64,000 nt of DNA from Nitrosopumilus sp. (GTDB taxonomy: Archaea; Thermoproteota; Nitrososphaeria; Nitrososphaerales; Nitrosopumilaceae). The position numbers were made by a program, and so were the translations under genes. Position 1 is the stretch's first letter. The number at the start of each line of letters is the position of its first letter. The stretch is from positions 1,120,001-1,184,000 of the forward strand of contig CBDBLO010000002.1 of assembly GCA_965207075.1 (NCBI GenBank), written 5' to 3'. The notes under the pieces are model-generated. The model had not been told where the DNA came from, made no database searches, and saw nothing but the letters and a program-made list of their open reading frames with translations. Of this stretch, positions 1-64,000 are shown in pieces.

Positions 1-1
1 C

Positions 2-568
2 GCCCCGATCGGGTGCTCCGGCACGACGTCGTGCAACCTGGCCCTGACCAACTCGCACAGGCTTGCAAAGGAGATCCAGAGGAAGTTCCTCGAGCTGGGG
101 CTTGACAAGGATCCCGACCTTGCGGACTCTACGATAAAGATAAGCGGCTGCCCCAACTCCTGCGGGCAGCACGGCATTGCCACGATAGGGTTCTTTGGCG
201 GCGGCGCGCGGGTCGGCAAGGACATGTACGCCAACTACCAGATGCTGCTTGGCGGGCGCTCGGACGGGCTGACCATGCTGGGCCAGACCTGCACCCGGGT
301 GCCTGCAAAGAGGGTCATTCCCGTGATACTGAGGATAATCGAGGTGTTCAGGGCAAACCGCAGGCCCGGCGACACCCTCAAGTCCTGGATCCACAGGGTG
401 GTGTCCGACGCGGAGGACTCGGGCGTGTCGTCGATAAAGGACATCAAGGCGGAGCTGCAGCCGCTGCTGGCCCCGCCTGCAAAGGACGACGATCCCGACT
501 TTTACCTGGACTATGGCAGCGACACCAGCTACCACACAAAGACTGGCAAGGGCGAGTGTGCGGCTTGA
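2..568 (+). CDS. Ferredoxin-dependent sulfite/nitrite reductase, C-terminal part (5' end outside window)
   Basis: Frame open from base 2: GCSGTTSCNLAL...KISGCPNSCGQH siroheme/4Fe-4S ligands; ends GKGECAA; adjacent to a rhodanese. Confidence 0.9.
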   Translation, partial: APIGCSGTTSCNLALTNSHRLAKEIQRKFLELGLDKDPDLADSTIKISGCPNSCGQHGIATIGFFGGGARVGKDMYANYQMLLGGRSDGLTMLGQTCTRVPAKRVIPVILRIIEVFRANRRPGDTLKSWIHRVVSDAEDSGVSSIKDIKAELQPLLAPPAKDDDPDFYLDYGSDTSYHTKTGKGECAA

Positions 569-1395
569 GCGGTAGCGACGTCGCCGGCGCCGGCCCTGCG
601 CCCGCGGTCACGACGGACGCCGACGTGCTGCGCGGCGAGATCAGGGACAGGAGCGCCGTCGTGATAGACGCCCGCAGGCCGGAGGACTACAAGCGCTCCC
701 ACATCCCGACCGCGGTAAACCTGCCGCTTGCAGATCTCTTGTCCGACGACGGCCCCGACAGGGTCGCCAGGATCGCCGGCTCGCTTGGAATTGGAGACGA
801 GACGCGGGTCGTCGTATATGACGACTCGTTCGGGGCCCTCGCGTCGAGGATTGCGTGGACGCTGGAGTACATCGGGCACGCCGACGTCACGCTGCTTGAC
901 ACCACGTATGCTCAGTGGCGCTCCATGGGGATGGAGACTGACGACGCGGCGCCGCCGGTCACGCCGCGGGAGCACTCGGCCGCCCCCGAACCCGGCATAC
1001 TTGCGACCCACGAGTACCTGGAGAAGGCCGTCGCGGATCGCGGCGGCGACGGCGTGGTTCTGGTCGACAACAGGGAGAGGCTGAACTTTCTGGAGCAGCA
1101 CATACCCGGCGCCGTCAGCCTGCCCTACAGGACGCTTGCGGGCCCCGACCGCATACTCCGGGGGCGCGAGGACATGAGGCGCCTGCTTGCAAACCGCGGG
1201 ATTGGCGACGGTTCTGAGATCATCACGTACTGTGGAAGCGTGGGGACGCTCTCGGGGCTAGCATACTATGCCATGAAGTCTGCGGGACTCTCGAACACCC
1301 GGCTGTATGTGAGGTCGTTTAAGGAGTGGAAGAGCCTCCAAAAGCCCACCGCCACCCAGGCCGACGCAAACTACTGGGATCTGTCCGCCGAGTGA
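556..1395 (+). CDS. Two-domain rhodanese / thiosulfate sulfurtransferase
   Basis: VIDAR..Y..SHIPTA, VVVYD, LVDNR..HIPGA, IITYCGS active-site Cys; start may be TTG at 565, overlapping the upstream stop. Confidence 0.9.
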   Translation: MCGLSGSDVAGAGPAPAVTTDADVLRGEIRDRSAVVIDARRPEDYKRSHIPTAVNLPLADLLSDDGPDRVARIAGSLGIGDETRVVVYDDSFGALASRIAWTLEYIGHADVTLLDTTYAQWRSMGMETDDAAPPVTPREHSAAPEPGILATHEYLEKAVADRGGDGVVLVDNRERLNFLEQHIPGAVSLPYRTLAGPDRILRGREDMRRLLANRGIGDGSEIITYCGSVGTLSGLAYYAMKSAGLSNTRLYVRSFKEWKSLQKPTATQADANYWDLSAE

Positions 1396-1437
1396 CCGGA
1401 CGGCCGCCGGACACCGTTGCCGCATGCCGCCTGGCAC

Positions 1438-2643
1438 TCACGCCAGCTCGCGGCGTATCCTCTTTGTCAGGGCGGCCTCTATGTTGTCAAACAGGTCCAG
1501 CATCCTCTGCCTGTTCTCTGAGATGTAGTCGTCGCCCCTGTCCTTGAGCCGGATCTTCCACAGCCTGATCTCCCTGTGCTCGTCAAAGAAGCTCTCTATC
1601 ATCTGCACCCCGAACTTGTCGGGGTCGGTAAACTTGTCAAACACCGCAATGGACTTTTCGGCGTCGCCCTCCGATATGGTCTCCTTTGCGGACCGTATGG
1701 CCTGTATCAGCTCCTTCATGTTCTTGATGGGCTGCGGCAGCGTCCTTCTGGTTATGCCGAACAGGCCGCGCTTCTCCTTGCCTATCTTTTCGGCCACGCT
1801 GGGGGCAAGGTCGTAGATTGGTATGCGGCTGAGACCCTCGCGCTTTTCGTTCTGCAGTATGAGCCCCTTCTCGAGGAGCTTTCTGAGCGCCGTCTCCGCG
1901 TCGGCCTTGTCAAGGAACGTGGTCCACACGATGGCCCCGATCGTGTGGTATCCCTGCTTTATGGACTCTAGCACGACAACCTCCTGTATGCGCTTGAACC
2001 CCTCCTCTATCCTTACGTTGACAAAGTCTTTGTCCCTGACGGACTTTCTCGCGTTCTTGACGTCGATCTCGATTGAGCGCTTGAGGGCCTCAAGCGACTC
2101 CGGGACCTGGTTGAGGAGCGAGAGGTAGCACCCCTTGTTGTACCACGCCATGCCGTACGTGGGATCCGACTCGATGGCCTTTTCGACCGAGTCGAGCGCC
2201 TTTGCGTAGTTCTTCTGCTCGTAGTGCACCAGCCCCTTGAGGTTCCAGGCCTCCGGGTTCGTAACGTCGATGTCAAGTATCTTGTCATATACCGCAAGCG
2301 CCTCGCTGTGCTCGTCCAGGTGGAACTTTGCGTACCCGAGCTTTAGCATCGTCTCGACGCTGCTCGGATCTATCCTGAGCGCCTGCTCGAAGGTCATTAC
2401 CGCATCCTCGAGCTTTTGGTCCGCCATCAGGTTGATGCCCTTTTTGTAGAGCTTTTTGCGGTTGTAATCTACGTCTACCAGGCTCCTCTCCTTGGGGATC
2501 CCGGACTGCTCTTCTGCAAGCTCGATGTCTGCGCCGCCGCGCCTGGGGTCGTCACTCTTGGCGTCGTTGCCGCCTTCTGTTACGGACTCGTCGGAGCCTG
2601 CTGATTTTTTCTGTCCCCCGCCTCTCCGAAACTGGCTCTTCAT
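1438..2643 (-). CDS. TPR repeat protein with C-terminal wHTH-like region
   Basis: Tandem TPRs (NPEAWNLKGL, YGMAWYNKGC); ATG 2643 preferred over the ORF-track start. Confidence 0.85.
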   Translation of the reverse strand: MKSQFRRGGGQKKSAGSDESVTEGGNDAKSDDPRRGGADIELAEEQSGIPKERSLVDVDYNRKKLYKKGINLMADQKLEDAVMTFEQALRIDPSSVETMLKLGYAKFHLDEHSEALAVYDKILDIDVTNPEAWNLKGLVHYEQKNYAKALDSVEKAIESDPTYGMAWYNKGCYLSLLNQVPESLEALKRSIEIDVKNARKSVRDKDFVNVRIEEGFKRIQEVVVLESIKQGYHTIGAIVWTTFLDKADAETALRKLLEKGLILQNEKREGLSRIPIYDLAPSVAEKIGKEKRGLFGITRRTLPQPIKNMKELIQAIRSAKETISEGDAEKSIAVFDKFTDPDKFGVQMIESFFDEHREIRLWKIRLKDRGDDYISENRQRMLDLFDNIEAALTKRIRRELA

Positions 2644-2899
2644 CGCACCGTATGGGTTATTTCTAGTTAAAAACCATCCCCCGCGTCGCGTGTGGGCGGA
2701 GGGGCGAGAGGGAATGGCGGCGGTGACAACAGCATGAGAAGGGTGGAGCGCGCGGCTACGTCGCACACCGTGCCTGCACTTCCCGTGCGCATGCGTGCCG
2801 CGCCGGCAGCATCCTGGCCGGCATGCCTTGCCGGCCGTGCCCGACGCTACTGCAAACCCGATCGGTTAATCTAAAATACTTGCTGCGCATACGACTCTT

Positions 2900-4861
2900 G
2901 TGTCACTAAAGCCCGGCCTCAAGGTTGGCGGCAAGGCTCCGTTTGTAAAGCCTGGCGTGTACGAGGTCAAGATATCGATATCAAAATCAAAGCCTTCTGA
3001 GGAAGACGTCAGGCGCAACAAGTTTGACAGCCTGTGGAGCGACCATTTTCACCTGCGCGTAGAGGACGGCAAATTTTCAGAGACGCTGGGTTCGGAGGGA
3101 AACCCGATTCCGGACTCACTCAAGAATTACACGACGGTGTGGATTGTAGTATCTGACATATTCTCCTCGGCAAACTCCGTATTTGACGTGCCGCTGGAGT
3201 CCTCCCAGAGAGCCGCAAAGGCGGACAAAGACACAAAGAAGAAGGCGACGGCGGACACTCCCTCCAAAAAGAGGCCGGTTCCGCCCCCTCCTGCCCCGGG
3301 GTCGCCAAGAGCGGCAGCAGGGCATCCGGCAGACGGAGACCGGAGGGGGGCCACTGACCCTTCTGCCGACTTGCCGGGCGCCCCCGGAAAAAAGGAGAGG
3401 GATCCTTCCGGCGCGCAATCCGGACCGCGCCCCGTACGCCCCCCACAACCACCCACGCCCGCCCCGCCGTCTTGGGACTCCCCCCCCAGCGCGACTGCCG
3501 GCACCGCCCGCCCTTCTACTATCCCTGATTCTACGACAACTGCGTCTGCCGGGCGCATGGGCCCTTCGGGGCCTCAGGGTCCGGCCGGCATGCCCGGCCC
3601 CGCGGGAAGACGCGGCGCCGCTGGGCCCACGGGCCCTGCGGGGGACAAGGGACCCGTCGGCGACAAGGGCCCTGCGGGGGACAAGGGACCCGTCGGCGAC
3701 AAGGGCCCTGCGGGGGACAAGGGACCCGTCGGCGACAAGGGCATTACCGGCGACAAGGGATCCAAGGGCGACAAGGGCCCCGCAGGCCAGCAGGGCGACA
3801 AGGGCGACAAGGGCCCCACGGGCGAAAGGGGTGTTATAGGAGACAAGGGCGTAGCGGGAGACAAGGGCGACAAGGGCGACAAGGGCATTACGGGCCCGCC
3901 CGGAGACAAGGGCGACAAGGGCATTACGGGCCCGCCCGGAGACAAGGGCCCCGTGGGCCTCAAGGGCCCCGTCGGAGACAAGGGCGAGCGTGGCATTACG
4001 GGCCCGCCCGGAGACAAGGGCCCCGTGGGGCCGCGCGGTTCTGTCGGAGACAAGGGCGAGAAGGGCCCCTCCGGCCCGCCCGGAGACAAGGGCATCACAG
4101 GAACCATAGGCCCCCCGGGCGAAAAGGGGACGACTGGCCCAGTAGGCACCCCGGGCGAAAAGGGCTCCCAGGGCCCCCCGGGCCCGATCGGAGAGCCAGG
4201 ACCACCAGGACAGGCCGGCTCCCCCGGAGACAAGGGCCCCCAGGGCCCCCAGGGCCCTGCCGGGGCAAAGGGGCTTACCGGAGTGCCTGGACCGCAGGGC
4301 GACAAGGGCGACAAGGGCCCAGTAGGCCCGCAGGGCGACAAGGGAGAGACCGGGACTCAGGGGCCTGTAGGAGAAAAGGGCCCCCAGGGCCCCCAGGGCC
4401 CTGCCGGGGCAAAGGGGCTTACCGGAGTGCCCGGACCGCAGGGCGACAAGGGCGACAAGGGCCCAGTAGGCCCGCAGGGCGACAAGGGAGAGACCGGGAC
4501 TCAGGGGCCTACTGGGGAGAAAGGCCCCCAGGGACCGCAGGGCTCGCAAGGAGAGCGAGGCCCGCCAGGACCGCCCGGCGACAAGGGCCCACAGGGCCCA
4601 CAGGGCATTCAGGGGTTGCAGGGCGAGCGCGGTCCGAAGGGACAGCCAGGCCCTGACGGTGAGCAGGGCCCACAGGGCCCACAGGGCCCCCTGGGACCGC
4701 AGGGCTCGCGCGGGCCGCCGGGGCTACCCGGGGAGAAGGGACCGTCGGGCGGAATGTCTGCGGAACAAAAGGCACTGTTCAAGGATCTGCTGGAGATTCT
4801 CACCAACAAGGGAGTCATAAACACCGAGGAGCAGATCAAGCTTATGAGCTATCTATACTAG
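2900..4861 (+). CDS. Collagen-like protein (about 130 uninterrupted Gly-X-Y triplets)
   Basis: GDKGP/GPQ triplets over ~3560-4750; Pro-rich linker; short helical C-terminus [20 protein letters not shown]. Confidence 0.9.
4232..4520 (+). repeat. 144-bp near-perfect tandem duplication inside the collagen gene
   Basis: 48-aa unit [47 protein letters not shown] occurs twice; 36-bp units also at ~3630-3740. Confidence 0.85.
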
Positions 4862-5226
4862 GCCGCGATACTACTTGCGGCACTGCCCGCCCTCTGGACT
4901 GGTGGGACTGGCCGTGCCGCCGCTTTGCTGCGTGCCGTCTGGCCTATGCCCTTCTTACCCCTTTCGCCTCCTTGCCACTCTGCTGTGACGTGGATTGTGC
5001 TGATGCATCCCACGTCGTGCACAGACGACGACGCGATGAACGCAGCTCAGGTGCGTGCCATTCTGATTGAATTCATAACGCTAGCTGACTGAAACCAAGA
5101 TCGCGGCCATGCCGTGTTCATCCTTCTGACTGCAAAGCCACTTCACATCCGGGCATCATTATCTGATACTAAAATAAGAAAAACACGTCGCCAAAGCGAC
5201 GGTTGTGGATTTGCCACTGTTTCGTA

Positions 5227-5979
5227 TTACTTCTTGCCCTTGGCCTTTGTTGGCGGCCTGCCCGGCTTGCGCTTTGCAACGGTCGCCTTCTTTGCAGCAG
5301 TAGCCTTCTTGGCTGGTCTGTCCGGCTTGCGCTTTGCAACGGTCGCCTTCTTTGCAGCAGTAGCCTTCTTGGCTGGTCTGCCCGGCTTGCGCTTTGCAAC
5401 GGTCGCCTTCTTTGCAGCAGTAGCCTTCTTGGCTGGTCTGCCCGGCTTGCGCTTTGCAACGGTCGCCTTCTTTGCAGCAGTAGCCTTCTTGGCTGGTCTG
5501 CCCGGCTTGCGCTTTGCAACGGTCGCCTTCTTTGCAGCAGTAGCCTTCTTGGCTGGTCTGCCCGGCTTGCGCTTTGCAACGGTCGCCTTCTTTGCAGCAG
5601 TAGCCTTCTTGGCTGGTCTGCCCGGCTTGCGCTTTGCAACGGTCGCCTTCTTTGCAGCAGTAGCCTTCTTGGCTGGTCTGCCCGGCTTGCGCTTTGCAAC
5701 GGTCGCCTTCTTGGCTGGTCTGCCCGGCTTGCGCTTTGCAACGGTCGCCTTCTTGGCTGGTCTGCCCGGCTTGCGCTTTGCAACGGTCGCCTTCTTTGCA
5801 GCAGTAGCCTTCTTGGCTGGTCTGCCCGGCTTGCGCTTTGCAACGGTCGCCTTCTTTGCAGCAGTAGCCTTCTTGGCTGGTCTGCCCGGCTTGCGCTTTG
5901 CAACGGTCGCCTTCTTTGCAGCAGTAGCCTTCTTGGCTGGTCTGCCCGGCTTGCGCTTTGTAGCTTTTGGTCTTGCCAT
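5227..5979 (-). CDS. Highly basic Lys/Ala repeat protein, histone H1-like with AT-hook-like KRKPGRP motifs (250 aa)
   Basis: MARPKAT, then 10x KRKPGRPAKKATAAKKATVA, 2x KRKPGRPAKKATVA and a terminal KRKPGRPPTKAKGKK; AT-rich promoter-like region upstream. Confidence 0.75.
   Translation of the reverse strand: MARPKATKRKPGRPAKKATAAKKATVAKRKPGRPAKKATAAKKATVAKRKPGRPAKKATAAKKATVAKRKPGRPAKKATVAKRKPGRPAKKATVAKRKPGRPAKKATAAKKATVAKRKPGRPAKKATAAKKATVAKRKPGRPAKKATAAKKATVAKRKPGRPAKKATAAKKATVAKRKPGRPAKKATAAKKATVAKRKPGRPAKKATAAKKATVAKRKPDRPAKKATAAKKATVAKRKPGRPPTKAKGKK
5255..5960. repeat. 60-bp tandem repeat array (10 full units, two 42-bp units, partial unit)
   Basis: Sequence lines 5281-5700 are identical apart from one SNP near 5321 (G to D in the protein). 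Confidence 0.97.
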
Positions 5980-6617
5980 GTTTTTATCGAAATTATGGTT
6001 ATTTTTCAATGGTTAATATTAAAAAAATTATACAAATCGATCGTAAAAAATAGAGCTATTTTTTGTAGAAACTACGTTTTTTACGATCGCAAAACACATG
6101 CACGCGGATGGGCATTTTCCAAAATACAGCGGCTTTATCCAAACACGATCGTGTTTCTTGCGCGCGCGGTGCGGACCGGGCCTGTACCGTGTCACGTGTC
6201 CACTGTAATATCCGCCCCTGGCCATATTTGTGCCAATTCTACGAATAAGCGGGCGTATTTTTGGAGGCGCGCCCGCCCGCATGACTTCGTGTCATTCTGC
6301 CGCCGCGCTTTTTTGCGCCTTCGCTTTTTTGCGATCTCAGACTGTGCGTGACTTGCGGCGCGCCATCATGCAATGGCATTGCATGGCATGCTGGATGCGC
6401 TGTTATGTGCGATCCTTTCTATGAAATTATTTTGTTGCAAAAACTGCTGTTTTGGGACGTTTTTGGGTTTTTTGCAACCGCGGTGGATTTGCACCCGCGG
6501 TTCCGACCCGTCCCTTCCATGTGCGCGCGGCGCACGATTCGTCTGTATTTCAGGGCCGGCCGGCGCTGTGTGGTTCTGCTTGCGCGCGCGGCGGAGCGGC
6601 GGCGCGCACGCAATTTG

Positions 6618-7739
6618 TTATGCGCCCCTTGCCTTTATTATCGTCAGTACGTCTTCGTCCTGCAGTATGTGCCCGAGTCCGACCCTCTGGCCTCCGAACT
6701 TGACACTCTTTCCCCAGATCATCCCGTACCTGAATTCCCTGCGCATCCTGCGGTGGATCTTGTTGCAGACGTCCTCGACGCTGTCCCCCTCCCTTGCGAT
6801 AAGCGGTTCGTCGTAGTCTGTGGGCCCGCCCTTCGGGCGCATGTATATCCTGATGAACCTTAGTTTCTCGTATATCTGCTGCTTGAGGGCGTCTATGTTG
6901 ACCTCGGCGTTTGCAGAGACCTCGACGGCCGGCGTCCTCGACTCGCTTGCCCTCCTCTGGCGCAGGTCCTGCAGGAACTCCGAGTCCACCAGGTCAATCT
7001 TGTTGAGCACCGTAATTGCCTTAGAGTACGACACGTTGCCTGCCATGTGATCCGCTAGCTGCTCGGACGTCACGTCCTCGCGTGTAACAACCCTGGCGCT
7101 GACCACCCCGTACAGGTGCAGTATGTCCTTGAGGTGCCCCTCGGTGATCTTGGTGAGCTTGACCTGCTGCGCAACCGCGATGCCGCCCATCGACGCCTTC
7201 TCTATTGTTATGTTTGGTGGAAGCTGGTTGAGCCGTATGCCTATGTTCCCAAGCTCGTTTATCAGGACGTCCTCGTGGTGCGGCTGGAAGACATCAAGGA
7301 TGAGCAGCACGAGGTCCGCGGTCCTTGCGACTGAGAGTATTCTCTTCCCAAGGCCCTTGCCAGACGATGCCCCCTTTATGATTCCGGGAAGATCGAGCAC
7401 TTGGATCCTTGCGCCCCTGTACTCCATCATGCCCGGCACAACCGTCAGCGTGGTAAACTGGAACGCGCCGACAGTTGACTTTGCATCCGTCAGCTTGTTT
7501 AGCAGCGTGGATTTCCCGACGCTTGGAAGTCCTATGAACACCACGGTCGCGTCTCCAGTACGCCTGACGTCAAAGCCGTCCGACTTTGCGCCCGACTTTT
7601 TTATCGTGTTCTCTTCCTGCTCTCGCTTTAGCTTTGCAATCTTGGCCTTTAACAGGCCTATGTGGTGCTCTGTGGCCTTGTTGATCTGCGTCCTTGCCAT
7701 CTCATCCTGTATGGCCTTTATCTTTTCGGGAATGCCCAT
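6618..7739 (-). CDS. drg: DRG/OBG-family GTP-binding protein with TGS domain
   Basis: GLPSVGKST, FTT, DLPG, NKID motifs; QINKATEHH N-terminus; GQRVG..H.L.DEDV TGS end. Confidence 0.95.
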   Translation of the reverse strand: MGIPEKIKAIQDEMARTQINKATEHHIGLLKAKIAKLKREQEENTIKKSGAKSDGFDVRRTGDATVVFIGLPSVGKSTLLNKLTDAKSTVGAFQFTTLTVVPGMMEYRGARIQVLDLPGIIKGASSGKGLGKRILSVARTADLVLLILDVFQPHHEDVLINELGNIGIRLNQLPPNITIEKASMGGIAVAQQVKLTKITEGHLKDILHLYGVVSARVVTREDVTSEQLADHMAGNVSYSKAITVLNKIDLVDSEFLQDLRQRRASESRTPAVEVSANAEVNIDALKQQIYEKLRFIRIYMRPKGGPTDYDEPLIAREGDSVEDVCNKIHRRMRREFRYGMIWGKSVKFGGQRVGLGHILQDEDVLTIIKARGA

Positions 7740-7832
7740 GAGGGCGCCGTCCCACCCTGTTAAAATAAAACTATTGGATTTTAGTGTTTTTTGCGGCTTT
7801 TATAGATTTCAACTGGTAGGCATGGAAACAAG

Positions 7833-9134
7833 ATGAAAATCACTAGGGAGGAGTTCGAGGAGACGGCCGACGCGACGGCGGGCGACCCCATGGAACTGTT
7901 CATGCAGGGGATCAGGTCAGAGGAGACAAAGCGCTATTATGTGCACATGTTGCGACTCATACTGTGTGAAGTGCTGGGGGACGTACTGGACGGCACGTTT
8001 GAGCAGCGCGCCGGGCAGATCGTGCGCATGGCGCGGGACGACCCTGACCGGACGCTGTCCCTGATGCTGCGAATCTCCGCAAAACTGAGGGAGCGCACGG
8101 AGCTGCCGCACGACAACCCGGACTACATCAACCCGACGAGCATCAAGAACTACTTCAGTCCGATCAAAAAGCTGTTCAATATGAACAACGCCCCGATGCA
8201 GTGGAAGCGCGTGCACTGCACGTGGCCCGAAAGAGACAACGTGCCCGAGTCCAGGGGGTGGGAACGGCACGAGATACAGCGGATGCTCGGGTACGCCAGG
8301 AATAAGAGGGACAGGGCGCTCATACTGGTGGCCGCCAGCTCCGGCATGAGGGCGGGGGGCTTTGAGTCGCTCAGGTGGTCCGACCTCAGGCCCGTATACG
8401 TGGACGGCCGGGGGGAGCCTGCGTTTGGCGACGACCGCAGCGTGGATGGGGGCGGGGGAAGCCCGCCGGCCTGCGCCATGCTCACCGTATACGGCCGCAC
8501 CAGCGCGAGCTACCCGGCGTTCATCACGCCGGAGGCGTACGCCGCCCTGATGGAGTACCGAGAGGTGCTGACGCGCCAGTCGGGCAGACGCCCCAAGCCT
8601 GACGAGTCGATGTTCGTGGTAGTGGGGAAGCGCGGGGCGGCATCAAACGCCATGACGCAGACGGTCAGGGGGAGCATAACCCGGATAGTCACTATCACCG
8701 GACTGCGTGACAGTGGGCGCAGGGGACGGAGGTCGTATGACGTGCCAATCATGAACGGCTTCCGCCGCTTCTGGAACAAGGCGTGCAAGGAGTCGCTCTC
8801 CAAGGACTCGGCCCTGTCATCATTGATCAAGAAGGAGTACATGATGGGACATGTGGGCCTGGTGAACCTTGACAGGAACTATTTCAAGACGCACGTACTG
8901 GAACTGGCCGCGGAATACATGCAGTCCGTACCGGCCCTGACCATAGGGGACGAGGAGCGCCTCCGGCTGGCGAACGCCGCGCAGGCCGCCAGGATAGGGA
9001 GCATGCAGGACGAGCGGGACGCCGAGATCGCCGGGCTCAAGCGCACCGTAGCGGAGCTCACGCGCAGGATGGAGGGGTTCATGCGGGACGGCGGAGACGG
9101 CGGAAGCAAAGGCGGCGCGGGGATCGGAGGGTGA
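7833..9134 (+). CDS. Tyrosine recombinase/integrase
   Basis: ASSGMR (catalytic R), MNGFRRFW (HxxR equivalent), MMGH...LDRNY (H, catalytic Y); C-terminal coiled coil; TATA-like TTTTATA at ~7798. Confidence 0.9.
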   Translation: MKITREEFEETADATAGDPMELFMQGIRSEETKRYYVHMLRLILCEVLGDVLDGTFEQRAGQIVRMARDDPDRTLSLMLRISAKLRERTELPHDNPDYINPTSIKNYFSPIKKLFNMNNAPMQWKRVHCTWPERDNVPESRGWERHEIQRMLGYARNKRDRALILVAASSGMRAGGFESLRWSDLRPVYVDGRGEPAFGDDRSVDGGGGSPPACAMLTVYGRTSASYPAFITPEAYAALMEYREVLTRQSGRRPKPDESMFVVVGKRGAASNAMTQTVRGSITRIVTITGLRDSGRRGRRSYDVPIMNGFRRFWNKACKESLSKDSALSSLIKKEYMMGHVGLVNLDRNYFKTHVLELAAEYMQSVPALTIGDEERLRLANAAQAARIGSMQDERDAEIAGLKRTVAELTRRMEGFMRDGGDGGSKGGAGIGG

Positions 9135-9634
9135 GTCCGATACCGCCGACCGAGAACCGCCACGTTAAATTGAAACGAAGGCAGCTTGCGCATGGCACCG
9201 TCTCCGCCCTCCCACGCCACGACGGCCGCCGACCGGGGGTACGCGGATTGACACCCTCCACCAGGGACGCCGCCTGCCTTTGCCACTCCCCCGCTCCCCC
9301 TGCTGCAGACACGCCGTACGACACGCGCGTAATCGCGGAGTCGGAGTGCTCCATCTGCGGCTCGCGCGCCGCCGCCATGATGCCGGCCGCATACATCGGG
9401 TGTTTCCTGTCCGACGGCCGCGGTCCGCAGGGGCGCTCCGTGCGCGTGTGGTGCGGTTCGTGCGGGCTGCACCGCTACGAGTCGGTGGGCGGCGTGCACA
9501 GGCTTGGGTGTCCCGTACCGTTTTCAGGCGCCCGGCCATTCAGGCAGCCGGCGGGCGCGCCGTCGCCATTCCTTCCGCTTCCACCCGCTCCAGACCCTAT
9601 GCACGTCCGCCACCGCGCGGTGAGCGCGCAATGA
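9131..9634 (+). CDS. Hypothetical Zn-ribbon protein
   Basis: CSICG...CGSCG pair; GTGA overlap with integrase stop. Confidence 0.45.
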   Translation: MSPIPPTENRHVKLKRRQLAHGTVSALPRHDGRRPGVRGLTPSTRDAACLCHSPAPPAADTPYDTRVIAESECSICGSRAAAMMPAAYIGCFLSDGRGPQGRSVRVWCGSCGLHRYESVGGVHRLGCPVPFSGARPFRQPAGAPSPFLPLPPAPDPMHVRHRAVSAQ

Positions 9635-9945
9635 CCGGCTCCAACAAAGGTGGTAACTCTGTCTGCATCCGCTGCGGCTGCCGCGTGCCGGACGCCCGTC
9701 TCAACGCCGACGGTGTGTGCGCCGGCTGCGTCCGCGCGATGTTCTCCAGCGGGATCAGGCGCGCGTTCCGCAACCTCGACGACATAGACGAGATAGCCCG
9801 CGGCGTGCACCTCGATTGGACCATCTACACGCGAGACGAGACCGACGGCATACTCGCGAGCACCAAGAAAATCCGCACCCACTTGGGCAAGCTCAACCGC
9901 ATGGGAGGGAGCGGAAACTCCCGCACCCGCCGCTCCGCGGGTTAA
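9631..9945 (+). CDS. Small Zn-finger protein
   Basis: MTGSNKGGNSVCIRCG...VCAGC; ATGA overlap. Confidence 0.6.
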   Translation: MTGSNKGGNSVCIRCGCRVPDARLNADGVCAGCVRAMFSSGIRRAFRNLDDIDEIARGVHLDWTIYTRDETDGILASTKKIRTHLGKLNRMGGSGNSRTRRSAG

Positions 9946-9969
9946 AAGCAACACGCTGCCCTTGCGTTC

Positions 9970-10221
9970 ATGGACAAGACCGTCGAACTCATGACGCCCC
10001 GCGGGGCCGCCCTCCTGGCTCTGCGCGACGAGGCCAAGGAACTGGTCAGCGCCATTGACATCATAGAGGACTGGGGGTGGGTCGCGGGCCGGGACGACAG
10101 CGAGCGGCTTGACGAAAGCATCACGGGCACGGAGTCTGCCATGCACAAGTACCTGGAGACGCGTCCGTCGGACGCGGACGGCGCAAAGGGGCCGACAGAA
10201 TCCGGCCGCCAAGAGAGCTAA
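9970..10221 (+). CDS. Hypothetical acidic helical protein
   Basis: 83-aa ORF, TTAAAA about 22 nt upstream. Confidence 0.55.
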   Translation: MDKTVELMTPRGAALLALRDEAKELVSAIDIIEDWGWVAGRDDSERLDESITGTESAMHKYLETRPSDADGAKGPTESGRQES

Positions 10222-10222
10222 T

Positions 10223-10266
10223 AATAACCTAACATTTATAAATAATAGGTTGTATGACATATCATG
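10223..10266 (+). promoter_or_regulatory. Promoter copy A: TATA box flanked by inverted repeat AACCTA/TAGGTT
   Basis: AATAACCTAACATTTATAAAT is 20/21 identical to 24347-24367, with the same spacing to ATG. Confidence 0.75.
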
Positions 10267-10392
10267 AGCAAGTCATTCAGCGCGGCCGTACTTGTGGCCG
10301 CGGGTCTGGGCGGCGTGCATCTTGGTGAATTTTCCGCGCATTGCGGCCCTTGCACGCTCGACCTGTACAAGTACAGGGAGGCGGCGGCCTGA
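10264..10392 (+). CDS. 42-aa microprotein (not in ORF track)
   Basis: MSKSFSAAVLVAAGLGGVHLGEFSAHCGPCTLDLYKYREAAA, directly behind promoter copy A. Confidence 0.45.
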   Translation: MSKSFSAAVLVAAGLGGVHLGEFSAHCGPCTLDLYKYREAAA

Positions 10393-10435
10393 TACCCCCC
10401 CGGTCTTTTATGATTATGGGTGCATGGGGGTCGAC

Positions 10436-11167
10436 ATGATGCCAGCTGGTTCCGGAGCAAATGCAGTGGATGTCCCGCGCGGGCCCAAGCCGAGCGCCGA
10501 TATTATGCGCAAGCATGATGAGGCTGGGGACAAGAATGAGATCGACTCCATTTTCTGCGAGGTCTGCGACGGCGAGATAAGGACGACTGATGTGCGGAAG
10601 CCCGGACTGACCGTCGAGGAGTACGCCAAGGAGCCGCACGTCGTGGTGAACCGCATGGGCCATGACGGATATTCCGTGTCGATCAGGTGCCGGCACGCGT
10701 CCTGTGACGCGGGGGTGGTGCCAAGTTGGCAATTCACCGAAGAGTTCCACAGGAACGTAATCTGGCCGATAGACCGGCATACGCTCCCGACGTGCCGGAT
10801 GTGTGGTTATAACACGCCCGACTTCCGGAAGTTTACAGCCCACATGGAGTCGGAGCATGGCATTACCGTCGCCGAGAGGACTCCCGAGAAGACTTCGGAG
10901 ACGCGCACCGTCAGGCGGTGCCGGAAATGCGGGCTCCGGCTCGGACGCGAGGTCGAGCTGCCCGAGGGGTTCGCGGTGTTATGCGCCGCGTGCATCAGGC
11001 TCGTGGGCAAGGGCCTGCCGGACGCGCCGTTTGGCATTGCCCATGAATGCGAATGTGGAGACACCCTGGACGAACACGAGTACGTGGAAGACGAGAGCGA
11101 TGCCCCGTCCCCGTGCAATGAGTGCGGCTGCGAGGACTGGCGCGAGAAGAAAAAGGAGGAACCGTGA
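10436..11167 (+). CDS. Multi-Zn-finger protein including a C2H2-like finger
   Basis: CEVC, CRMCG...HMESEH, CRKCG...CAAC, CECG..H..CNECGC; TTTTAT upstream. Confidence 0.7.
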   Translation: MMPAGSGANAVDVPRGPKPSADIMRKHDEAGDKNEIDSIFCEVCDGEIRTTDVRKPGLTVEEYAKEPHVVVNRMGHDGYSVSIRCRHASCDAGVVPSWQFTEEFHRNVIWPIDRHTLPTCRMCGYNTPDFRKFTAHMESEHGITVAERTPEKTSETRTVRRCRKCGLRLGREVELPEGFAVLCAACIRLVGKGLPDAPFGIAHECECGDTLDEHEYVEDESDAPSPCNECGCEDWREKKKEEP

Positions 11168-11219
11168 TGTCGGGGTACCACTGCTGCCGCTGGGCACTGT
11201 ACAAGGGTGTGTCCGCGTG

Positions 11220-12080
11220 ATGGCGCCGGCGGCAACGACAAAGACAATGGCGCCAGCCGCGTCTAGGCAGATACAGTGCCACAAGTGCGGCCGGAACATG
11301 AGGAGCCGGCTGCTTGCAAACGGCGAGACCAAGCGCCACTACTGCGAGGTGTGCGCAAAGGGCAACCGTCTGTGCGAGGTGCGCTACCACTGGGACAAGC
11401 ACGCCAACGGCCTGTGCGGCAGGGACAAGAAGGCATGCGCATACTGCGGGAGCGGACTCAAACTCGTATGCGACCCAGACGACCGTGACATCGGGCGCAT
11501 GATGCAGGAGGACGAGGAGGACGAGCCCTGCAGCTATCTGGAAATCCTGTGCCCCCTGTGGTTTGAGAAGCTGCACCGCGGCATGCTCGAGGACCTCGCC
11601 ACGTTCGACAAGGACGTCGTCTCGGAGGCCTGGGGCTGGAGCGACAAGTTCCGCGAGGTGGGCGGAGAGTATTACTGCGAGGACTGCATCTCGTACAGCT
11701 ACATGCTCTTCAACGGGTCGTACCAGTTCGGCACCACGTGGGTGGAGATAAAGCTAGTCGAGACCGCAGAGTACTTTGCCCAACACTACTTTGAGATGCA
11801 CGATGGGCGAGAGGGCGAGAGGGGTCGCGCCAGGTACCTCGACGCGTGCCACGGCATGGCCTCGGCGCTGAACGGCCTTGAGACGTTCTCATTCCGCTGC
11901 AGGGAGCTGAAATACGACGACAGGAAGGACGACCTGCTGCCGTTGCTGGGGGAGCTGCGCAGGCGCTTCGTAAATGACATGCACTACAAGGCGAACGCCG
12001 CGTACGACAAGGAGGAATACGACGGCGTCATGGAACACTTCGACGGCGTCGAGAAGAACATCAGGGAGGGTTTCAAATGA
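11220..12080 (+). CDS. Cys-rich hypothetical protein
   Basis: CHKCG, CEVC, CAYCG, CEDC then a helical C-terminus. Confidence 0.7.
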   Translation: MAPAATTKTMAPAASRQIQCHKCGRNMRSRLLANGETKRHYCEVCAKGNRLCEVRYHWDKHANGLCGRDKKACAYCGSGLKLVCDPDDRDIGRMMQEDEEDEPCSYLEILCPLWFEKLHRGMLEDLATFDKDVVSEAWGWSDKFREVGGEYYCEDCISYSYMLFNGSYQFGTTWVEIKLVETAEYFAQHYFEMHDGREGERGRARYLDACHGMASALNGLETFSFRCRELKYDDRKDDLLPLLGELRRRFVNDMHYKANAAYDKEEYDGVMEHFDGVEKNIREGFK

Positions 12081-12343
12081 TCCTCGAACGGGCTGATTGG
12101 AGCGACGCGACCAACAACGGACAGCTTAAGGGGACTGCTGCAAAGCGGGTCAGGCCGCGCGACAGATGTCCCGGGTGCGGGCATGCGTCCGACGCGTGGC
12201 TGGCCAGGCGCGTGCTGGAGACCGACGGCAATGAGTTTCACGACGGCGACGTATACGACTCCATGGTCTGCCGCAGCTGCGGTTACACGCTGCCGTTCGT
12301 GACGGCGACCAGGGAGATCGGCGGCAAGGAGGAGCCCGCCTGA
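12077..12343 (+). CDS. Zn-ribbon protein
   Basis: CPGCG...CRSCG; ATGA overlap. Confidence 0.7.
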   Translation: MILERADWSDATNNGQLKGTAAKRVRPRDRCPGCGHASDAWLARRVLETDGNEFHDGDVYDSMVCRSCGYTLPFVTATREIGGKEEPA

Positions 12344-12618
12344 TGCCCTGCCGCGGCGTCTGCAGGCGCCCCGAATACGCGTTCCGTCCAACGTTCCGGG
12401 TCAGGGGCCGGCAGTCGCTGTATGCGTGCGGCGCCAAGATGTGCATTCCGTGCGCGGCGTGGCTGGAGTGGGACGGGCGGCTCTGCCCCTGCTGCAGCAA
12501 GCAGCTGCGCACGCGTCCACGCAACGCTAGATTCAAGCGCAAATGGATGGAGAAAGTACTCGTGGCGGCCACCGTGCAAGCCGGAGGCGCCCCGGCCAAG
12601 AGGGAGGGGCGGGACTGA
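12343..12618 (+). CDS. Small Cys-rich protein of a family I recall from thaumarchaeal genomes (CxGxC...CxxC...CPCC..LRT.PR)
   Basis: MPCRGVC...MCIPC..WLEWDG..CPCC..QLRTRPRN; paralogues at 57347-57957. Confidence 0.75.
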   Translation: MPCRGVCRRPEYAFRPTFRVRGRQSLYACGAKMCIPCAAWLEWDGRLCPCCSKQLRTRPRNARFKRKWMEKVLVAATVQAGGAPAKREGRD

Positions 12619-14403
12619 ATGGCGGACGAAATACATGACACCACCACCACCGTCCCCACCACGGCGGCGGCGGAAGCGCCCGCCGCGGCAGGAAACACAG
12701 CAGCCATGGGGGAGACTGCCGCGGTCCAGCCGCCCGCCGCCCTGGAGCAGCACATCGCGGCCGTGTCAAAACGCATAGACGATTCTGAGGCGGAGGCCAG
12801 CGCCAAGTACGACGAGATGCGCAGGGATCTCGGGGAAAAACTCGCCGCCGCCCGCCGGGTGCTGGACGGCTACGAGGCGGAGGCCAGCGCCCAGTACGCC
12901 AAGATGCGCAAGGAGTATGAGTCAAAGCTTGATGCCGCCCGCCAGGAGATCATAGACCTCACGCTTTCCGCGGAGCCGGAGCCGGAGCAAAAGACCGGAT
13001 ACCATCCGGGCGCCACCGAGCTGTTCGAGGGCCTCGGCGTCGACCTCGCGGAGTTCCGCAAGTTCGCCGAGCACCCCTACTTCATGTACCCCGGCAAAAA
13101 AGGCAGCGTCTACGTGATGGTACCCAAGTTCTACCCGAGGTTCCAGTGCGGGTGGCTGCTTGACACCGTAGATGATGTTTGGAACCGCTATGAGATCAAT
13201 CCGTACTCGGTGCTCTTCGGCAGCGTGCCGGAGGACATCAAGAAGCACCTCGACCTGCCGACCCCGATCCCAGTCACGGTGGACGGCGACCGCATAACCT
13301 TCAGGCCGGAGGACCGCAAGGAAGTGAGGCGGCGCCTGCCGTCCCACCTGACGGACTGGACCGAAAATTCGGCCCGCATCACTAAAAACAACGAGTTCAA
13401 CATCATCGACCGCATTCTGCGGTCCGGCAGGGTGCCGTTCACGCCGTACCCCGTCAGAGACGAACACGCCCGCGGGCCGGCGCCGGCGTTCAAGCTGCGC
13501 CCCTACCAGCAGGAGGCCTTTGACAACTTTCTGAAGACGGGCGCCGTCGGCGTCTTCCACCCGACCGGCAGCGGCAAGTCCTACGTCGGGCTTTCCGCGC
13601 TGTCGCGCATACGCGTCGGCAGCCTGCGGAACCTCATAATAGTCCCGACGCGGACGCTGATCAGCCAGTGGCAGGCATACATGAGGGAGCACGCGCCGGA
13701 GGCCCTGAAACGCACCCTCATAGTCACATACAAGGCCAACTTTGACTATTCTGAGCGGTTCGGGCTTGTCATATACGACGAGTGCAGGCAGTTGCCGGCG
13801 CCCACGTTCGCTAGGCTGTCCACCATCAAGACCGAGTACCGGATGGGGCTGGACGCCACCCCCTACCGGGAGGACGGGCAGAACCACTTGATAATGACGC
13901 TGACCGGCCACTCGCAGACGCTGAACTGGCAGCACTACATGAGGACGTGGGGTCCTGGCTACCATGCGGTGAACGTGCACGTCGTCAGGAGGACGCAGGA
14001 CAAGATGGAGAGGGCAAAGAAGCTGTACGACCCGAGGCGCCGCACGATGTTCTATTCGTTCCACCTGGAGCCCGGCCAGAAGCTGGCCCGCAAGTTCGGG
14101 CTGCCGTTCATCAGCGCCGCCACCGAGGACAGGCTGGCCGTCATCGAGGAGAACCGGTCGTTCGTCTGCAGCAGCGTAATGGGTGAGGGTGTCAGTATTG
14201 CGGACCTCGACGACATCATCGAGATCGACTTCCTCTACGGGAGCCGCCGCGAGGAGATGCAGCTCTCCGGCAGGCTCATGCATTCCAAGCGCCCGAACAA
14301 GCGCCACCACATAATCATGACCGAGGAAGAGTTCGACAGGTACGAGAAGAGGCTGTTCAGTCTAGAGGGGAACGGCTTCCACGTGAAGCTGGTGAGGGGC
14401 TGA
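12619..14403 (+). CDS. SF2 helicase, XPB/Rad25-like, with N-terminal coiled coil
   Basis: LRPYQ, PTGSGKS, YDECR, LDATPYREDG, GEGVSI, QLSGR motifs. Confidence 0.88.
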   Translation: MADEIHDTTTTVPTTAAAEAPAAAGNTAAMGETAAVQPPAALEQHIAAVSKRIDDSEAEASAKYDEMRRDLGEKLAAARRVLDGYEAEASAQYAKMRKEYESKLDAARQEIIDLTLSAEPEPEQKTGYHPGATELFEGLGVDLAEFRKFAEHPYFMYPGKKGSVYVMVPKFYPRFQCGWLLDTVDDVWNRYEINPYSVLFGSVPEDIKKHLDLPTPIPVTVDGDRITFRPEDRKEVRRRLPSHLTDWTENSARITKNNEFNIIDRILRSGRVPFTPYPVRDEHARGPAPAFKLRPYQQEAFDNFLKTGAVGVFHPTGSGKSYVGLSALSRIRVGSLRNLIIVPTRTLISQWQAYMREHAPEALKRTLIVTYKANFDYSERFGLVIYDECRQLPAPTFARLSTIKTEYRMGLDATPYREDGQNHLIMTLTGHSQTLNWQHYMRTWGPGYHAVNVHVVRRTQDKMERAKKLYDPRRRTMFYSFHLEPGQKLARKFGLPFISAATEDRLAVIEENRSFVCSSVMGEGVSIADLDDIIEIDFLYGSRREEMQLSGRLMHSKRPNKRHHIIMTEEEFDRYEKRLFSLEGNGFHVKLVRG

Positions 14404-14477
14404 GTGTTGCACATGAATTCACCCGCCTCACACGTACTGCAACGCCCCCCTTATTTACAATCGGAGGTGTTACACCC

Positions 14478-14876
14478 GTGAGCCAGGTACTCCCCCCCGC
14501 CCCCGCGACGACCCCGCGCGATACGTGCGGTACCTGCGGACATTCCACGTACGAGCACATGTCCGGCTCCCCGGTCTACCTGATGTACCACGCCGGCACC
14601 ACGTATGTCCTGCGGTCCGTCGACCCGGGGAACGTGGAGCGCGACGTGCGCAGCCTGTATGGCCGGTGGGGGATGGAGTCGACAGACAGCACGACCGTCA
14701 CCATAATCGAGGTACCGGCCCGCCGGATAAACCGCAGTGCGATGCACGCCGACCATTGGACGCGCTGGATAGATGACGGCAGGCGCACGGAGGCGGAACT
14801 AGTGACGGATACAGGGATACGCATTTCAGAGCAGGTCATACGCGGCAGGCCCGTGTACGGCACGGAGGAGGGCTGA
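14478..14876 (+). CDS. Hypothetical protein with CxxCGH motif
   Basis: TCGTCGHSTYEH; GGAGGTG SD-like sequence upstream. Confidence 0.6.
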   Translation: MSQVLPPAPATTPRDTCGTCGHSTYEHMSGSPVYLMYHAGTTYVLRSVDPGNVERDVRSLYGRWGMESTDSTTVTIIEVPARRINRSAMHADHWTRWIDDGRRTEAELVTDTGIRISEQVIRGRPVYGTEEG

Positions 14877-14882
14877 GGACTG

Positions 14883-15032
14883 ATGGTTGACGTATACCCT
14901 CGCGCGTCCGCCCCGGACGACAGTCATTGCGCCGGATGCGGACACCGTGAAAATGGCCACCTCATAGATGCCTGTCTGCATGACGGATGTGATTGCAACG
15001 GGTTCAGCCCCAGCGACGGAGGCTCTACCTGA
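14883..15032 (+). CDS. 49-aa Cys/His microprotein (not in ORF track)
   Basis: MVDVYPRASAPDDSHCAGCGHRENGHLIDACLHDGCDCNGFSPSDGGST; shares CxxCGH...CLHDGCxCxxF with 19270. Confidence 0.7.
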   Translation: MVDVYPRASAPDDSHCAGCGHRENGHLIDACLHDGCDCNGFSPSDGGST

Positions 15033-15322
15033 TGTCACTCACCGGAGTCTCGGCAAAGGCGATCCAGCTACGGCATGAAGAATCCAAGAGGATCGCACGA
15101 CTGCCGCCCTCTGACGCCGCCCCGTCGGCGGCGCTGGCGGTGCATGTCGTCGAGATACGCGCACTGGCAGACTATCTCGAAGCAGCCATAAACGACAACG
15201 ACAAGATTGCTGAGGCCATCAAGACATACGCTAGATGGCGCCTTGTCTCTGGCAACTGGGTCTACGATATGGACGCCCTGATGAAGCGGTGCGCCGCAAA
15301 AGGAGGGGGAACCGCCGCATGA
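15032..15322 (+). CDS. Hypothetical protein
   Basis: TGATG coupling; helical. Confidence 0.55.
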   Translation: MSLTGVSAKAIQLRHEESKRIARLPPSDAAPSAALAVHVVEIRALADYLEAAINDNDKIAEAIKTYARWRLVSGNWVYDMDALMKRCAAKGGGTAA

Positions 15323-15660
15323 CCGTCACCCGCCGCAACTGGTTACAAACCGTCCCGCCCAGCATCGCCAACCACGACGCGCTGTTTGACTTTGTATATG
15401 ATGCCGAGAACTGGACGGGCGTCGAACCCCACTGCGAGGACATCATGCGCCGAGCCACGCTGGATGGCGGGCACATGTGGCTGCACCACGACACGCGACA
15501 CGCGACCACCACCTTTCACAGCATCCAAACCAAGCTCCGCATAATGTGGTTCATGTGCGTGTCCTGCAGCCGCGTCCGCATCGAGGTCAAGCCGGTGGCG
15601 GCCGAGCCGTGGGAGGACGACGCCACTGCCCGCTTTTACACCGCGAGGCCGCTGCCATGA
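15319..15660 (+). CDS. Hypothetical protein, paralogue 1 (C...GGHMW...MCxSC)
   Basis: Aligns along its length with 15657-16004; both end FYTxRPLP. Confidence 0.75.
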   Translation: MTVTRRNWLQTVPPSIANHDALFDFVYDAENWTGVEPHCEDIMRRATLDGGHMWLHHDTRHATTTFHSIQTKLRIMWFMCVSCSRVRIEVKPVAAEPWEDDATARFYTARPLP

Positions 15661-16004
15661 CCACCATAAAGCCAAACTGGCTGTACGACCCGCCGGACAC
15701 CATCGCCACCCCCAACGGCGTGCCGTTCAAGTGGATAAGGGACACCGACAGGTGGTCTGCGCGCGAACCCTCCTGCAACTACGGCAACGATGAGGACGGC
15801 GGCCACATGTGGCAGGAGCACGGTACCAGGTTCGCCCGCAACACGTACTTTGGCAAGCTGACGAACCTGGAGATCATCTGGTACATGTGCATATCATGCC
15901 ACAGGCTCCGCATCGACGTGCGCCACCACGTGGGCAAGGCTTCAAAAGATGCAGACTTGATCCGCACGTTTGCCCACTTTTACACTGTGAGGCCGCTGCC
16001 ATGA
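15657..16004 (+). CDS. Hypothetical protein, paralogue 2
   Basis: NWL..PP..IA, EPSC, DGGHMW, WYMCISC.R.RI.V, FYTVRPLP. Confidence 0.75.
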   Translation: MTTIKPNWLYDPPDTIATPNGVPFKWIRDTDRWSAREPSCNYGNDEDGGHMWQEHGTRFARNTYFGKLTNLEIIWYMCISCHRLRIDVRHHVGKASKDADLIRTFAHFYTVRPLP

Positions 16005-16207
16005 CCGTACAGGACTGCATTGACATCTGGCGCAACACCGCTGTCTCCCTCAAGAAGGAGGCGGAACGGGCGCCCCCGGATCTTGGAGACTTCATCGCAT
16101 CCATACGGGACAAGGCGTCAATATACGAGGAGTGCGCCAAGAAGCTTGAGGAAGAGGTAGGAAACACTGACACGGTTGGCCACAGCCACGCGGGAGGCGG
16201 CGACTGA
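16001..16207 (+). CDS. Small helical protein
   Basis: MTVQDCIDIW...; ATGA and TGATG coupling on both sides. Confidence 0.6.
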   Translation: MTVQDCIDIWRNTAVSLKKEAERAPPDLGDFIASIRDKASIYEECAKKLEEEVGNTDTVGHSHAGGGD

Positions 16208-17181
16208 TGGACGGCACCCCACACGGCCATGAATGCACTGCAGACGGCTCCATGGAGCCCACCACGTACCTGCTGACTGATGAAAATTACGAAAGGGCGG
16301 TCATACTGGAATCACCGCCGTCCTCGTCTGCGGTTGTGTGTATCATGCGCGCCTGGCCCGCGCCGGCTGGGACGCGCCCGCACTCTCAAACCTACGGCCA
16401 GTACGGCATAATCCATGAGGTGCCGTCCTCGCGCGTGCTGTACGCGGCGCTGGCGGACGGCACGCATTCCCTGCCGGAAGTGGTCCCGACGTGTAACGGC
16501 GACAACATGCGCGCGGAGGGCTACGACGATCCGTTCGTTGCCATACACCCGCCGGAGCCGGACTGCCCCCACGCCCCCAAAGACGGTAAAGACCGTGGGC
16601 ATCTGTGGGGGGCGCACTGGCGCGTGTCCGGGTGCCGGATAGAGGACAAGCCGGGCATATCTCCCGACGCCGCCGGGCGCGGGCTGATCATCAGGGAGCA
16701 CTGCACGCGGCCCAGCTGCTACGCGACAAGGACGCGCGAGACGGATGCAGTGGATGACGGACGTGACGCCGAGACTGAGTGCTACCTGCGCATCACATAC
16801 GGCAAACTGCCGGCCGAGTCCATGGCGGATCACGACAAGACGTACGGGCCTAACCCGCGCGTACTGCAGGCGGACGCGCTGAAACTCATCCCCGACGACG
16901 GCGAATACCACGACATCGGCGTGGAGTGGAGGGGGCACGAGTATCTCATGGCATGCACCGTCGACGGTGACGGCGGCTCACATGTCTGCCCCGGCGCCAG
17001 GCGCATCCCGGTCTATGGGAAAATATGGACGGGCGGCTCTCGGGTCATATCGGTGGACGGTTCGGGCAGGTATACCACGAAGCCCAAGGTTGCCGGCCTG
17101 CAGCTCCTAACCACGTTCTGCGACGCGTGCGGCCTGGAGGCGGACGCCCACCCTGACATTGCAGTGGAGGCGGCGGCCTGA
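16207..17181 (+). CDS. Hypothetical protein containing a distant copy of the EPxC...GHxW...C..C module
   Basis: PEPDCPH...RGHLW...EHCTRPSC; 324-aa coupled ORF. Confidence 0.7.
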   Translation: MDGTPHGHECTADGSMEPTTYLLTDENYERAVILESPPSSSAVVCIMRAWPAPAGTRPHSQTYGQYGIIHEVPSSRVLYAALADGTHSLPEVVPTCNGDNMRAEGYDDPFVAIHPPEPDCPHAPKDGKDRGHLWGAHWRVSGCRIEDKPGISPDAAGRGLIIREHCTRPSCYATRTRETDAVDDGRDAETECYLRITYGKLPAESMADHDKTYGPNPRVLQADALKLIPDDGEYHDIGVEWRGHEYLMACTVDGDGGSHVCPGARRIPVYGKIWTGGSRVISVDGSGRYTTKPKVAGLQLLTTFCDACGLEADAHPDIAVEAAA

Positions 17182-17444
17182 TGGCAAACAAACACCCCTC
17201 ACGAACTGTGGACATTCCAGGTCTCGGGCGGGCAGAAATTGACAAGGAGATGGTGTCAGTCATCACCGAGCTGAACCGGCTCGGCTTCCGCACGTTGAAG
17301 TGCTGTCAGGGCGACGACGAGTGGATACGCTACATAGAGTTTGACATGGGCGCCGTCGAATGCGAGTTTGAGGATGCAGAGATTGATGATGATGGCAGGC
17401 ACAAGCCCAAACTGCGGATCAGCGTAAAGGGGGCGGCGGCCTAA
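17181..17444 (+). CDS. Small protein resembling the TYW3 N-terminal / phage-type ID..I..LN..G..T..CCxG motif
   Basis: IDKEMVSVITELNRLGFRTLKCCQG...YIEF. Confidence 0.55.
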   Translation: MANKHPSRTVDIPGLGRAEIDKEMVSVITELNRLGFRTLKCCQGDDEWIRYIEFDMGAVECEFEDAEIDDDGRHKPKLRISVKGAAA

Positions 17445-17587
17445 TGTCCTGCGACATGTGCGGACACAGCCACGAGGGCCAGACGTGTTCCTTTGCGGCG
17501 TGGGTGGACGTGGTGGATGGCGTCGGCCACGTAAGCAAGGAGTACATCCGATGCCAGTGCCTAAACTACGAGGAGGCGAAGGACTGA
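17444..17587 (+). CDS. 47-aa Cys/His microprotein (not in ORF track)
   Basis: MSCDMCGHSHEGQTCSFAAWVDVVDGVGHVSKEYIRCQCLNYEEAKD; coupled at both ends. Confidence 0.7.
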   Translation: MSCDMCGHSHEGQTCSFAAWVDVVDGVGHVSKEYIRCQCLNYEEAKD

Positions 17588-17796
17588 TGGGCGGTGTAAT
17601 GGTATCGGACTCGATTTCGCGCGACGAGCCGTGCTCGGACTGCGGGCATCCGAAATACGACCACGACGACCACAGGTGCGGGCAGTGCCCGTGCACGAAC
17701 ACCTTCACGTGCAGTGGCTGCGGGCACGCCTGGTTCCACCACCACTTTTCAAACTGCGAGGGCGGCTCCGACTGCCCGTGCGACAGGAGGCCCTGA
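17587..17796 (+). CDS. Double CxxCGH...H...C..CPC microprotein
   Basis: CSDCGHPKYDH..CGQCPC and CSGCGH..HH..C...CPC. Confidence 0.7.
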   Translation: MGGVMVSDSISRDEPCSDCGHPKYDHDDHRCGQCPCTNTFTCSGCGHAWFHHHFSNCEGGSDCPCDRRP

Positions 17797-17798
17797 GA

Positions 17799-18077
17799 AT
17801 GTTTGAACAGAACCCGCAGTACGCCGGCGGCATACGCACCCTCAAGTGCACCGAGGACACGATCAAGAGGTGGATGCGCCGCCGCGGGGCGGTTCGCATA
17901 TGCAACGTCTGCAAAAAGACAATAGACCTGGGGCAGTGGTATACCGTAGAGCACGTCGGCGTCATGGACCCGATCTGGTTCGTCAAGCACGTCGAGTGCA
18001 TGACCGCGCCGAGGGACTGCGGCGACAGCTCGCTCAGGGAGATCAGGGAGCACATCAGGGAGGCCGACGCCCGGTGA
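17799..18077 (+). CDS. PARP/LIM-like CxxC...HxxC Zn-finger protein
   Basis: ICNVCKKTI..G..Y...KHVEC. Confidence 0.65.
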   Translation: MFEQNPQYAGGIRTLKCTEDTIKRWMRRRGAVRICNVCKKTIDLGQWYTVEHVGVMDPIWFVKHVECMTAPRDCGDSSLREIREHIREADAR

Positions 18078-18241
18078 CATGCAAGAACTGCGAACACGAC
18101 GCGGACGACCACGCAAGCGAGGCCGTGGTGGCCGGCGGCGGGTCGCCGTGCACTGCCGGCGTCACTTCGGCCGACGACGACCTCGGGGGCGGCATGCAGA
18201 CGGTGAGTAGGTGTCCGTGCAAAGGATGGGAGGCGGCCTAG
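18074..18241 (+). CDS. Cys/His microprotein
   Basis: MTCKNCEHDADDH...PC...RCPC; GTGA overlap. Confidence 0.65.
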   Translation: MTCKNCEHDADDHASEAVVAGGGSPCTAGVTSADDDLGGGMQTVSRCPCKGWEAA

Positions 18242-18652
18242 ATGGGCGATCCGAAGTGCGGCGGGCAGATCGTCATGAAGGACTGCAAGCGCCACGGCCG
18301 CAAGCACACGGGCACCATGTGCCCGCAGTGCATACCGTCATGCATCGGCGAGCGGCCGCCGGACGTCCGGACCGAGCATGAATGGAAGAAGACCCCACAC
18401 AAGAACCAGAAGCTGAAGTGCGCCAAATGCGGCGCCATAGTGGTCGTGCGCGGGCTGCTGTTTGACATAACCCGGCTGCCGCGCGGGCTCGTCTCCGAGA
18501 AGCTCCCGGCCTGCAGTCCGGGCCGCATGCACGAGTGGGACGTGCTAGACAACAAGGATTCGTCGTTCACCGTTGGGTGCCCGCGCTGCGGCAAGTGCGT
18601 CAGGATTGACGGGTTCGGCTTTGAGATCACCAAGGGGTGGAGGCATGAGTAA
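18242..18652 (+). CDS. Multi-Zn-ribbon protein
   Basis: CPQC, HEW..CAKCG, HEW..CPRCG. Confidence 0.65.
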   Translation: MGDPKCGGQIVMKDCKRHGRKHTGTMCPQCIPSCIGERPPDVRTEHEWKKTPHKNQKLKCAKCGAIVVVRGLLFDITRLPRGLVSEKLPACSPGRMHEWDVLDNKDSSFTVGCPRCGKCVRIDGFGFEITKGWRHE

Positions 18653-18842
18653 TGAGCAGGCCGACCAGGCTGACGACAGTCCGGTGAAACTACACCACAT
18701 TTGCGACGACATGTGCTATTCGATTGTTACGCACGAGCACCCGGAATACGCGATATGCGACACCGCGCAGGAGCGCGACAGGGACATCTGGGGGTGTGAC
18801 GACGAATTTGAGGACGAGTTCTGCGAGGAGGGTGAAGACTGA
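18645..18842 (+). CDS. Acidic Cys/His microprotein
   Basis: MSNEQ...HHICDDMC..HEH..C; SD GGAGG upstream. Confidence 0.55.
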   Translation: MSNEQADQADDSPVKLHHICDDMCYSIVTHEHPEYAICDTAQERDRDIWGCDDEFEDEFCEEGED

Positions 18843-19270
18843 TGCCTGCAGACGCCGCCAGTCTACATCCACATGGGGCCGAAAACCATGGAAGCTCTCA
18901 AAAAATGAGCGCGGAACCATACGACTACGCATCATGCGAGTTCCGCCGCGTCAAGGACAACGACAGTCATAACTACGATGCGAAGGTGAGGTGCCTCGGC
19001 GTGAAGTACTCCTGCTTCGGGGACATGCCAAGCTTTGACGGCACGCCGGCATGCGGCGGCAACTGCCCGCAGAAGGGCACGTGGCGCGGCCCAAAGTGCG
19101 GGGCCGTCATGCCCGACCGGGACGCCAGAAACCACGCATACCACGTGCACGACGTTACGTCGTGGGAAGTATCAGCTACGTCCGGAGGCTTCATGCACGG
19201 CGGCGGCGCCCCCAGTTCAAGCTGGGAAGACCAGCCGCCGCCGAAGAACATGTTGGAGGCGTTCACGTGA
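18842..19270 (+). CDS. Cys-rich protein with C2H2-like end
   Basis: C...KCG...HAYHVH; coupled. Confidence 0.6.
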   Translation: MPADAASLHPHGAENHGSSQKMSAEPYDYASCEFRRVKDNDSHNYDAKVRCLGVKYSCFGDMPSFDGTPACGGNCPQKGTWRGPKCGAVMPDRDARNHAYHVHDVTSWEVSATSGGFMHGGGAPSSSWEDQPPPKNMLEAFT

Positions 19271-19581
19271 TGGCAAATGAAAAGAGATGCGCCGCCTGCG
19301 GCCACCTGCTGCGGTGGCACCGCACGGCGGACGGCGACTGCCTCCACGACGGCTGCGCGTGCGAGAAATTCACCCCCGAGCAGCGCATCGACAGGGGGCG
19401 CAACGGGCGCAGAAAGTACCCCGTCGTGCCTCCCGAGGAGCTCGCCAAGTACTGCGGGGTCTGCCGCAACGGACAGCACTCCAGCTGCACGGGCAGGCGC
19501 ATCAAGCCGGGACACCCGCGAAGCCCCAAGTCCCCGAAGGTGCCGTGCGAGTGCCCTCGGCACGGAGGGGGGAGCGCCTGA
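19270..19581 (+). CDS. Two-finger Cys/His protein
   Basis: CAACGH..WH..CLHDGCAC and CGVC..GQH..C...CECPRH. Confidence 0.7.
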   Translation: MANEKRCAACGHLLRWHRTADGDCLHDGCACEKFTPEQRIDRGRNGRRKYPVVPPEELAKYCGVCRNGQHSSCTGRRIKPGHPRSPKSPKVPCECPRHGGGSA

Positions 19582-19769
19582 TGTCCCTGATCAAGCAGTA
19601 CATCAGGTGGCGCATGCGCAACGCCGGCAAGTACTGGAGGTGTGACTTGTGCGGCGCCGAGTCCGGCACTGACGGTGACGTGGTTGCCAAGGCGGCCGAG
19701 CACACGCGCTTCCACGAGACCGGCGGGATTGAACGCCCGCGCGGCGCGCACACGGAGGCCCGGGCATGA
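19581..19769 (+). CDS. C2H2-like microprotein
   Basis: WRCDLCG...AEHTRFH. Confidence 0.6.
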   Translation: MSLIKQYIRWRMRNAGKYWRCDLCGAESGTDGDVVAKAAEHTRFHETGGIERPRGAHTEARA

Positions 19770-19954
19770 TGGGCTTCGGAGGATACACCGGCAGGTACGG
19801 GCAGATCAGCATGATGCCCTACGAGGTGCGGAGGCGCCTGACGTCCGCCTGTTACAGCGGTCACCACAACAAGTGCGGCGGCGGCAACAACGCCCAGCGC
19901 CTGGATCCGTGCCCGTGCCCGTGCCACGGGCCGGAGGAGGCGACCGCGGCTTGA
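19766..19954 (+). CDS. Cys/His microprotein
   Basis: SAC..GHH.KC...CPCPCH, same pattern as the C-terminal finger of 19270. Confidence 0.65.
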   Translation: MMGFGGYTGRYGQISMMPYEVRRRLTSACYSGHHNKCGGGNNAQRLDPCPCPCHGPEEATAA

Positions 19955-20157
19955 CCTCCCACACAACGGCACTGCGGGACGCCGCATGCGTCGTGTGCGG
20001 AAAGCCGTTCAACGCGGACGGCACGGGCAACGACATATGCGTGTCATGTTGGTCGCACCCCGGTGACGCGTGCGCCGGGTGTGGGCTTGCGCGCAACGAC
20101 CACTTTCATCCGGACGGCGCGGGCGGCTGCCCGGGGTTCAGGGAGCCGGCAAAATAG
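19951..20157 (+). CDS. Two-finger Cys/His microprotein
   Basis: TTGA overlap; CVVCG...CVSC...CAGCG..DH...CPGF. Confidence 0.6.
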   Translation: MTSHTTALRDAACVVCGKPFNADGTGNDICVSCWSHPGDACAGCGLARNDHFHPDGAGGCPGFREPAK

Positions 20158-20170
20158 GAGGAATGGAGGA

Positions 20171-20449
20171 ATGGCAAGCCCGGTCACCGTATTGTGGGTC
20201 GACAAGTATGACAAGTACTACTGCAGGGAGTGCAATGACTTCATCAGGCCTGAGTCATGTCGAGACCGCCGCGACAGCCAGTACGTGCACGATCTTGACA
20301 AGGCGTACGCCCACGTTATGGAGGCGCACCGCGCGAACGCCATGACGGTCCGGAAGGTGAGGAAGTTCCCAAGGCCGCCTGTAAAAAGACTCGCCGACGT
20401 CTTGGGCGGAGACGCAGCTGACGTGGAAGAGGGGGAGGGGCGCCGATGA
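20171..20449 (+). CDS. C2H2-like protein
   Basis: YYCREC...AHVMEAH; GGAGG upstream. Confidence 0.6.
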   Translation: MASPVTVLWVDKYDKYYCRECNDFIRPESCRDRRDSQYVHDLDKAYAHVMEAHRANAMTVRKVRKFPRPPVKRLADVLGGDAADVEEGEGRR

Positions 20450-20501
20450 CCACCCCGCCCCACGCCGCCACCGTGACAGTGGCGTGGCGGAGGGCTGTGC
20501 C

Positions 20502-20864
20502 ATGAGCTTGGAACGCGGCGGCCGGATTGCCGTGTTCGGCGACGGCGGTCACCCCACGTCCGCCGCGCCGACGACCGCGCCGATTCAGTCCCCCACCAAG
20601 CAGGACCCGTTCGCCATGCCCTCCGAGCAGGAGCTTGTCAGGTGCATCATCGAGTCCACCCGCGAGGTCGACGAACGCTCCGCCCAGGTGTCCGACATGC
20701 TGAAGGACTTGGCAAGCCCCGGTGCCGGACGGGACGGGCCCGCCACGGTCCGCGCCGAAAGCGACATCCATGCCGCGTACACGCGGCTGGCCGACGCCCG
20801 GCTCGCCCAGAGGCGGGCGGCCGTGAGGTTGTGGAGGGCGCGCAACGACGCGGGTGCGCGGTGA
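20502..20864 (+). CDS. Hypothetical helical protein
   Basis: Co-oriented ORF with GGAGG upstream. Confidence 0.45.
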   Translation: MSLERGGRIAVFGDGGHPTSAAPTTAPIQSPTKQDPFAMPSEQELVRCIIESTREVDERSAQVSDMLKDLASPGAGRDGPATVRAESDIHAAYTRLADARLAQRRAAVRLWRARNDAGAR

Positions 20865-20937
20865 AAAGCGCGCCTGCAGCAGCTGCCCTGAAGTTGGGGA
20901 GGATCCGTTTTTTATACATCGCCCGCGAGCGATCGGC

Positions 20938-21102
20938 ATGGGTTCTCAATGCTATGTGTGTGGCAGTGAAATACACGACGGGCTGTTTGAAGGCGAGTCG
21001 GCAATAAGATGTAGTGCGTGTGGCAACTCTGTCCACGACAGTCCGAATTGCCGCGGCCTGAAAGACGGCAGCGTCGTGTGCGGCATATGCTCCGCAAGAT
21101 GA
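20938..21102 (+). CDS. 54-aa C4HC3 (PHD-finger-like) microprotein
   Basis: C-x2-C-x16-C-x2-C-x4-H-x4-C-x9-C-x2-C; own TTTTTATA box upstream. Confidence 0.7.
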   Translation: MGSQCYVCGSEIHDGLFEGESAIRCSACGNSVHDSPNCRGLKDGSVVCGICSAR

Positions 21103-21141
21103 AGTCTGGCTCTCGCCGTCCCGCATGCGGTCCGCAGCCGA

Positions 21142-21675
21142 TCAGACGGCGGTCTTGCCGCCGTCCTTTTTGTAGTCTCCCGTGCAGCGGTGCACGTCGC
21201 CGTACTGCTGCAGCACGCGGTTCTTATGCCGGACGAGCAGCCCGTGGAATATGGTCGGCCCGTCTGACTTGGAACCGGGCAGCACCGGAACGGTCGACGA
21301 CCCGCCCAACTCCTCCGCGCTCTTCCTGACAACCCTCCACAGTTCGCGCTCAAACTTGGCATTTTCCGCGAGTCCGGCAAACCCGATGCCGCAGGTGAGC
21401 AGCGCCGCCGCCAGATTCTTCCCCCACTCGCCGGATTCAACGGACACCATGAAGTTAGCCGGGTGCCCCCTGATGGACACGTGGTAGTATTTCCTGCAGC
21501 CCGCCACCGTACGCAGTACGCCGTCCTTTACCGCCGTCACGTCCTGCCACTGCGGCGTGTTGGCGTTGCTGTAGCGCTCGATCTCGTGGAACCCGTCGTT
21601 GAGAAAGAACTCCTGTATGCGCCCGGCCAGCTCTGACAGGTCGACCGAGCCGCCGAACCACTCGAACCTCGTCAT
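21142..21675 (-). CDS. Hypothetical protein with hydrophobic hairpin and C-terminal CxxH..HxC
   Basis: TTTTAT 21 nt upstream of ATG 21675; VESGEWGKNLAAALLTCGIG. Confidence 0.6.
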   Translation of the reverse strand: MTRFEWFGGSVDLSELAGRIQEFFLNDGFHEIERYSNANTPQWQDVTAVKDGVLRTVAGCRKYYHVSIRGHPANFMVSVESGEWGKNLAAALLTCGIGFAGLAENAKFERELWRVVRKSAEELGGSSTVPVLPGSKSDGPTIFHGLLVRHKNRVLQQYGDVHRCTGDYKKDGGKTAV

Positions 21676-21782
21676 GCCCGGAGTGGCGGCGTCCGCATAA
21701 AAGCCACGCCTTTCCCGGGTTCTGTCAAATCTGGGTGGCCTGAGCAAGGGTGTCGAATCGGTGACCTGGAAATTCTACAGAA

Positions 21783-22049
21783 TCATGAACCCGGCTTGAT
21801 TTCCGATCCAAGCATTGTCAGTATGCGTTTCAACACAGGTCCTGTGAACGAGCCGAGGCCCGACAAGATCAATGCGGCAAGCGGGATGTCGCCCAACGAA
21901 AAAGGCACATTGTCCGTCCCGGTCAGAACGACGAGCCCATAGGTCATGCCGATATGCAGGTAGATGATCCTCTTGATCCAACACGGTATGCCGGTGTCAC
22001 CTTCGCCAGGACTGTCGGGCCCTGAGGGGACGTCACTTGCGTTTTTCAT
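21783..22049 (-). CDS. Small putative membrane protein
   Basis: Two hydrophobic segments. Confidence 0.35.
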   Translation of the reverse strand: MKNASDVPSGPDSPGEGDTGIPCWIKRIIYLHIGMTYGLVVLTGTDNVPFSLGDIPLAALILSGLGSFTGPVLKRILTMLGSEIKPGS

Positions 22050-22300
22050 CAATAGAAGTGACGATTCTTGCAACCTCACGATTAACACCACCTGAAAACA
22101 TACTATCCTGACCTTCGCGATCAGGATTCTTGGGGGCCTGTCGCCCCTTCATCTACCTATTCTCTTACAGACTATATAAGTAGTGCTTGGAAAGTGTTGG
22201 AAGATGTTGGAAGGTTCCGATCTCAGCATACGGTTTACTAAAGTATGTAGTTTCCACGTGCCGGACTCCGGGTGGAAATTTATGTCGCCACCCACCCACC

Positions 22301-23116
22301 ATGGCAGACATGGCGGGAGCCGGATTGCTTGAACTGGACGGAGCGCGCATGCTTGCGGCCTGCCCGCTTACGGCCAGTGCCAAACTGATAAACCAGATGG
22401 CAAAAATCGGCTTCCGCGTGATCGTGGCAAAGACGGTCACCGCGGAGCCGCGGCTCTTCAAGTACAAGTTCGGCGACAGGAACACGCTGCGGATCGGCGA
22501 CGGCAGCATGCTGAACGCCATCGGTTTGGCAAACCCCGGATGCGAGGCGGCCGCAAATGACCTGCGTAATGTCGCCCGCGGCATAGACGTCATACAGAGC
22601 ATCCACGGCTCCTCCCCGGAGGAGTACGACCGCATCATACCCGCGTTCGACGGCGTGCCTTGCGTCAAGGCATACGAGGTGAACGTCTCGTGCCCCAACA
22701 CCTACAGCAGGACGTGCGGTGGGGAGGAACCCGAGGCGGTACGCCGTATCCGCGACCTTACGGACAAGCCCATACTGGTCAAGATCTCGCACTGGCTGGC
22801 GGCCAGGGCCCCCGCATACATCAGTCATGGTGCCGACTACATCACGGCGATCAACACCATACCCGCGGCGGCCGCCCATCCTGACGGCCATACGGGCATC
22901 TGCGAGGGCGGGCTGTCGGGCGGCGCCATCAAGCCCGTGGCGCTGCATACCGTGCACCGTCTGGCACTGTGCGGCATCCCGACCGTGGGATGCGGCGGCA
23001 TCTCCACTGCTGTTGATGCCGCCGAGTTCCAGCGGGCCGGCGCCAAGGCCACGCAGGAGGCCACAAGCGTGATGCTAGGCGCGGGCTGGGGCCGAGTCCC
23101 CGGGCCGGAAAGCTAG
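22301..23116 (+). CDS. pyrD: Dihydroorotate dehydrogenase, family 1 catalytic subunit (diverged)
   Basis: MLNAIGLANPG, EVNVSCPN (catalytic C), PILVKI, INTI, GGLSG..IKP.AL, GCGGI. Confidence 0.88.
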   Translation: MADMAGAGLLELDGARMLAACPLTASAKLINQMAKIGFRVIVAKTVTAEPRLFKYKFGDRNTLRIGDGSMLNAIGLANPGCEAAANDLRNVARGIDVIQSIHGSSPEEYDRIIPAFDGVPCVKAYEVNVSCPNTYSRTCGGEEPEAVRRIRDLTDKPILVKISHWLAARAPAYISHGADYITAINTIPAAAAHPDGHTGICEGGLSGGAIKPVALHTVHRLALCGIPTVGCGGISTAVDAAEFQRAGAKATQEATSVMLGAGWGRVPGPES

Positions 23117-23152
23117 TACGGCGTCTTTTACACGCCACCGCGTACTGCATGC

Positions 23153-24085
23153 ATGCTCACGGTCTGCGGCACCATCACGCTCGACACCATACAGGTTGGC
23201 GGCCGCACGTTCGCGGACGTGCTGGGCGGCTCCGCCTCATACGCAGCCGCGTCGGCCGGGCTCTTCACGAGGACGGGGCTGGTCGGCGTGGTGGGGTCGG
23301 ACCTGCCAGCGGCATACCGGCGCATGCTGGCGCGGCGAGCATCGCTGGACGGCATAACCGTCAGGCGGGGCAGGACGTACAGGTATTCGTGCAGGTACGG
23401 CGGCGGCGGGGACCCGGACGCCCGCACCACGCTCGGCGTGGACCTTCGTATAATCCGCGGGCTCCGTCCGGTGCTGCCGGACTCATACTCCTCCTCGCGC
23501 CACGTGTTCCTGGCAAACTACGACCCGGATCAGAGCATTGCATTGCTCAGGCAGTTCGACAGGCGTCCGGCGTTCATCATGTGTGACACCGTCGACTACT
23601 GGATACGCGAGAAGAGGCGGTCGGTAGTGAGCATGTTCGGCATGGCGGACCTGGCTCTTCTCAACGACGCGGAGGCCCGGCAGCTAGCAGGCGACCATGA
23701 CTTGGCGGCGTGCGCCAGAACCATACGCGAAGAGACCGGCGTCCCGTACCTGGCAGTCAAGAGGGGGCGGCACGGCTCCCTCTTGTTCCACGACGGCGGC
23801 GTCATAACGGCCCCCGCATACGTGCTTGAGCGCGTTGCCGACCCCACTGGCGCCGGCGACGCGTTCGCCGGCGGGATCATCGGGCACGTGGCCGCCTCGT
23901 GCGGCAGGCGCAGGCCGTCGCTCCGGGACCTGTGGCGGGCAGTCACGTACGGTACTGTCATGGGCGCCCTGACGGCCGAGGGGCACGGCATGTCAGCGCT
24001 GCTGAAGGCGACGCGGGGCAAGGCGGAGCTGCGCGCCCGCAGGTACGCAGACGGGCTGCCGGTGTGGAAGCCGCGGCCGCCATGA
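23153..24085 (+). CDS. PfkB/ribokinase-family carbohydrate or nucleoside kinase
   Basis: GTITLD, LGGSASYAA, GVVGSD, LLND.EA, KRGRHG, DPTGAGDAFAGG. Confidence 0.92.
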   Translation: MLTVCGTITLDTIQVGGRTFADVLGGSASYAAASAGLFTRTGLVGVVGSDLPAAYRRMLARRASLDGITVRRGRTYRYSCRYGGGGDPDARTTLGVDLRIIRGLRPVLPDSYSSSRHVFLANYDPDQSIALLRQFDRRPAFIMCDTVDYWIREKRRSVVSMFGMADLALLNDAEARQLAGDHDLAACARTIREETGVPYLAVKRGRHGSLLFHDGGVITAPAYVLERVADPTGAGDAFAGGIIGHVAASCGRRRPSLRDLWRAVTYGTVMGALTAEGHGMSALLKATRGKAELRARRYADGLPVWKPRPP

Positions 24086-24131
24086 AGCCCGTAGCTAAGT
24101 AGGTTATAAGGTACTGGTAACATGACTTGCG

Positions 24132-24326
24132 ATGTCAGACGAACGCGCGGAGTTGGTGACGGAAAAGGAAAGACTTGAAGCAGAGTTTATTCAGATGGAG
24201 AACGCAGAGATACTGGCCATAAGGGATGACAACCAGGTGCACCCTGATGTCCCGAAACGGAAGGACGAAATCAAGGCAAGGCTGGGAGAAGTCAACCGGC
24301 GGCTGAACGAGATACGCGGCGCTTGA
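24132..24326 (+). CDS. Small coiled-coil protein
   Basis: 64 aa, TTATAA 23 nt upstream. Confidence 0.65.
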   Translation: MSDERAELVTEKERLEAEFIQMENAEILAIRDDNQVHPDVPKRKDEIKARLGEVNRRLNEIRGA

Positions 24327-24346
24327 GTCAATCGCGCCGCCGCAAG

Positions 24347-24390
24347 AATAACCTAACAGTTATAAATTTAGGAGCCGTATGACAAGCATG
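24347..24390 (+). promoter_or_regulatory. Promoter copy B (paralogue of 10223-10266)
   Basis: AATAACCTAACAGTTATAAATTTAGG...GTATGACA..CATG. Confidence 0.75.
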
Positions 24391-24954
24391 CCCTGCCAGG
24401 AATTTGCAGCGTTGGACGGATACCTCACCCGGGCGGTGGACCCGTCCTATCTGGGCGATGCAAGGCTTACGCACGTGACGGCGTCGGCCGAAATATGCGA
24501 CAGGATACTGCGCGAGGGATGGGTCGTGCCGACCGCGAGGCCGCAACACGAAAGCTACGACCTGCCGCAGGGCGTGTGGATCTCGGTCAACGGCAGCTGG
24601 GAAGATTATTGCAAGTACTGGCCCGAGGAAAAGGGATGGACCGGCGGCGTGCTCGACGTGGAACTGAACCCGGGGGCGCGCCTGCTCAAGGCGGACAAGC
24701 CGGTCGAGGCATGGAGGTTCCACCGGGACTTTCCGACGACGGACGACGACGCGGAGATCCCGCGCGGGTACGTCGACTGGACGAGGGTGGCCGCCGCGTA
24801 TGACGGCATATACTTTGCAAACTACTGTGAGATGCGCCAGGAAAGCAAGACGTGGTACTGGTGGGACGTCGACTGCGTGTGCATGTTCGACGCGTCAAAG
24901 GTCAGGATATGCGGGCGCGGACCGCCGGTCGAGCGGGTGCGCCGCGATGGGTGA
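24388..24954 (+). CDS. Hypothetical phage-type protein, possible ADP-ribosyltransferase fold
   Basis: LTHVT...GVWIS...DW..VA..YDGI...WDVDC..MFD. Confidence 0.65.
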   Translation: MPCQEFAALDGYLTRAVDPSYLGDARLTHVTASAEICDRILREGWVVPTARPQHESYDLPQGVWISVNGSWEDYCKYWPEEKGWTGGVLDVELNPGARLLKADKPVEAWRFHRDFPTTDDDAEIPRGYVDWTRVAAAYDGIYFANYCEMRQESKTWYWWDVDCVCMFDASKVRICGRGPPVERVRRDG

Positions 24955-25061
24955 ATGCGAGTCCCGTTCCTGCCCGCACATTCTTTTATCATGTCGTATT
25001 GGTGACCGCGCATGACGGACGTTGGCAGCGGCGGGAACCAGCCAGCCCGGGCGGCACGCCG

Positions 25062-25280
25062 TCAACCGGGTATCCGGCATCCGTCGTGGTTGTCCTCCAA
25101 GTGGAACCTGCAGAACAGCTTGCCGCACCTCCCGCACTTCATAGCCTCGTGGCTGGTGCCGGAACAGCCCTGTTCCTGGCAAGGGGGGGATGAGTGTAGC
25201 CCATGTTCCCTGTGTTCCGGGCAGTAGGCGAGCATGTCAATCGTCGGCTTGCTGCAGCCCTCGTAGGAACACGTGCTCAT
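25062..25280 (-). CDS. AN1-type Zn-finger-like microprotein
   Basis: CSYEGC...YCPEH then C-x4-C-x9-C-x2-C-x4-C-x2-H-x4-H-x2-C; TTTTAT 21 nt upstream. Confidence 0.7.
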   Translation of the reverse strand: MSTCSYEGCSKPTIDMLAYCPEHREHGLHSSPPCQEQGCSGTSHEAMKCGRCGKLFCRFHLEDNHDGCRIPG

Positions 25281-25352
25281 GGGCGCCATGCCGCGCCCCC
25301 CATAAAAGACGCGCATGCCGGGGGCTTTTATGCGGATGCGGGCCTGCAGGGC

Positions 25353-25469
25353 ATGTCTGAGAACAACCACAGCAGCGGCCCGTGCCCCACGTGCAGGCGC
25401 GACTTTGCGCAGCACACGGACGCCGAGGTCATAGAGTGCGCGCGCGCCCTCGTGGCGGCCGTGCACTGA
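25353..25469 (+). CDS. 38-aa CxxC..H..C microprotein
   Basis: MSENNHSSGPCPTCRRDFAQHTDAEVIECARALVAAVH; TTTTAT 21 nt upstream, back-to-back with the previous promoter. Confidence 0.65.
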   Translation: MSENNHSSGPCPTCRRDFAQHTDAEVIECARALVAAVH

Positions 25470-25480
25470 CCCCGGCGGGG

Positions 25481-26107
25481 TCAGTCATCCAGCACCTTTT
25501 TCATCTGCTCGTATTCCCCCGCCGTAATCTCACCGCGGACGTAGCGCATCTTGAGCGCATGCAGCGGGGCGTCCTCCTGCCGCTTCTCCTTGCAGGGTTC
25601 CTCTTCATTGCCGACGACCCGCACATCCTGCTTCTTTTTCTTGGCCTCCCTGATGCGCTCCCGGATGTACCGGTACGCCGCCTCGGCCTTGTCCCTGGGC
25701 AGGGCGTCTATGGTACCGGGCGTGTCGCGGCTCCACGGGCTGTACGCCGCCGAGTTTGTATTGCGCTCGATGTTGGACATCTCGGTCTGCCCCGGTATGG
25801 TCAGCACTATAGACGACGACATCATCCCGCGCTCCAGGCGGACGTTCGTGATGTCGTCGTATGCAAAGCTTTCGACCTGCTCGCCCAGCCCGAGGCGCGT
25901 GGGGTTGCGTATTATGACGTGTTGGGGCGTCAGAAATACGGCGTTCGGCGTCACGGGCGAGCCGCCCGCCAGGAACCGAGACTGCCTGATCGAGATGACA
26001 ACGCGCTCGCCGGGGTCGAGCCGGTCACTGATCTTCTCGTTGAGCTCCTCGTCCAGCGGGAACTCTCCGCCCTTTACACCCTCGCTTCTGCCGAAAACCA
26101 CGCCCAT
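25481..26107 (-). CDS. Bacterial-type PH domain plus SHOCT domain protein
   Basis: LDPGE.V...Q, FLT..HVII, YDDITNV; C-terminal LKMRYVRGEITAGEYEQMKKVL. Confidence 0.85.
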   Translation of the reverse strand: MGVVFGRSEGVKGGEFPLDEELNEKISDRLDPGERVVISIRQSRFLAGGSPVTPNAVFLTPQHVIIRNPTRLGLGEQVESFAYDDITNVRLERGMMSSSIVLTIPGQTEMSNIERNTNSAAYSPWSRDTPGTIDALPRDKAEAAYRYIRERIREAKKKKQDVRVVGNEEEPCKEKRQEDAPLHALKMRYVRGEITAGEYEQMKKVLDD

Positions 26108-26180
26108 GGCCCGTCTTGCGGCTTTTAAGCAGGATTGAGAAAAAATCAGCCCCTTTTATACATATGATGTGGGTATGGAC

Positions 26181-26474
26181 ATGGTGTTTTCAGAAAAAGC
26201 CCCGGAAGACATGAAGAAGCTGAAGAACGGCGTTATAGGCGTGGTCATCTTGCTGGCCATCGGTGCACTCTCCCCCACGATCATACAGGAGTTTACGGGC
26301 GTCGACCTTGAGACACTGTGTGGCAAGGGCGAAACCCCGCCCGCCGGCGAGACAGACTGCCTGGGTACCAGCGAGGACATCAGCAAGCAGGTGTTCAAGG
26401 CCCTTGGTTCCGTACCGGCCGTGGTCGCCGTGATTGCCTTTATCGGGTTTGCCATAGTGGGCGGAAAGTACTAG
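26181..26474 (+). CDS. Two-TM small protein, possible VirB2/TrbC-like pilin
   Basis: KKLKNGVIGVVILLAIGAL and ALGSVPAVVAVIAFIGFAIVG with a Cys-pair loop; close to the VirD4-like gene. Confidence 0.45.
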   Translation: MVFSEKAPEDMKKLKNGVIGVVILLAIGALSPTIIQEFTGVDLETLCGKGETPPAGETDCLGTSEDISKQVFKALGSVPAVVAVIAFIGFAIVGGKY

Positions 26475-26900
26475 TTGTACAGCCCCTTCCCCATCACCAC
26501 TGTTTTTACACTGGCGGCGGCGGCCGCCGGCGCGTCGGCCGGTTTTTTTCTACTTGGTTATGATCCGGCCCGACTGCTTTACGTCATGGTCGCGGCGTGG
26601 CTGTGCGCATGCGCCCTTGACATGGGGCACACCATGCGGCAGGGTTTACAGGCCGTACGCGCATACGAGCAGAATCCCGTCATGTGCGCCGTCCTGCGGC
26701 GAACTGGAAGCTTGCGGGCCGCCGCCGCCTTGGCCATAGCCACCGAGGCCGCGCTCATCACGTCCGGATCATTCGTCATAATGCACGCGTGGGACCCGCA
26801 CGTGTTCGGCGTGCTGTGCGGCGCGGCCGCCGGCATCCACCTGTCGGGCTATGTGGAGAGCAGGCGGTTCCTGCGTAACGCGCAGCGTGCACGCGCCTGA
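26475..26900 (+). CDS. Membrane protein, DUF5658-like
   Basis: Four hydrophobic segments; LD..HT...EQNPVM. Confidence 0.55.
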   Translation: MYSPFPITTVFTLAAAAAGASAGFFLLGYDPARLLYVMVAAWLCACALDMGHTMRQGLQAVRAYEQNPVMCAVLRRTGSLRAAAALAIATEAALITSGSFVIMHAWDPHVFGVLCGAAAGIHLSGYVESRRFLRNAQRARA

Positions 26901-26928
26901 TGAAAAAGGGAACCCTGATGCGGCGGTC

Positions 26929-27069
26929 CTACTCTACCGGGTGCCCGTGTGCGTATATCTTCATGTGGTTGTTGACCCAGTTGCTGGGAGTCCGCCCGTC
27001 GCTGGCGGCCGCCTTCTCGATATAACTAATGACGTCCGGGTCCAAGGTCCAGCCCACCTTTCCTTTCAT
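26929..27069 (-). CDS. 46-aa ribbon-helix-helix (CopG/Arc-like) regulator (not in ORF track)
   Basis: MKGKVGWTLDPDVISYIEKAAASDGRTPSNWVNNHMKIYAHGHPVE; AT-rich palindromes upstream. Confidence 0.7.
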   Translation of the reverse strand: MKGKVGWTLDPDVISYIEKAAASDGRTPSNWVNNHMKIYAHGHPVE

Positions 27070-27081
27070 GCCCTGAGTACG

Positions 27082-27158
27082 CTATTAATTAATATAAGTT
27101 TGTCTGATTTTATCCACTTATGGTAGATAATGACTTATATCCTATTAAGAATTAATAG
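27082..27158. promoter_or_regulatory. Divergent promoter with palindromic operators
   Basis: TATTAATTAATA (27083-27094) and CTATTAA-gaa-TTAATAG (27142-27158). Confidence 0.65.
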
Positions 27159-27162
27159 TATC

Positions 27163-27363
27163 ATGAAAACGTCATCCACAGACGAGCCGCGCGTCATGTC
27201 CCGACACGTGCGGTCTGCCAGCGTCCCGGGACGCACATATTTGGTGGAGATCAACTTGGACACCCGGCGCGGACAGTGCCAGTGCCTCGGCTATCTTTTC
27301 AGGGGCAGGTGCCGCCACGTCAGCGAGATGCTGGATGAGTACGCCGCGGCACCGCCGGAATGA
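27163..27363 (+). CDS. SWIM zinc-finger microprotein
   Basis: VRS.S....Y.V...CQC..Y.FRG.CRH. Confidence 0.8.
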   Translation: MKTSSTDEPRVMSRHVRSASVPGRTYLVEINLDTRRGQCQCLGYLFRGRCRHVSEMLDEYAAAPPE

Positions 27364-27413
27364 CCGCGCGGTCGGAAAAAACGCGCCTTTAAGCCGCTCC
27401 CAGCTTGGATTTC

Positions 27414-30400
27414 ATGGGATGGCGTCTTGCAAACCGCAGGCAGCCCGCGGGCGCGCTGCTGGACGCGCCGGGGTTCGCGTCGGTCGTTGGCATGGGCGGC
27501 GAGCTGCGCGCCCGCCGCGTGAGCGTGCCGACGGAGGTCGACGTGCAACGGGCGCTGGAGAACGCCGGCGGGCTGGCGTCAGACGGCATCAGGTCGCTCG
27601 AGTTCTGGTGGGACAATCCCGGCCGGCGGCTGGACGTCGTACTGGTCGCGGAGCGGGGCGACATGCCGGCCTACGAGCAGGACTTTGCCGCGACGTACGT
27701 GAACGCAACGTTTGACGACTGCCCGGTTTACCCGGAGTGGTACGACCGCAGGTACTACGAGGAGGAGGCGGCCCTGGACGGGGGCGGCAGGGAGGCCGCC
27801 GCCGCAATACTGCGCGGGAACGGGCGCGCGGACGCGCCGGCGGACAGCGCGGACGGAGGCGGGGACGAATTGGGGGAGGGGGAGGAAGGCTCAGAGTACG
27901 CCGCCAGGGAGCACGCCGGCCTGGAGTGCACCGTCTTTGACGTGGGGTACCGCCACGGACACTTCCAGGCCGCGTTTGACACGCGCACAAAGCACGACAC
28001 GATCACGCAGGTGTCGTCGGTCATGCAGCTTGCCCGGTACGGCTGGCTGCAGCTGGTGTTCTGCAAGGCCGACCTCACCCGGGAACTGCAGTCGCTTGCC
28101 GCCGCCATGAAGTCAAAGTATGCGGAGGTCACGGAGTCCAAGCACCAGTCCACCTCGGACATGCTGCTCTCCACCTCCCCGGAGGCCAAGATGCGCGACC
28201 ACCCGGAGAAGAAGGGCGACTTTGCCGCGTACTACCAGTCGCTGCAGTCGTACCTGGTGCAGAAGCTGCAGGACGAGCAGGCCGTGGTGTCGGTGCGGGG
28301 GCTGCTGGAATCCGAGCACAAGGTGCGGCTGGACTGGAGCGGCGTCAGCGCCGCGCAGGCGCAGGGGAGCAGCCTCGACCACCTGACGGCAAACGAGTAC
28401 GGGTATGCGGAGTTCGTGGGGCTGCGCAAACGGAAGAACAAAGGCGGCGGCGGGCTGTTCGGGCGCCGCGCAAAGGCCGTCCCGGCCGCCGAGCCGCCCC
28501 CACCGCCCGAGCCGAAGTACCGCTGGGAACCTGACATCACGCTGCGCATAGACGGCAAGAAGCGCAAGCACCGCACGCGCCTCGAGATATTCGAGCACAG
28601 GCTGCTGCCCGACGTGTCCGCCCTGCGCCGCCCGGTCTCCAAGTACGTGTCAAAGCGCCTGCTCGGCGGCTACGGCACTCGCATGTCGCCGCCCTTCATA
28701 CTGATGACCCTGCCCGAGCTGGGCCTGCTGCTCAGGCTGCCCGATACGGACGCCACCCCGAACCTCACGATAACCCGGCAGCAGGTACTGCCCAAGCAGC
28801 CGCAGCAGGCAAAATCCGGGTTCTGCCTGGGCTTCTTCGAGCGCAAAACTTCGGTCGGGATGGCCGCGGAGATGCCAGACCTGGACGGCTGGGACGGGGA
28901 GCCCGGCGCTCCTGCGAACGGCCGCCAGTACGAGGACGACGGGGAGGACGTCCACGCCGAGCCGGTCCCGGCGGAGGCGACATCTGCTGGCGCGGGCGCC
29001 GGCGAATGGTGGAGGGGCGAGTTCGGCGTGGACGGGCAACAGGCTGCCGCCGGGGACGACATCCGGGCGGCGGCCACCGGCGGATCCACCGGCTCCCCAG
29101 CGGGACGCGCGTCCGCCGGCGACGGCGGCGATGCGGACGCGTGGTGGAGGGGCGAGTTTGACATACCCGACTCCGCGTCCGCGCGTGAACCCGCACCCGC
29201 CGCCGACCCCGGTTCCGCCCCCGCCCCCGCCCCCGCGGAGCTTGGCCGCGACGACGCGCTTCTCCCTGTGCCCGTTCCCGACCCCGAGCCGGACGCGGAA
29301 CAGGGGGGGCAGGAGCCCGGGATTACCGCCCCCCTGCCGGACATGTTCGGCCAGCCGGGGCTCGGGGCGTCGGTAATGCAGGGCGTCGTGCTGTCCCCCG
29401 AGGACCTGCAGACGCACATCTACATTACGGGCGGCACCAAGTCGGGCAAGACCACGATCATCCGCGACATAGGAAAGCATTTGGAACTCGCCAACCTGCG
29501 CGGGACGTTCCCCAACGCGTTCATATTCATCGACCCCAAGGGCTCCGATTCCTACGACTTTCTGCGGCAGTGCGAGCCGGAGTCGTACGACGCTGGCAAC
29601 GTGACCTTTCTCGACCCCATAGAGACGAAGTTTTCAATCAACGTGCTGGAGCTGCCGTCCTACGACGGCCCGGAGGACAGGCAGGTCGTCGTGTCGCAGT
29701 ACGTCGGCTACATCATGAAGATGATCGAGTACTGGTACCACGGGTCCGACGCGTTCGTCAGATTGAAGCGCATACTCGACACGCTCCTGCAGTACGTGTA
29801 TCTGAGCAACGACAAGCCCACCTTTCTCGACGTGTACGAGATCATAGTGAGCATGCAGCAGAAAGGCGAGGACATGCTGACCCGCATGTTCAAGGAGCTG
29901 GGGGTGCCGGAGGACGTATTGAAGCAGGCCATACAGTCTGTGGCCAACATGGACAAGCAGGCGTACGAGCCAGCTTTGAACAGGCTTGAGAAGTTCGCCA
30001 CCGACCCCATATTGCGGCACATGTTCTGCGTGAGGGAGTCGACCGTGCGCTTTGAGGACATGATCAAGGCCGGCTCCTACACGATCATCAGGATGTCGAA
30101 CCTGTCAATCCCGGAGCACATCATCACGCTGACCAAGCAGACGCTGGTGATCAAGCTGTGGTTCGCCATACAGGAGAGGGCGAACAAGGTAAAGCTGGAG
30201 TCCGAGCGCACGCAGGTGCTCCTGGCGCTCGACGAGTTCCAGGACTTGGCGGGCCTGCCGGTCATAGAGTCCATGCTCACGCAGGCCCGGTCGTACGGGC
30301 TGGGGCTGCTGCTCGCCCACCAGTCCAGCATGCAGCTGGAGGACAGCCTCTTTGAAATCATACTGGGAAACGCCGGCACGCAGTTCGTCGGGCGCGTGTC

Positions 30401-31442
30401 CGGAAAGGACGCCGCGAGGTTCGGCGACGCGTGGGATCCCTCGTACTCGAAGGAACTAAAGTCGCAGCTTGCCACGCAGGAGTACCACCACTGGACGGCG
30501 CGCATGGTCGCGGGCGGCGGCGAGTCCCAGCCCCTGCCCGTGCAGTTCTGGCCCGTGTACATTCCCCCGCGCAGGAGGTCCGAGCAGTTTTTGTCGGAGT
30601 TCATAGCTTGGCAGAAGCGGAAGTACGGCAGCGGCGAGGTGGGCGTGTCCATGATGCGCGAGGCCGAGAACAAGTCGACGAAGTGGCTGGACAACGTACC
30701 GTACATGCCGCCCTCGCGCGACGACTGGGAGCTGATGTGCGTCCTGAAGGAGGCGGGCACCTCCCTCATACTCAAGAAGGTGGTAGAGCGTTTCCGCGGC
30801 GGCACGACGGCGTCCGACACGGTGGCCGGCATATTGAGTGAAATGACAAAGAAGAAGCTTGCCGCCCGCGACGGCCGCAAGTACATGCTGCCGCATGACG
30901 TGTCCGACAAGTACCTTACGTTCGACCCGACCGCCATCGGCACGTCGGAGGACATCCCGCTCTCCACGGATACGGCCGTCAGGTATTACCTGGGACGCCG
31001 TCACTTCCTATGCGTGGCGTCGCAGAAGGTGCGCAAGGGCAGGTACCGGACCGACCTCGTGGCCTACGACTACGCTTCGGACGCGTCCATAAGCGTCGAG
31101 ATAGAGTCGTCCGCGGAGGTGCACCGACACCCGGAGCACGTCAAGCTTAACATGACAAAGTGGCGGGAACTGGGGTTCGAGCGGTGCCACGTGTGGTCGA
31201 CGCACCCGGGCATCCGCGACATATACGAGGGGCTGACCGGCGAGCAGAGGGAGGGTGTGGAAGTGTTCCTGGTGGGCGGGGGTAGTAGTGGCGGTGGTGA
31301 CGGCGACGGAGTGGTCTCCCCGGACCAGTCCGATCCATCCGACCCACCACCACCACTGCAAAAACTATACGGACGGCGCCAGGAGCCCGACGCGGCCGGC
31401 AATGCCGGTGACGGCAGCAGTGACGTCGCCGATAGCAACTGA
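27414..31442 (+). CDS. VirD4/TraD/HerA-like DNA-transfer ATPase, multidomain, with C-terminal wHTH and PD-(D/E)xK-like domain
   Basis: ITGGTKSGKT, FIDPKG, INVL, LALDEFQ, QARSYGLGLLLAHQS..QL, ILGNAGT; C-terminal RTDLVAY...ISVEIES. Confidence 0.85.
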   Translation: MGWRLANRRQPAGALLDAPGFASVVGMGGELRARRVSVPTEVDVQRALENAGGLASDGIRSLEFWWDNPGRRLDVVLVAERGDMPAYEQDFAATYVNATFDDCPVYPEWYDRRYYEEEAALDGGGREAAAAILRGNGRADAPADSADGGGDELGEGEEGSEYAAREHAGLECTVFDVGYRHGHFQAAFDTRTKHDTITQVSSVMQLARYGWLQLVFCKADLTRELQSLAAAMKSKYAEVTESKHQSTSDMLLSTSPEAKMRDHPEKKGDFAAYYQSLQSYLVQKLQDEQAVVSVRGLLESEHKVRLDWSGVSAAQAQGSSLDHLTANEYGYAEFVGLRKRKNKGGGGLFGRRAKAVPAAEPPPPPEPKYRWEPDITLRIDGKKRKHRTRLEIFEHRLLPDVSALRRPVSKYVSKRLLGGYGTRMSPPFILMTLPELGLLLRLPDTDATPNLTITRQQVLPKQPQQAKSGFCLGFFERKTSVGMAAEMPDLDGWDGEPGAPANGRQYEDDGEDVHAEPVPAEATSAGAGAGEWWRGEFGVDGQQAAAGDDIRAAATGGSTGSPAGRASAGDGGDADAWWRGEFDIPDSASAREPAPAADPGSAPAPAPAELGRDDALLPVPVPDPEPDAEQGGQEPGITAPLPDMFGQPGLGASVMQGVVLSPEDLQTHIYITGGTKSGKTTIIRDIGKHLELANLRGTFPNAFIFIDPKGSDSYDFLRQCEPESYDAGNVTFLDPIETKFSINVLELPSYDGPEDRQVVVSQYVGYIMKMIEYWYHGSDAFVRLKRILDTLLQYVYLSNDKPTFLDVYEIIVSMQQKGEDMLTRMFKELGVPEDVLKQAIQSVANMDKQAYEPALNRLEKFATDPILRHMFCVRESTVRFEDMIKAGSYTIIRMSNLSIPEHIITLTKQTLVIKLWFAIQERANKVKLESERTQVLLALDEFQDLAGLPVIESMLTQARSYGLGLLLAHQSSMQLEDSLFEIILGNAGTQFVGRVSGKDAARFGDAWDPSYSKELKSQLATQEYHHWTARMVAGGGESQPLPVQFWPVYIPPRRRSEQFLSEFIAWQKRKYGSGEVGVSMMREAENKSTKWLDNVPYMPPSRDDWELMCVLKEAGTSLILKKVVERFRGGTTASDTVAGILSEMTKKKLAARDGRKYMLPHDVSDKYLTFDPTAIGTSEDIPLSTDTAVRYYLGRRHFLCVASQKVRKGRYRTDLVAYDYASDASISVEIESSAEVHRHPEHVKLNMTKWRELGFERCHVWSTHPGIRDIYEGLTGEQREGVEVFLVGGGSSGGGDGDGVVSPDQSDPSDPPPPLQKLYGRRQEPDAAGNAGDGSSDVADSN

Positions 31443-31473
31443 CTGTCGCGAGATGCCTCGGTCCTGAACGCGG

Positions 31474-31950
31474 CTACGGGGTGAACGCCCCTCCCCCTTC
31501 CATTCGCGGCGGCCTTGACGGCGGCCGCGTCAACCCGCGCTTCTCCAGGGCCTCTTTGACCTCCGGTATAAGCCACACGTACTGCACGTGCACGCAGGTG
31601 TACTCCTCGCAGTATTCACACCACGCGTCCTCGCCGGAAAACACCACCCGTATGATCCTGCCAAGCGGCTCCACCCTGTTGTCCAGTATGCTGACGGTGT
31701 CGTCGACCTTCTCCATGAGGGTGAAACGCTTGGCCTCTATCTTGCCCAGCAACTCGCGCACCGACATCTCGAGGAACTCCGCCTGGTTGGTCAGCCCCAT
31801 CTCCTGTGCGGTGGTCGTCCTCAACGCCCGCCTCACCTGCAGCAGCAGTGGAATCTTCATGCTGACCGACGTCCAGTTCCTATTGGCATCTTCGTCACCT
31901 TTACTCTTGGCGCCCTTGCTCTTGGCGCCCTTAACACTACTCCCCTCCAT
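31474..31950 (-). CDS. RHH-like regulator fused to a CxxC...CxH Zn finger
   Basis: NWTSVSMKIPL...NQAEFLEMSVRELL aligns with 58825-59010; WCEYCEEYTCVH. Confidence 0.75.
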   Translation of the reverse strand: MEGSSVKGAKSKGAKSKGDEDANRNWTSVSMKIPLLLQVRRALRTTTAQEMGLTNQAEFLEMSVRELLGKIEAKRFTLMEKVDDTVSILDNRVEPLGRIIRVVFSGEDAWCEYCEEYTCVHVQYVWLIPEVKEALEKRGLTRPPSRPPRMEGGGAFTP

Positions 31951-32016
31951 CGCGTATGATACGTCAGAGGTTTATTTATCTTTAATGTAAATGTACGTGA
32001 AATTTTGTACGTTTTC

Positions 32017-32031
32017 TTACATGAAATGTAC
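32017..32031. promoter_or_regulatory. Operator-like site TTACATGAAATGTAC
   Basis: 14/15 identical to 59044-59058; TACA-N5-TGTA dyad. Confidence 0.6.
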
Positions 32032-32162
32032 GCGGTCAGGTAAAGTGATTGAAAAGGGGTGGATGGAGACGCGATGGAGGGGATCCATGGCACGTCATCC
32101 AGCCACCTATAGTCGCACGCGTTGTTAAAAAGGGCGGCCGGAGAGCCCGGTTTGTCCAAAAA

Positions 32163-32215
32163 TTCCTACTAATTGATTAAGCGGAACAAATTCTTTCCTG
32201 CTAATTGATTAGCGG
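32163..32215. repeat. Imperfect direct repeat containing the dyad CTAAT-tg-ATTAG
   Basis: TTCCTACTAATTGATTAAGCGG and TTCCTGCTAATTGATTAGCGG in an AT-rich non-coding stretch. Confidence 0.75.
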
Positions 32216-32517
32216 TAATTTTCGGGGACGGACCGGCGGAAAAGGCACCCGCGGACGGCATTGAGGCGTTTTCATCCGAACCCTGACCACGTGCCGGGTC
32301 GCGACCCGCTGCATCTGCCCCGGTTGTATCCGTTAAAGCGACCCGGCGAGGGAGGCAATAGCCCCGATGCACGCCAACGACGAGCCGATCATGAGCGCCG
32401 ACAGTATGTCGTCCAAGTCCATGGCGCGCATGCAGCGGGGCGCTTATAGCGGCCCCGGCGTCTTCTTTTTTCCGCGCCGAAAAAGGCCGGTTATATGCAC
32501 TCCAAACGCCTGCCAAT

Positions 32518-32682
32518 ATGGCGCTCTGCGAGATATGCCACACCCGGGAGGCCGTGGACCCGCTGCGCACGTGCAACGGCTGCGGCGTCGCCCAGAACGG
32601 CAGTTGTACGAACTGCGGCAAGGCCAGGTGCTCACCATACTCACCGTACTGCGCGGACTGCATGAAAAAACGATACGATTGA
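32518..32682 (+). CDS. 54-aa 4xCxxC microprotein (not in ORF track)
   Basis: MALCEICHTREAVDPLRTCNGCGVAQNGSCTNCGKARCSPYSPYCADCMKKRYD; TTATAT 21 nt upstream. Confidence 0.7.
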   Translation: MALCEICHTREAVDPLRTCNGCGVAQNGSCTNCGKARCSPYSPYCADCMKKRYD

Positions 32683-32754
32683 TAGATACTTCAAGCCGGC
32701 GGCCCGTTCCCCCACTGCATTCAATCTAGTAGTTGGGCATCAGGCCGGCCGCCT

Positions 32755-32895
32755 TCAGTGGAGTATGATCCCGAAGTTATGATCACAGTCAAGGCACTTG
32801 TACTGCTCGCATGCATATTCCGGATTCTCCAGTGTTGAGCTGCCCATGTAGTCGGTACACATGGACCCACATTCTGGGCAAATATCGCCGGCCAT
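32755..32895 (-). CDS. 46-aa Zn-ribbon microprotein
   Basis: MAGDICPECGS...YKCLDCDHNF; TTAAAT upstream. Confidence 0.7.
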   Translation of the reverse strand: MAGDICPECGSMCTDYMGSSTLENPEYACEQYKCLDCDHNFGIILH

Positions 32896-33179
32896 GTTCA
32901 TTAGACGGCTGGGATTATTTAAGCCGCTTGGAATGAAAGTGTGCCCGGGCTGTCTTTTGAAATGCGGTCGAGGTGAATTATGCCCGGACAGGCCGCCGCC
33001 GGCGCGACTGCCTGCCTGTCTGGCGACATAACCCCTCACGCGCCGTATCGCAAAGACGCTCCGCCGCAGGCCCCGGTTTCCGCCGCTAGTATTTCAGGTC
33101 TGCGTCCACGTTTCCCTGCGTCATGTTCTGCTGCATGTGCATGAGATCCTGCCGACAAGCGAAACCACTTTTTGGCCCG

Positions 33180-33710
33180 CTAGCCTTCCAGTGTTTTCTT
33201 CTTTTCCTCGTATTCCTCGGCCGTTATCTCCCCATTGATGAATTTGGTCTTAAGCAGGTCCAGTGGGTTTTGGGGATGTTGCGTGGCCTGCAGTTTCTTT
33301 TTCTTGGCTGTGCTAATGAGTTCCTCCAACAGTGCAAACACTTTTTCGGCCTCCGACTTTCCAATGTCAGTGAGGGAAAAGACGTTTGAACCTGCACCTC
33401 TTCCCATAGTCTTCCACAAGCGGCCACTGCTAACCATAGACTGTTCCAAACCCCCGCTACCGCGGTGGAAGCTTATGGTTGCTCTCAGGGGCCCCTTGCT
33501 TATCTCCACATCCCCCACATCGTTCCACAGCAAAGACTGTACACTGCTTCCAAAAAGCGAGGGATCTCGAATTATCATGCGTTGGTTTGTGATGAAATAC
33601 GTGGAAGGCTTCATCAGGTGCTTCTGGGTTATGACATGCATTACTTCCTCGCCTGGCCTCAGCCTGTCTTGTATCTTGTCCTGTTCATGTTTCCCGCCCC
33701 GTTGGAACAT
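33180..33710 (-). CDS. Bacterial-type PH domain plus SHOCT protein (paralogue of 25481-26107)
   Basis: LRPGEEV, FITNQRMIIRDP, LKTKFINGEITAEEYEEKKK. Confidence 0.85.
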   Translation of the reverse strand: MFQRGGKHEQDKIQDRLRPGEEVMHVITQKHLMKPSTYFITNQRMIIRDPSLFGSSVQSLLWNDVGDVEISKGPLRATISFHRGSGGLEQSMVSSGRLWKTMGRGAGSNVFSLTDIGKSEAEKVFALLEELISTAKKKKLQATQHPQNPLDLLKTKFINGEITAEEYEEKKKTLEG

Positions 33711-33781
33711 GGGTCATGATCTCATGCATAATTAAAAAATGTTTTTGCAGCGGGTCCTGCTTCTAGTCCGGCGCCGCGTAA

Positions 33782-34858
33782 TCAGTATTCCAGGTCGGCG
33801 ACCCGCTTGCCCACGGCCTCCGCGTCGTAGTTGTCGGGGATGCCTGCCATCTGCAACACCTGCGGGGGGACGCGGCCGTGCTTTGACATCCATAATATCT
33901 CACTCATCGGTGCCTTGAACTTGGCGTTCTTTGAGTATTCTAGGTCACTGGTGTATCCAAGTATGGACGGAGCCCTAGGCTCTCCCATCACGATCTTGTT
34001 CTCGTGGCGGTATCGCGGGCGGTTCGCCATGACAAGCATATCGGTATCTACCATCTTCTCCGTCATGGTCGGCACGAACCAGCCCATCTCGTAGCGGTCC
34101 GGCGTAACGAACGCGTTGCCCCTGACATACGGATACCCGTGGAAGAACCTAACGTACTCGGCGGGTATGCGGTACGCTCCAGTCTTGCCGTCAACCTCTG
34201 AGTCGCGGGCCTTGACGTACTTACGGGTGTCGTCAAGAAACGCCTTGTTATACGTGTAAAAATAGTCGCCATCGAGCCACGCGTCGTGCCACACCAGGTG
34301 GTCCGGCACGCGCTCCGGCACCTTCATTGACCTGTTCACCACGGCGTCTCGCGCCTCCGCCTCCATGAGCTTCCACGATTCCACGTCCTTTACGAGCTCG
34401 GGGTCGGGTTCCGACAGGTCGCCCTTCTTCACGAGCTTCTTCTCCTTTTCCAGCCTCTTCTCGGCATCCTTGAACATCTTGGTTACCCATTTGTCCCTGT
34501 CCTTGCGTATCTCCTCGCGCTGCTTGTCGTCGAATATCACGCGGGACCCGCCCTCCGTGGAGAAGTTGCTGGTGTAGTCATACTTTTCCTTTATTCGCTT
34601 CACGATGTCCTTGTTTCCCCGCGCCTTGAACTCGAACTCGTGCATCTGGCTCCCCTCGGGCCACCTAACCTTGATGCCGCGCAGACCCTTGGCCTCTATG
34701 CCCGCCATCTGGTTGTGCCACCTGTGGAAGACAACACCCTTCTTATGGATCTCCACAATGAGTCCTAGGTTCGTCACGTACAGCGTACCCTTGCCGAACA
34801 TAGTGTTCACTGGGTGCTGCGTCTCCACTTCCTCGTTATGCTGTAGCATTACAGGCAT
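33782..34858 (-). CDS. Protein with N-terminal PH/GRAM-like domain
   Basis: LQHNEEV...KGTLYVTNLGLIVE; TTAAAA upstream. Confidence 0.65.
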   Translation of the reverse strand: MPVMLQHNEEVETQHPVNTMFGKGTLYVTNLGLIVEIHKKGVVFHRWHNQMAGIEAKGLRGIKVRWPEGSQMHEFEFKARGNKDIVKRIKEKYDYTSNFSTEGGSRVIFDDKQREEIRKDRDKWVTKMFKDAEKRLEKEKKLVKKGDLSEPDPELVKDVESWKLMEAEARDAVVNRSMKVPERVPDHLVWHDAWLDGDYFYTYNKAFLDDTRKYVKARDSEVDGKTGAYRIPAEYVRFFHGYPYVRGNAFVTPDRYEMGWFVPTMTEKMVDTDMLVMANRPRYRHENKIVMGEPRAPSILGYTSDLEYSKNAKFKAPMSEILWMSKHGRVPPQVLQMAGIPDNYDAEAVGKRVADLEY

Positions 34859-35012
34859 AATTTAGGTATGGCACCCCGTCTTTTAACATTTTCTATATTT
34901 TTTCTTAATTTTTTCCAATTTTTACGCTTGGAGTGGAAATTTCTGTAATTTGTAGAATATGTACTGATGCAGGTGCCATAATCAGTGCTTTTGCTGGTCA
35001 TGATGTCACCTC

Positions 35013-36788
35013 CTAGTCACGACCCAGCCCACTACCAACACTCCAACTGCCATCATCATTGAACGTATTGACAAAGTTACCCACTGCCGAGTTGAACGCG
35101 CTAGAATCAAAGTCGGACGGCATTGAAGCACCGGTCCCCATGTCCGCGGCCGCCCCGGGCGCCCCCGCGCCCGCGGGCGCCCCGGGTACCCCGGTGTCGG
35201 CCGCCGGCATGGCGCCAGCCATCCCGGCCGCCGCCGCGGTGCCGGCCGCGGCTCCCGCGGCCGCCGCGGGCCCGATGCCGAAGCCTCCTGGGGCGGTCAC
35301 TTCCTGCGGCGGCGTGAACATGTCGCTCGTCTTCATCTCCATACCCATCTGGTTGCCCGACTTCATCGCGTCGCCGCCACCAGGCATCTGTCCTATCATG
35401 CTGGCGCCGCTGCCCATGGCCGCTCCCGACAGTATGCCGCTTATGCCGTGCCCCTGCTGCGCGGCCTGCACCGCGCCCATGGCCATCCCCGTCCCCATCT
35501 GCGACGCCATCTGCGTGCTGCTGATCACCGCGGCGTTCACGGTGCTGGCGATCTGGCCGCCGAGCTGGGACAACAGCGGCGCGAGCATGAGGGGCCACGC
35601 GCCGGCAAGCGCCACGATGCCCAGCGCCTGCACCCACTCCTCCAGCGAGTTGAGTGTGGTCGCGTTTGACAGGTACTCCCAGCCGACCACAAGCGTGAGG
35701 GCGGAGAAGAACGGGGAGATTGCCCCGCCTATCATGCTGTTTATGAGCTTGTCCGCGTGCGTGCTCACGTACGGCAGGTGCTTCAGTATGACAAGCACCG
35801 GCATGATGATGAGTATGATGCTGATGAACAGCACGCGTATTTCGCCCACGACGAACATCGTGAGGGTCGTGGTGAGCGCGGGCACCAGCTTGAAGAACGG
35901 CAGCAGCACCTTGCCTATCAGCGTCATGCCAAAGTCGGACGGCGACGTGAGCGCGGTGGCCCAGCCCAGTGGGTTGAGCAGGTCGGCAAAGTTGAACATG
36001 CACGGCGCCGTGGCTCCCAGCTTGCACCACAGGCCGTCTATGACCTGCTGCGGTTCGTCGCCGCCGATGCGCATCAGGTCGACCGAAAAATCCTCCATCC
36101 CCAGGGCGAAAAAATCCCACACCTGCGGCAGCAGCCATATTATAATGAGCCCGAACACCGCCCCGCGGAACATGCCGGCCGCCGTCCCACGCCCCCACAG
36201 CCCGAAGCCCTTTTCCATGAAGTGCCCCGCCGCCGAGAATATCATCATCAGGACTAGTATTATGGTGGCGGAGACCGCGAAATAGTTGTACATGTGTATT
36301 ATCGTGGTCTCCTTGTCCACCCAGCCCAGCCCCCTCAGTTCCGCATTGATCCCGTACAGTTCCTTGTTGGCGTCCTTTATCGCCTCGTAGTTGCCCACTT
36401 CGTCCGTGCTCGGTATTCCAGACAGGAACACGTTGTCCAGGTCGACGCTTCCGTCATCCCCGACCGCACTGGAGCCGGCCTGCAGCCCCCTTATCTCCTC
36501 CATCTTCGCGTCGCGTTCGGCAAGCAGCGCCCTGACGTCCGCCTCGTTGGCCGCCGGTACCTCCCCACTCATGCGCACGCCCTCGTCGTCGTACTCGTAC
36601 ATGGTGGGCACGTCCGTCAGACTCTCCACTATGCTCCCCTGTATGATGCCGGTAAACGCGGTCATCACTCCTATGTACACCACAACGCCGAGCAGCATGA
36701 TGCCGAGCATCATCGGCCCCTGGAGCAGGAAGGCGGGCCTCCCGCCCCTCATACTGCGTCTGCCCGTGTGCCTAGCCTTGCGCGCCAC
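35013..36788 (-). CDS. VirB6/TrbL-like polytopic membrane protein
   Basis: Seven to eight hydrophobic segments, I.LII.P......P core, long Gly/Ala/Met-rich tail. Confidence 0.7.
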   Translation of the reverse strand: MARKARHTGRRSMRGGRPAFLLQGPMMLGIMLLGVVVYIGVMTAFTGIIQGSIVESLTDVPTMYEYDDEGVRMSGEVPAANEADVRALLAERDAKMEEIRGLQAGSSAVGDDGSVDLDNVFLSGIPSTDEVGNYEAIKDANKELYGINAELRGLGWVDKETTIIHMYNYFAVSATIILVLMMIFSAAGHFMEKGFGLWGRGTAAGMFRGAVFGLIIIWLLPQVWDFFALGMEDFSVDLMRIGGDEPQQVIDGLWCKLGATAPCMFNFADLLNPLGWATALTSPSDFGMTLIGKVLLPFFKLVPALTTTLTMFVVGEIRVLFISIILIIMPVLVILKHLPYVSTHADKLINSMIGGAISPFFSALTLVVGWEYLSNATTLNSLEEWVQALGIVALAGAWPLMLAPLLSQLGGQIASTVNAAVISSTQMASQMGTGMAMGAVQAAQQGHGISGILSGAAMGSGASMIGQMPGGGDAMKSGNQMGMEMKTSDMFTPPQEVTAPGGFGIGPAAAAGAAAGTAAAAGMAGAMPAADTGVPGAPAGAGAPGAAADMGTGASMPSDFDSSAFNSAVGNFVNTFNDDGSWSVGSGLGRD

Positions 36789-36820
36789 ACACGCAGACTG
36801 CGCGCCCCGTTAAAAGGCCC

Positions 36821-36919
36821 TCAGGGGTTCAAAAGCCAGCACTCTACGGTGCCGCACGTACTGGAACCGGGCTTCTTCCTGTTGACGCTGCAGCGCCCGC
36901 ACAGGCTCTTATCTGCCAT
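36821..36919 (-). CDS. 32-aa Cys microprotein (not in ORF track)
   Basis: MADKSLCGRCSVNRKKPGSSTCGTVECWLLNP; CTTATG ~21 nt upstream. Confidence 0.55.
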   Translation of the reverse strand: MADKSLCGRCSVNRKKPGSSTCGTVECWLLNP

Positions 36920-36951
36920 GACTCAAACCGGTCCGTCCGCATAAGACGTGG

Positions 36952-37083
36952 TTACATCCGGTTGGACTGCTCCTCGGCGCACGGCGGGCACGCGACGGAC
37001 GGTATGTCGCCGTCGCCCCTCGCGGTCACGTCGTATTCCAGCTTCTTGCCGCATACGTAGCAGTTGGTGATCTTCAACTCCAT
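36952..37083 (-). CDS. 43-aa Zn-ribbon microprotein (not in ORF track)
   Basis: MELKITNCYVCGKKLEYDVTARGDGDIPSVACPPCAEEQSNRM; TTAAAA 21 nt upstream. Confidence 0.65.
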   Translation of the reverse strand: MELKITNCYVCGKKLEYDVTARGDGDIPSVACPPCAEEQSNRM

Positions 37084-37182
37084 GTACGTAGTGTGGCGCG
37101 TTTCTTTTAACTATTGGAGCGTTCCATCCGTCTCACGACACCGCCCGTACAAAGCCTAGGACGGAAAAACACCGGGATTGTC

Positions 37183-37875
37183 TTACGGGAAGTTCATGGA
37201 GCCCGCCACGCTAGGGTGGGTGGGAGGTGCGGTTGCCCCCACCGCCCCCATGCGCTCCATCACGACGCCAGGTGCAGCGTGGATCTCGCCGCGTTCCAGC
37301 ACGACGTCGGCCTGCCTCCTGACAGCATCACAGGTGGATGCGTGTGCAACCTTCAGCCTGCACATCTTCATGAGTGAAAGGTCGTTTGCGCCGTCGACTA
37401 TGCAGGCCATGTGTTCCGGCGACGCGTCTGGCAGCGCCCTCCTTATGGCCGCCGCCTTATCCGCTCCTACGTTTATGCGGACGCCGTCAAGCCGGTCATG
37501 CTCGTCAAAGACGAGGTGGTTTGCCAGCACCATGTCAAGCCCCAGGGTTTGCCGGAGGGTGTCGGGGAACAGCATGGAGAAGCCGCCTGACACCACCACT
37601 ATTTGCCATCCCGCCTGCTTCATGGCGCGGCACATCTCGGTGATCCCTGGTGTCAGCGGCAGTTCTTTCGCAGTTTCCTCACACAGTTCGTACGGCGTGC
37701 CGCGCAGCGCGTTTATGCGGGCGCGCAGCCCGTCCTCCCAGTCTATCTTTCCCTGGAATCCCTCCCTGGTTATGCGGTCGACCTCCGCTCCCGCGGCCTT
37801 TGACCGCGCGGCAGCAAGCCTGGGCAGGTACTCGGCGTCAAACACCACGCCCTCTGCGTCAAGTATCAGGATCAT
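37183..37875 (-). CDS. serB: Phosphoserine phosphatase-like HAD hydrolase
   Basis: LILDAEGV.FDAEYL, IT..G.QG.I.W..GL..R, VVSGGF, ADK, IVDGANDL. Confidence 0.82.
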   Translation of the reverse strand: MILILDAEGVVFDAEYLPRLAAARSKAAGAEVDRITREGFQGKIDWEDGLRARINALRGTPYELCEETAKELPLTPGITEMCRAMKQAGWQIVVVSGGFSMLFPDTLRQTLGLDMVLANHLVFDEHDRLDGVRINVGADKAAAIRRALPDASPEHMACIVDGANDLSLMKMCRLKVAHASTCDAVRRQADVVLERGEIHAAPGVVMERMGAVGATAPPTHPSVAGSMNFP

Positions 37876-38045
37876 GCCGAACAGCATCCGCCCCTGTATA
37901 ATAACCAAGTCTCTGGCCGGTCATTCCGCGGAGTCAAACTTGCCGCAGCCCGACCGGCACACGCCGACCCTGCGGCCGCGGATCTCATAACAGTGACAGC
38001 TGTCCTTGCCGCACTTTTCGCACGGACATCGTACCCCCCCCTCGG

Positions 38046-38156
38046 TCAGTCCTCGACCTGCCCGTGGCACGTGTTGCATATCGTCTTGCCACCCGGGGTC
38101 TTGTACATCTCGCGGTCCAGGTCCGGGTCGCAAGTGCACTTTGTATCGTATCCCAT
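38046..38156 (-). CDS. 36-aa Cys microprotein (not in ORF track)
   Basis: MGYDTKCTCDPDLDREMYKTPGGKTICNTCHGQVED; TGATG coupling. Confidence 0.6.
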   Translation of the reverse strand: MGYDTKCTCDPDLDREMYKTPGGKTICNTCHGQVED

Positions 38157-38281
38157 CACGGCCACCCGGGGTCGTCCTTGTGCCAGGGTCCGTGCCCGTA
38201 GCGGCACTGGTACCAGCCCGGTCTGTCAGGAACCTCGCGGCACTCCTCGATGCCGTGCTTGCACACGCGGCAGATCAGCAT
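38156..38281 (-). CDS. 41-aa CxxC...CxxxH microprotein
   Basis: MLICRVCKHGIEECREVPDRPGWYQCRYGHGPWHKDDPGWP. Confidence 0.65.
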   Translation of the reverse strand: MLICRVCKHGIEECREVPDRPGWYQCRYGHGPWHKDDPGWP

Positions 38282-38442
38282 CACTTTTTCACCGTCCCGC
38301 ACTTCATGCACTTGTCTCCGTCGAACTGCGTCAAATCCTGACACTTGTTGCAGAACGTCCACTCGCTGTAGTAGTCGCCGGAGGAGTTCTTCTGAGTGGT
38401 CTCTGCCATCTCCCTCACCTTTTCATCCGCCCAGTCTGCCAT
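38281..38442 (-). CDS. 53-aa Zn-ribbon microprotein, copy 1
   Basis: MADWADEKVREM...FCNKC...FDGDKCMKCGTVKK; TTTTAT 22 nt upstream. Confidence 0.75.
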   Translation of the reverse strand: MADWADEKVREMAETTQKNSSGDYYSEWTFCNKCQDLTQFDGDKCMKCGTVKK

Positions 38443-38511
38443 CGCGCACACTGTACGCGGGAGCATAAAAGGCCGCCATGCAGCACGCGCAGGTCAGTCC
38501 CGGGCGTTCCA

Positions 38512-38553
38512 CTACGCTTCCACGCCGTGCTTGCACTCGCGGCATATCCTCAT
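38512..38553 (-). pseudogene. Truncated copy of the 38156-38281 gene
   Basis: MRICRECKHGVEA then stop, versus MLICRVCKHGIEE... Confidence 0.6.
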
Positions 38554-38684
38554 TTTTTCACCGTTCCGCATTTCGTGCACTTGTCGCCGTCGAACCGCAC
38601 CAGTGGTTCGTCGCAGTTGCCACAGTACCCGAACACGCCACCGCGGCTCATCTCCTTTGCCTTTTCCTCCGTCCAGTCTCCCAT
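38550..38684 (-). CDS. 44-aa Zn-ribbon microprotein, copy 2 (not in ORF track)
   Basis: MGDWTEEKAKEMSRGGVFGYCGNCDEPLVRFDGDKCTKCGTVKK; TTTTAT 22 nt upstream. Confidence 0.75.
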   Translation of the reverse strand: MGDWTEEKAKEMSRGGVFGYCGNCDEPLVRFDGDKCTKCGTVKK

Positions 38685-38748
38685 CAGGCGCACTGCACAC
38701 TGGAGCATAAAAGGCGGACTACGTGCAAGGCGGAATCATATACAAAAA

Positions 38749-38937
38749 TTAGACGTTGCCGACCGAACGCAGCCACCGTCTCAGTCTGGGCCTCAGGAAC
38801 TGTTCACCGAAACATTCTTCGCACCTGTATCTCGTGATCATTGGACACCATACCAACGGCACTGGATAGTGTCGCGTGTCCTTGCGGCAACCCGTACACT
38901 GTGCGATCCTATGACTTTCGTCCGTGGTACGGATCAT
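38749..38937 (-). CDS. Zn-ribbon microprotein
   Basis: CTGC..DT.H...YRCEEC. Confidence 0.55.
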   Translation of the reverse strand: MIRTTDESHRIAQCTGCRKDTRHYPVPLVWCPMITRYRCEECFGEQFLRPRLRRWLRSVGNV

Positions 38938-38956
38938 CCGCGAAGCATAAAAGAAG

Positions 38957-39622
38957 TCAGCCCGAGTCCATCCCGCTTATGACCGTTCCAGTCAGCACCC
39001 CGCCGACGAGCAGTCCCAGCCCGTACATGGCGAACTCCTTGCCGCTGTTGTCTGCACCGCCGCCGTAAAGAGCAAGCGCCGTCCGGGCGTACTTGTCGCG
39101 CTCCTCGCCGTAGTCGTATGGCGGCTCCGTACTGGACAGCAGTTTCTCTCCCTCGGTCGTCGCACGGACCACAGACGGCAACCCGCCCCCCCACCCGCCG
39201 TCCGAGGCGCCCATTATCTCGGCCGCCGCCTTGAAGAATTGTCTGTCCTCCTTCTTCGCCACCTTTGCCAGGTTGCCCGCGTACCTCTTTGCAGGCGGCG
39301 AGTCCAGGAACGCCTGCAGGCACTCTCTCTCGTCGAACGAAAGACTGCCGGCGTCCTCCACGCCCACCAGCCCGCGGCAGTACAGCCTGAGCGTTGACTT
39401 TGTCAGCCGCATGGTTCCCACGCCCAGCAGCGCAACCTGCTCATTGCGGTGGATCATTTCCAGCACCAGCCGATCGTCCCGGGTCAGTTCCCCCTCTGCA
39501 TGTTCCTCTCTGACGGACTCCACGTACTTCTCGTCCTCGGTCATGGGTGTCCCGTCGGAGCCGAGCCTCTGCAGGTAGTCTCGCTCATAGCGTGCTAACT
39601 CTGCGTCGCGTCCTTGTCCCAT
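38957..39622 (-). CDS. Hypothetical protein, wHTH-like with C-terminal TM
   Basis: ELTRDDRLVL...RLYCRGLV...TTEGEKLL; hydrophobic tail. Confidence 0.6.
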   Translation of the reverse strand: MGQGRDAELARYERDYLQRLGSDGTPMTEDEKYVESVREEHAEGELTRDDRLVLEMIHRNEQVALLGVGTMRLTKSTLRLYCRGLVGVEDAGSLSFDERECLQAFLDSPPAKRYAGNLAKVAKKEDRQFFKAAAEIMGASDGGWGGGLPSVVRATTEGEKLLSSTEPPYDYGEERDKYARTALALYGGGADNSGKEFAMYGLGLLVGGVLTGTVISGMDSG

Positions 39623-39700
39623 CACAATCCATCCCTGCAACCGAGTCGGTACACGATGCTAGGAGGCCAGTGTATTGTATGTGTGTTTTTCACCAATTCA

Positions 39701-39814
39701 TCATAGCATGGCATTGCCGTCGTTGTGCTTACTGGCGCACTCTGGACACAGGTCGTGCCCGCCGCGCGCCTGCGACTCGTTCAATTCCCTGCCGCGCTTT
39801 TGGCACTAGAACAT
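39701..39814 (-). pseudogene. Degenerate Zn-finger microgene
   Basis: ATG TTC TAG TGC CAA AAG CGC: in-frame stop at codon 3 and CQKR where CxxC is expected; LCPEC remains. Confidence 0.45.
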
Positions 39815-39827
39815 GCCAGCCGGTGCT

Positions 39828-39962
39828 CTAGGCCGGCCCCTGCCGCTCCTTGCCGCACTTTTTGCATTTCAGGTCGAGTGACATGCCGTGCCGCTCGGGG
39901 TGCTCGGCCAGTATATCGGCGTCCGTGCTGCCGCACCCGGGGCACTCGTTGCGCAGGCTCAT
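39828..39962 (-). CDS. 44-aa Zn-ribbon microprotein (not in ORF track)
   Basis: MSLRNECPGCGSTDADILAEHPERHGMSLDLKCKKCGKERQGPA, coupled to a 5-codon uORF behind TTTTAT (40001-40006). Confidence 0.65.
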   Translation of the reverse strand: MSLRNECPGCGSTDADILAEHPERHGMSLDLKCKKCGKERQGPA

Positions 39963-40127
39963 CAGAGTTCCACCGTCATGCCCGTATTGCGCCGACGCGA
40001 ATAAAAGGCAACGTCCTTACGGACGCGATGGGTGAGGGGCTCGGCCCGCGCGCCCAGTCCGGCTTCCGCCCACCGACACCCGTCTTCAGAGTGGCGTCGT
40101 CAAACCCGACTGACCCGTCGCGTCGCA

Positions 40128-40168
40128 TTATGCGTACCCATAGATATATACTTTTATGCGTACCCATA
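40128..40168. promoter_or_regulatory. Duplicated 15-bp quasi-palindromic operator TTATGCGTACCCATA
   Basis: Exact copies at 40128-40142 and 40154-40168 upstream of the AbrB-like gene. Confidence 0.75.
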
Positions 40169-40193
40169 AATACTACGCCACGTAACCCCATAC

Positions 40194-40391
40194 ATGACAC
40201 GGTGGAAGAAGGACGAGACGGTGTTCGTGGTCAGCGTGAGCTCGAACGGGCACACGAGGTCGTGCAGGCTGCCCAAGCCCGTACTCGAATTGCTGGGCGA
40301 CCCGGATACGGTGTCGTTCGTGGTTGACGGCGGGGACGTGCGCGTGGTGGCCGGAGGCAGGGACGCGCGGGAGAACGGGGGCGCGGAATGA
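40194..40391 (+). CDS. AbrB/MazE-like DNA-binding protein
   Basis: MTRWKKD..F.VSV...RLPKPVLELLG.PD.V.FVV.G..VRV. Confidence 0.7.
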   Translation: MTRWKKDETVFVVSVSSNGHTRSCRLPKPVLELLGDPDTVSFVVDGGDVRVVAGGRDARENGGAE

Positions 40392-41029
40392 TGGACTGGA
40401 CGAAGGCGGGCATCATCATGTCCGTAGGGCTGTGGGTTGCGGCGATACTCGTTGCGACCGGCTGGAACTTTTGGGCCGGTGTGGTCGTGTGGGTTGCGTC
40501 ACTGGCCGTGTTTTTGAAATACTACGATGCGCGCGCAAGGGCCAAAAAGGCCGAGAGGATGCGCGCTCTCGTGCGGTTCGGAGCAGAGAAGATGGACGGC
40601 ATGACCGGCGTGCAGTTCGAGCAGATGCTGGCGGCCGTGTTCACCGCGCTGGGGTACGGCGTGTCCACGACGCCGGCGTCCGGCGACTACGGGGCGGACC
40701 TCATCATGACCCGGGGCGGACAGAGGATCGCCGTGCAGGCCAAGCGGCTCTCGCAGAACGTCGGCAACAAGGCCGTGCAGGAGGCAGCCGCCGGCGCGCT
40801 GCACTACGGCGCGCACGAGGCGTGGGTCGTGACCAATTCCCGGTTCACGCGCGGCGCGGTCAAGCAGGCCGGGAGCGCCGGCGTGGTGCTGGTGGACCGG
40901 GACAAACTTGTGGAATACATCATATGCGCCAATGACGCGGCCGGTATGCTGGGCAGGCCCGACAGAGTGGCGTTTGTGGTGGATGACAAAGGAAAGGACA
41001 TACGCGTGGTGCGGGAGGCCGGATCATGA
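40388..41029 (+). CDS. Membrane-anchored Mrr-like restriction endonuclease
   Basis: Two N-terminal TMs; G.QFE, T..SGDYGADL, IAVQAKR, VGNKAVQE, VTNSRFT. Confidence 0.88.
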   Translation: MMDWTKAGIIMSVGLWVAAILVATGWNFWAGVVVWVASLAVFLKYYDARARAKKAERMRALVRFGAEKMDGMTGVQFEQMLAAVFTALGYGVSTTPASGDYGADLIMTRGGQRIAVQAKRLSQNVGNKAVQEAAAGALHYGAHEAWVVTNSRFTRGAVKQAGSAGVVLVDRDKLVEYIICANDAAGMLGRPDRVAFVVDDKGKDIRVVREAGS

Positions 41030-41346
41030 AGCTCTACCCGTCGTGCCTGGAGTGCGGCGGCGACATTGCCGAGCGCCCGGCCGGCGGCATCGCGGCATCG
41101 GACCTGCACATACACCCGTACCGTCCAGGCGGAGTCCCCCTCGGCCCTCGGCAGCGGGGACCACAAAGAGGCCGCCGCCCGATGGCCAAGTCCCCGTACG
41201 CCTGCAACAACTGCGGCCACCCGTCCTACATGCACGACGACAACTCCGAGGGCAAGAGGCATCCGGGACGGTGCCAAGGCGGACCGCGCATCTGGCCATG
41301 CTCATGCCGCTACCATGAACCGGGCCACGTGGAGGACGAGGACTGA
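41026..41346 (+). CDS. Cys/His finger protein
   Basis: CLECG..HIH; CNNCGH..MH...C...CSC..H; may start at 41182. Confidence 0.6.
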   Translation: MKLYPSCLECGGDIAERPAGGIAASDLHIHPYRPGGVPLGPRQRGPQRGRRPMAKSPYACNNCGHPSYMHDDNSEGKRHPGRCQGGPRIWPCSCRYHEPGHVEDED

Positions 41347-41488
41347 TGGGCTTCACGCGCCGCGATGGTTTATTGTGCTGCGACTTTGCGGCAAGACCCG
41401 GCGGGACGGCAAACCCGGCCCGTAGTACGTGAATAATACAGGTTGACAGGGACGTACTGATGAAGTTCATCGTGCTTGCGGGGTGCGG

Positions 41489-41671
41489 TTATTGGCAGTG
41501 CGTGCAGCCGCCGCACAGCCCGTCCTCGTACAAATAGTGGGGCGGGCAGGACCTGTCGCAGCCCGGGCACTTGGGGTCGGTGTCGTGGCAGGCGCCGCAT
41601 ATGAAGCCGCCCGGGACGGTGCGGTGCACCTCGCCGGTTATGGGCTGGCAGCATTTCTCGCAGTCTACCAT
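41489..41671 (-). CDS. 60-aa multi-CxxC microprotein
   Basis: Four CxxC pairs; TTTTAT 20 nt upstream. Confidence 0.7.
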   Translation of the reverse strand: MVDCEKCCQPITGEVHRTVPGGFICGACHDTDPKCPGCDRSCPPHYLYEDGLCGGCTHCQ

Positions 41672-41713
41672 ATCCGCAAGCGCCGGGGTTCATAAAAGGC
41701 TCCGTCCGGGCAT

Positions 41714-41899
41714 TCAGCCGCACACGCCGCCCACACTGCAACTTTTGCAGAACCCTCGGTTGCCGCCGCATATCGGCTTGCCGCACTCCATGCACTCGCC
41801 CTCGACACATATGCTGCACCTTTCCCGGCCGCACGCCTTGCACTTCACGCCCCCGGATTCAACCCCACACATCCCGCAGTAGCCGGGTCCCTCGCCCAT
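41714..41899 (-). CDS. 61-aa Cys/Gly-rich microprotein (metallothionein-like density)
   Basis: CGMC, CKAC, CSIC, CMEC, CKSC; TTAAA upstream. Confidence 0.7.
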   Translation of the reverse strand: MGEGPGYCGMCGVESGGVKCKACGRERCSICVEGECMECGKPICGGNRGFCKSCSVGGVCG

Positions 41900-41983
41900 G
41901 CCCCCTAAGCGGCGGAGCGCCTTTAAGGTGCGGCAATGCGCAGTCCCTGCAGGGCGTTTTTATCCAAACCGCCCATAAGTTGC

Positions 41984-42100
41984 ATGGGCGGGGAAATGGC
42001 GTGGTGCTACGAGTGTGGCGCGCGCGTGCCGATAAAGCTTGACGGCACGGAGCAGAAGTGTTCAAAGTGCGGCGCGCGGTTTACGAACATAATAGGCTGA
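41984..42100 (+). CDS. 38-aa Zn-ribbon microprotein (not in ORF track)
   Basis: MGGEMAWCYECGARVPIKLDGTEQKCSKCGARFTNIIG; TTTTTAT 20 nt upstream. Confidence 0.7.
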   Translation: MGGEMAWCYECGARVPIKLDGTEQKCSKCGARFTNIIG

Positions 42101-42112
42101 AAGGCGGGCGCT

Positions 42113-42162
42113 TCTTTTTATAGATTGGTTGAACCCGGTGTGCGCCTCTTTTTATAGATTGG
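42113..42162. repeat. 16-bp direct repeat TCTTTTTATAGATTGG x2
   Basis: 42113-42128 and 42147-42162, between convergent genes. Confidence 0.8.
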
Positions 42163-42238
42163 ACATGCGGTCCGGTACTCGCGGCTCACTGGCCTTGGTT
42201 CACGGGGCAGGCGTAAGGCATCATTTGTAGCGGCATGC

Positions 42239-43726
42239 CTACCGCACGGATACAAGCCAGTCCTTTATCAAGCGCGTGGCTTTGCAGTCGTCCTCGTTGT
42301 AGTCGATCACCATCTGCATGCCCTCGCGGTTTGCCTCTGGGTCGTCGGCATACATCAGGTACATGTCGATTGCCGACGTGGCGCCCACGTCTCCGCCGTG
42401 CCGCCACTCAAAGCCGAGCCACTTTGCTATGTCCTTTATGCCGTTGGTATATGTCGGAAATGCAAACGCCCCGGTGGCGACCTTGTGCAGATCCAGCATC
42501 ACGTCAGGTTCGAGCAGGCGGAGGTGCGACTCCATGCCGTGCTTCTCCATCAGGGAGCGCATGTGGGAACGCTCGTAGCTGTGCCAGTGGTATATCACAT
42601 AATCCGACTGCGAGTCCATGAAGTCAAGGAACTCCTTCAGCATGACATCTTCGCGTCTTCTCTCAGCGACAAACGAGTGGTATTTTTCTGAGCCGTCCTT
42701 CCGGACCAGCGCGCCTATCAGGTAGTCATTCAGCGTGTCGTCGAACACGACGTTAAGACCCTCCAAGTCGAGGAATATCTCAGTGGATCTCTCCGGCAAT
42801 ACAATGCCGCCCCCTACCTTCCGGACTGCCTTGCCGCCGCTTATGGCGCGGGCCGCATCCAGGTAATCAACTGACTTCTTCTGCCCCACGCCCCTGACCT
42901 TCTGCAGTGGGGCTGGCGATTCCATCGACGCGACGCTCCGCACCGTGCCGAACCCCGCCTCCACCATCCTGTCACGCATGCTCGCGCCTATGCCGGGTAT
43001 GAGCGACACGTCGTCGTTCTGTACGGCGGTCTCGTTGCAGAAATTGACCCACGGCGCCCCGCAGCCCCCGCGGACAGCGGGCGGCACAAGTTCGCCCCGT
43101 ATGATGCGCCCCGCCTGCTCCACGCACTCCGTCAGCACCCCCTCGTACTCGGCATACCGGTATTCCTTCGTGGACTGGTTCCCGTCCGTGATGCGGAAGC
43201 ATTCCGGCATGCGCCTCTGTATGTGTCCCAGCATCAGGGCGTAGAACGCGGCCTGCAGGATGTGCGGCTTCTTGATGTTTCTCGTCAGTTTGATCTCCCT
43301 GGCGACGTAGTGGTGGCCGCCTAACGCTGACCCGCCATCCTGCTTCTCAAGTATGTCGGGCTTTCCCATCATGCCCTCCGGAAGCCAGAACAGCGGGGGT
43401 TCTGCCAGTGCGCCGATGCCGCCGGCCATGGACCGGAGGGCCGTCATGAAGCCCTCTTCCAGCGTCTCGTAGCGCAATGGCTCCGTACCGGGATAGTCCG
43501 ATTCCAGAACGTCCGACTCGTGCTCCCTGCCCTTTGCGGAAAGCGCCTCGAGAAATGGGTCCGGCGGATCCTTCTTGGCGGGGTCCACATGGTACTTGCA
43601 GTACAATGAGAACGGCTCCTCACGGGCCGCGCCTGCCTCGGCTGCGGAAATGCGGAAACCCGTTTCATCCTTCATGCAGGCGTTGTAGATGTCCTGCACG
43701 TCCACCGTCCCGTCAAGATTGTGCAC
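42239..43726 (-). CDS. TM0106-family RecB-like nuclease with HhH and RNase H-like domain
   Basis: G..HE, GKPDIL...EIK..R...HILQAAFY, IPGIG, IFLDLE, IYHW..YE, LDL, GIK.IA..LGF.W, YNEDDC.AT. Confidence 0.9.
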   Translation of the reverse strand: MHNLDGTVDVQDIYNACMKDETGFRISAAEAGAAREEPFSLYCKYHVDPAKKDPPDPFLEALSAKGREHESDVLESDYPGTEPLRYETLEEGFMTALRSMAGGIGALAEPPLFWLPEGMMGKPDILEKQDGGSALGGHHYVAREIKLTRNIKKPHILQAAFYALMLGHIQRRMPECFRITDGNQSTKEYRYAEYEGVLTECVEQAGRIIRGELVPPAVRGGCGAPWVNFCNETAVQNDDVSLIPGIGASMRDRMVEAGFGTVRSVASMESPAPLQKVRGVGQKKSVDYLDAARAISGGKAVRKVGGGIVLPERSTEIFLDLEGLNVVFDDTLNDYLIGALVRKDGSEKYHSFVAERRREDVMLKEFLDFMDSQSDYVIYHWHSYERSHMRSLMEKHGMESHLRLLEPDVMLDLHKVATGAFAFPTYTNGIKDIAKWLGFEWRHGGDVGATSAIDMYLMYADDPEANREGMQMVIDYNEDDCKATRLIKDWLVSVR

Positions 43727-43948
43727 CAGTTACCGGCTGCATGGTCGTATAAAAACAAACATGACATGCCTCGCCCCAATACTGCCCCTTGGGATGATGG
43801 GGGTGGGTCGGCCCACTGCGACGGCAGTGAGACTCGCCTTCCCTGCCATACGCGCCGGCGGACCGCACAAAAGACATGCTGTGGCACAGGAATGATCCAT
43901 CACAGACAGACATCCGTCGGTAAAATGACGGCTCCCTGTCCCCCCTTG

Positions 43949-44278
43949 TTAGGGAATCTGCCACAAGTCAAGCATGAGCGAAGCAGTGGAACATACGGTC
44001 CCCACGACCGTGGCGACCGCCAGCCACGCCCACCGTTTTTTGATCCATCCCATTATGGGACCCGTCTCATATCCTACGACGGCGACGTCCGTCATGGGTA
44101 TTGTCGTTGATATGCACTTGTTGCAACGGTATGAGGACAAAAATTGCTCCTCCCTCAGCTTGGTCTGCCCGCAGTTCTTGCAGTGGTTCAGCCTGCAGTA
44201 TTTGACGCCCTCCGGGTACTTCCTGCCGCATAGGGAGCATGCATAGTACAATTTGAACGGCCACACCCATCGTTGCAA
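43949..44278 (-). CDS. Zn-finger protein with C-terminal TM
   Basis: CSLCG, CKNCG, CNKC and a hydrophobic tail; start uncertain. Confidence 0.5.
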   Translation of the reverse strand: MQRWVWPFKLYYACSLCGRKYPEGVKYCRLNHCKNCGQTKLREEQFLSSYRCNKCISTTIPMTDVAVVGYETGPIMGWIKKRWAWLAVATVVGTVCSTASLMLDLWQIP

Positions 44279-44598
44279 ATTAAACGTGCTGATCGCTCCG
44301 GCGGTTCTTCCCGGGTCATACGGGAGCGCGCCTGCCTATCGACATCTGTCGAGAGCAGGCAGCCTGAAAGACATGACGGCACTGGGGCCATTTTGTCCGT
44401 TCAAGTCTCACACGTCAGCCCACAGTCACTCTAGGCTGAAAGCGAAAATTCGGCCGTCCCCGGGGGGACGTCCAGGAGCGGGTCCAAGCATGAGGAACGC
44501 CTTTCCCACCCCGTTATGCGTGTGGGTGGCACATAAAAACAAAAATGTTTAGGTAACACCACCCCTGCATCACGTGCAGCTGGCCCACGACGCACGTT

Positions 44599-47547
44599 TC
44601 AGGCCGCCGCGTCAGTCCTGCCAAACTGCGGCTCCGCTACAATCTGCCTGTATAGCCAGCCTATGTCGTCATCTTTGACGCCGAGTATCTTCATGATGCC
44701 GCGATCAATTTTCTGACGCACTGGATCCTCATCAAGACGGTTTACCATGAGCAGTTCGTCGTCACATGTCTCGTCAAACAGTCTGTCAAACTCGATGATC
44801 TGTCTTTTTGACAGCCTGTCAAAATCAAGCACCGGCAGGGTGCGAAACACATTCACGCCCATCCTGCCTCTGCCTAGCTGCTGCTCTCCAGAATACATCC
44901 GGTATGTTAGTACGCCGAACACTGAGTTAAACCACACAACAAACGCCTTCTCGTATGCGGGATTACTCAGTATGACGTTCGTCCATGCGCTGCCCCCCAC
45001 GTGTTTTTTCCTAGTATATGCAGCCACAAGTCGCTGGGATGTATACCTGAGTTGGGCGTTCAGGTACACATGGGTTGCCGTATCAAGCACACTCTGTACA
45101 TGTTCAGGTGTCGCGTCATGTTTCTTTTCAAGGGTTAGGTTTGGTCTCACTACCATGCAACGTTGAGTAGTGCTGTCATTTGACCAAAGCGCCTTGTACT
45201 TGGACGCGTTACGCAGTAATACCTTGTTGAACGGACCGCGTGGAGTCCCATCTGCCTTGGAACCCCATATGTCGAGATGGTGTTTCCCCACAGATGCCTG
45301 CTCGGTAAGTGTCGAGATTGGAATGCCATCGATGCGGCCGTGCGTCATGTTGTACAGGTATGACAGAAGCCTCGTGTCGTATACGCGCCCGACCCACCAT
45401 CTCGCGCCTTCCGCGGGGCAGTCAAGCATCTTACCAATTACCGACTCCCCGAGCCTGACTGACGTGTCGCCCATGTCGATCTCCAGCGAGTTGGGCGTGG
45501 TATCCCGTATGGCCCTTGCGGCCTCCAGTGCCTCCAGGTTCGTGTGGGGCAGCCTGTCAAGCAATACCAGTTTGATACGCGCAACGGTGTCCTTTGCAGG
45601 TATCTTCCTAGCGGCCGGCATCTTGCGGCCTATCAAGAGCACTTCGTTCATCGAGGTGTCCGATGAATAGGTTCTCATGCCTGATGTCCCACTCCCTGCA
45701 CCAACAGTATTGACGGCGCCTCCTTCATTGCGTGGTTTCAGTCCTGCGTCAGTGACTTCCTCCGCGTTGGCGTCCGCAGAACTACTGACAAACACGACCA
45801 TCAGGTCCTCGTAGTACCTGCTCAACAGCGCCCGGACGTCCTTCCAAGAGTCACCGGCAGTCACGGTCGCGGGCAGGATGATTCCAAACGTACCGCCCGC
45901 CTTCAGTGTGCGGTTCGTGATGGCCATAAAGTACGACCCCAGTCCAGCGTTGCCGTGCGCGCAAGTGCTGTTGAATATCTCCTTGTTATGCCTTCCCATC
46001 TTCAGCTGCATGTCCGGGAGTATGCCAAACACGGCAAACGGCGGCACGGGGTCGGCGCGCCCACCGCCGTGGTTCGTGGCGCGAACGTACGGCGGGTTCA
46101 TAAGCACGTGATCGCACGACCCGTCGTTTATGGTGGCCTCCCTCGTCGAGCCGAGTCCCCGTCTGCCGCCGTGCCTGTATCCTGCTACCGTGAACTTTGC
46201 GTTGCTGCGTATGAGATCAAGCGAGCCCAAGTCGGGCTCGTCTCTACCTCCCCGCTTCTCCTTCTTCTCGCCTATGGGCATCTGGTATATCCTCATGTCA
46301 TCGCAGTTGGCCTGCGGGAGCAGTCCCGACAGGTTGGACGCCGTGAGGTGTGTTGCCGTGGGTAGTATGTCGAAGCCGTACACGGACTCCTCGAGCATGT
46401 GCTTGTGCGTCAGGTGATCGTACTTGCCTGACGTACTGTTCATGACATGCCTCACGGCGGCGGTCAGCAGCATGCCCGTCCCACACGCAAAGTCCGCGAT
46501 GCGAATGGACTCCAGATTCTCGGGCTCGCGCCACAGGGGATCATCGGCGCCCGGCATGACGAGCCCGGCAAGCAACGTGGCTGCCTCCGGCCTCGTGTAG
46601 AACGCGGCCGCCCTCTTGCGGTCCGAACCGAGCATGTTCTGGTATAGCGCGCCATACACGTCTCCTGACTTCGACACGCCGAGCGCCGTTATCTGCGAGA
46701 CGGACCTCTGCATCTCGTCAAGCACCCTGGCGGCGGTCGCCGCCGGCAGTATCTGCAGTATGGAGACGGCGTTGTCAAATATCGGCGCATAGTCTATGTC
46801 CAGTATCTTCTCCCACGCCTCAATGACTGTGGATTGGTCGAGTACGATGCTCTTGAGCTTCTGCAGCGGCTGCACGTCGTCCTGCCTGTGCCTTGCAAGC
46901 TCCTCGTGGAACACTCCGGCATTCAGTACGATGAGCGCGGCCATGTCTAGGCTTTGCTCGTGTGTGGAATTGGGCTGTCCGATAAACCCAACTATCTCCT
47001 CCCGCGCCCCGCCTTCCAGTTCAGTCTGCAGCATGTATGATATTCTTGAGATGCTGGCCTGCATGAGTTTTATGCACTTGTTTATCTTCTCGGTAGGTAC
47101 GGACACCTGCCTCACGGCAGTCATGACGTCGTGCAGAGATCCCGTAAGGTTTTCCTTCGCGGGAAAGCGCCTGGTACCCTCTGATGACGACCGCGTGCCG
47201 TCGTACACGACGTAATATTCCAGCTCCGTGTCGTACTCGTCAATCTCCTCCAAGCCCTTGGGCAGCACGACGCCCATTATGGCGTCGGGCCTGCCCATCC
47301 CCTCGAGTTGCACTCCCAGCCTGCTTTCCACGTCTCCGTCGAGGCTGGACGCGGGTTTGAACTCGGTCTCTATGATTACTACTCCACCGTCATCAGTCCT
47401 CACGATTACGTCTGGAGCCCGCCCGCTTTTCCCGACTACCGTCTGCGTGTTCTGGGCGACCACGTGCCAGGCGGGGTTCCTGGCGCGCAACATGTCGCGT
47501 ATCTGGAAGTTTATGTCAGTCTCGGGAACCCTTCCTGCGCCATGCAT
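44599..47547 (-). CDS. Fused restriction-modification enzyme (type IIG/IIL-like; N6-adenine MTase, gamma class)
   Basis: N-terminal PDV...IIETE nuclease; AFYT, IADFACGTG, MNPPY; C-terminal TRD-like region. Confidence 0.88.
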   Translation of the reverse strand: MHGAGRVPETDINFQIRDMLRARNPAWHVVAQNTQTVVGKSGRAPDVIVRTDDGGVVIIETEFKPASSLDGDVESRLGVQLEGMGRPDAIMGVVLPKGLEEIDEYDTELEYYVVYDGTRSSSEGTRRFPAKENLTGSLHDVMTAVRQVSVPTEKINKCIKLMQASISRISYMLQTELEGGAREEIVGFIGQPNSTHEQSLDMAALIVLNAGVFHEELARHRQDDVQPLQKLKSIVLDQSTVIEAWEKILDIDYAPIFDNAVSILQILPAATAARVLDEMQRSVSQITALGVSKSGDVYGALYQNMLGSDRKRAAAFYTRPEAATLLAGLVMPGADDPLWREPENLESIRIADFACGTGMLLTAAVRHVMNSTSGKYDHLTHKHMLEESVYGFDILPTATHLTASNLSGLLPQANCDDMRIYQMPIGEKKEKRGGRDEPDLGSLDLIRSNAKFTVAGYRHGGRRGLGSTREATINDGSCDHVLMNPPYVRATNHGGGRADPVPPFAVFGILPDMQLKMGRHNKEIFNSTCAHGNAGLGSYFMAITNRTLKAGGTFGIILPATVTAGDSWKDVRALLSRYYEDLMVVFVSSSADANAEEVTDAGLKPRNEGGAVNTVGAGSGTSGMRTYSSDTSMNEVLLIGRKMPAARKIPAKDTVARIKLVLLDRLPHTNLEALEAARAIRDTTPNSLEIDMGDTSVRLGESVIGKMLDCPAEGARWWVGRVYDTRLLSYLYNMTHGRIDGIPISTLTEQASVGKHHLDIWGSKADGTPRGPFNKVLLRNASKYKALWSNDSTTQRCMVVRPNLTLEKKHDATPEHVQSVLDTATHVYLNAQLRYTSQRLVAAYTRKKHVGGSAWTNVILSNPAYEKAFVVWFNSVFGVLTYRMYSGEQQLGRGRMGVNVFRTLPVLDFDRLSKRQIIEFDRLFDETCDDELLMVNRLDEDPVRQKIDRGIMKILGVKDDDIGWLYRQIVAEPQFGRTDAAA

Positions 47548-47622
47548 GGCGCCTGCTCACGATGTGTGGTTAAAAGCAGCGCCACGTCTGGTAAAGTCCG
47601 AAGCCCGTGAATCCGACAGACA

Positions 47623-47754
47623 TCATGCGTTTTCACACACGCCGCACCTAGAAGCTCCGTTGGTCAGGCAGAGGTCGCACCTGGGCTCGTTGCACCTGCC
47701 GCAGAACTGCGTGTCGCAATCACTGCATATCATCTCGTTGCACGTATCGCACAT
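47623..47754 (-). CDS. 43-aa 5xCxxC microprotein (not in ORF track)
   Basis: MCDTCNEMICSDCDTQFCGRCNEPRCDLCLTNGASRCGVCENA; may be 5'-truncated. Confidence 0.55.
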   Translation of the reverse strand: MCDTCNEMICSDCDTQFCGRCNEPRCDLCLTNGASRCGVCENA

Positions 47755-47811
47755 GTGCACCGTGTCCGATTCCCGGTCGCAGGAGCGGCTTCACGCGGCC
47801 TGACGGTTAGT

Positions 47812-48840
47812 TCAGGACGCGGCATCTGCCTTCTTGGCCGCGTCGCGCGCATGCCTTGCGCACTCCTTTGCGAGCCCGACGCTGTCGGGAACAATCCTGA
47901 CTTTCTTCCCGGCATCCCTGAAATAATAGGTTGACCGGACTACGCGGTCATCTGGAAAGTCGTGCCCCGGGTCAGACAGGAACTCAAAGTCGCCATAGTC
48001 CTTGTTCTTGTACGCTTGAACTATGGCGAACCTGGTGCCGCCAGCGTGGAACGTGCACGTGGCGCCCTTCGCCGATATTTTCCCGGGACATCCCAGTTCG
48101 CCCACCACGTACGAAACCACGTCGTCTATTGCTTTTTTCATCCCCGCATCGTAGTGCCTCATGTAGTAGTCCCACTTGCTGAACGCGCCGCCGCCCTGCC
48201 TTTCCTCGTCCGCGTCAGTATGCACGGCCCGTATTCTTTTTTGGACGTCTTCGCCGCCGCCGTCTCCGCCCTCGTTGCCGTCACTGAAGAACTCCACGCT
48301 GACGCACCTTATCTTGAGCCCGTTCTGGCCAAGGTACGTGCATACGTCGTCCGTTCTCTGATCGATTCCCTCGCCCACGACGTACAGCCTCTGGCCGGGG
48401 TTGAACGTCTGGGGGGCCGCGCCAAACTTGTTTTCCATCGCGGTGCGCAGGTCAGGGTGGCCATCCGGCGTCCTGCCTATCTTGCCGTACTTTTCTTCGT
48501 CCTTGCCGTCATTCTCGGCGAGCCTGCTGTACGCCTCGTTGAGTCCATCACTACTTACGTCCCTCGCCCACACCGCATAACGGAGAATCTGCGACACGAC
48601 ATCTACCTTGGCATCCCTTCTCTTCACCTCGATGACCACGACGTTCCCGTCTCTGTCAATCCCGAGCAGGTCTATTCTTCCCATGATGCCTGTATCGAAC
48701 TGCCTACCCGCGATCATGATGTCCTTTTCGACCACGTCTGGGTGCCTGTGGATAAAGTCCTCGATGTCCTCTTCCAGCGGCATGGGCAGCCTCGCGTACT
48801 CTGTTATTTCTCCGTTGTCGTCGTGCTTGTAGAGTCCCAC
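47812..48840 (-). CDS. NucS/EndoMS-like PD-(D/E)xK endonuclease with C-terminal DUF5655-like domain
   Basis: LEEDIEDFI..HP, GRQ, GRIDLLGID..G..VVIEVKR, QILRYA; start GTG ~48840 inferred. Confidence 0.8.
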   Translation of the reverse strand: MGLYKHDDNGEITEYARLPMPLEEDIEDFIHRHPDVVEKDIMIAGRQFDTGIMGRIDLLGIDRDGNVVVIEVKRRDAKVDVVSQILRYAVWARDVSSDGLNEAYSRLAENDGKDEEKYGKIGRTPDGHPDLRTAMENKFGAAPQTFNPGQRLYVVGEGIDQRTDDVCTYLGQNGLKIRCVSVEFFSDGNEGGDGGGEDVQKRIRAVHTDADEERQGGGAFSKWDYYMRHYDAGMKKAIDDVVSYVVGELGCPGKISAKGATCTFHAGGTRFAIVQAYKNKDYGDFEFLSDPGHDFPDDRVVRSTYYFRDAGKKVRIVPDSVGLAKECARHARDAAKKADAAS

Positions 48841-49099
48841 GGCTGGATGGTGCCGCACGGATGCTATTAGTCTTGGGCTCCTCGAATACTTTCCTTTTAA
48901 CCGGACTCGTTCATACGCGACATGAACTGCAAGTCCTGCGGCAGGGAACTGCGCGACGGCCCGGAGCGCATGGTCAACGTGCTGACCGGGAAGCCTGTGC
49001 CGTTCTGCAACGAACTGTGCAGCGAGGCGTACCACGGGTAGTCCCGGGCGCCCCTGGACGGGCGACATGATTTTAAGACGCACCGCGTTGTACCTAGTG

Positions 49100-49381
49100 A
49101 TGCCGGCAGACGACAGCAGCGACTCGCCGACCAGTGAGGATTTTCGTAGACATCTGGAGGCGGTCATAGACGACGCCCGGAGCAAGGGCATGTCCTCCGT
49201 GACCGTGCAGGCCGGCGAGTTTCACAGGATGGTGGGGGGTTATACTAACAGGGGCAACCACAGGATGCGCGCATGCTGCCGCGTGATGAAGGGCAGGATG
49301 CGGGAGGGCGACCGGATACTGTTAAGCCCGCAGAGCGGGTACGGGGCGTCCCTGCTCATACTCTACATGCTGGAGGGGTAG
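49100..49381 (+). CDS. Small conserved protein (AG..HR.VGGY...NHRM..CC.VM family, often nuclease-associated)
   Basis: Motif recognised; TTTTAA 22 nt upstream. Confidence 0.7.
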   Translation: MPADDSSDSPTSEDFRRHLEAVIDDARSKGMSSVTVQAGEFHRMVGGYTNRGNHRMRACCRVMKGRMREGDRILLSPQSGYGASLLILYMLEG

Positions 49382-49420
49382 ACATGCCGGCAGCTGCACG
49401 GGTGTTGAGCGGAATGTGTG

Positions 49421-49488
49421 CTTCAATCTCAATGATACTTCGATCCAGATGATACTTCAATCCAGATTGAACTTCAATCCGGATTTAA
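49421..49488. repeat. Four tandem 17-bp imperfect dyad repeats (CTTCAATCCAGATTGAA type)
   Basis: cttcaatctcaatgata / cttcgatccagatgata / cttcaatccagattgaa / cttcaatccggatttaa. Confidence 0.8.
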
Positions 49489-49989
49489 TGTGCTGTTCCT
49501 GCCGGCGGGGCCGGGCTGGGCGCGCCATAACGTCCTGAGTTTCTCATGAAACGCGTAATCAGCATTCGTGGCGGCCCTTTCGGCCATGTCGGCGGCGTCC
49601 TCTATGGCAAAATGCATGGCAACTTTGGCATATTCGGCCTCTTTGGCGGCGGCCTCGGCGGCCCTTGCGGCGGCCCTTGCCGTCTCTTCGGTCTCGGCAA
49701 CCTCTACTGCGACCTCGGCGTCCTCGGCGGCCTTTGCGGCCCTTGCTGCCAGCGCGGCGGCCCCGGCGGCCACCACGGGGGCCCCGGCGGCCCTTACGGC
49801 TCCCCTTACGGACTCTATGGAGGCGCTTGCAGCCTTTATGTCGTCGTCGGCATGCTTGAAGTCCATGAAGTCCCTTGCGATCTTTACGGCGGTCCTTATG
49901 GCCTCTTCAGTCCCGGCGTCCCTGCCGGCCGCTACGGTGGGTTCTCCGGCTGCGACAGTCCTTGCGGCCCCGATAGCGTCATGTGTCAT
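49474..49989 (-). CDS. Ala-rich helical protein
   Basis: AARAA repeats; TTTTAT 22 nt upstream. Confidence 0.55.
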   Translation of the reverse strand: MTHDAIGAARTVAAGEPTVAAGRDAGTEEAIRTAVKIARDFMDFKHADDDIKAASASIESVRGAVRAAGAPVVAAGAAALAARAAKAAEDAEVAVEVAETEETARAAARAAEAAAKEAEYAKVAMHFAIEDAADMAERAATNADYAFHEKLRTLWRAQPGPAGRNSTLNPD

Positions 49990-50156
49990 GCCCGTGGTTA
50001 GCCTGGTCGGGATAAAACATTTTTTGGTACTCGCTCCAGTCCCGCCCGATCTGCCGCCGGAGGATCAGTCCGTCCCGCCGTAGTGCTCTAACGCGGCGCC
50101 CCACCGGCAACAAATCCCGACGGATCCCTTATACCATCTCACACGAGACGTGTCTT

Positions 50157-50630
50157 GTGGACAAGAACAGTCTAGGCGCTGTCCTCATGCTCGACACGAA
50201 CATCATCATGGACGTGTGCGACGACGGCGAGTTTGCACAGCACGTCAGGCAGTGCGTCGGGACCGGGCAGCACGAGATCGTAATCAGTTCCAGCGTCATC
50301 AAGGAGCTTGAGCGGCACGGGCTGGGCATGCAGGTCATGCCCGCCATACTGCGTACAAGGCTCGGAATCCAGACGATCACGTACGACGAGGTGTCCGAGG
50401 TGGAGCGCAGGGTGTCAAAACTGCTCGAGAAAAGGCATGATTTGTTGCACCGCGGGGACAGTGAGATCCTGTCGTTTGCCTACGCCCGGGGGTTCGTACT
50501 GGTAACGTGCGACAACGGGCTGACTGCGGTCGCCAGGGACGTGGGCGTCAAATGTATCAACCCCTGTACGAAGGGGAGGCGGGCGAGGAGGCGGCGCAGG
50601 GCAGGGCGGTCAAGTCCACCGCCCGCTTGA
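50157..50630 (+). CDS. PIN-domain ribonuclease (VapC-like)
   Basis: LDTNII, VIKEL, GDSEI, LVTCD acidic tetrad. Confidence 0.85.
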   Translation: MDKNSLGAVLMLDTNIIMDVCDDGEFAQHVRQCVGTGQHEIVISSSVIKELERHGLGMQVMPAILRTRLGIQTITYDEVSEVERRVSKLLEKRHDLLHRGDSEILSFAYARGFVLVTCDNGLTAVARDVGVKCINPCTKGRRARRRRRAGRSSPPPA

Positions 50631-50868
50631 CGGATTATGCACCCCATGTCTGAAACTCAGCGAGCTTTGACAGACGGCGCACACAAAACCAAGATATACA
50701 CGCCGCACACCCCACCGAGTCATGAGACTGGTGTTTGGGCTCGGTAGTGTTGCCGTGGCGTTCTTTTTGGGAATGTTCGTCTGTTCAGTTTTTGGACGGC
50801 CGTAGAATCGGGAAGATGTGTACGACTGTACGTAAAGCGGAACTGGATTCGATTGTTGAAACCACGAC

Positions 50869-51135
50869 CTATCTGATGGAGAAATCCCATGGGTCTTTTC
50901 TGTCGGCGCGCCTAAAGCCAAAGTCGCGTTTTTCCTCGCGGCACATGCATCCGTCGCTTTTCCCCGTCCTGTTCTTGCAACCGCCGCAGACCAAGCACGG
51001 GCGCCTGCATGACCTTTGCCCGCAACCCCCACAGAACCTGGCCTCTATTCCGCAACGACGGCACCACATGTTGACCAAGCGGGACAGTACACCACCTGCA
51101 CGGCAGAACAGGCAAAACTTCCAGTCCTTTAACAT
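50869..51135 (-). CDS. Cys-rich protein
   Basis: CLFC, CRRC, CGGC, CLVC, CMC. Confidence 0.55.
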   Translation of the reverse strand: MLKDWKFCLFCRAGGVLSRLVNMWCRRCGIEARFCGGCGQRSCRRPCLVCGGCKNRTGKSDGCMCREEKRDFGFRRADRKDPWDFSIR

Positions 51136-51173
51136 GAAGATTGTGGTATGGATAGTGTTTAGACCCGTGGAGT

Positions 51174-52166
51174 TTACGACCGGGACTTGTGATACTCGTC
51201 GAGCCAAGCGGCGACCATGTGGGCGAGCCGGCGCCTGTACTTGTGGTTGAGGCGGTTGTATGCCGGGTCCGGCGGGAAGACTTCGGGGCGATCATGTTCC
51301 TCGGCCAGCTTGTACAACATAGTATGCGAATCAAACCCATCAGGCAGTTTACCACCACGGCGCTGCGGATGCGCCAATATGTTCCTGACCGACCGAAGGA
51401 CGTCCAAGGCCGCAAACAGCAAGTGGACATCAACGGAATCCATGTCGCATCCGTCTTGGCTAATTTTTTTCCCAAGCTTTTCAAACCTAGTCTTGGCACC
51501 CATGTCTGACATGCCGCCGGGGATGATCCCGGCGCAGAGCCATTCGAGCTGTTCAAGAATAAAGGTATGCTCGCCACTCAGCGTGAACAAATCATTGCGC
51601 CTCAGCATGTGGGTGTGTAGCATGCAGGTGGCCAGCAGGTAAAAGTCACGGCCTGCACGGTGTGGGGGGTATGCGAAACGTTCGTCTGCCGGCTGTGGTT
51701 CGTTCCATGAATCTGTATCTGTCCTATACCACAGCATGTCCCAGTAGGGAGTTATTGAAAACCAGCCCGTCGAGAAGCCGTCCCCCAGCCACCGCGTGCC
51801 CACCACGGAGCGCAAGATGTACCGGTCAGACAACGTACTGGCGGAATCGGATCCGACCACAATCACGTCGGTGTCGCGTCCGGCCCGGAGCAATTCGGCA
51901 CTGTCTGACAACGGAGCCTCGGTCTGCAGGCAGTGATACCCGAAGCGATCCATGAACGCGACAAGGCGTTGCATCTGTCTGTACGCGGCGCCTGTGGTGT
52001 CGGTCGTGAGGTGCAGGACATTAATGCAGCCCGCCTCGCTTTGCGGATCGAGCCTGTGGATAAACCCGTACATCTTGGACGCAAAACCCGCAAGGTGCCT
52101 GTGGTGCTCCACGTGGTTCAGCACAGGCCCGAACCTCGGTATTCCATCAGTGATCTGCGATACCAT
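51174..52166 (-). CDS. Hypothetical protein (C-terminal R..RN..AH, HEPN-like)
   Basis: Long ORF; LRSVRNILAH resembles RxxxxH; start uncertain. Confidence 0.5.
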   Translation of the reverse strand: MVSQITDGIPRFGPVLNHVEHHRHLAGFASKMYGFIHRLDPQSEAGCINVLHLTTDTTGAAYRQMQRLVAFMDRFGYHCLQTEAPLSDSAELLRAGRDTDVIVVGSDSASTLSDRYILRSVVGTRWLGDGFSTGWFSITPYWDMLWYRTDTDSWNEPQPADERFAYPPHRAGRDFYLLATCMLHTHMLRRNDLFTLSGEHTFILEQLEWLCAGIIPGGMSDMGAKTRFEKLGKKISQDGCDMDSVDVHLLFAALDVLRSVRNILAHPQRRGGKLPDGFDSHTMLYKLAEEHDRPEVFPPDPAYNRLNHKYRRRLAHMVAAWLDEYHKSRS

Positions 52167-52219
52167 GCAGTGACGGACTCCGCCCGCATAAAAATGAAAT
52201 AATAAAAAAAGAAGAGGCC

Positions 52220-52912
52220 CTACTGCGGCGACAGTATCTTGGTCTGCGAGTACTCTCCGCCACCCAGGATGGTCGCCCTTACCTCGACCTGGTATTCCTG
52301 GCCGATGCCGAGGCGGACCGCCTTGCCGTCGTTTGTACCCGCGCCCGTAGTGAGGGTGCTGTCCAGTGCGGCGGTAGCCGAGGTTACGGTTGTTGTCGGG
52401 GTCGCACCACCCGGATTGCACCTGTATGCGTTTTGCTCCGGAGTCGTAGTGCTGGACGTGTACCCGCAGTTCTCGTTGGCGTCCGCGATGATCCTCTGGT
52501 TCACCGTGGATGAGACGCCGGAGTTTATGGTGCTGGGGGTGAGCTGCACAACGAAGATCTCATCGGCGTCGTTCAACGTGGCCCCGCTTGCATCACTCGG
52601 GTTGCCATTGAACCTGACGATGATCTGGGCGTTGACGATGTCCGTGTTGCCGGCGTTCTTCACCATGCCCGTGATGTACGACTGCGTGCCGGTGTTCTGG
52701 ATTGCCAGCCGCTTGATCTCCACCGCGTCCAGCACAAGTCCGGTCTGCACGATGTCCGTCGTCGTGGTGGCCAGTATGCCGCCTATCGAGACCACTATTC
52801 CGATGAGAATAATGGTAACGATCATGCCGCTGATGGCCTGCCTCTTCTGTGGTTTGCTGTCTGTAGGAGCCGCCTTGAGGACGGCTGCCTGCTTTGCATT
52901 ATCAGCTGTCAT
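52220..52912 (-). CDS. Archaeal type IV pilin/archaellin-like protein
   Basis: Class III signal KRQA/ISGMIVTIILIGIVV; VKNAGN..I; G.EY.V.V.A; TTTTATA 21 nt upstream. Confidence 0.85.
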   Translation of the reverse strand: MTADNAKQAAVLKAAPTDSKPQKRQAISGMIVTIILIGIVVSIGGILATTTTDIVQTGLVLDAVEIKRLAIQNTGTQSYITGMVKNAGNTDIVNAQIIVRFNGNPSDASGATLNDADEIFVVQLTPSTINSGVSSTVNQRIIADANENCGYTSSTTTPEQNAYRCNPGGATPTTTVTSATAALDSTLTTGAGTNDGKAVRLGIGQEYQVEVRATILGGGEYSQTKILSPQ

Positions 52913-52968
52913 TGCTCGCACCAACATCATATGTATAAAAGGGCAGATTTTTTCGTGATTTTTTCCGA

Positions 52969-53289
52969 TCACTGTGGTACATCCGGCGACCGCTGGTCGC
53001 AGCACCTTATGCTCCACTCTATGGGGCGCTTCCTGCCCCCGGCGACCTCCTCGCGCCACAGTTTGTCAGCCTCCCGCCTGTCCCTGCAGTAGTAGTATTC
53101 AGGCTCTGCCTTGCCCACTTTCAGGGGAATGTCGTCCGCGGTGAAGCGGATGAGCCGCAAGGAGTAGCAGGACGTGGCGTGTATGCGGCTGTGCGTGCGC
53201 TGTTTTTTACGTATGAGTATGAACCCGTCCTCTTCCATGGCGTCGTGCAGCTTCCTGCTCGTGGTCAACCTGCGGGGCAACATATGCAC
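52969..53289 (-). CDS. Hypothetical protein
   Basis: ORF with TTAAAT upstream. Confidence 0.45.
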   Translation of the reverse strand: MHMLPRRLTTSRKLHDAMEEDGFILIRKKQRTHSRIHATSCYSLRLIRFTADDIPLKVGKAEPEYYYCRDRREADKLWREEVAGGRKRPIEWSIRCCDQRSPDVPQ

Positions 53290-53334
53290 CCGCAGGGGTT
53301 GGATTTAAGGCACTGAATATAAGGCCGCACGTGC

Positions 53335-53658
53335 CTATGCGTTCTCATCGGCGTCAGCGCCCAGCAGGAGCCGGCGCATCACCGGCACGAGCCTGTTGAA
53401 CAGCCCCGACCTCTCGGCCAACTCATACGGCGGCCCCACTATCTCTGGGTCGCCGTGTTTGAACCTGTTGGTCCACGGCACGAGTTGTATCCTGCTGTCG
53501 GGGATGCTGTCTTTCAGCACGGGCGGCAGCTCGTTGAACGTGAATATCAGGGTGCAGAAGGGGCTGTACGCTATGGGCTTCCTATACCTGGGCTTGCACG
53601 TGATGGGTTCGCCGTCAAGCGGTGACTCGATCAGGCATGTCAGTTTTAGGACTCCCAC
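53335..53658 (-). other. Stand-alone diverged fragment of the SF3 helicase domain (small ORF or remnant)
   Basis: ITCKPRYRK...TLIFTFNELPPVL...IQLVPW...ERSGLFNRLVPVMRRLL aligns with the C-terminal part of 54951-57263. Confidence 0.8.
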
Positions 53659-53756
53659 GCCCCGCAAACCCCGCACCTGCACACTACGGCACCTACCAAC
53701 CCGTTGTAGGACGCCTTGATCAGGCGGGCAGGATGGTCGCACGTCCCGGGATGCAT
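53646..53756 (-). CDS. 36-aa CxH...CxxC microprotein (not in ORF track)
   Basis: MHPGTCDHPARLIKASYNGLVGAVVCRCGVCGAWES; TGATG coupling. Confidence 0.55.
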   Translation of the reverse strand: MHPGTCDHPARLIKASYNGLVGAVVCRCGVCGAWES

Positions 53757-54253
53757 CAGGCCCCGGTCTCCTTTGCGCATATGAAGACTGTGCACCAGTC
53801 GACGGACGACCAGCTGTCAAACGCTATCATTACGCCACATACAAACAACAAGACGGCAAGGGCGCCGGGGATGGCTGACCACAGGACGCGGCTGCGCGCC
53901 GTCTCATGGTCTTCTACAATGCGGCCCAACACTACCGAGGCGCCGCACAGGATTGAACCAAGTATAAGCGGCATTCCGATGAACCAGTCGTCTTGAAACG
54001 CGCCGGCGGCAACCGCCAAGGACGCGTTAATGGCAATCACGAGAACCAGCAGGGAGCCAAGAACGGCAAACACGGAGCAGCCTGCCGCCAACCAGCGTCT
54101 GCCGAGACTGACGCTACCGCCGCCTGCACGCGCCTTGCGGTACAGCCCGGCAAAGTAATATGCCATGTCATACATGGCGGCAGCCGCCGCTGTCCCAAAG
54201 GCGGCAGTGACAAACTGGGTGGCGGTTAGCGGAATCAACGTGTCAGTCGTCAT
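53756..54253 (-). CDS. Four-TM membrane protein
   Basis: Hydrophobic segments. Confidence 0.65.
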   Translation of the reverse strand: MTTDTLIPLTATQFVTAAFGTAAAAAMYDMAYYFAGLYRKARAGGGSVSLGRRWLAAGCSVFAVLGSLLVLVIAINASLAVAAGAFQDDWFIGMPLILGSILCGASVVLGRIVEDHETARSRVLWSAIPGALAVLLFVCGVMIAFDSWSSVDWCTVFICAKETGA

Positions 54254-54428
54254 GCCGCTACGCCCCCGCCGTCTGAAGCAACCTCAAAGTCGCCGCCTGC
54301 AATATACTCCTGCTCCTGCCTGATGCGGTTAGACACCGACTCGAACCTAGCCAGTCACCCCTCCTTTGCCCTGCGCCGCCGGTTGCCATGGGACACCAAC
54401 ACGTCGGTCTGCATAAAAGGCGCTGGCG

Positions 54429-54938
54429 TCAGCACCGCGCGAACTCGTACAGGCTGCCGCCCGCACCCTTGGCCGGCCCGACCTCCCGTATGAGAAACAC
54501 GGCGGTCCGCCTGCCAGTCAGCCTGCTCGTGACGATGACGGCCCCACCCGCCCTGCCCGATTCCCCGCGTACGAGCCACATGTGGGCCGCCGCCGGGCCG
54601 CCGCCCTGGTCCTCGTTGGGGTGCCAGCGGAAGTCGTTCGGATCCTGCATGGCGGATCCGGCATCGTCGTCGTCATACCCCCCGTGTATGATCCCCACGC
54701 GTTCGGCTATGCGGAACTTGCAGTACGTCACCTCCTCGCCCAGCCGCACGCGCGTGATGCGGCCGCTCTTCTTGGACAGCACGTCGACGGTCTCGTGCTC
54801 CCACGCGCCCTGCTCCGGCGAGCCCAGAACGAACCACTCGTCGTCATCTGCACTGACACCGGCCTGGGCCGCCTCCTCGGCGTCCAGCTTGGTCCACCTG
54901 CACAGGTACGGGTCGTCGTACAGGTCGGCGGCCGACAT
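54429..54938 (-). CDS. Hypothetical acidic protein
   Basis: Directly downstream of the primase-helicase. Confidence 0.55.
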   Translation of the reverse strand: MSAADLYDDPYLCRWTKLDAEEAAQAGVSADDDEWFVLGSPEQGAWEHETVDVLSKKSGRITRVRLGEEVTYCKFRIAERVGIIHGGYDDDDAGSAMQDPNDFRWHPNEDQGGGPAAAHMWLVRGESGRAGGAVIVTSRLTGRRTAVFLIREVGPAKGAGGSLYEFARC

Positions 54939-54950
54939 CGTACCGCCCCG

Positions 54951-57263
54951 CTAGGAGGGTGGCTTGTCCCCCAGCGCCGCCTGCCCCTCCGGCCTGAGTT
55001 CTGACCGCGCCGTCAGCCCCTTCCACACCCTCACGTTCTCGCCGTTCACCCTAGAGGGCGCGGCCTTCTTCCCGTCGAGCAGGTCGCTCACCCTCGCGTG
55101 GAACTCGTTCTTTGCCAGCGGCGTCATGCCGTGGTCCGCGCACGCGGTCTGGTACAGCGAGTACAGCCTATTCGTCTCAATCTGGTACTCCTTGTCCTTG
55201 CCGTCCCTGCCCAGCACCAAATATTCCTCGCGGAACAAAAAGAACGAGTCGGAGCGCCGCATCCACATGTTCTGCGTCGTCTCCACGCTGTCCTCGTATT
55301 CAGGCTGCCCGTCCTCCAGCAAAAACCGGCGCATGATGGGCACCAGCCGGTTAAACAGCCCCGCCCGCTCCGCCGGGTCGCCGGCCAGCTTGGCGATCTC
55401 CGGGTTGTCCCGGCGGTCGAACTTGTTATGCCATGGGATCAGCTGGATCTTCCGGGCAAAGCCGTCGCTGCTGTCCAGCACCGGCGGTAATTCATTGAAA
55501 GTGAATACTAATGTGCTGTACGGCTTGAACACGAACGATTTCTTGTACTTGGGCTCGCACGTGATGGAATCGCCGCCCAGTATGGCCTTGATCAGGCCGG
55601 TCTTCACCAGCGGCTGCGTGCCCCCGTCTGACGATATGTTGGCTGACTTGCAGTACAACGTGTCGCCCACGAAGCGCGACTCCTCAAAGGCCTGCATCTC
55701 CACGCTGGCCGTGTTCTGCGTGCCGATCATCTCCCGCAACACGGCCAGGCAAGTGGACTTGCCGTTTGATCCCTTGCCGTAGTGCACGTACCCCTTTTGT
55801 ATGACGTTGCGGCGCAGCATGCACAGGGCGAACATGTCCAGTATGATGGAGTGGTATTTCTCGTCATCATCTCCGAACCACCCGTCCATCGCCTCGACAA
55901 ACACCGGGCACTCGACCGTCGCGTCGTATGTAATGGGGTGGCGGATTGTGGCCATGTGCTCCGGCGAGTGCTCCACCAGCTCGCAGCGCTCCAGGTCAAA
56001 CGTGCCGTTTGCCAGTACGATCTTTGTGGCGTCGCGGTCGAACACGTCCTCGTCCGTCCCGTCCGGCACGATGGTCGTGCGTATCCTCACCAGTTCCTCT
56101 ATTTCGCGTATCTGTGCCGGCGTTATCCGTCGGTCGCGCCACCTGTGTTCGCAGGACTTGCGCAGCCGGTGCTCGCCGCCCTGCACCCATATGCCGCCGG
56201 TATAGTAGTACAGCGCCCCTGATGGGTGCCCCTTGTACTGCGTCTCATGCATGATGGTGTCCGCGCACTGGTGCATGTCCAGCGCGTTGCGCCCGCGGCG
56301 CCCCCCGCCGACCTGCGGCGCGCCGCCGTCCGGGACCGCCCCGCCCCCGCCCGCCGGGGATCCCTGCTGGTACTGCTGCTGACTCCCGGCATCGATCTCG
56401 TCCTTGTGCTCTTGGAAGAAGTGCTCCGACGCACGTATGTTGTATACTATTTCTCTCTCGGACAGCGGCGGTTGGCACGTGGCGTTGACGCGCCTGACCT
56501 CGCGCTCGGCATCCTCCTCGGTGCTTCCGTACATGCGCTTCTTGACGTACAGCGAGTTCTGTTTTCGCCGCCGCTCGCCCGGACCGAAACCGCCCCTGAG
56601 CAAGTCGTCGAACTCGTACTTGGGCGGGCCGCCTGGGACGTACCTGTTTGCCCCACTGCTCCTCATATCGGACCTCATCTCCTCGCGGTCCTGCGGACTG
56701 AAGAAGCCGTGCGAGCGCAACACCCTTGCGGCATTCGTCCAGTTTATGCCGACGTTCGGACTGTCCGTAGCAAAGAGGTATTCATACCGGCCCAAGTGCT
56801 TGTCCGGGTGCACGGATGGAGGAAGCAGCGTGTACCCGCGCGACTTTATGTCGATCTGCCGCCCGTGGCGGTCCGAGTACTTGGGGTCGCCCGGCGGCTC
56901 GTCCGTAGGGTCGCGTCGAAATATGATGTGGTGCCCCTGCTTTGGTGTCTTTACAACGCACATCTTCGGGGTGCTCGACTCGTAGTCCTTCAGCAGATCG
57001 GGTAGTATGCTCTGGTCGTCGCAGTCCATCGCCCATGTGCCTCCGACACCCCCATGGAGCATGGCAATGCTATCGCCCTCAAGGATCTCCGCGTCGCACC
57101 CGTCGGTGCGCCACCGCAAGACATCACCCTCGCCGGCGCGCGGCATCTTGGTGCCAGGCCTTATCGGTATGACGTTGAAGCCCAGCGCGCGCAACCGGGC
57201 GGCCTCAGCGGGCGCGGACAATGCGGGCGGCCTTGCCTCCGCGTGGCCGCCTTCGCCTGACAT
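54951..57263 (-). CDS. Bifunctional Prim-Pol primase plus PriCT plus D5-like SF3 helicase (replication protein)
   Basis: GFNVIPI..GTK.P, MDCD, KTP..GHH, IDIK..GY..LPPS.H, N..CQPPL..E, ANGTFDL, GKGSNGKST, FTFNELP. Confidence 0.92.
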   Translation of the reverse strand: MSGEGGHAEARPPALSAPAEAARLRALGFNVIPIRPGTKMPRAGEGDVLRWRTDGCDAEILEGDSIAMLHGGVGGTWAMDCDDQSILPDLLKDYESSTPKMCVVKTPKQGHHIIFRRDPTDEPPGDPKYSDRHGRQIDIKSRGYTLLPPSVHPDKHLGRYEYLFATDSPNVGINWTNAARVLRSHGFFSPQDREEMRSDMRSSGANRYVPGGPPKYEFDDLLRGGFGPGERRRKQNSLYVKKRMYGSTEEDAEREVRRVNATCQPPLSEREIVYNIRASEHFFQEHKDEIDAGSQQQYQQGSPAGGGGAVPDGGAPQVGGGRRGRNALDMHQCADTIMHETQYKGHPSGALYYYTGGIWVQGGEHRLRKSCEHRWRDRRITPAQIREIEELVRIRTTIVPDGTDEDVFDRDATKIVLANGTFDLERCELVEHSPEHMATIRHPITYDATVECPVFVEAMDGWFGDDDEKYHSIILDMFALCMLRRNVIQKGYVHYGKGSNGKSTCLAVLREMIGTQNTASVEMQAFEESRFVGDTLYCKSANISSDGGTQPLVKTGLIKAILGGDSITCEPKYKKSFVFKPYSTLVFTFNELPPVLDSSDGFARKIQLIPWHNKFDRRDNPEIAKLAGDPAERAGLFNRLVPIMRRFLLEDGQPEYEDSVETTQNMWMRRSDSFFLFREEYLVLGRDGKDKEYQIETNRLYSLYQTACADHGMTPLAKNEFHARVSDLLDGKKAAPSRVNGENVRVWKGLTARSELRPEGQAALGDKPPS

Positions 57264-57346
57264 GCTCACGCGCACACCCCCGCCATCGCGGCCATGGACG
57301 TGGGTGCGGGTGTCACTGTCACGTCCACAACATCACCCCAAGCACG

Positions 57347-57691
57347 TCAGGAAGCGGTTCCCGCCGGCACGGGCTGCAGCCCGCCGTCAGGTGAATCGTC
57401 TGCCGCCGCCGCGCCCTCCCGTCCCGGCGCGGCAATGCTACCACTATCGCTCATTTCCGCATGAGTACCGGGCGTGTCATAAAAGGCGCCGGCCGCGCGA
57501 CGCAGCCGGCCCCTGATACCGCGCCTGGCAAAGCGCACACGCTGCCTGCAGCAGGGGCACCTGCCCGTGGACGCCGCGGCGGCGGGGGACATCCACACGC
57601 TGCACGTGTTGCAGCGGCAGCGCTCGTCGTACGCCTGGCCGCTGGCGGGCCGGCGCACTACCAGCCTGGAGCATATCCCGCGGCAGCCCAT
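57347..57691 (-). CDS. Cys-rich protein, paralogue of 12343
   Basis: MGCRGIC...RCNTC..W...CPCC..RVR. Confidence 0.7.
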   Translation of the reverse strand: MGCRGICSRLVVRRPASGQAYDERCRCNTCSVWMSPAAAASTGRCPCCRQRVRFARRGIRGRLRRAAGAFYDTPGTHAEMSDSGSIAAPGREGAAAADDSPDGGLQPVPAGTAS

Positions 57692-57957
57692 CAGGACACC
57701 GCCCCCCGTTGACGTCTGGTCCTGGACGCGGTGGGTGATAGAGGTATGGGCACCCGCCTCAGCGGCGTGCTGCCGCGACTCCCGCCGCTACCCCTGTTAG
57801 CCCGCGCGCTGCGCCTGAGCGGCATGGCGCAGCAGGGGCAGTGCACACGGTCAAGTCCGAACCACGTGGAGCACGTGCGGCAGTAGCCGAAGCCCAGGGA
57901 ATACATGGCGCCGAACCTCTTTGGCACGGCATGCCGCGCGCAGGTCCCTAGGCACAT
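57691..57957 (-). CDS. Cys-rich protein, paralogue of 12343
   Basis: MCLGTC...YCRTC..W...CPCC..PLR. Confidence 0.7.
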   Translation of the reverse strand: MCLGTCARHAVPKRFGAMYSLGFGYCRTCSTWFGLDRVHCPCCAMPLRRSARANRGSGGSRGSTPLRRVPIPLSPTASRTRRQRGAVS

Positions 57958-58161
57958 CCTCAGCGGCCGTCCCCTCCGTCACGGTTATGGCGCGTGCTCC
58001 CGTCGTAGTGGGCCGCGCGCCCGTCGTATATGACGCGGTCAAACCTCCCGGCCGCCCAGTACGCGCCCATGGCAGTCAGTAAAAACAGAAAATGAAAGAA
58101 GAAAAGAAATGGGTGCATGGATGTCCTCCGTGAAAAAAAGACGAACATCCAAACACCTCGG

Positions 58162-58665
58162 TTATACCGGCGCTGTTGCCGGTGCTGCTGCTGGAGCTGG
58201 GGGCTGTGCCTGCGGCTGTGGAGCCGGTGCCTGCGGCTGTGGAGCCGGTGCCTGCGGCTGTGGAGCCGGTGCCTGCGGCTGTGGAGCCGGTGCCTGCGGC
58301 GGTGCCTGCGGCGGTGCCTGGGCCTGTGGCGCCACATACTTCGTCCTCACGGGATCGACTGTGACGTGCTGGTACTCGCCCTCGCCCGCCAGCGTGATCT
58401 CGACGCTCTGTCCGACCCACAGCGACGTTTCGTACCCGAATATGTCAAGAAGCGCGTTGCGCGTCTTGTTATTCATCGTCCACTTGTACGGGTCGTTTGG
58501 GCCCTGTCCGACATATGAAATGCCAAAGACCGGCTTCTGGACCAGTTCACCCTTCTGCTCGTACTCTTGCATTGTGCCTTCATCGACTATCCTAACGGTT
58601 GTCAGACTGCGCTTTTTCACGAACGATGCCTTCAGGTAATCCCCCTCTGCCTTGTCAAGCTGCAT
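58162..58665 (-). CDS. Putative phage-type ssDNA-binding (OB-like) protein with PQAPAPQ tail
   Basis: YLKA...K.V...MNNK....L...G.ET..W.G..V.I pattern; perfect GGAGGTGA SD before ATG 58665; upstream of the primase. Confidence 0.55.
   Translation of the reverse strand: MQLDKAEGDYLKASFVKKRSLTTVRIVDEGTMQEYEQKGELVQKPVFGISYVGQGPNDPYKWTMNNKTRNALLDIFGYETSLWVGQSVEITLAGEGEYQHVTVDPVRTKYVAPQAQAPPQAPPQAPAPQPQAPAPQPQAPAPQPQAPAPQPQAQPPAPAAAPATAPV
58209..58300. repeat. 21-bp tandem repeat (QAPAPQP) about 4 copies
   Basis: cctgcggctgtggagccggtg repeated. Confidence 0.9.
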
Positions 58666-58824
58666 ATTGCCATTCACCTCCTCTTGCTTTTCGATACAAG
58701 CGAAATTGTCCAGCGACTCCAACGGGTCCGGCTTCGGCCGCAGGCCGCATCTCGGACACACCGTACCCCGTACCCCGCGGTGGTCCTCCGCCGAGCACGG
58801 TCCGTCCATCGGTCATCACTCCTG

Positions 58825-59010
58825 TCAGCAACGGGGCTTCTCCCCCACGTCCCTTTCGAGCTTCTCGCGCACGGCCCTGTCGACGAACTGCGCGCTGCTC
58901 CTTATCTCCGGATCCGTCTTGCTCATTACAAACTCCCCCACTAAACCGTACAGCGGGATGCGTATGGACACTGACGCCCATTCTCTCTTGCCCTTCCGCT
59001 TCTTACCCAT
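58825..59010 (-). CDS. Ribbon-helix-helix regulator heading the replication operon
   Basis: WASVSIRIPLY..V.......SSAQFVDRAVREKL. Confidence 0.8.
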   Translation of the reverse strand: MGKKRKGKREWASVSIRIPLYGLVGEFVMSKTDPEIRSSAQFVDRAVREKLERDVGEKPRC

Positions 59011-59043
59011 ACAGTACCCTTACAACAATTCTGATATAAAGTT

Positions 59044-59058
59044 TTACATGAATTGTAC
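59044..59058. promoter_or_regulatory. Operator-like site TTACATGAATTGTAC next to the TATA box
   Basis: 14/15 identical to 32017-32031; adjacent TTTATA on minus strand at ~59034-59040. Confidence 0.6.
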
Positions 59059-59307
59059 ATTAAATTATGATACTTGGTTTGCCGTGCCTCTAACACCGCG
59101 CGTGTCCTGTGGCGTGGCGGCTGCCGGCTGCAGCCTGTCCGCCATGCCGCGCCACGAGCCTGACGCCCACCGCGGGGGCGGACAGCTGTCCGCCGGCCCC
59201 CGGCGGCCGGAGGCACCCGTATTTGAAACGAAGACTAGAACTACGGTGCCACGTACACAATACCGGGAGGCATTTAAGCGGGGTACGCCGGCGGAGGCGG
59301 CCGCGTG

Positions 59308-59743
59308 TCATTCTGGAAACAGCAGCAGCAACGCTAGGAAGGCGGCCACGTGTATCACGAACAGCGTGATCCCTAGCAGTAGGCAGTTTTTCGCCTTGCC
59401 CGGGTCGTCTGCACGCAGCACGAAATAGGCGATCACGCCGCCCACGATGTCCAGGAATATGGGCAGCAGGTACCACCAGCGGCTGCGGGGGACGCGCCCG
59501 CTGACGACTGGTAGGTTGGGGGGCGAGGCGGCGGCGTCGGTGGACCCGTCGGGAGGAATGTAATCCGGGGGCGGAGAGGTTGCCGGCCTGGCGGGGGGCA
59601 GCCGTGCGGAGTGTCCGGTAGATGAGCCGGGGGACGTGCTGCTTCCGTCGCCGCCGCCGTCAATTCCATCACCATTGGTGTTATCAACCCCGGTGTCGTT
59701 ATCGCGCGTGTGGTCTCCGTCGCCGCCGTCCCCCGTGCTCATG
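59308..59743 (-). CDS. Small membrane protein with Pro/Gly-rich N-terminus
   Basis: RSRWWYLLPIFL.IVGGVIAYFVLR.DDP.KAKNCL, recalled as a thaumarchaeal family. Confidence 0.75.
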
Positions 59744-59815
59744 CATGCCATGATATGCTGCGAATTTAAGCGGTTGCGGACGCCCGTCTTTTAAGCGCCC
59801 CGGGGCAGTATGCCG

Positions 59816-60646
59816 ATGGCGAGCGGATCTTCGATCGAATGGACGGAGGCGACGTGGAACCCGACCACCGGCTGCACCAAGGTGTCCGAGGGGTGCGGCA
59901 ATTGCTATGCAGAAGGGCAGTCAAAGCGCCTCAAGGCCATGGGACAGAAAAAATACGCCCGGGGGTTCGAGTATGTTGAGCACGAGTCTGACATCGGGCT
60001 GCCACTGAAATGGAGGAAACCTAGGAAGATATTCGTCAACTCAATGTCAGACCTGTTCCACGAGAAATCTGCCTTTGAGTTTACCATGCAGTGCTTTCTG
60101 ACCATGCTGCGGACGCCGCAGCACACCTACCAGGTCCTGACGAAGCGCCCAAAGCGCATGGCAGAGTTCTCCGAGCTGTTCTTCAAATACTTTGGCCGCG
60201 ACATCCCGCCACACATCTGGATGGGCACGAGTATCGAATCCGCCAGATACACGCACCGCATAGACGACCTGCGCGCCGTGAGGTGCCGCACGCGCTTCAT
60301 CTCGTTTGAGCCGCTGCTCAAGTCGGTCGGCTGCGTGGACCTGTCCGACATCGACTGGGCTATCATAGGCGGCGAGTCGGGATTTAACTACAGACCGGTT
60401 GACGAAAACCACATACGCTTGTTGATTGCGGAATGCCAGCGGCAGAACGTGCCAGTGTTCTTCAAGCAGTGGGGTGGCATACGTCCCAAGTCCGGGGGCC
60501 GTACAATAGACGGCAGTACGCACGACGAATACCCGGTGGTGGAGCCTGACACCGATCCCATAGACGCCAATGAATTTGACGTGCGCAGGTTTGCCGGATT
60601 GTGCCTAGAGCACGAGGTCGAGATGCGCGCCATTGCCGCGCGATAG
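59816..60646 (+). CDS. DUF5131 / phage Gp37-Gp68 radical-SAM-like protein
   Basis: SIEWTEATWNPTTGCTKVSEGCGNCYA, FVNSMSDLFH, LTKRP, SFEPLL, WAIIGGESG, FFKQWGG. Confidence 0.93.
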   Translation: MASGSSIEWTEATWNPTTGCTKVSEGCGNCYAEGQSKRLKAMGQKKYARGFEYVEHESDIGLPLKWRKPRKIFVNSMSDLFHEKSAFEFTMQCFLTMLRTPQHTYQVLTKRPKRMAEFSELFFKYFGRDIPPHIWMGTSIESARYTHRIDDLRAVRCRTRFISFEPLLKSVGCVDLSDIDWAIIGGESGFNYRPVDENHIRLLIAECQRQNVPVFFKQWGGIRPKSGGRTIDGSTHDEYPVVEPDTDPIDANEFDVRRFAGLCLEHEVEMRAIAAR

Positions 60647-60659
60647 CCGGTGTCTTCCA

Positions 60660-61028
60660 ATGGCAGTCAGGACAAAGTCCATCTACGCCCCCGCCGAGCC
60701 GTCGGACGGTAGGCGCATACTGGTAACGCGGCACCACCCGCGCGGTGTAAAGCGGACAAAGTACGACGTGTGGGACCGGCGACTGGCACCCAGTGCCGTA
60801 CTGCTGAAGTCGTACAAGAGCGGCGATGTCGGATGGGCCGACTTTGAAAGGCGGTTGCTGCAGGAGTTGGGGACAAGCCCTGACAGCGTCAGTTCAATAC
60901 GCGAACTGCATGCGTACTCCCGGACGCATACGATCACACTGCTCTGCTACGAGCCCGCCGGCAGTCCGTGCCACCGGTACCTGCTCAAAAAAATCATAGG
61001 GGATCCCGCATTGTTGGGAAACCAATAA
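60660..61028 (+). CDS. DUF488 (YeaO-like) protein
   Basis: DG.RILV.R..PRGV, LAPS..L, W..F...EL, LLCYE...CHR. Confidence 0.88.
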   Translation: MAVRTKSIYAPAEPSDGRRILVTRHHPRGVKRTKYDVWDRRLAPSAVLLKSYKSGDVGWADFERRLLQELGTSPDSVSSIRELHAYSRTHTITLLCYEPAGSPCHRYLLKKIIGDPALLGNQ

Positions 61029-61162
61029 TTTTGATGATAATGACGGAACCTGGGCCTCGAGGACCCGTAGCCAGCATGACACTAGCGGAAACCGTGCATG
61101 TCATGGGAGGATGAATCATTTAAGATTTTCCGGATTTGGCCTTGCTGTGGGCTCGGCCGGTG

Positions 61163-61241
61163 TCCGATGTTCAACATGTTTGTAGCGCAAACCACTTGAA
61201 ATACACTTGACTTCCGATGTTCAACATGTTTGTAGCGCAAA
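61163..61241. repeat. Perfect 29-bp direct repeat x2 with 21-bp spacer
   Basis: TCCGATGTTCAACATGTTTGTAGCGCAAA at 61163-61191 and 61213-61241. Confidence 0.9.
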
Positions 61242-61317
61242 GACGTGCACTTACGACCTAATCCACAACTGTACCCCGAAGACATTGTTTTTTATACGGA
61301 CGGACTGCATGCGCCCC

Positions 61318-62280
61318 ATGCAAGACAGCCAGATGCAGCGGTACTCGCGGCAGATCATGCTCGACGACATAGGATTGGGCGGCCAGCAGCGCCTCATGGA
61401 CTCAAAGGTTACGGTAGTGGGAGCCGGCGGGCTCGGCACCCCCATACTGACGCACCTGGCAGCGATGGGCGTGGGGCATATCCGCATCGTGGACCGCGAC
61501 ATAATAGAACTTACCAACCTGCACCGCCAGACGCTGTATACGGACGACGACGTCGGAAAACCCAAGGTCGCGGCGGCGGCAGCCAGGCTGCAGCGGCTCA
61601 GTCCGGGCGCCCGCATACGCACCATGCCGGTGTCGGTAAACAGGCGGTCGGCGCCCTCGGTGGTGCGTGGGTCGGACGTGGTGATCGACGCCTTGGACTC
61701 GGTGGACGCCAGGTACGCGCTGAACGAGGCGTGCATGGACGCGGGAATACCGTTTGTCACGGGCGGGGCCGTGGGTACGGCCGGGCAGGTGTTCGTCGTG
61801 GTACCCGGAAAGACGGCGTGCTACGAGTGCGCGTTTCCCGGCATGACCGATGATGGAATGCCGTCGTGCGGCATCGAGGGCGTGAACCCCGCCATACTCA
61901 GCGTGATCGGGGGGCTGGAGGTGTCGGAGGCGGTCAGGATATTGTGCGGGAAGGAGCCGGCGACGCTGGGCAGCGTACTGCACGTCAACCTGGCGACTGA
62001 CTTTGTCAGGATGCCCGTGCGCCTGGTTGAGGAGTGCCCGACGTGCGGGAGCGGGGAGAGGCGCCCCGCGGACGACGCTAGTTACATCGTCGAGGAGCTG
62101 TGCGGCCGCAGGGGCGGCCAGCGGACGTTTGCCATATCGCCGCCGTCCGCGCGCAAGTCGGTGCACCAGGACGACAGGGTGAGCGTATCGGAGGGGGACG
62201 GCTCGGCCATAGTCACGGGGTGCACCACCGAGGACGAGGCAGTCAAGCTGTACGAACAAACCACCGCGCCGGCATCGTGA
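61318..62280 (+). CDS. ThiF/MoeB/UbaA E1-like adenylyltransferase
   Basis: RYSRQI, VVGAGGLG, VDRD.IE.TNLHRQ, DALD, CYEC, catalytic PSC..GV, CPTC; TTTTTATA ~21 nt upstream. Confidence 0.92.
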   Translation: MQDSQMQRYSRQIMLDDIGLGGQQRLMDSKVTVVGAGGLGTPILTHLAAMGVGHIRIVDRDIIELTNLHRQTLYTDDDVGKPKVAAAAARLQRLSPGARIRTMPVSVNRRSAPSVVRGSDVVIDALDSVDARYALNEACMDAGIPFVTGGAVGTAGQVFVVVPGKTACYECAFPGMTDDGMPSCGIEGVNPAILSVIGGLEVSEAVRILCGKEPATLGSVLHVNLATDFVRMPVRLVEECPTCGSGERRPADDASYIVEELCGRRGGQRTFAISPPSARKSVHQDDRVSVSEGDGSAIVTGCTTEDEAVKLYEQTTAPAS

Positions 62281-62317
62281 GAATGGTGTCTTTTATGCAT
62301 CCCGCGGCACGGCGCCC

Positions 62318-62500
62318 ATGGGGGATGAGACCTGCGACATATGCCTGCTGCACTACCCGTGCAAGCACGGCAATGATTCTATGAACAGCCCGCCCCGCGC
62401 AATGTGCACGTGCGGACACGAGAACGTAAACCACGGCAAGTCCACGCTGGTGAGCCCCGGCTGCGACAAGTGCGGGTGCGATAGGTTCCGCCCGGCGTGA
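62318..62500 (+). CDS. 60-aa Cys/His microprotein
   Basis: CDIC..H.PC.H; CTCGH...H...CDKCGC..F; TTTTAT 21 nt upstream. Confidence 0.7.
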   Translation: MGDETCDICLLHYPCKHGNDSMNSPPRAMCTCGHENVNHGKSTLVSPGCDKCGCDRFRPA

Positions 62501-62569
62501 TACGCCAGGGACGGTCGGATGAAGTCGGACTGAGTCGATTAAAGAAAGCTTTAACGTTTTTTTCACTCG

Positions 62570-62595
62570 TTAAAGAAAAACGGCTTTTTCTTTAA
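62570..62595. terminator. AT-rich perfect inverted repeat (terminator or operator)
   Basis: TTAAAGAAAAA-cggc-TTTTTCTTTAA; related TTAAAG-aaag-CTTTAA at 62539-62554. Confidence 0.5.
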
Positions 62596-62729
62596 TGTGG
62601 CGGCTGAGCGGTCAGCACGACCGCTGCACGAGTACGACACGCGTGCCGCGGGCTGAATAAAAGAGCATGGCGACCGGCCGCGGGCCAGCCGGGCCGTCAG
62701 CCTTAATACCAAAACGGCCGGTTGGTGGT

Positions 62730-63683
62730 GTGCAGAAAATTCCGGACGAAGGCGGGAGGAACCCCGGGAAGGACGGCCAGCGCAAAAAGGCCGCCGGGGG
62801 ACTCGACGCGTCCAGGCTCGCGGGTATGATCAGGCTTGAGAGGCCTGACATACACTACAAGTCGAGCGCCAGCATGGCAGAGGTGCCGGACGGCTCAGTT
62901 CACCTCGTGGTGACGTCGCCCCCGTACAACGTGGGCAAGCAGTATGGGAACGGGCACGACGACAGCATGCCGCTTGACGAGTACCTGGCGGGACTGGACG
63001 ACACGTGGCGCGAGTGCGTGCGCGTGCTGTGCGGCGGCGGCAGGCTGGCCTTGAACGTGGCCGACGCGTGGCGCTCACCCTACGTGCCGCTGCACTCGTT
63101 CATAACTCAGCGGCTGCTCGACATGGGACTGCTCATGCGCGGCGTCATATACTGGAACAAGGGCGCCGGCGCCGGCGCCTCGACGGCCTGGGGCTCGTGG
63201 CTGTCCGCCTCTAACCCGGTACTGCGCGACGTGGGCGAATACATACTGGTGTTCTCCAAGGCCTCGTACGGACTGCAGAGCCGCAACGGCATCTCCACCA
63301 TCACGTCCAGCGAGTTCACCGAGTACACGCGGTCGTTGTGGACGTTCCCCCCGGCCTCGGCCAAGAGGGAGGGGCACCCCGCGCCATTTCCTGAGGAGCT
63401 GCCGTCCCGGCTGATCAAACTGTACACGTTTCTGGGCGACACGGTGCTGGACCCGTTCATTGGTTCCGGCACGACGGCAAGGGCCGCCATGCTGTTGGGC
63501 AGGAAGTGCATAGGGTATGAGGCCAACGAGGGGTACCGTCCGCTCATAGAGAAGAAGACCGGCGGCGTGTCGGCAATCCGCATAGATCCCGACAGCTTCC
63601 GCGCCAAATCTACCGCCGGCGCCCGCGGGAAGCCCGCGCGGCTTGAAGACCTCTATCCGCCGTCAGGGGACACCAAAACCTAG
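62730..63683 (+). CDS. Site-specific DNA methyltransferase, beta class (SPPY; N4-C or N6-A)
   Basis: LVVTSPPY, RVL..GG, EYILVF, HPAPFP, VLDPFIGSGTT. Confidence 0.92.
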   Translation: MQKIPDEGGRNPGKDGQRKKAAGGLDASRLAGMIRLERPDIHYKSSASMAEVPDGSVHLVVTSPPYNVGKQYGNGHDDSMPLDEYLAGLDDTWRECVRVLCGGGRLALNVADAWRSPYVPLHSFITQRLLDMGLLMRGVIYWNKGAGAGASTAWGSWLSASNPVLRDVGEYILVFSKASYGLQSRNGISTITSSEFTEYTRSLWTFPPASAKREGHPAPFPEELPSRLIKLYTFLGDTVLDPFIGSGTTARAAMLLGRKCIGYEANEGYRPLIEKKTGGVSAIRIDPDSFRAKSTAGARGKPARLEDLYPPSGDTKT

Positions 63684-63724
63684 ACTGACGCGTGGGGGGG
63701 GGGGGCGCTAGGGAGAGCTCCTGG

Positions 63725-63892
63725 TCAGAGTCCCAGTCCGGCGTCCCTGGCGGCGTCCTCGTCACGCTGCTCCTGCATGCCCCGTTCGTACTCGGAGCGC
63801 GGCATGCCGCACCTCCTGCAGTACTGCTCGCTTCCTTGGTACGAGTCGTCCCAGTCGTGCTCGACATCCATGTCCTCGCACTTGTTGCCCAC
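63725..63892 (-). CDS. 55-aa C..HDW..CxxC microprotein
   Basis: KC...HDW...YCRRCG; TTTTAT 21 nt upstream of GTG. Confidence 0.6.
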   Translation of the reverse strand: MGNKCEDMDVEHDWDDSYQGSEQYCRRCGMPRSEYERGMQEQRDEDAARDAGLGL

Positions 63893-64000
63893 ATACGGCG
63901 TACCGCCGGACCGATAAAAGACACCCCCTAAATGCATCCGCTGGCATGCGGCGCGTGGAACATTTCATGCAGTCTGACCGGCCGCTACTGACAATCCACG

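Follow-up and report, generated by a model that had tools for sequence, protein, structure and literature searches.

Small, very diverse Cys/His proteins resembling zinc fingers (ZF-like) make up 80 of the 243 genes called in a ~151-kb insertion in a Nitrosopumilaceae genome, versus 93 of 1878 elsewhere, these counts being approximate because the genes were called with an in-house Markov model whose calls cover 80% of contig C2. The 80 proteins have a median length of 83 aa, and 32 of them are 70 aa or shorter. Their genes are exceptionally dense and element-specific, and they are real and under purifying selection. We tentatively explain the insertion as an integrative conjugative element (ICE) loaded with selectively maintained zinc miniproteins for establishment or counter-defence, a reading that we hold at slightly less than even confidence. 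The window, the whole 64,000-nt stretch analysed here, covers the first ~56 kb, i.e. the first third, of the insertion.

The insertion and its conjugative backbone

The insertion (C2:1,127,740-1,278,886) is an integrated mobile element in an AmoA-encoding archaeon. The site is empty in 6/6 same-genus relatives, in which the DRG GTPase gene directly adjoins homologues of C2:1278886 and C2:1279653, and this bears out the sequence-only reading of the region as an integrated element; the thaumarchaeal host that it named is likewise supported by AmoA, encoded in the host genome, and by integrase relatives from Nitrosopumilaceae, Cenarchaeum and Thaumarchaeota MAGs. Contigs from runs X1 and X2 span the left junction. 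At 7771-7780 there is a candidate 10-bp att core, CTATTGGATT, with a second copy at C2:1278668; in the windows searched, chance would be expected to give about 0.9 matches to such an att-type repeat, and the core is absent from the relatives' empty sites. The 151 kb may comprise several elements, in tandem or nested. The sole att candidate is this 10-bp repeat, which is attainable by chance.

The backbone of the integrated element is that of a thaumarchaeal ICE. It comprises an integrase, a VirD4/TraG-type ATPase, TadC/T2SS-F-type platform proteins (a T2SS-F match was found in the element), pilins and a PrimPol-helicase, in agreement with the published thaumarchaeal ICE gene set as far as it is given in the relevant part of PMC6563490. 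Neither a terminase nor an HK97 capsid was found in the genome. The landmarks in the window are:

7740..7832, no strand: junction at the left of the ~151-kb insertion, flanked by the genes for the DRG GTPase and the integrase
7833..9134 (+): tyrosine integrase, 433 aa; sub-threshold Pfam Phage_integrase match (22.3 bits, cut-off 27.1); PHROG integrase E 3.6e-9; 20 relatives in thaumarchaeal MAGs; paralogues adjoin tRNA genes elsewhere in the genome
12619..14403 (+): ResIII/DEAD-type helicase, 594 aa (Pfam)
27405..31442 (+): conjugation ATPase, 1345 aa, with VirD4/TraG-type coupling-protein domains (TrwB_AAD_bind, TraG-D_C and T4SS-DNA_transf, all above cut-off); paralogues in three other elements of the same genome
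54951..57275 (-): replication protein, 774 aa, with PrimPol, D5_N and DUF5906 helicase domains (Pfam)

Enrichment and selective maintenance of the small Cys/His genes

In the span 9131-63892, six-frame translation yields 30 ORFs of 30-200 aa with at least two CxxC motifs, against 3.9 ± 2.1 (maximum 9 in 60 runs) in second-order and 3.7 ± 2.0 (maximum 11 in 60 runs) in fifth-order Markov simulations of the same span, and against 2 in its reversed sequence. CxxC ORFs have a raw density of 0.49 per kb within the span versus 0.13 per kb over the remainder of contig C2. The enrichment lies far above chance (30 observed, about 4 simulated). After filtering by coding score, 90 of 255 candidates genome-wide fall in C2:1,120,000-1,240,000, where most 10-kb bins hold 5-19 of them (elsewhere mean 0.79, maximum 5), and among the 202 gene calls of C2:1,127,000-1,244,100 Cys accounts for 2.9% of residues, versus 1.05% elsewhere.

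The claim that this density is exceptional stands up to comparison with related loci. ZF-like genes number 0/35, 0/36 and 1/25 in three sister copies of the ICE within this genome, and their density at 20 other thaumarchaeal loci linked to an integrase is 0-0.31 per kb, versus 0.55 in the span and ~1.0 further on; the richness in ZF genes is therefore not a property of the backbone. The coordinates first given for the region end too soon, since its densest part lies beyond the 3' end of the window, in a 28-kb array (C2:1,206,886-1,235,200) in which 37 of 68 genes are ZF-like. Packing in this array is operon-like: 65/68 genes are on one strand, neighbouring genes share 1 or 4 nt at 28/61 same-strand junctions, and the median intergenic gap is -1, versus 84 elsewhere.

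A related element in one other species (G096) keeps 11 ZF genes with a pooled dN/dS of 0.37, a value that is the same for 21 other element genes. The dN/dS check suggested earlier thus revealed purifying selection. In the same 11 genes, Cys is kept at 85/87 positions versus 796/1044 (76%) for other residues (Fisher p 1e-7); nearly invariant Cys among diverging residues is the signature of structural zinc sites holding up minimal binding domains.

The insertion also contains a tRNA His/Thr/Cys cluster and a separate tRNA-Arg(GCG) gene, diverged from the host isoacceptors (62-75% identical). Per 1000 codons, the element and the rest of the genome have 29.5 versus 10.4 for Cys, 29.7 versus 20.9 for His and 37.0 versus 23.8 for Arg CGC/CGT; Thr-ACG is not enriched (24.7 versus 23.7), so a link to codon demand would fit three of the four tRNAs. 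A search of the related G096 element, which comes from a fragmented genome, did not recover the tRNA cluster.

Candidate genes and folds in the window

A strict non-overlapping gene set contains 22 ZF-like genes in the span. Among 40 hand-checked candidates, ~16 have an orthologue or database relative, ~13 more have a positive coding score only, and ~8 have neither a homologue nor a positive coding score. With ~29 candidates supported by coding or homology and 22 in the strict set, the earlier estimate of about 50 is too high. All 11 ORFs that had been named as lying below the ORF-track cut-off (14883, 17444, 32518, 36821, 36952, 38046, 38550, 39828, 41984, 47623 and 53646) do exist where they were placed, with paired Cys motifs, and of 10 microproteins that were looked up, 6 are called genes belonging to clusters of 2-4 members. 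Paralogues are present, as had been described, together with at least one decayed copy. The candidates are:

10505..11167 (+): Cys-rich protein, 220 aa, 15 Cys; coding score 18.8; 9/9 Cys kept in a partial G096 match
11247..12080 (+): Cys-rich protein, 277 aa, 15 Cys; coding score 72.9; no sequence relative found in PDB
12077..12343 (+): Zn-ribbon-like protein, 88 aa, CPGCGH...CRSCG; score 11.4
12343..12618 (+): Cys-rich protein, 91 aa, 8 Cys, CPCC end; 4 database relatives (72-76% identity); same family as 57347 and 57691; paralogues at C2:1221866 and C2:419442
14478..14876 (+): 132-aa protein, N-terminal CGTCGH..H; G096 orthologue 85% identical, dN/dS 0.30
14883..15032 (+): 49-aa single CGH-CxC module microprotein; module profile E 7.1e-5; coding score -13; AF2 model mean pLDDT 69.7; absent from the protein collection
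17444..17587 (+): 47-aa microprotein, 5 Cys, CDMCGH; score 4.0; called gene, cluster of 3
17587..17796 (+): 69-aa protein, two CGH-CxC modules, 10 Cys; G096 orthologue 77% identical, 10/10 Cys, dN/dS 0.28
17799..18077 (+): 92-aa protein, 5 Cys; score 24.5; partial G096 match at 86%
18074..18241 (+): 55-aa microprotein, 5 Cys; G096 orthologue 60% identical, 4/5 Cys, dN/dS 0.39
18242..18652 (+): 136-aa protein, 11 Cys; score 27-28; G096 orthologue 82% identical, 11/11 Cys, dN/dS 0.39; 3 database relatives; present in 2/101 genus genomes
19267..19581 (+): 104-aa protein, 10 Cys, N-terminal CGH-CxC module; G096 orthologue 84% identical, 10/10 Cys, dN/dS 0.28
19766..19954 (+): 62-aa protein, 5 Cys; score 7.0 only
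19993..20157 (+): 54-aa protein, 6 Cys; score 9.5 only
20854..21102 (+): 82-aa ORF, 9 Cys, doubtful or decaying; score -8.5; G096 counterpart has a stop, keeps 5/7 Cys
27244..27363 (+): 39-aa ORF, CxC...CxH (SWIM-like) motif; score 2.0; Pfam SWIM 13.6 bits
32518..32682 (+): 54-aa ORF, 9 Cys; score 0.4; no homologue found; absent from the protein collection
32755..32862 (-): 35-aa ORF, 4 Cys; G096 match 41% identical, 3/4 Cys kept
36821..36919 (-): 32-aa ORF, 4 Cys, unsupported; score -1.5; no homologue found; absent from the protein collection
36952..37083 (-): 43-aa Zn-ribbon-like microprotein; score 8.3; called gene, cluster of 4
38046..38165 (-): 39-aa microprotein, 4 Cys; score 8.2 only
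38281..38451 (-): 56-aa microprotein, paralogue of 38550 (46% identical); score 13.7
38550..38708 (-): 47-52-aa microprotein; score 10.4; called gene, cluster of 3
39828..39962 (-): 44-aa CPGCG...CKKCG microprotein; score 9.5; cluster of 4; phrog_17723 (function unknown) E 9.7e-6
41026..41346 (+): 106-aa protein, CGH-CxC module; module profile E 3.7e-10; score -4.4; near-identical representative P0018 in the library
41489..41671 (-): 60-aa protein, 11 Cys; G096 orthologue 70% identical, 11/11 Cys kept
41714..41899 (-): 61-aa protein, 12 Cys; called gene, cluster of 4; score 2.1
41984..42100 (+): 38-aa Zn-ribbon-like ORF; score 3.9 only
43949..44266 (-): 105-aa protein, 8 Cys; score 0.5 only
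47623..47760 (-): 45-aa ORF, 10 Cys; score 4.1 only; B-box 13.3 bits, below cut-off
48922..49041 (+): 39-aa ORF, 4 Cys; score 6.7 only
57347..57691 (-): 114-aa Cys-rich protein, CPCC family; score 0.5; distant paralogue at C2:1362313
57691..57957 (-): 88-aa Cys-rich ORF, CPCC family, doubtful; score -9.1; likeness to 12343 and 57347 by motif only
62318..62500 (+): 60-aa protein, 8 Cys, CGH-CxC module; module profile E 2.7e-12; close relative P0013 in the library

The ORF at 25062..25466 (-), read as AN1-like, belongs to the ~8 candidates with neither kind of support and is probably no gene (score -14.8; no AN1 match; its G096 match keeps 0/7 Cys).

Judged from their sequences, the 80 ZF-like proteins are probably single- or double-knuckle zinc-binding miniproteins. 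A recurrent module, CxxCGH..H..C..CxC, is present in several element proteins and matches no Pfam family, and any single Zn-ribbon Pfam family gives weak matches in only 2-5 of the 80. The SWIM, AN1, PHD, C2H2 and metallothionein types assigned earlier are motif readings only and are not supported: in Pfam SWIM reached 13.6 bits versus a 19.6 cut-off, AN1 gave no match, and for PHD and C2H2 no family lies above cut-off. Two structure models (pLDDT 69.7 and 61.6, low to moderate confidence) yielded no fold relative. Charge is mixed (31 acidic, 26 basic of the 80); no single binding mode is implied.

Proposed role of the arrays

We propose that the ICE backbone has taken on long arrays of very small genes, closely packed and mostly on a single strand, and that these are co-transcribed accessory or 'establishment' genes; the array layout suggests co-expression. 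Their products may act in establishment or counter-defence as small binding modules stabilised by zinc, with likely targets among host or rival-element macromolecules (restriction and other defence proteins, transcription factors, polymerase, nucleic acids), and such binding would help the element to settle in a new cell. The miniproteins would diversify as their genes are duplicated, diverge, are lost and are shuffled among related elements, and the element's tRNA-Cys, tRNA-His and tRNA-Arg(GCG) may serve the unusual codon demand of its proteome. An anti-defence, host-takeover or symbiont-host effector role is suggested by context, which for counter-defence includes ArdC-N (25.3 bits versus a 22.6 cut-off), LigT, a phage-type RNA ligase, NAMPT and type II or orphan methyltransferases. 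The metal-buffering idea is not supported. To our knowledge no oriT or relaxase has been described for archaeal ICEs; a 'leading region' is therefore not mappable here. In bacterial plasmids, counter-defence-type genes are grouped in one-strand leading-region islands, according to the relevant part of PMC11541004.

To call this an undescribed system is too strong, because Table 1 of PMC6563490, at least, already places small Zn-ribbon proteins among the most frequent families in integrated elements of thaumarchaea. The novelty lies in their scale and diversity here and in the link to tRNAs carried by the element: roughly one gene in three on a giant archaeal element encodes a small putative zinc-binding protein, and these proteins are very diverse.

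A 151-kb insertion with a conjugative backbone

In all six same-genus relatives compared, the DRG GTPase gene (window 6618-7739; unprefixed coordinates refer to the window, C2 to the contig) directly adjoins homologues of C2:1,278,886-1,279,617 and C2:1,279,653-1,281,653. This uninterrupted site indicates that the Nitrosopumilus sp. genome (G000) carries an insertion of ~151 kb (C2:1,127,740-1,278,886), running from window ~7740 to 95 kb past the window end. The sequence-only reading had placed an integrated element at 9131-63892 (hereafter the span); the empty site bears out the element and carries it far past those coordinates. The integrase at 7833-9134 reaches 22.3 bits in Pfam, under the 27.1 cut-off, and matches a PHROG integrase family at E 3.6e-9. 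The left junction shares no exact repeat of 14 bp or more with C2:1,180,000-1,270,000; the sole att candidate, 10 bp repeated at the two junctions, is compatible with chance and not present in the relatives' empty sites, and the 151 kb may be either one element or several in tandem. Contigs from two sequencing runs of two studies span the DRG-integrase junction with sequence identical to that of the window, and one of these runs may be the source sample. None of the listed runs that contain the stretch is recorded as RNA. On the host side, just outside the element, 5227-6009 on the minus strand encodes a repeat protein with AT-hook-like KRKPGRPAKK units.

The host genome comprises 2.23 Mb in two contigs at 60% GC. 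It encodes an archaeal AmoA, and relatives of the integrase lie at 20 of 20 loci in MAGs labelled Nitrosopumilaceae, Cenarchaeum, Nitrosopumilus or Thaumarchaeota; on these two grounds the thaumarchaeal origin assigned earlier is correct. A methanogen identity of the host was dropped, McrA being missing from the G000 genome.

The ICE-type genes include a 1345-aa VirD4/TraG-type coupling ATPase (TrwB_AAD_bind 38 bits against a cut-off of 20.5, TraG-D_C 32.3 against 22, T4SS-DNA_transf 22.1 against 20.1) and a T2SS-F membrane protein (50.2 bits against 25.2), together with putative pilins, a FlaI-like ATPase and a TFIIB-like gene recognised by eye from translations in C2:1,249,000-1,270,400. Pfam further identifies a PrimPol-D5-DUF5906 replication protein, a ResIII helicase, an Eco57I-type methylase and a NucS-like nuclease in the window, and ArdC-N, a PD-(D/E)XK nuclease, LigT, PRTase, HMG-CoA reductase, NAMPT and a phage-type RNA ligase beyond it; type II or orphan methyltransferases come from PADLOC and PHROGs, as does a ribonucleotide reductase, which is a second copy in addition to the host gene at C2:395,036. 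Genes for anti-restriction, RNA repair and NAD salvage are thus abundant in this neighbourhood. Four housekeeping-type genes, the ribonucleotide reductase, HMG-CoA reductase, LigT and a PfkB-like kinase, are duplicated in the insertion, with host copies elsewhere; the sites listed for them are C2:1,257,296-1,258,804, L003:8930-10060, L002:1839-2408 and window 23153-24085 (L002, L003 and L004 denote stretches of the insertion beyond the window). By eye from translations, the product of 59810-60646 looks Gp37/Gp68-like (DUF5131-type) and that of 61207-62280 ThiF/E1-like; the two lie beside a Cys/His microprotein gene and a DNA methyltransferase gene.

In the available part of a survey of thaumarchaeal ICEs (PMC6563490), these elements carry VirB4/VirD4, TadC, FlaI, pilins, TFIIB and PrimPol-S3H, and have a median size of 64 kb; an oriT or relaxase is not known from archaeal ICEs. 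The present insertion resembles them in its integrase, VirD4/TraG-type ATPase, TadC-type membrane protein, putative pilins and PrimPol-type replication protein, and in its chromosomal position with short or unclear att sites, but is well over twice the median size given there. G000 holds at least three further copies of the same conjugation backbone, at C2:~705,000-750,000, ~1,738,000-1,786,000 and ~1,905,000-1,950,000, with a TraG-like ATPase, T2SS-F, a ~1100-aa protein and pilin homologues; they offer a built-in control, and rearrangements could draw on them.

Density, arrangement and conservation of the miniprotein genes

DNA of 60% GC is rich in spurious ORFs (the 64-kb window contains 426 of at least 60 aa), and a coding model was therefore trained: a periodic fourth-order Markov model built from 972 long ORFs of the genome. 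Every ORF of at least 25 aa was scored with its best start, and a greedy non-overlapping set yielded 2121 genes covering 80% of contig C2; gene counts rest on this home-made caller and are approximate. Genes were termed ZF-like (small Cys/His putative zinc-binding miniproteins) if they encode at most 200 aa with at least two Cys/His pairs and at least four Cys. So defined, ZF-like genes make up 80 of the 243 called genes in the insertion as compared with 93 of 1878 elsewhere, and they are unevenly distributed along it. The set of 80 excludes ORFs with a coding score of 1.5 or less or overlapping a better-scoring ORF, a rule that drops plausible window genes at 12343, 14883, 32518, 41026, 57347 and 57691.

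ZF-like genes among called genes along the insertion
Window part of the insertion: 22 of 84
C2:1,184,000-1,206,886: 13 of 37
C2:1,206,886-1,235,200: 37 of 68 (1.31 per kb)
C2:1,235,200-1,278,886: 8 of 53

The enrichment is also evident by other counts. Six-frame ORFs of 25-150 aa with at least two CxxC occur at 0.49 per kb in the span and at 0.13 per kb in the rest of C2, and raw ZF ORFs reach 0.55 per kb in the span and ~1.0 per kb in L003 and L004, against 0-0.31 in 20 other integrase-linked thaumarchaeal loci; the earlier impression of an exceptional density therefore stands. Candidates with a positive coding score and at least two Cys/His pairs number 255 genome-wide, with 90 of them within C2:1,120,000-1,240,000, where most 10-kb bins hold 5-19 (elsewhere the mean is 0.79 and the maximum 5). 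The three sister backbones in G000 contain 0 of 35, 0 of 36 and 1 of 25 ZF-like genes, indicating that the miniproteins are not a property of the backbone. According to the same part of PMC6563490, the Zn-ribbon family arCOG08677 ranks among the 20 families found most often in thaumarchaeal integrated elements and totals 12 copies in the whole survey, whereas here dozens of Cys/His genes, one third of the gene content, lie in one element; four or five tRNA genes and the virus-like NAMPT, RNA ligase and ribonucleotide reductase further set it apart from the elements described there.

Some of these ORFs could be chance products of GC-rich DNA or antisense shadows, an explanation to which the 60% GC, the abundance of long ORFs and several negative coding scores lend some colour. 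One such shadow is probably the 'AN1-like' ORF at 25062-25466 on the minus strand, which scores -14.8 and whose G096 match (G096 is a related-species genome carrying a related element) keeps none of seven Cys. For the set as a whole chance is refuted and its probability negligible: the span contains 30 six-frame ORFs of 30-200 aa with at least two CxxC, as opposed to 3.9 +/- 2.1 (maximum 9) in second-order and 3.7 +/- 2.0 (maximum 11) in fifth-order Markov simulations (60 runs each) and two in the reversed sequence. Operon-like packing, relatives in other assemblies and the conservation of cysteines described below argue the same way. The figure of about 50 microproteins in the window was too high, the strict gene set having 22 in the span, although all 11 of the named ORFs below the earlier cut-off exist. 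When 40 window candidates were checked singly, ~16 had an orthologue or database relative, ~13 more a positive coding score only, and ~8 neither; chance may account for these ~8.

The densest array (C2:1,206,886-1,235,200) has 65 of its 68 genes on the minus strand, with a 1- or 4-nt overlap at 28 of 61 same-strand junctions and a median gap of -1 nt, compared with 84 nt for the remainder of the genome. ArdC-N is found 5.5 kb from the array, and methyltransferase fragments and NAMPT inside it. Tight one-strand arrays of tiny genes look viral, and the ZF-dense arrays, especially in C2:1,184,000-1,235,200, might hold the early genes of a large virus, or of a virus-like element, that sits within the ICE or has merged with it; the tRNA genes, HNH endonucleases, NAMPT, phage-type RNA ligase, LigT and second ribonucleotide reductase, all typical of large viruses, and a thymidylate kinase recognised by eye from translation would fit such an origin. 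We regard it as improbable, given that Terminase_6N (PF03237) and HK97 capsid (PF05065) have no match in the whole genome, that no structural or packaging family is found among the 25 listed of 63 matched PHROG families, that two array proteins have no relatives in IMG/VR, and that the ICE genes for T2SS-F and a 1141-aa protein sit inside ZF arrays in both G000 and G096.

Among 101 genomes of the genus sampled, G096 is the one other that has relatives of both a window ZF gene and an array ZF gene. Contigs C112, C69 and C50 of G096 correspond to parts of the element in shortened and rearranged form, and C69 carries 0.83 raw ZF ORFs per kb. At C112 (L041) 370-2830, left of the integrase, lies an inverted homologue of the pilus locus C2:1,267,502-1,271,158, which in G000 is near the far end of the insertion, and the arrangement of the element ends differs between the two genomes. 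For 11 ZF genes with G096 orthologues (at least 50% identity and 60% coverage) the pooled dN/dS is 0.37 (345 non-synonymous and 229 synonymous differences), the same value as for 21 other element genes, which answers in the affirmative the earlier call for a test of purifying selection. Within these pairs 85 of 87 Cys and 45 of 53 His are kept, compared with 796 of 1044 other residues (Fisher p 1e-7); the counterpart of 41489-41671 is 70% identical and keeps 11 of 11 Cys. Of ten microproteins looked up by exact sequence, six are called genes that cluster with sequences from other assemblies (2-4 members per cluster). For a 136-aa protein, JGI metagenomes yielded no relatives.

Birth and death of copies, postulated earlier from paralogues and decayed copies, is visible in two places: the G096 copy of 20854-21102 has a stop and lost cysteines, and in a related contig from sequencing run X7, a 344-bp skip from 15632 to 15977 removes one member of a tandem paralogue pair. 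The tandem paralogues occupy window 15319-15660 (113 aa) and 15657-16004 (115 aa).

X7 is labelled 'sponge metagenome' and holds diverged copies of the region, relatives are labelled Cenarchaeum or Nitrosopumilaceae, and the element encodes a pilus/secretion-type apparatus, all of which could suit symbiosis effectors delivered to or acting on an animal host of the archaeon. Such a function seems very unlikely: none of the 80 proteins has a long hydrophobic stretch for a signal or anchor, no eukaryote-type domain exceeds its Pfam cut-off, and the element is found in only 2 of the 101 genus genomes searched, so that it is not a general symbiont trait.

Protein types and the CGH-CxC module

The 80 ZF-like proteins have a median length of 83 aa, 32 of them being at most 70 aa. 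CxxC-x8-30-CxxC is present in 48, CPxCG in 11 and C2H2-like spacing in five; 35 have only 4-5 Cys and 46 at least three Cys/His pairs; 31 are acidic and 26 basic (pI > 8.5). BLAST clusters few of them, the biggest ZF families having 3-4 members. At E <= 0.01 Pfam assigns no more than five of the 80 to any one Zn-ribbon family, with weak and generic matches (best E 3.5e-4; Zn_ribbon_3, Zn_ribbon_8, DZR and others), two to HNH and one to PIN, and PHROGs give three HNH, two endonuclease VII and two 'Lar-like' matches. The SWIM, AN1 and PHD labels given by the sequence-only reading, and the B-box type, fail Pfam cut-offs; in a scan of ten proteins SWIM reached 13.6 of the 19.6 needed, B-box 13.3 of 24.1, Prok-RING 14.7 of 29.1 and zf-C3HC4_2 13.3 of 27, with AN1 giving no match. 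The two Lar-like proteins, which match phrog_5558 ('Lar-like restriction alleviation') at E 2.6e-9 and were not among the ten scanned singly, are a weak lead to a putative restriction-alleviation role; Pfam Lar_restr_allev has no match in the genome.

A recurrent module, C-x1-3-CGH-x3-5-H...C...CxC-xx-[FYW], stands out. Under a strict pattern the genome has 12 copies, and the insertion accounts for 11 of these; it also contains 20 of 33 occurrences of CxxCGH alone. A profile built from 11 module copies finds 11 matches in G000, all in the insertion, and at most three in any of 300 other genomes of the family; 69 of 301 family genomes (one being the unpublished genome G196) have at least one match, mostly a single weak one in a ~200-aa frame. 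Searched against 1.84 billion representative proteins, the profile matches 37 at E <= 1e-3 (best E 5.7e-8), several with 2-6 tandem modules. One representative (P0012, 552 aa) combines six tandem CGH-CxC modules with a C-terminal dual-specificity phosphatase domain (PF22784, 39.5 bits), a fusion hinting that elsewhere the module may mediate targeting or binding. The module is not represented by any Pfam family, and its profile has no related chain among PDB sequences (best E 0.023). An AF2 model of a 49-aa CGH-CxC protein (pLDDT 69.7) has its best PDB match at E 4.8, and one of the 136-aa protein (pLDDT 61.6; the other four models below 47) nothing better than E 0.17 with TM < 0.4; in the ESM Atlas the best score for 41714-41899 was 0.89, below a usable level. 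The string 'CXXCGH' was not found in the open-access literature text.

Two biochemical functions bear directly on these compositions. Many of the Cys-rich proteins might be miniature beta-beta-alpha-Me/HNH (PacI-like) nucleases for homing or inter-element conflict, as proposed for combinatorial Cys-rich proteins in a hypervariable region of Asgard 'Opia' viruses in the accessible text of PMC11529989. HNH is matched by two of the 80 in Pfam (best E 4.9e-11) and by up to three in PHROGs, and the 46 proteins with at least three Cys/His pairs could have two Zn sites. Such a role is quite improbable for the set, as at least 77 of 80 are without an HNH match, 32 of 80 (at most 70 aa) are too small for a nuclease, and five of five larger Cys-rich proteins have no relative among PDB sequences, PacI included (nothing below E 0.15). 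The other function, metal buffering by a metallothionein-like system, had been offered as one of two explanations and is brought to mind by very Cys-dense members at 41489 (11 of 60 residues), 41714 (12 of 61) and 47623 (10 of 45). It is hardly credible for proteins of which 48 of 80 show the classical structural spacing and 35 have only 4-5 Cys, whose sequences are highly diverse, and whose setting is a mobile element among DNA-transaction and anti-restriction genes with no metal transporter or sensor among the Pfam matches.

Small Zn-finger and Zn-ribbon proteins are already known on archaeal viruses and integrated elements. The well-studied one-domain C(P)XCG zinc-finger micro-proteins of Haloferax volcanii are, in the available portions of PMC6562870, PMC10716476 and PMC11241148, chromosomal and number 43-49 per genome. 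The present proteins share with them very small size, two Cys pairs, lengths often of at most 70 aa and one (here predicted) Zn site as the main structural element, but there are 80 in 151 kb of one mobile element; the C(P)XCG type is delimited by at most 70 aa and two C(P)XCG motifs, while here 32 of 80 are that short and only 11 have any CPxCG. Opia viruses carry up to six small Cys-rich PacI-type HNH-like proteins per genome, as far as the accessible text of PMC11529989 goes; in both systems an archaeal mobile element encodes small Cys-rich proteins in runs, with double Zn sites predicted for them and sets that differ between close genomes, but here there are dozens, mostly shorter, with HNH similarity in only 2-3 of 80.

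Element tRNAs and a proposed role for the arrays

Aragorn and Rfam locate a tight tRNA-His(GTG)/Thr(CGT)/Cys(GCA) cluster with 2-3-nt spacers at C2:1,186,525-1,186,747 (L002:2525-2747), and, also in the insertion, a tRNA-Arg(GCG) at C2:1,216,192 (L003:12192-12268) and a tRNA-Met at C2:1,256,130. Elsewhere the host encodes a tRNA-His, -Thr(CGT), -Cys and -Arg(GCG) of its own, and the element genes are 62-75% identical to these (His 52/77, Thr 50/77, Cys 47/76, Arg 58/77). A 10-kb DNA query did not find the cluster in G096, a genome in 140 contigs. Four overlapping 'tRNA-???' predictions of aragorn at C2:712,737-713,009, with four-base anticodons, fall in a PAEA-repeat ORF and are most likely false.

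Codons per 1000 in the element and in the rest of the genome
Cys: element 29.5, rest 10.4
His: element 29.7, rest 20.9
Arg CGC/CGT: element 37.0, rest 23.8
Thr ACG: element 24.7, rest 23.7

Large viruses carry tRNA genes matching their own codon use. The element is similar in that its tRNAs are divergent relative to those of the host, with three of the four reading codons that it over-uses; it differs in that the carrier looks conjugative and the matched amino acids include the metal ligands Cys and His. The element tRNAs may thus serve its Cys/His-rich proteome.

Real genes with strongly constrained cysteines lie in operon-like arrays that have expanded specifically on this element. We consider it very probable that the set is one of genuine zinc-binding proteins carried by an ICE. 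Their main role may perhaps be counter-defence or takeover rather than self-regulation, to which we give somewhat less than even odds. In bacterial plasmid leading regions, as presented in the available part of PMC11541004, ssDNA transfer involves an oriT, a relaxase and Frpo promoters, and small genes, most of them uncharacterised, cluster on one strand next to genes for methyltransferases and anti-restriction proteins; the array, with 65 of 68 genes on one strand and such genes in and near it, matches this organisation. The oriT, relaxase and Frpo promoters are neither known nor detectable in archaeal ICEs, and the word 'zinc' occurs 0 times in the main text of PMC11541004. By analogy with these islands and with the Opia proteins (PMC11529989, in the text accessible), the products would be minimal zinc-stabilised binding modules that serve a giant ICE as accessory or establishment factors, and their targets could be macromolecules of the host or of rival elements.

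Alternatively, the miniproteins might mainly be the element's own regulators, Zn-finger DNA/RNA-binding factors timing transcription, replication or excision. Small regulatory Zn-finger proteins are documented, with Brz of Halobacterium and the C2H2 protein AFV1p06 of an archaeal virus as models (PMC2253796 and PMC3541406, in the parts available); 26 of 80 are basic, and CopG/RHH-like and TFIIB-like genes were recognised by eye on the element. This is rather unlikely as the main explanation: 80 proteins for 243 genes are out of proportion, sister ICEs of the same backbone need none or one, 31 of 80 are acidic, and the rapid turnover of gene content between G000 and G096 would be unusual for a core regulatory circuit.

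Taken together, we propose, as a possible but in its entirety doubtful reading, that the arrays are the archaeal equivalent of the anti-defence islands of plasmids, forming a rapidly evolving collection of dozens of zinc-stabilised binders, each of which would neutralise or redirect a different host or rival-element protein, expressed polycistronically when the giant conjugative element enters a new cell and served by its own tRNA-Cys, -His and -Arg, with CxxCGH-x4-H...C...CxC as an undescribed zinc-binding domain. To our knowledge, almost nothing is known about establishment and counter-defence of archaeal conjugative elements, and very few archaeal anti-defence proteins have been identified. 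We found no report in the open-access literature of an element with dozens of such proteins, of the CGH-CxC module or of a tRNA-Cys/-His link; the supplement of PMC6563490 may list similar elements.

The ~80 selectively maintained miniproteins, several with orthologues, provide a compact and testable candidate set for inhibitors or regulators and at least one uncatalogued zinc-binding module. If they prove to be ordinary regulators, the element would still document an extreme small-protein content in archaeal mobile elements. The tRNA set of an element can mirror the ligand residues of its proteome, and a single insertion can make up ~7% of the 2.2-Mb genome of a symbiont-type ammonia oxidiser.
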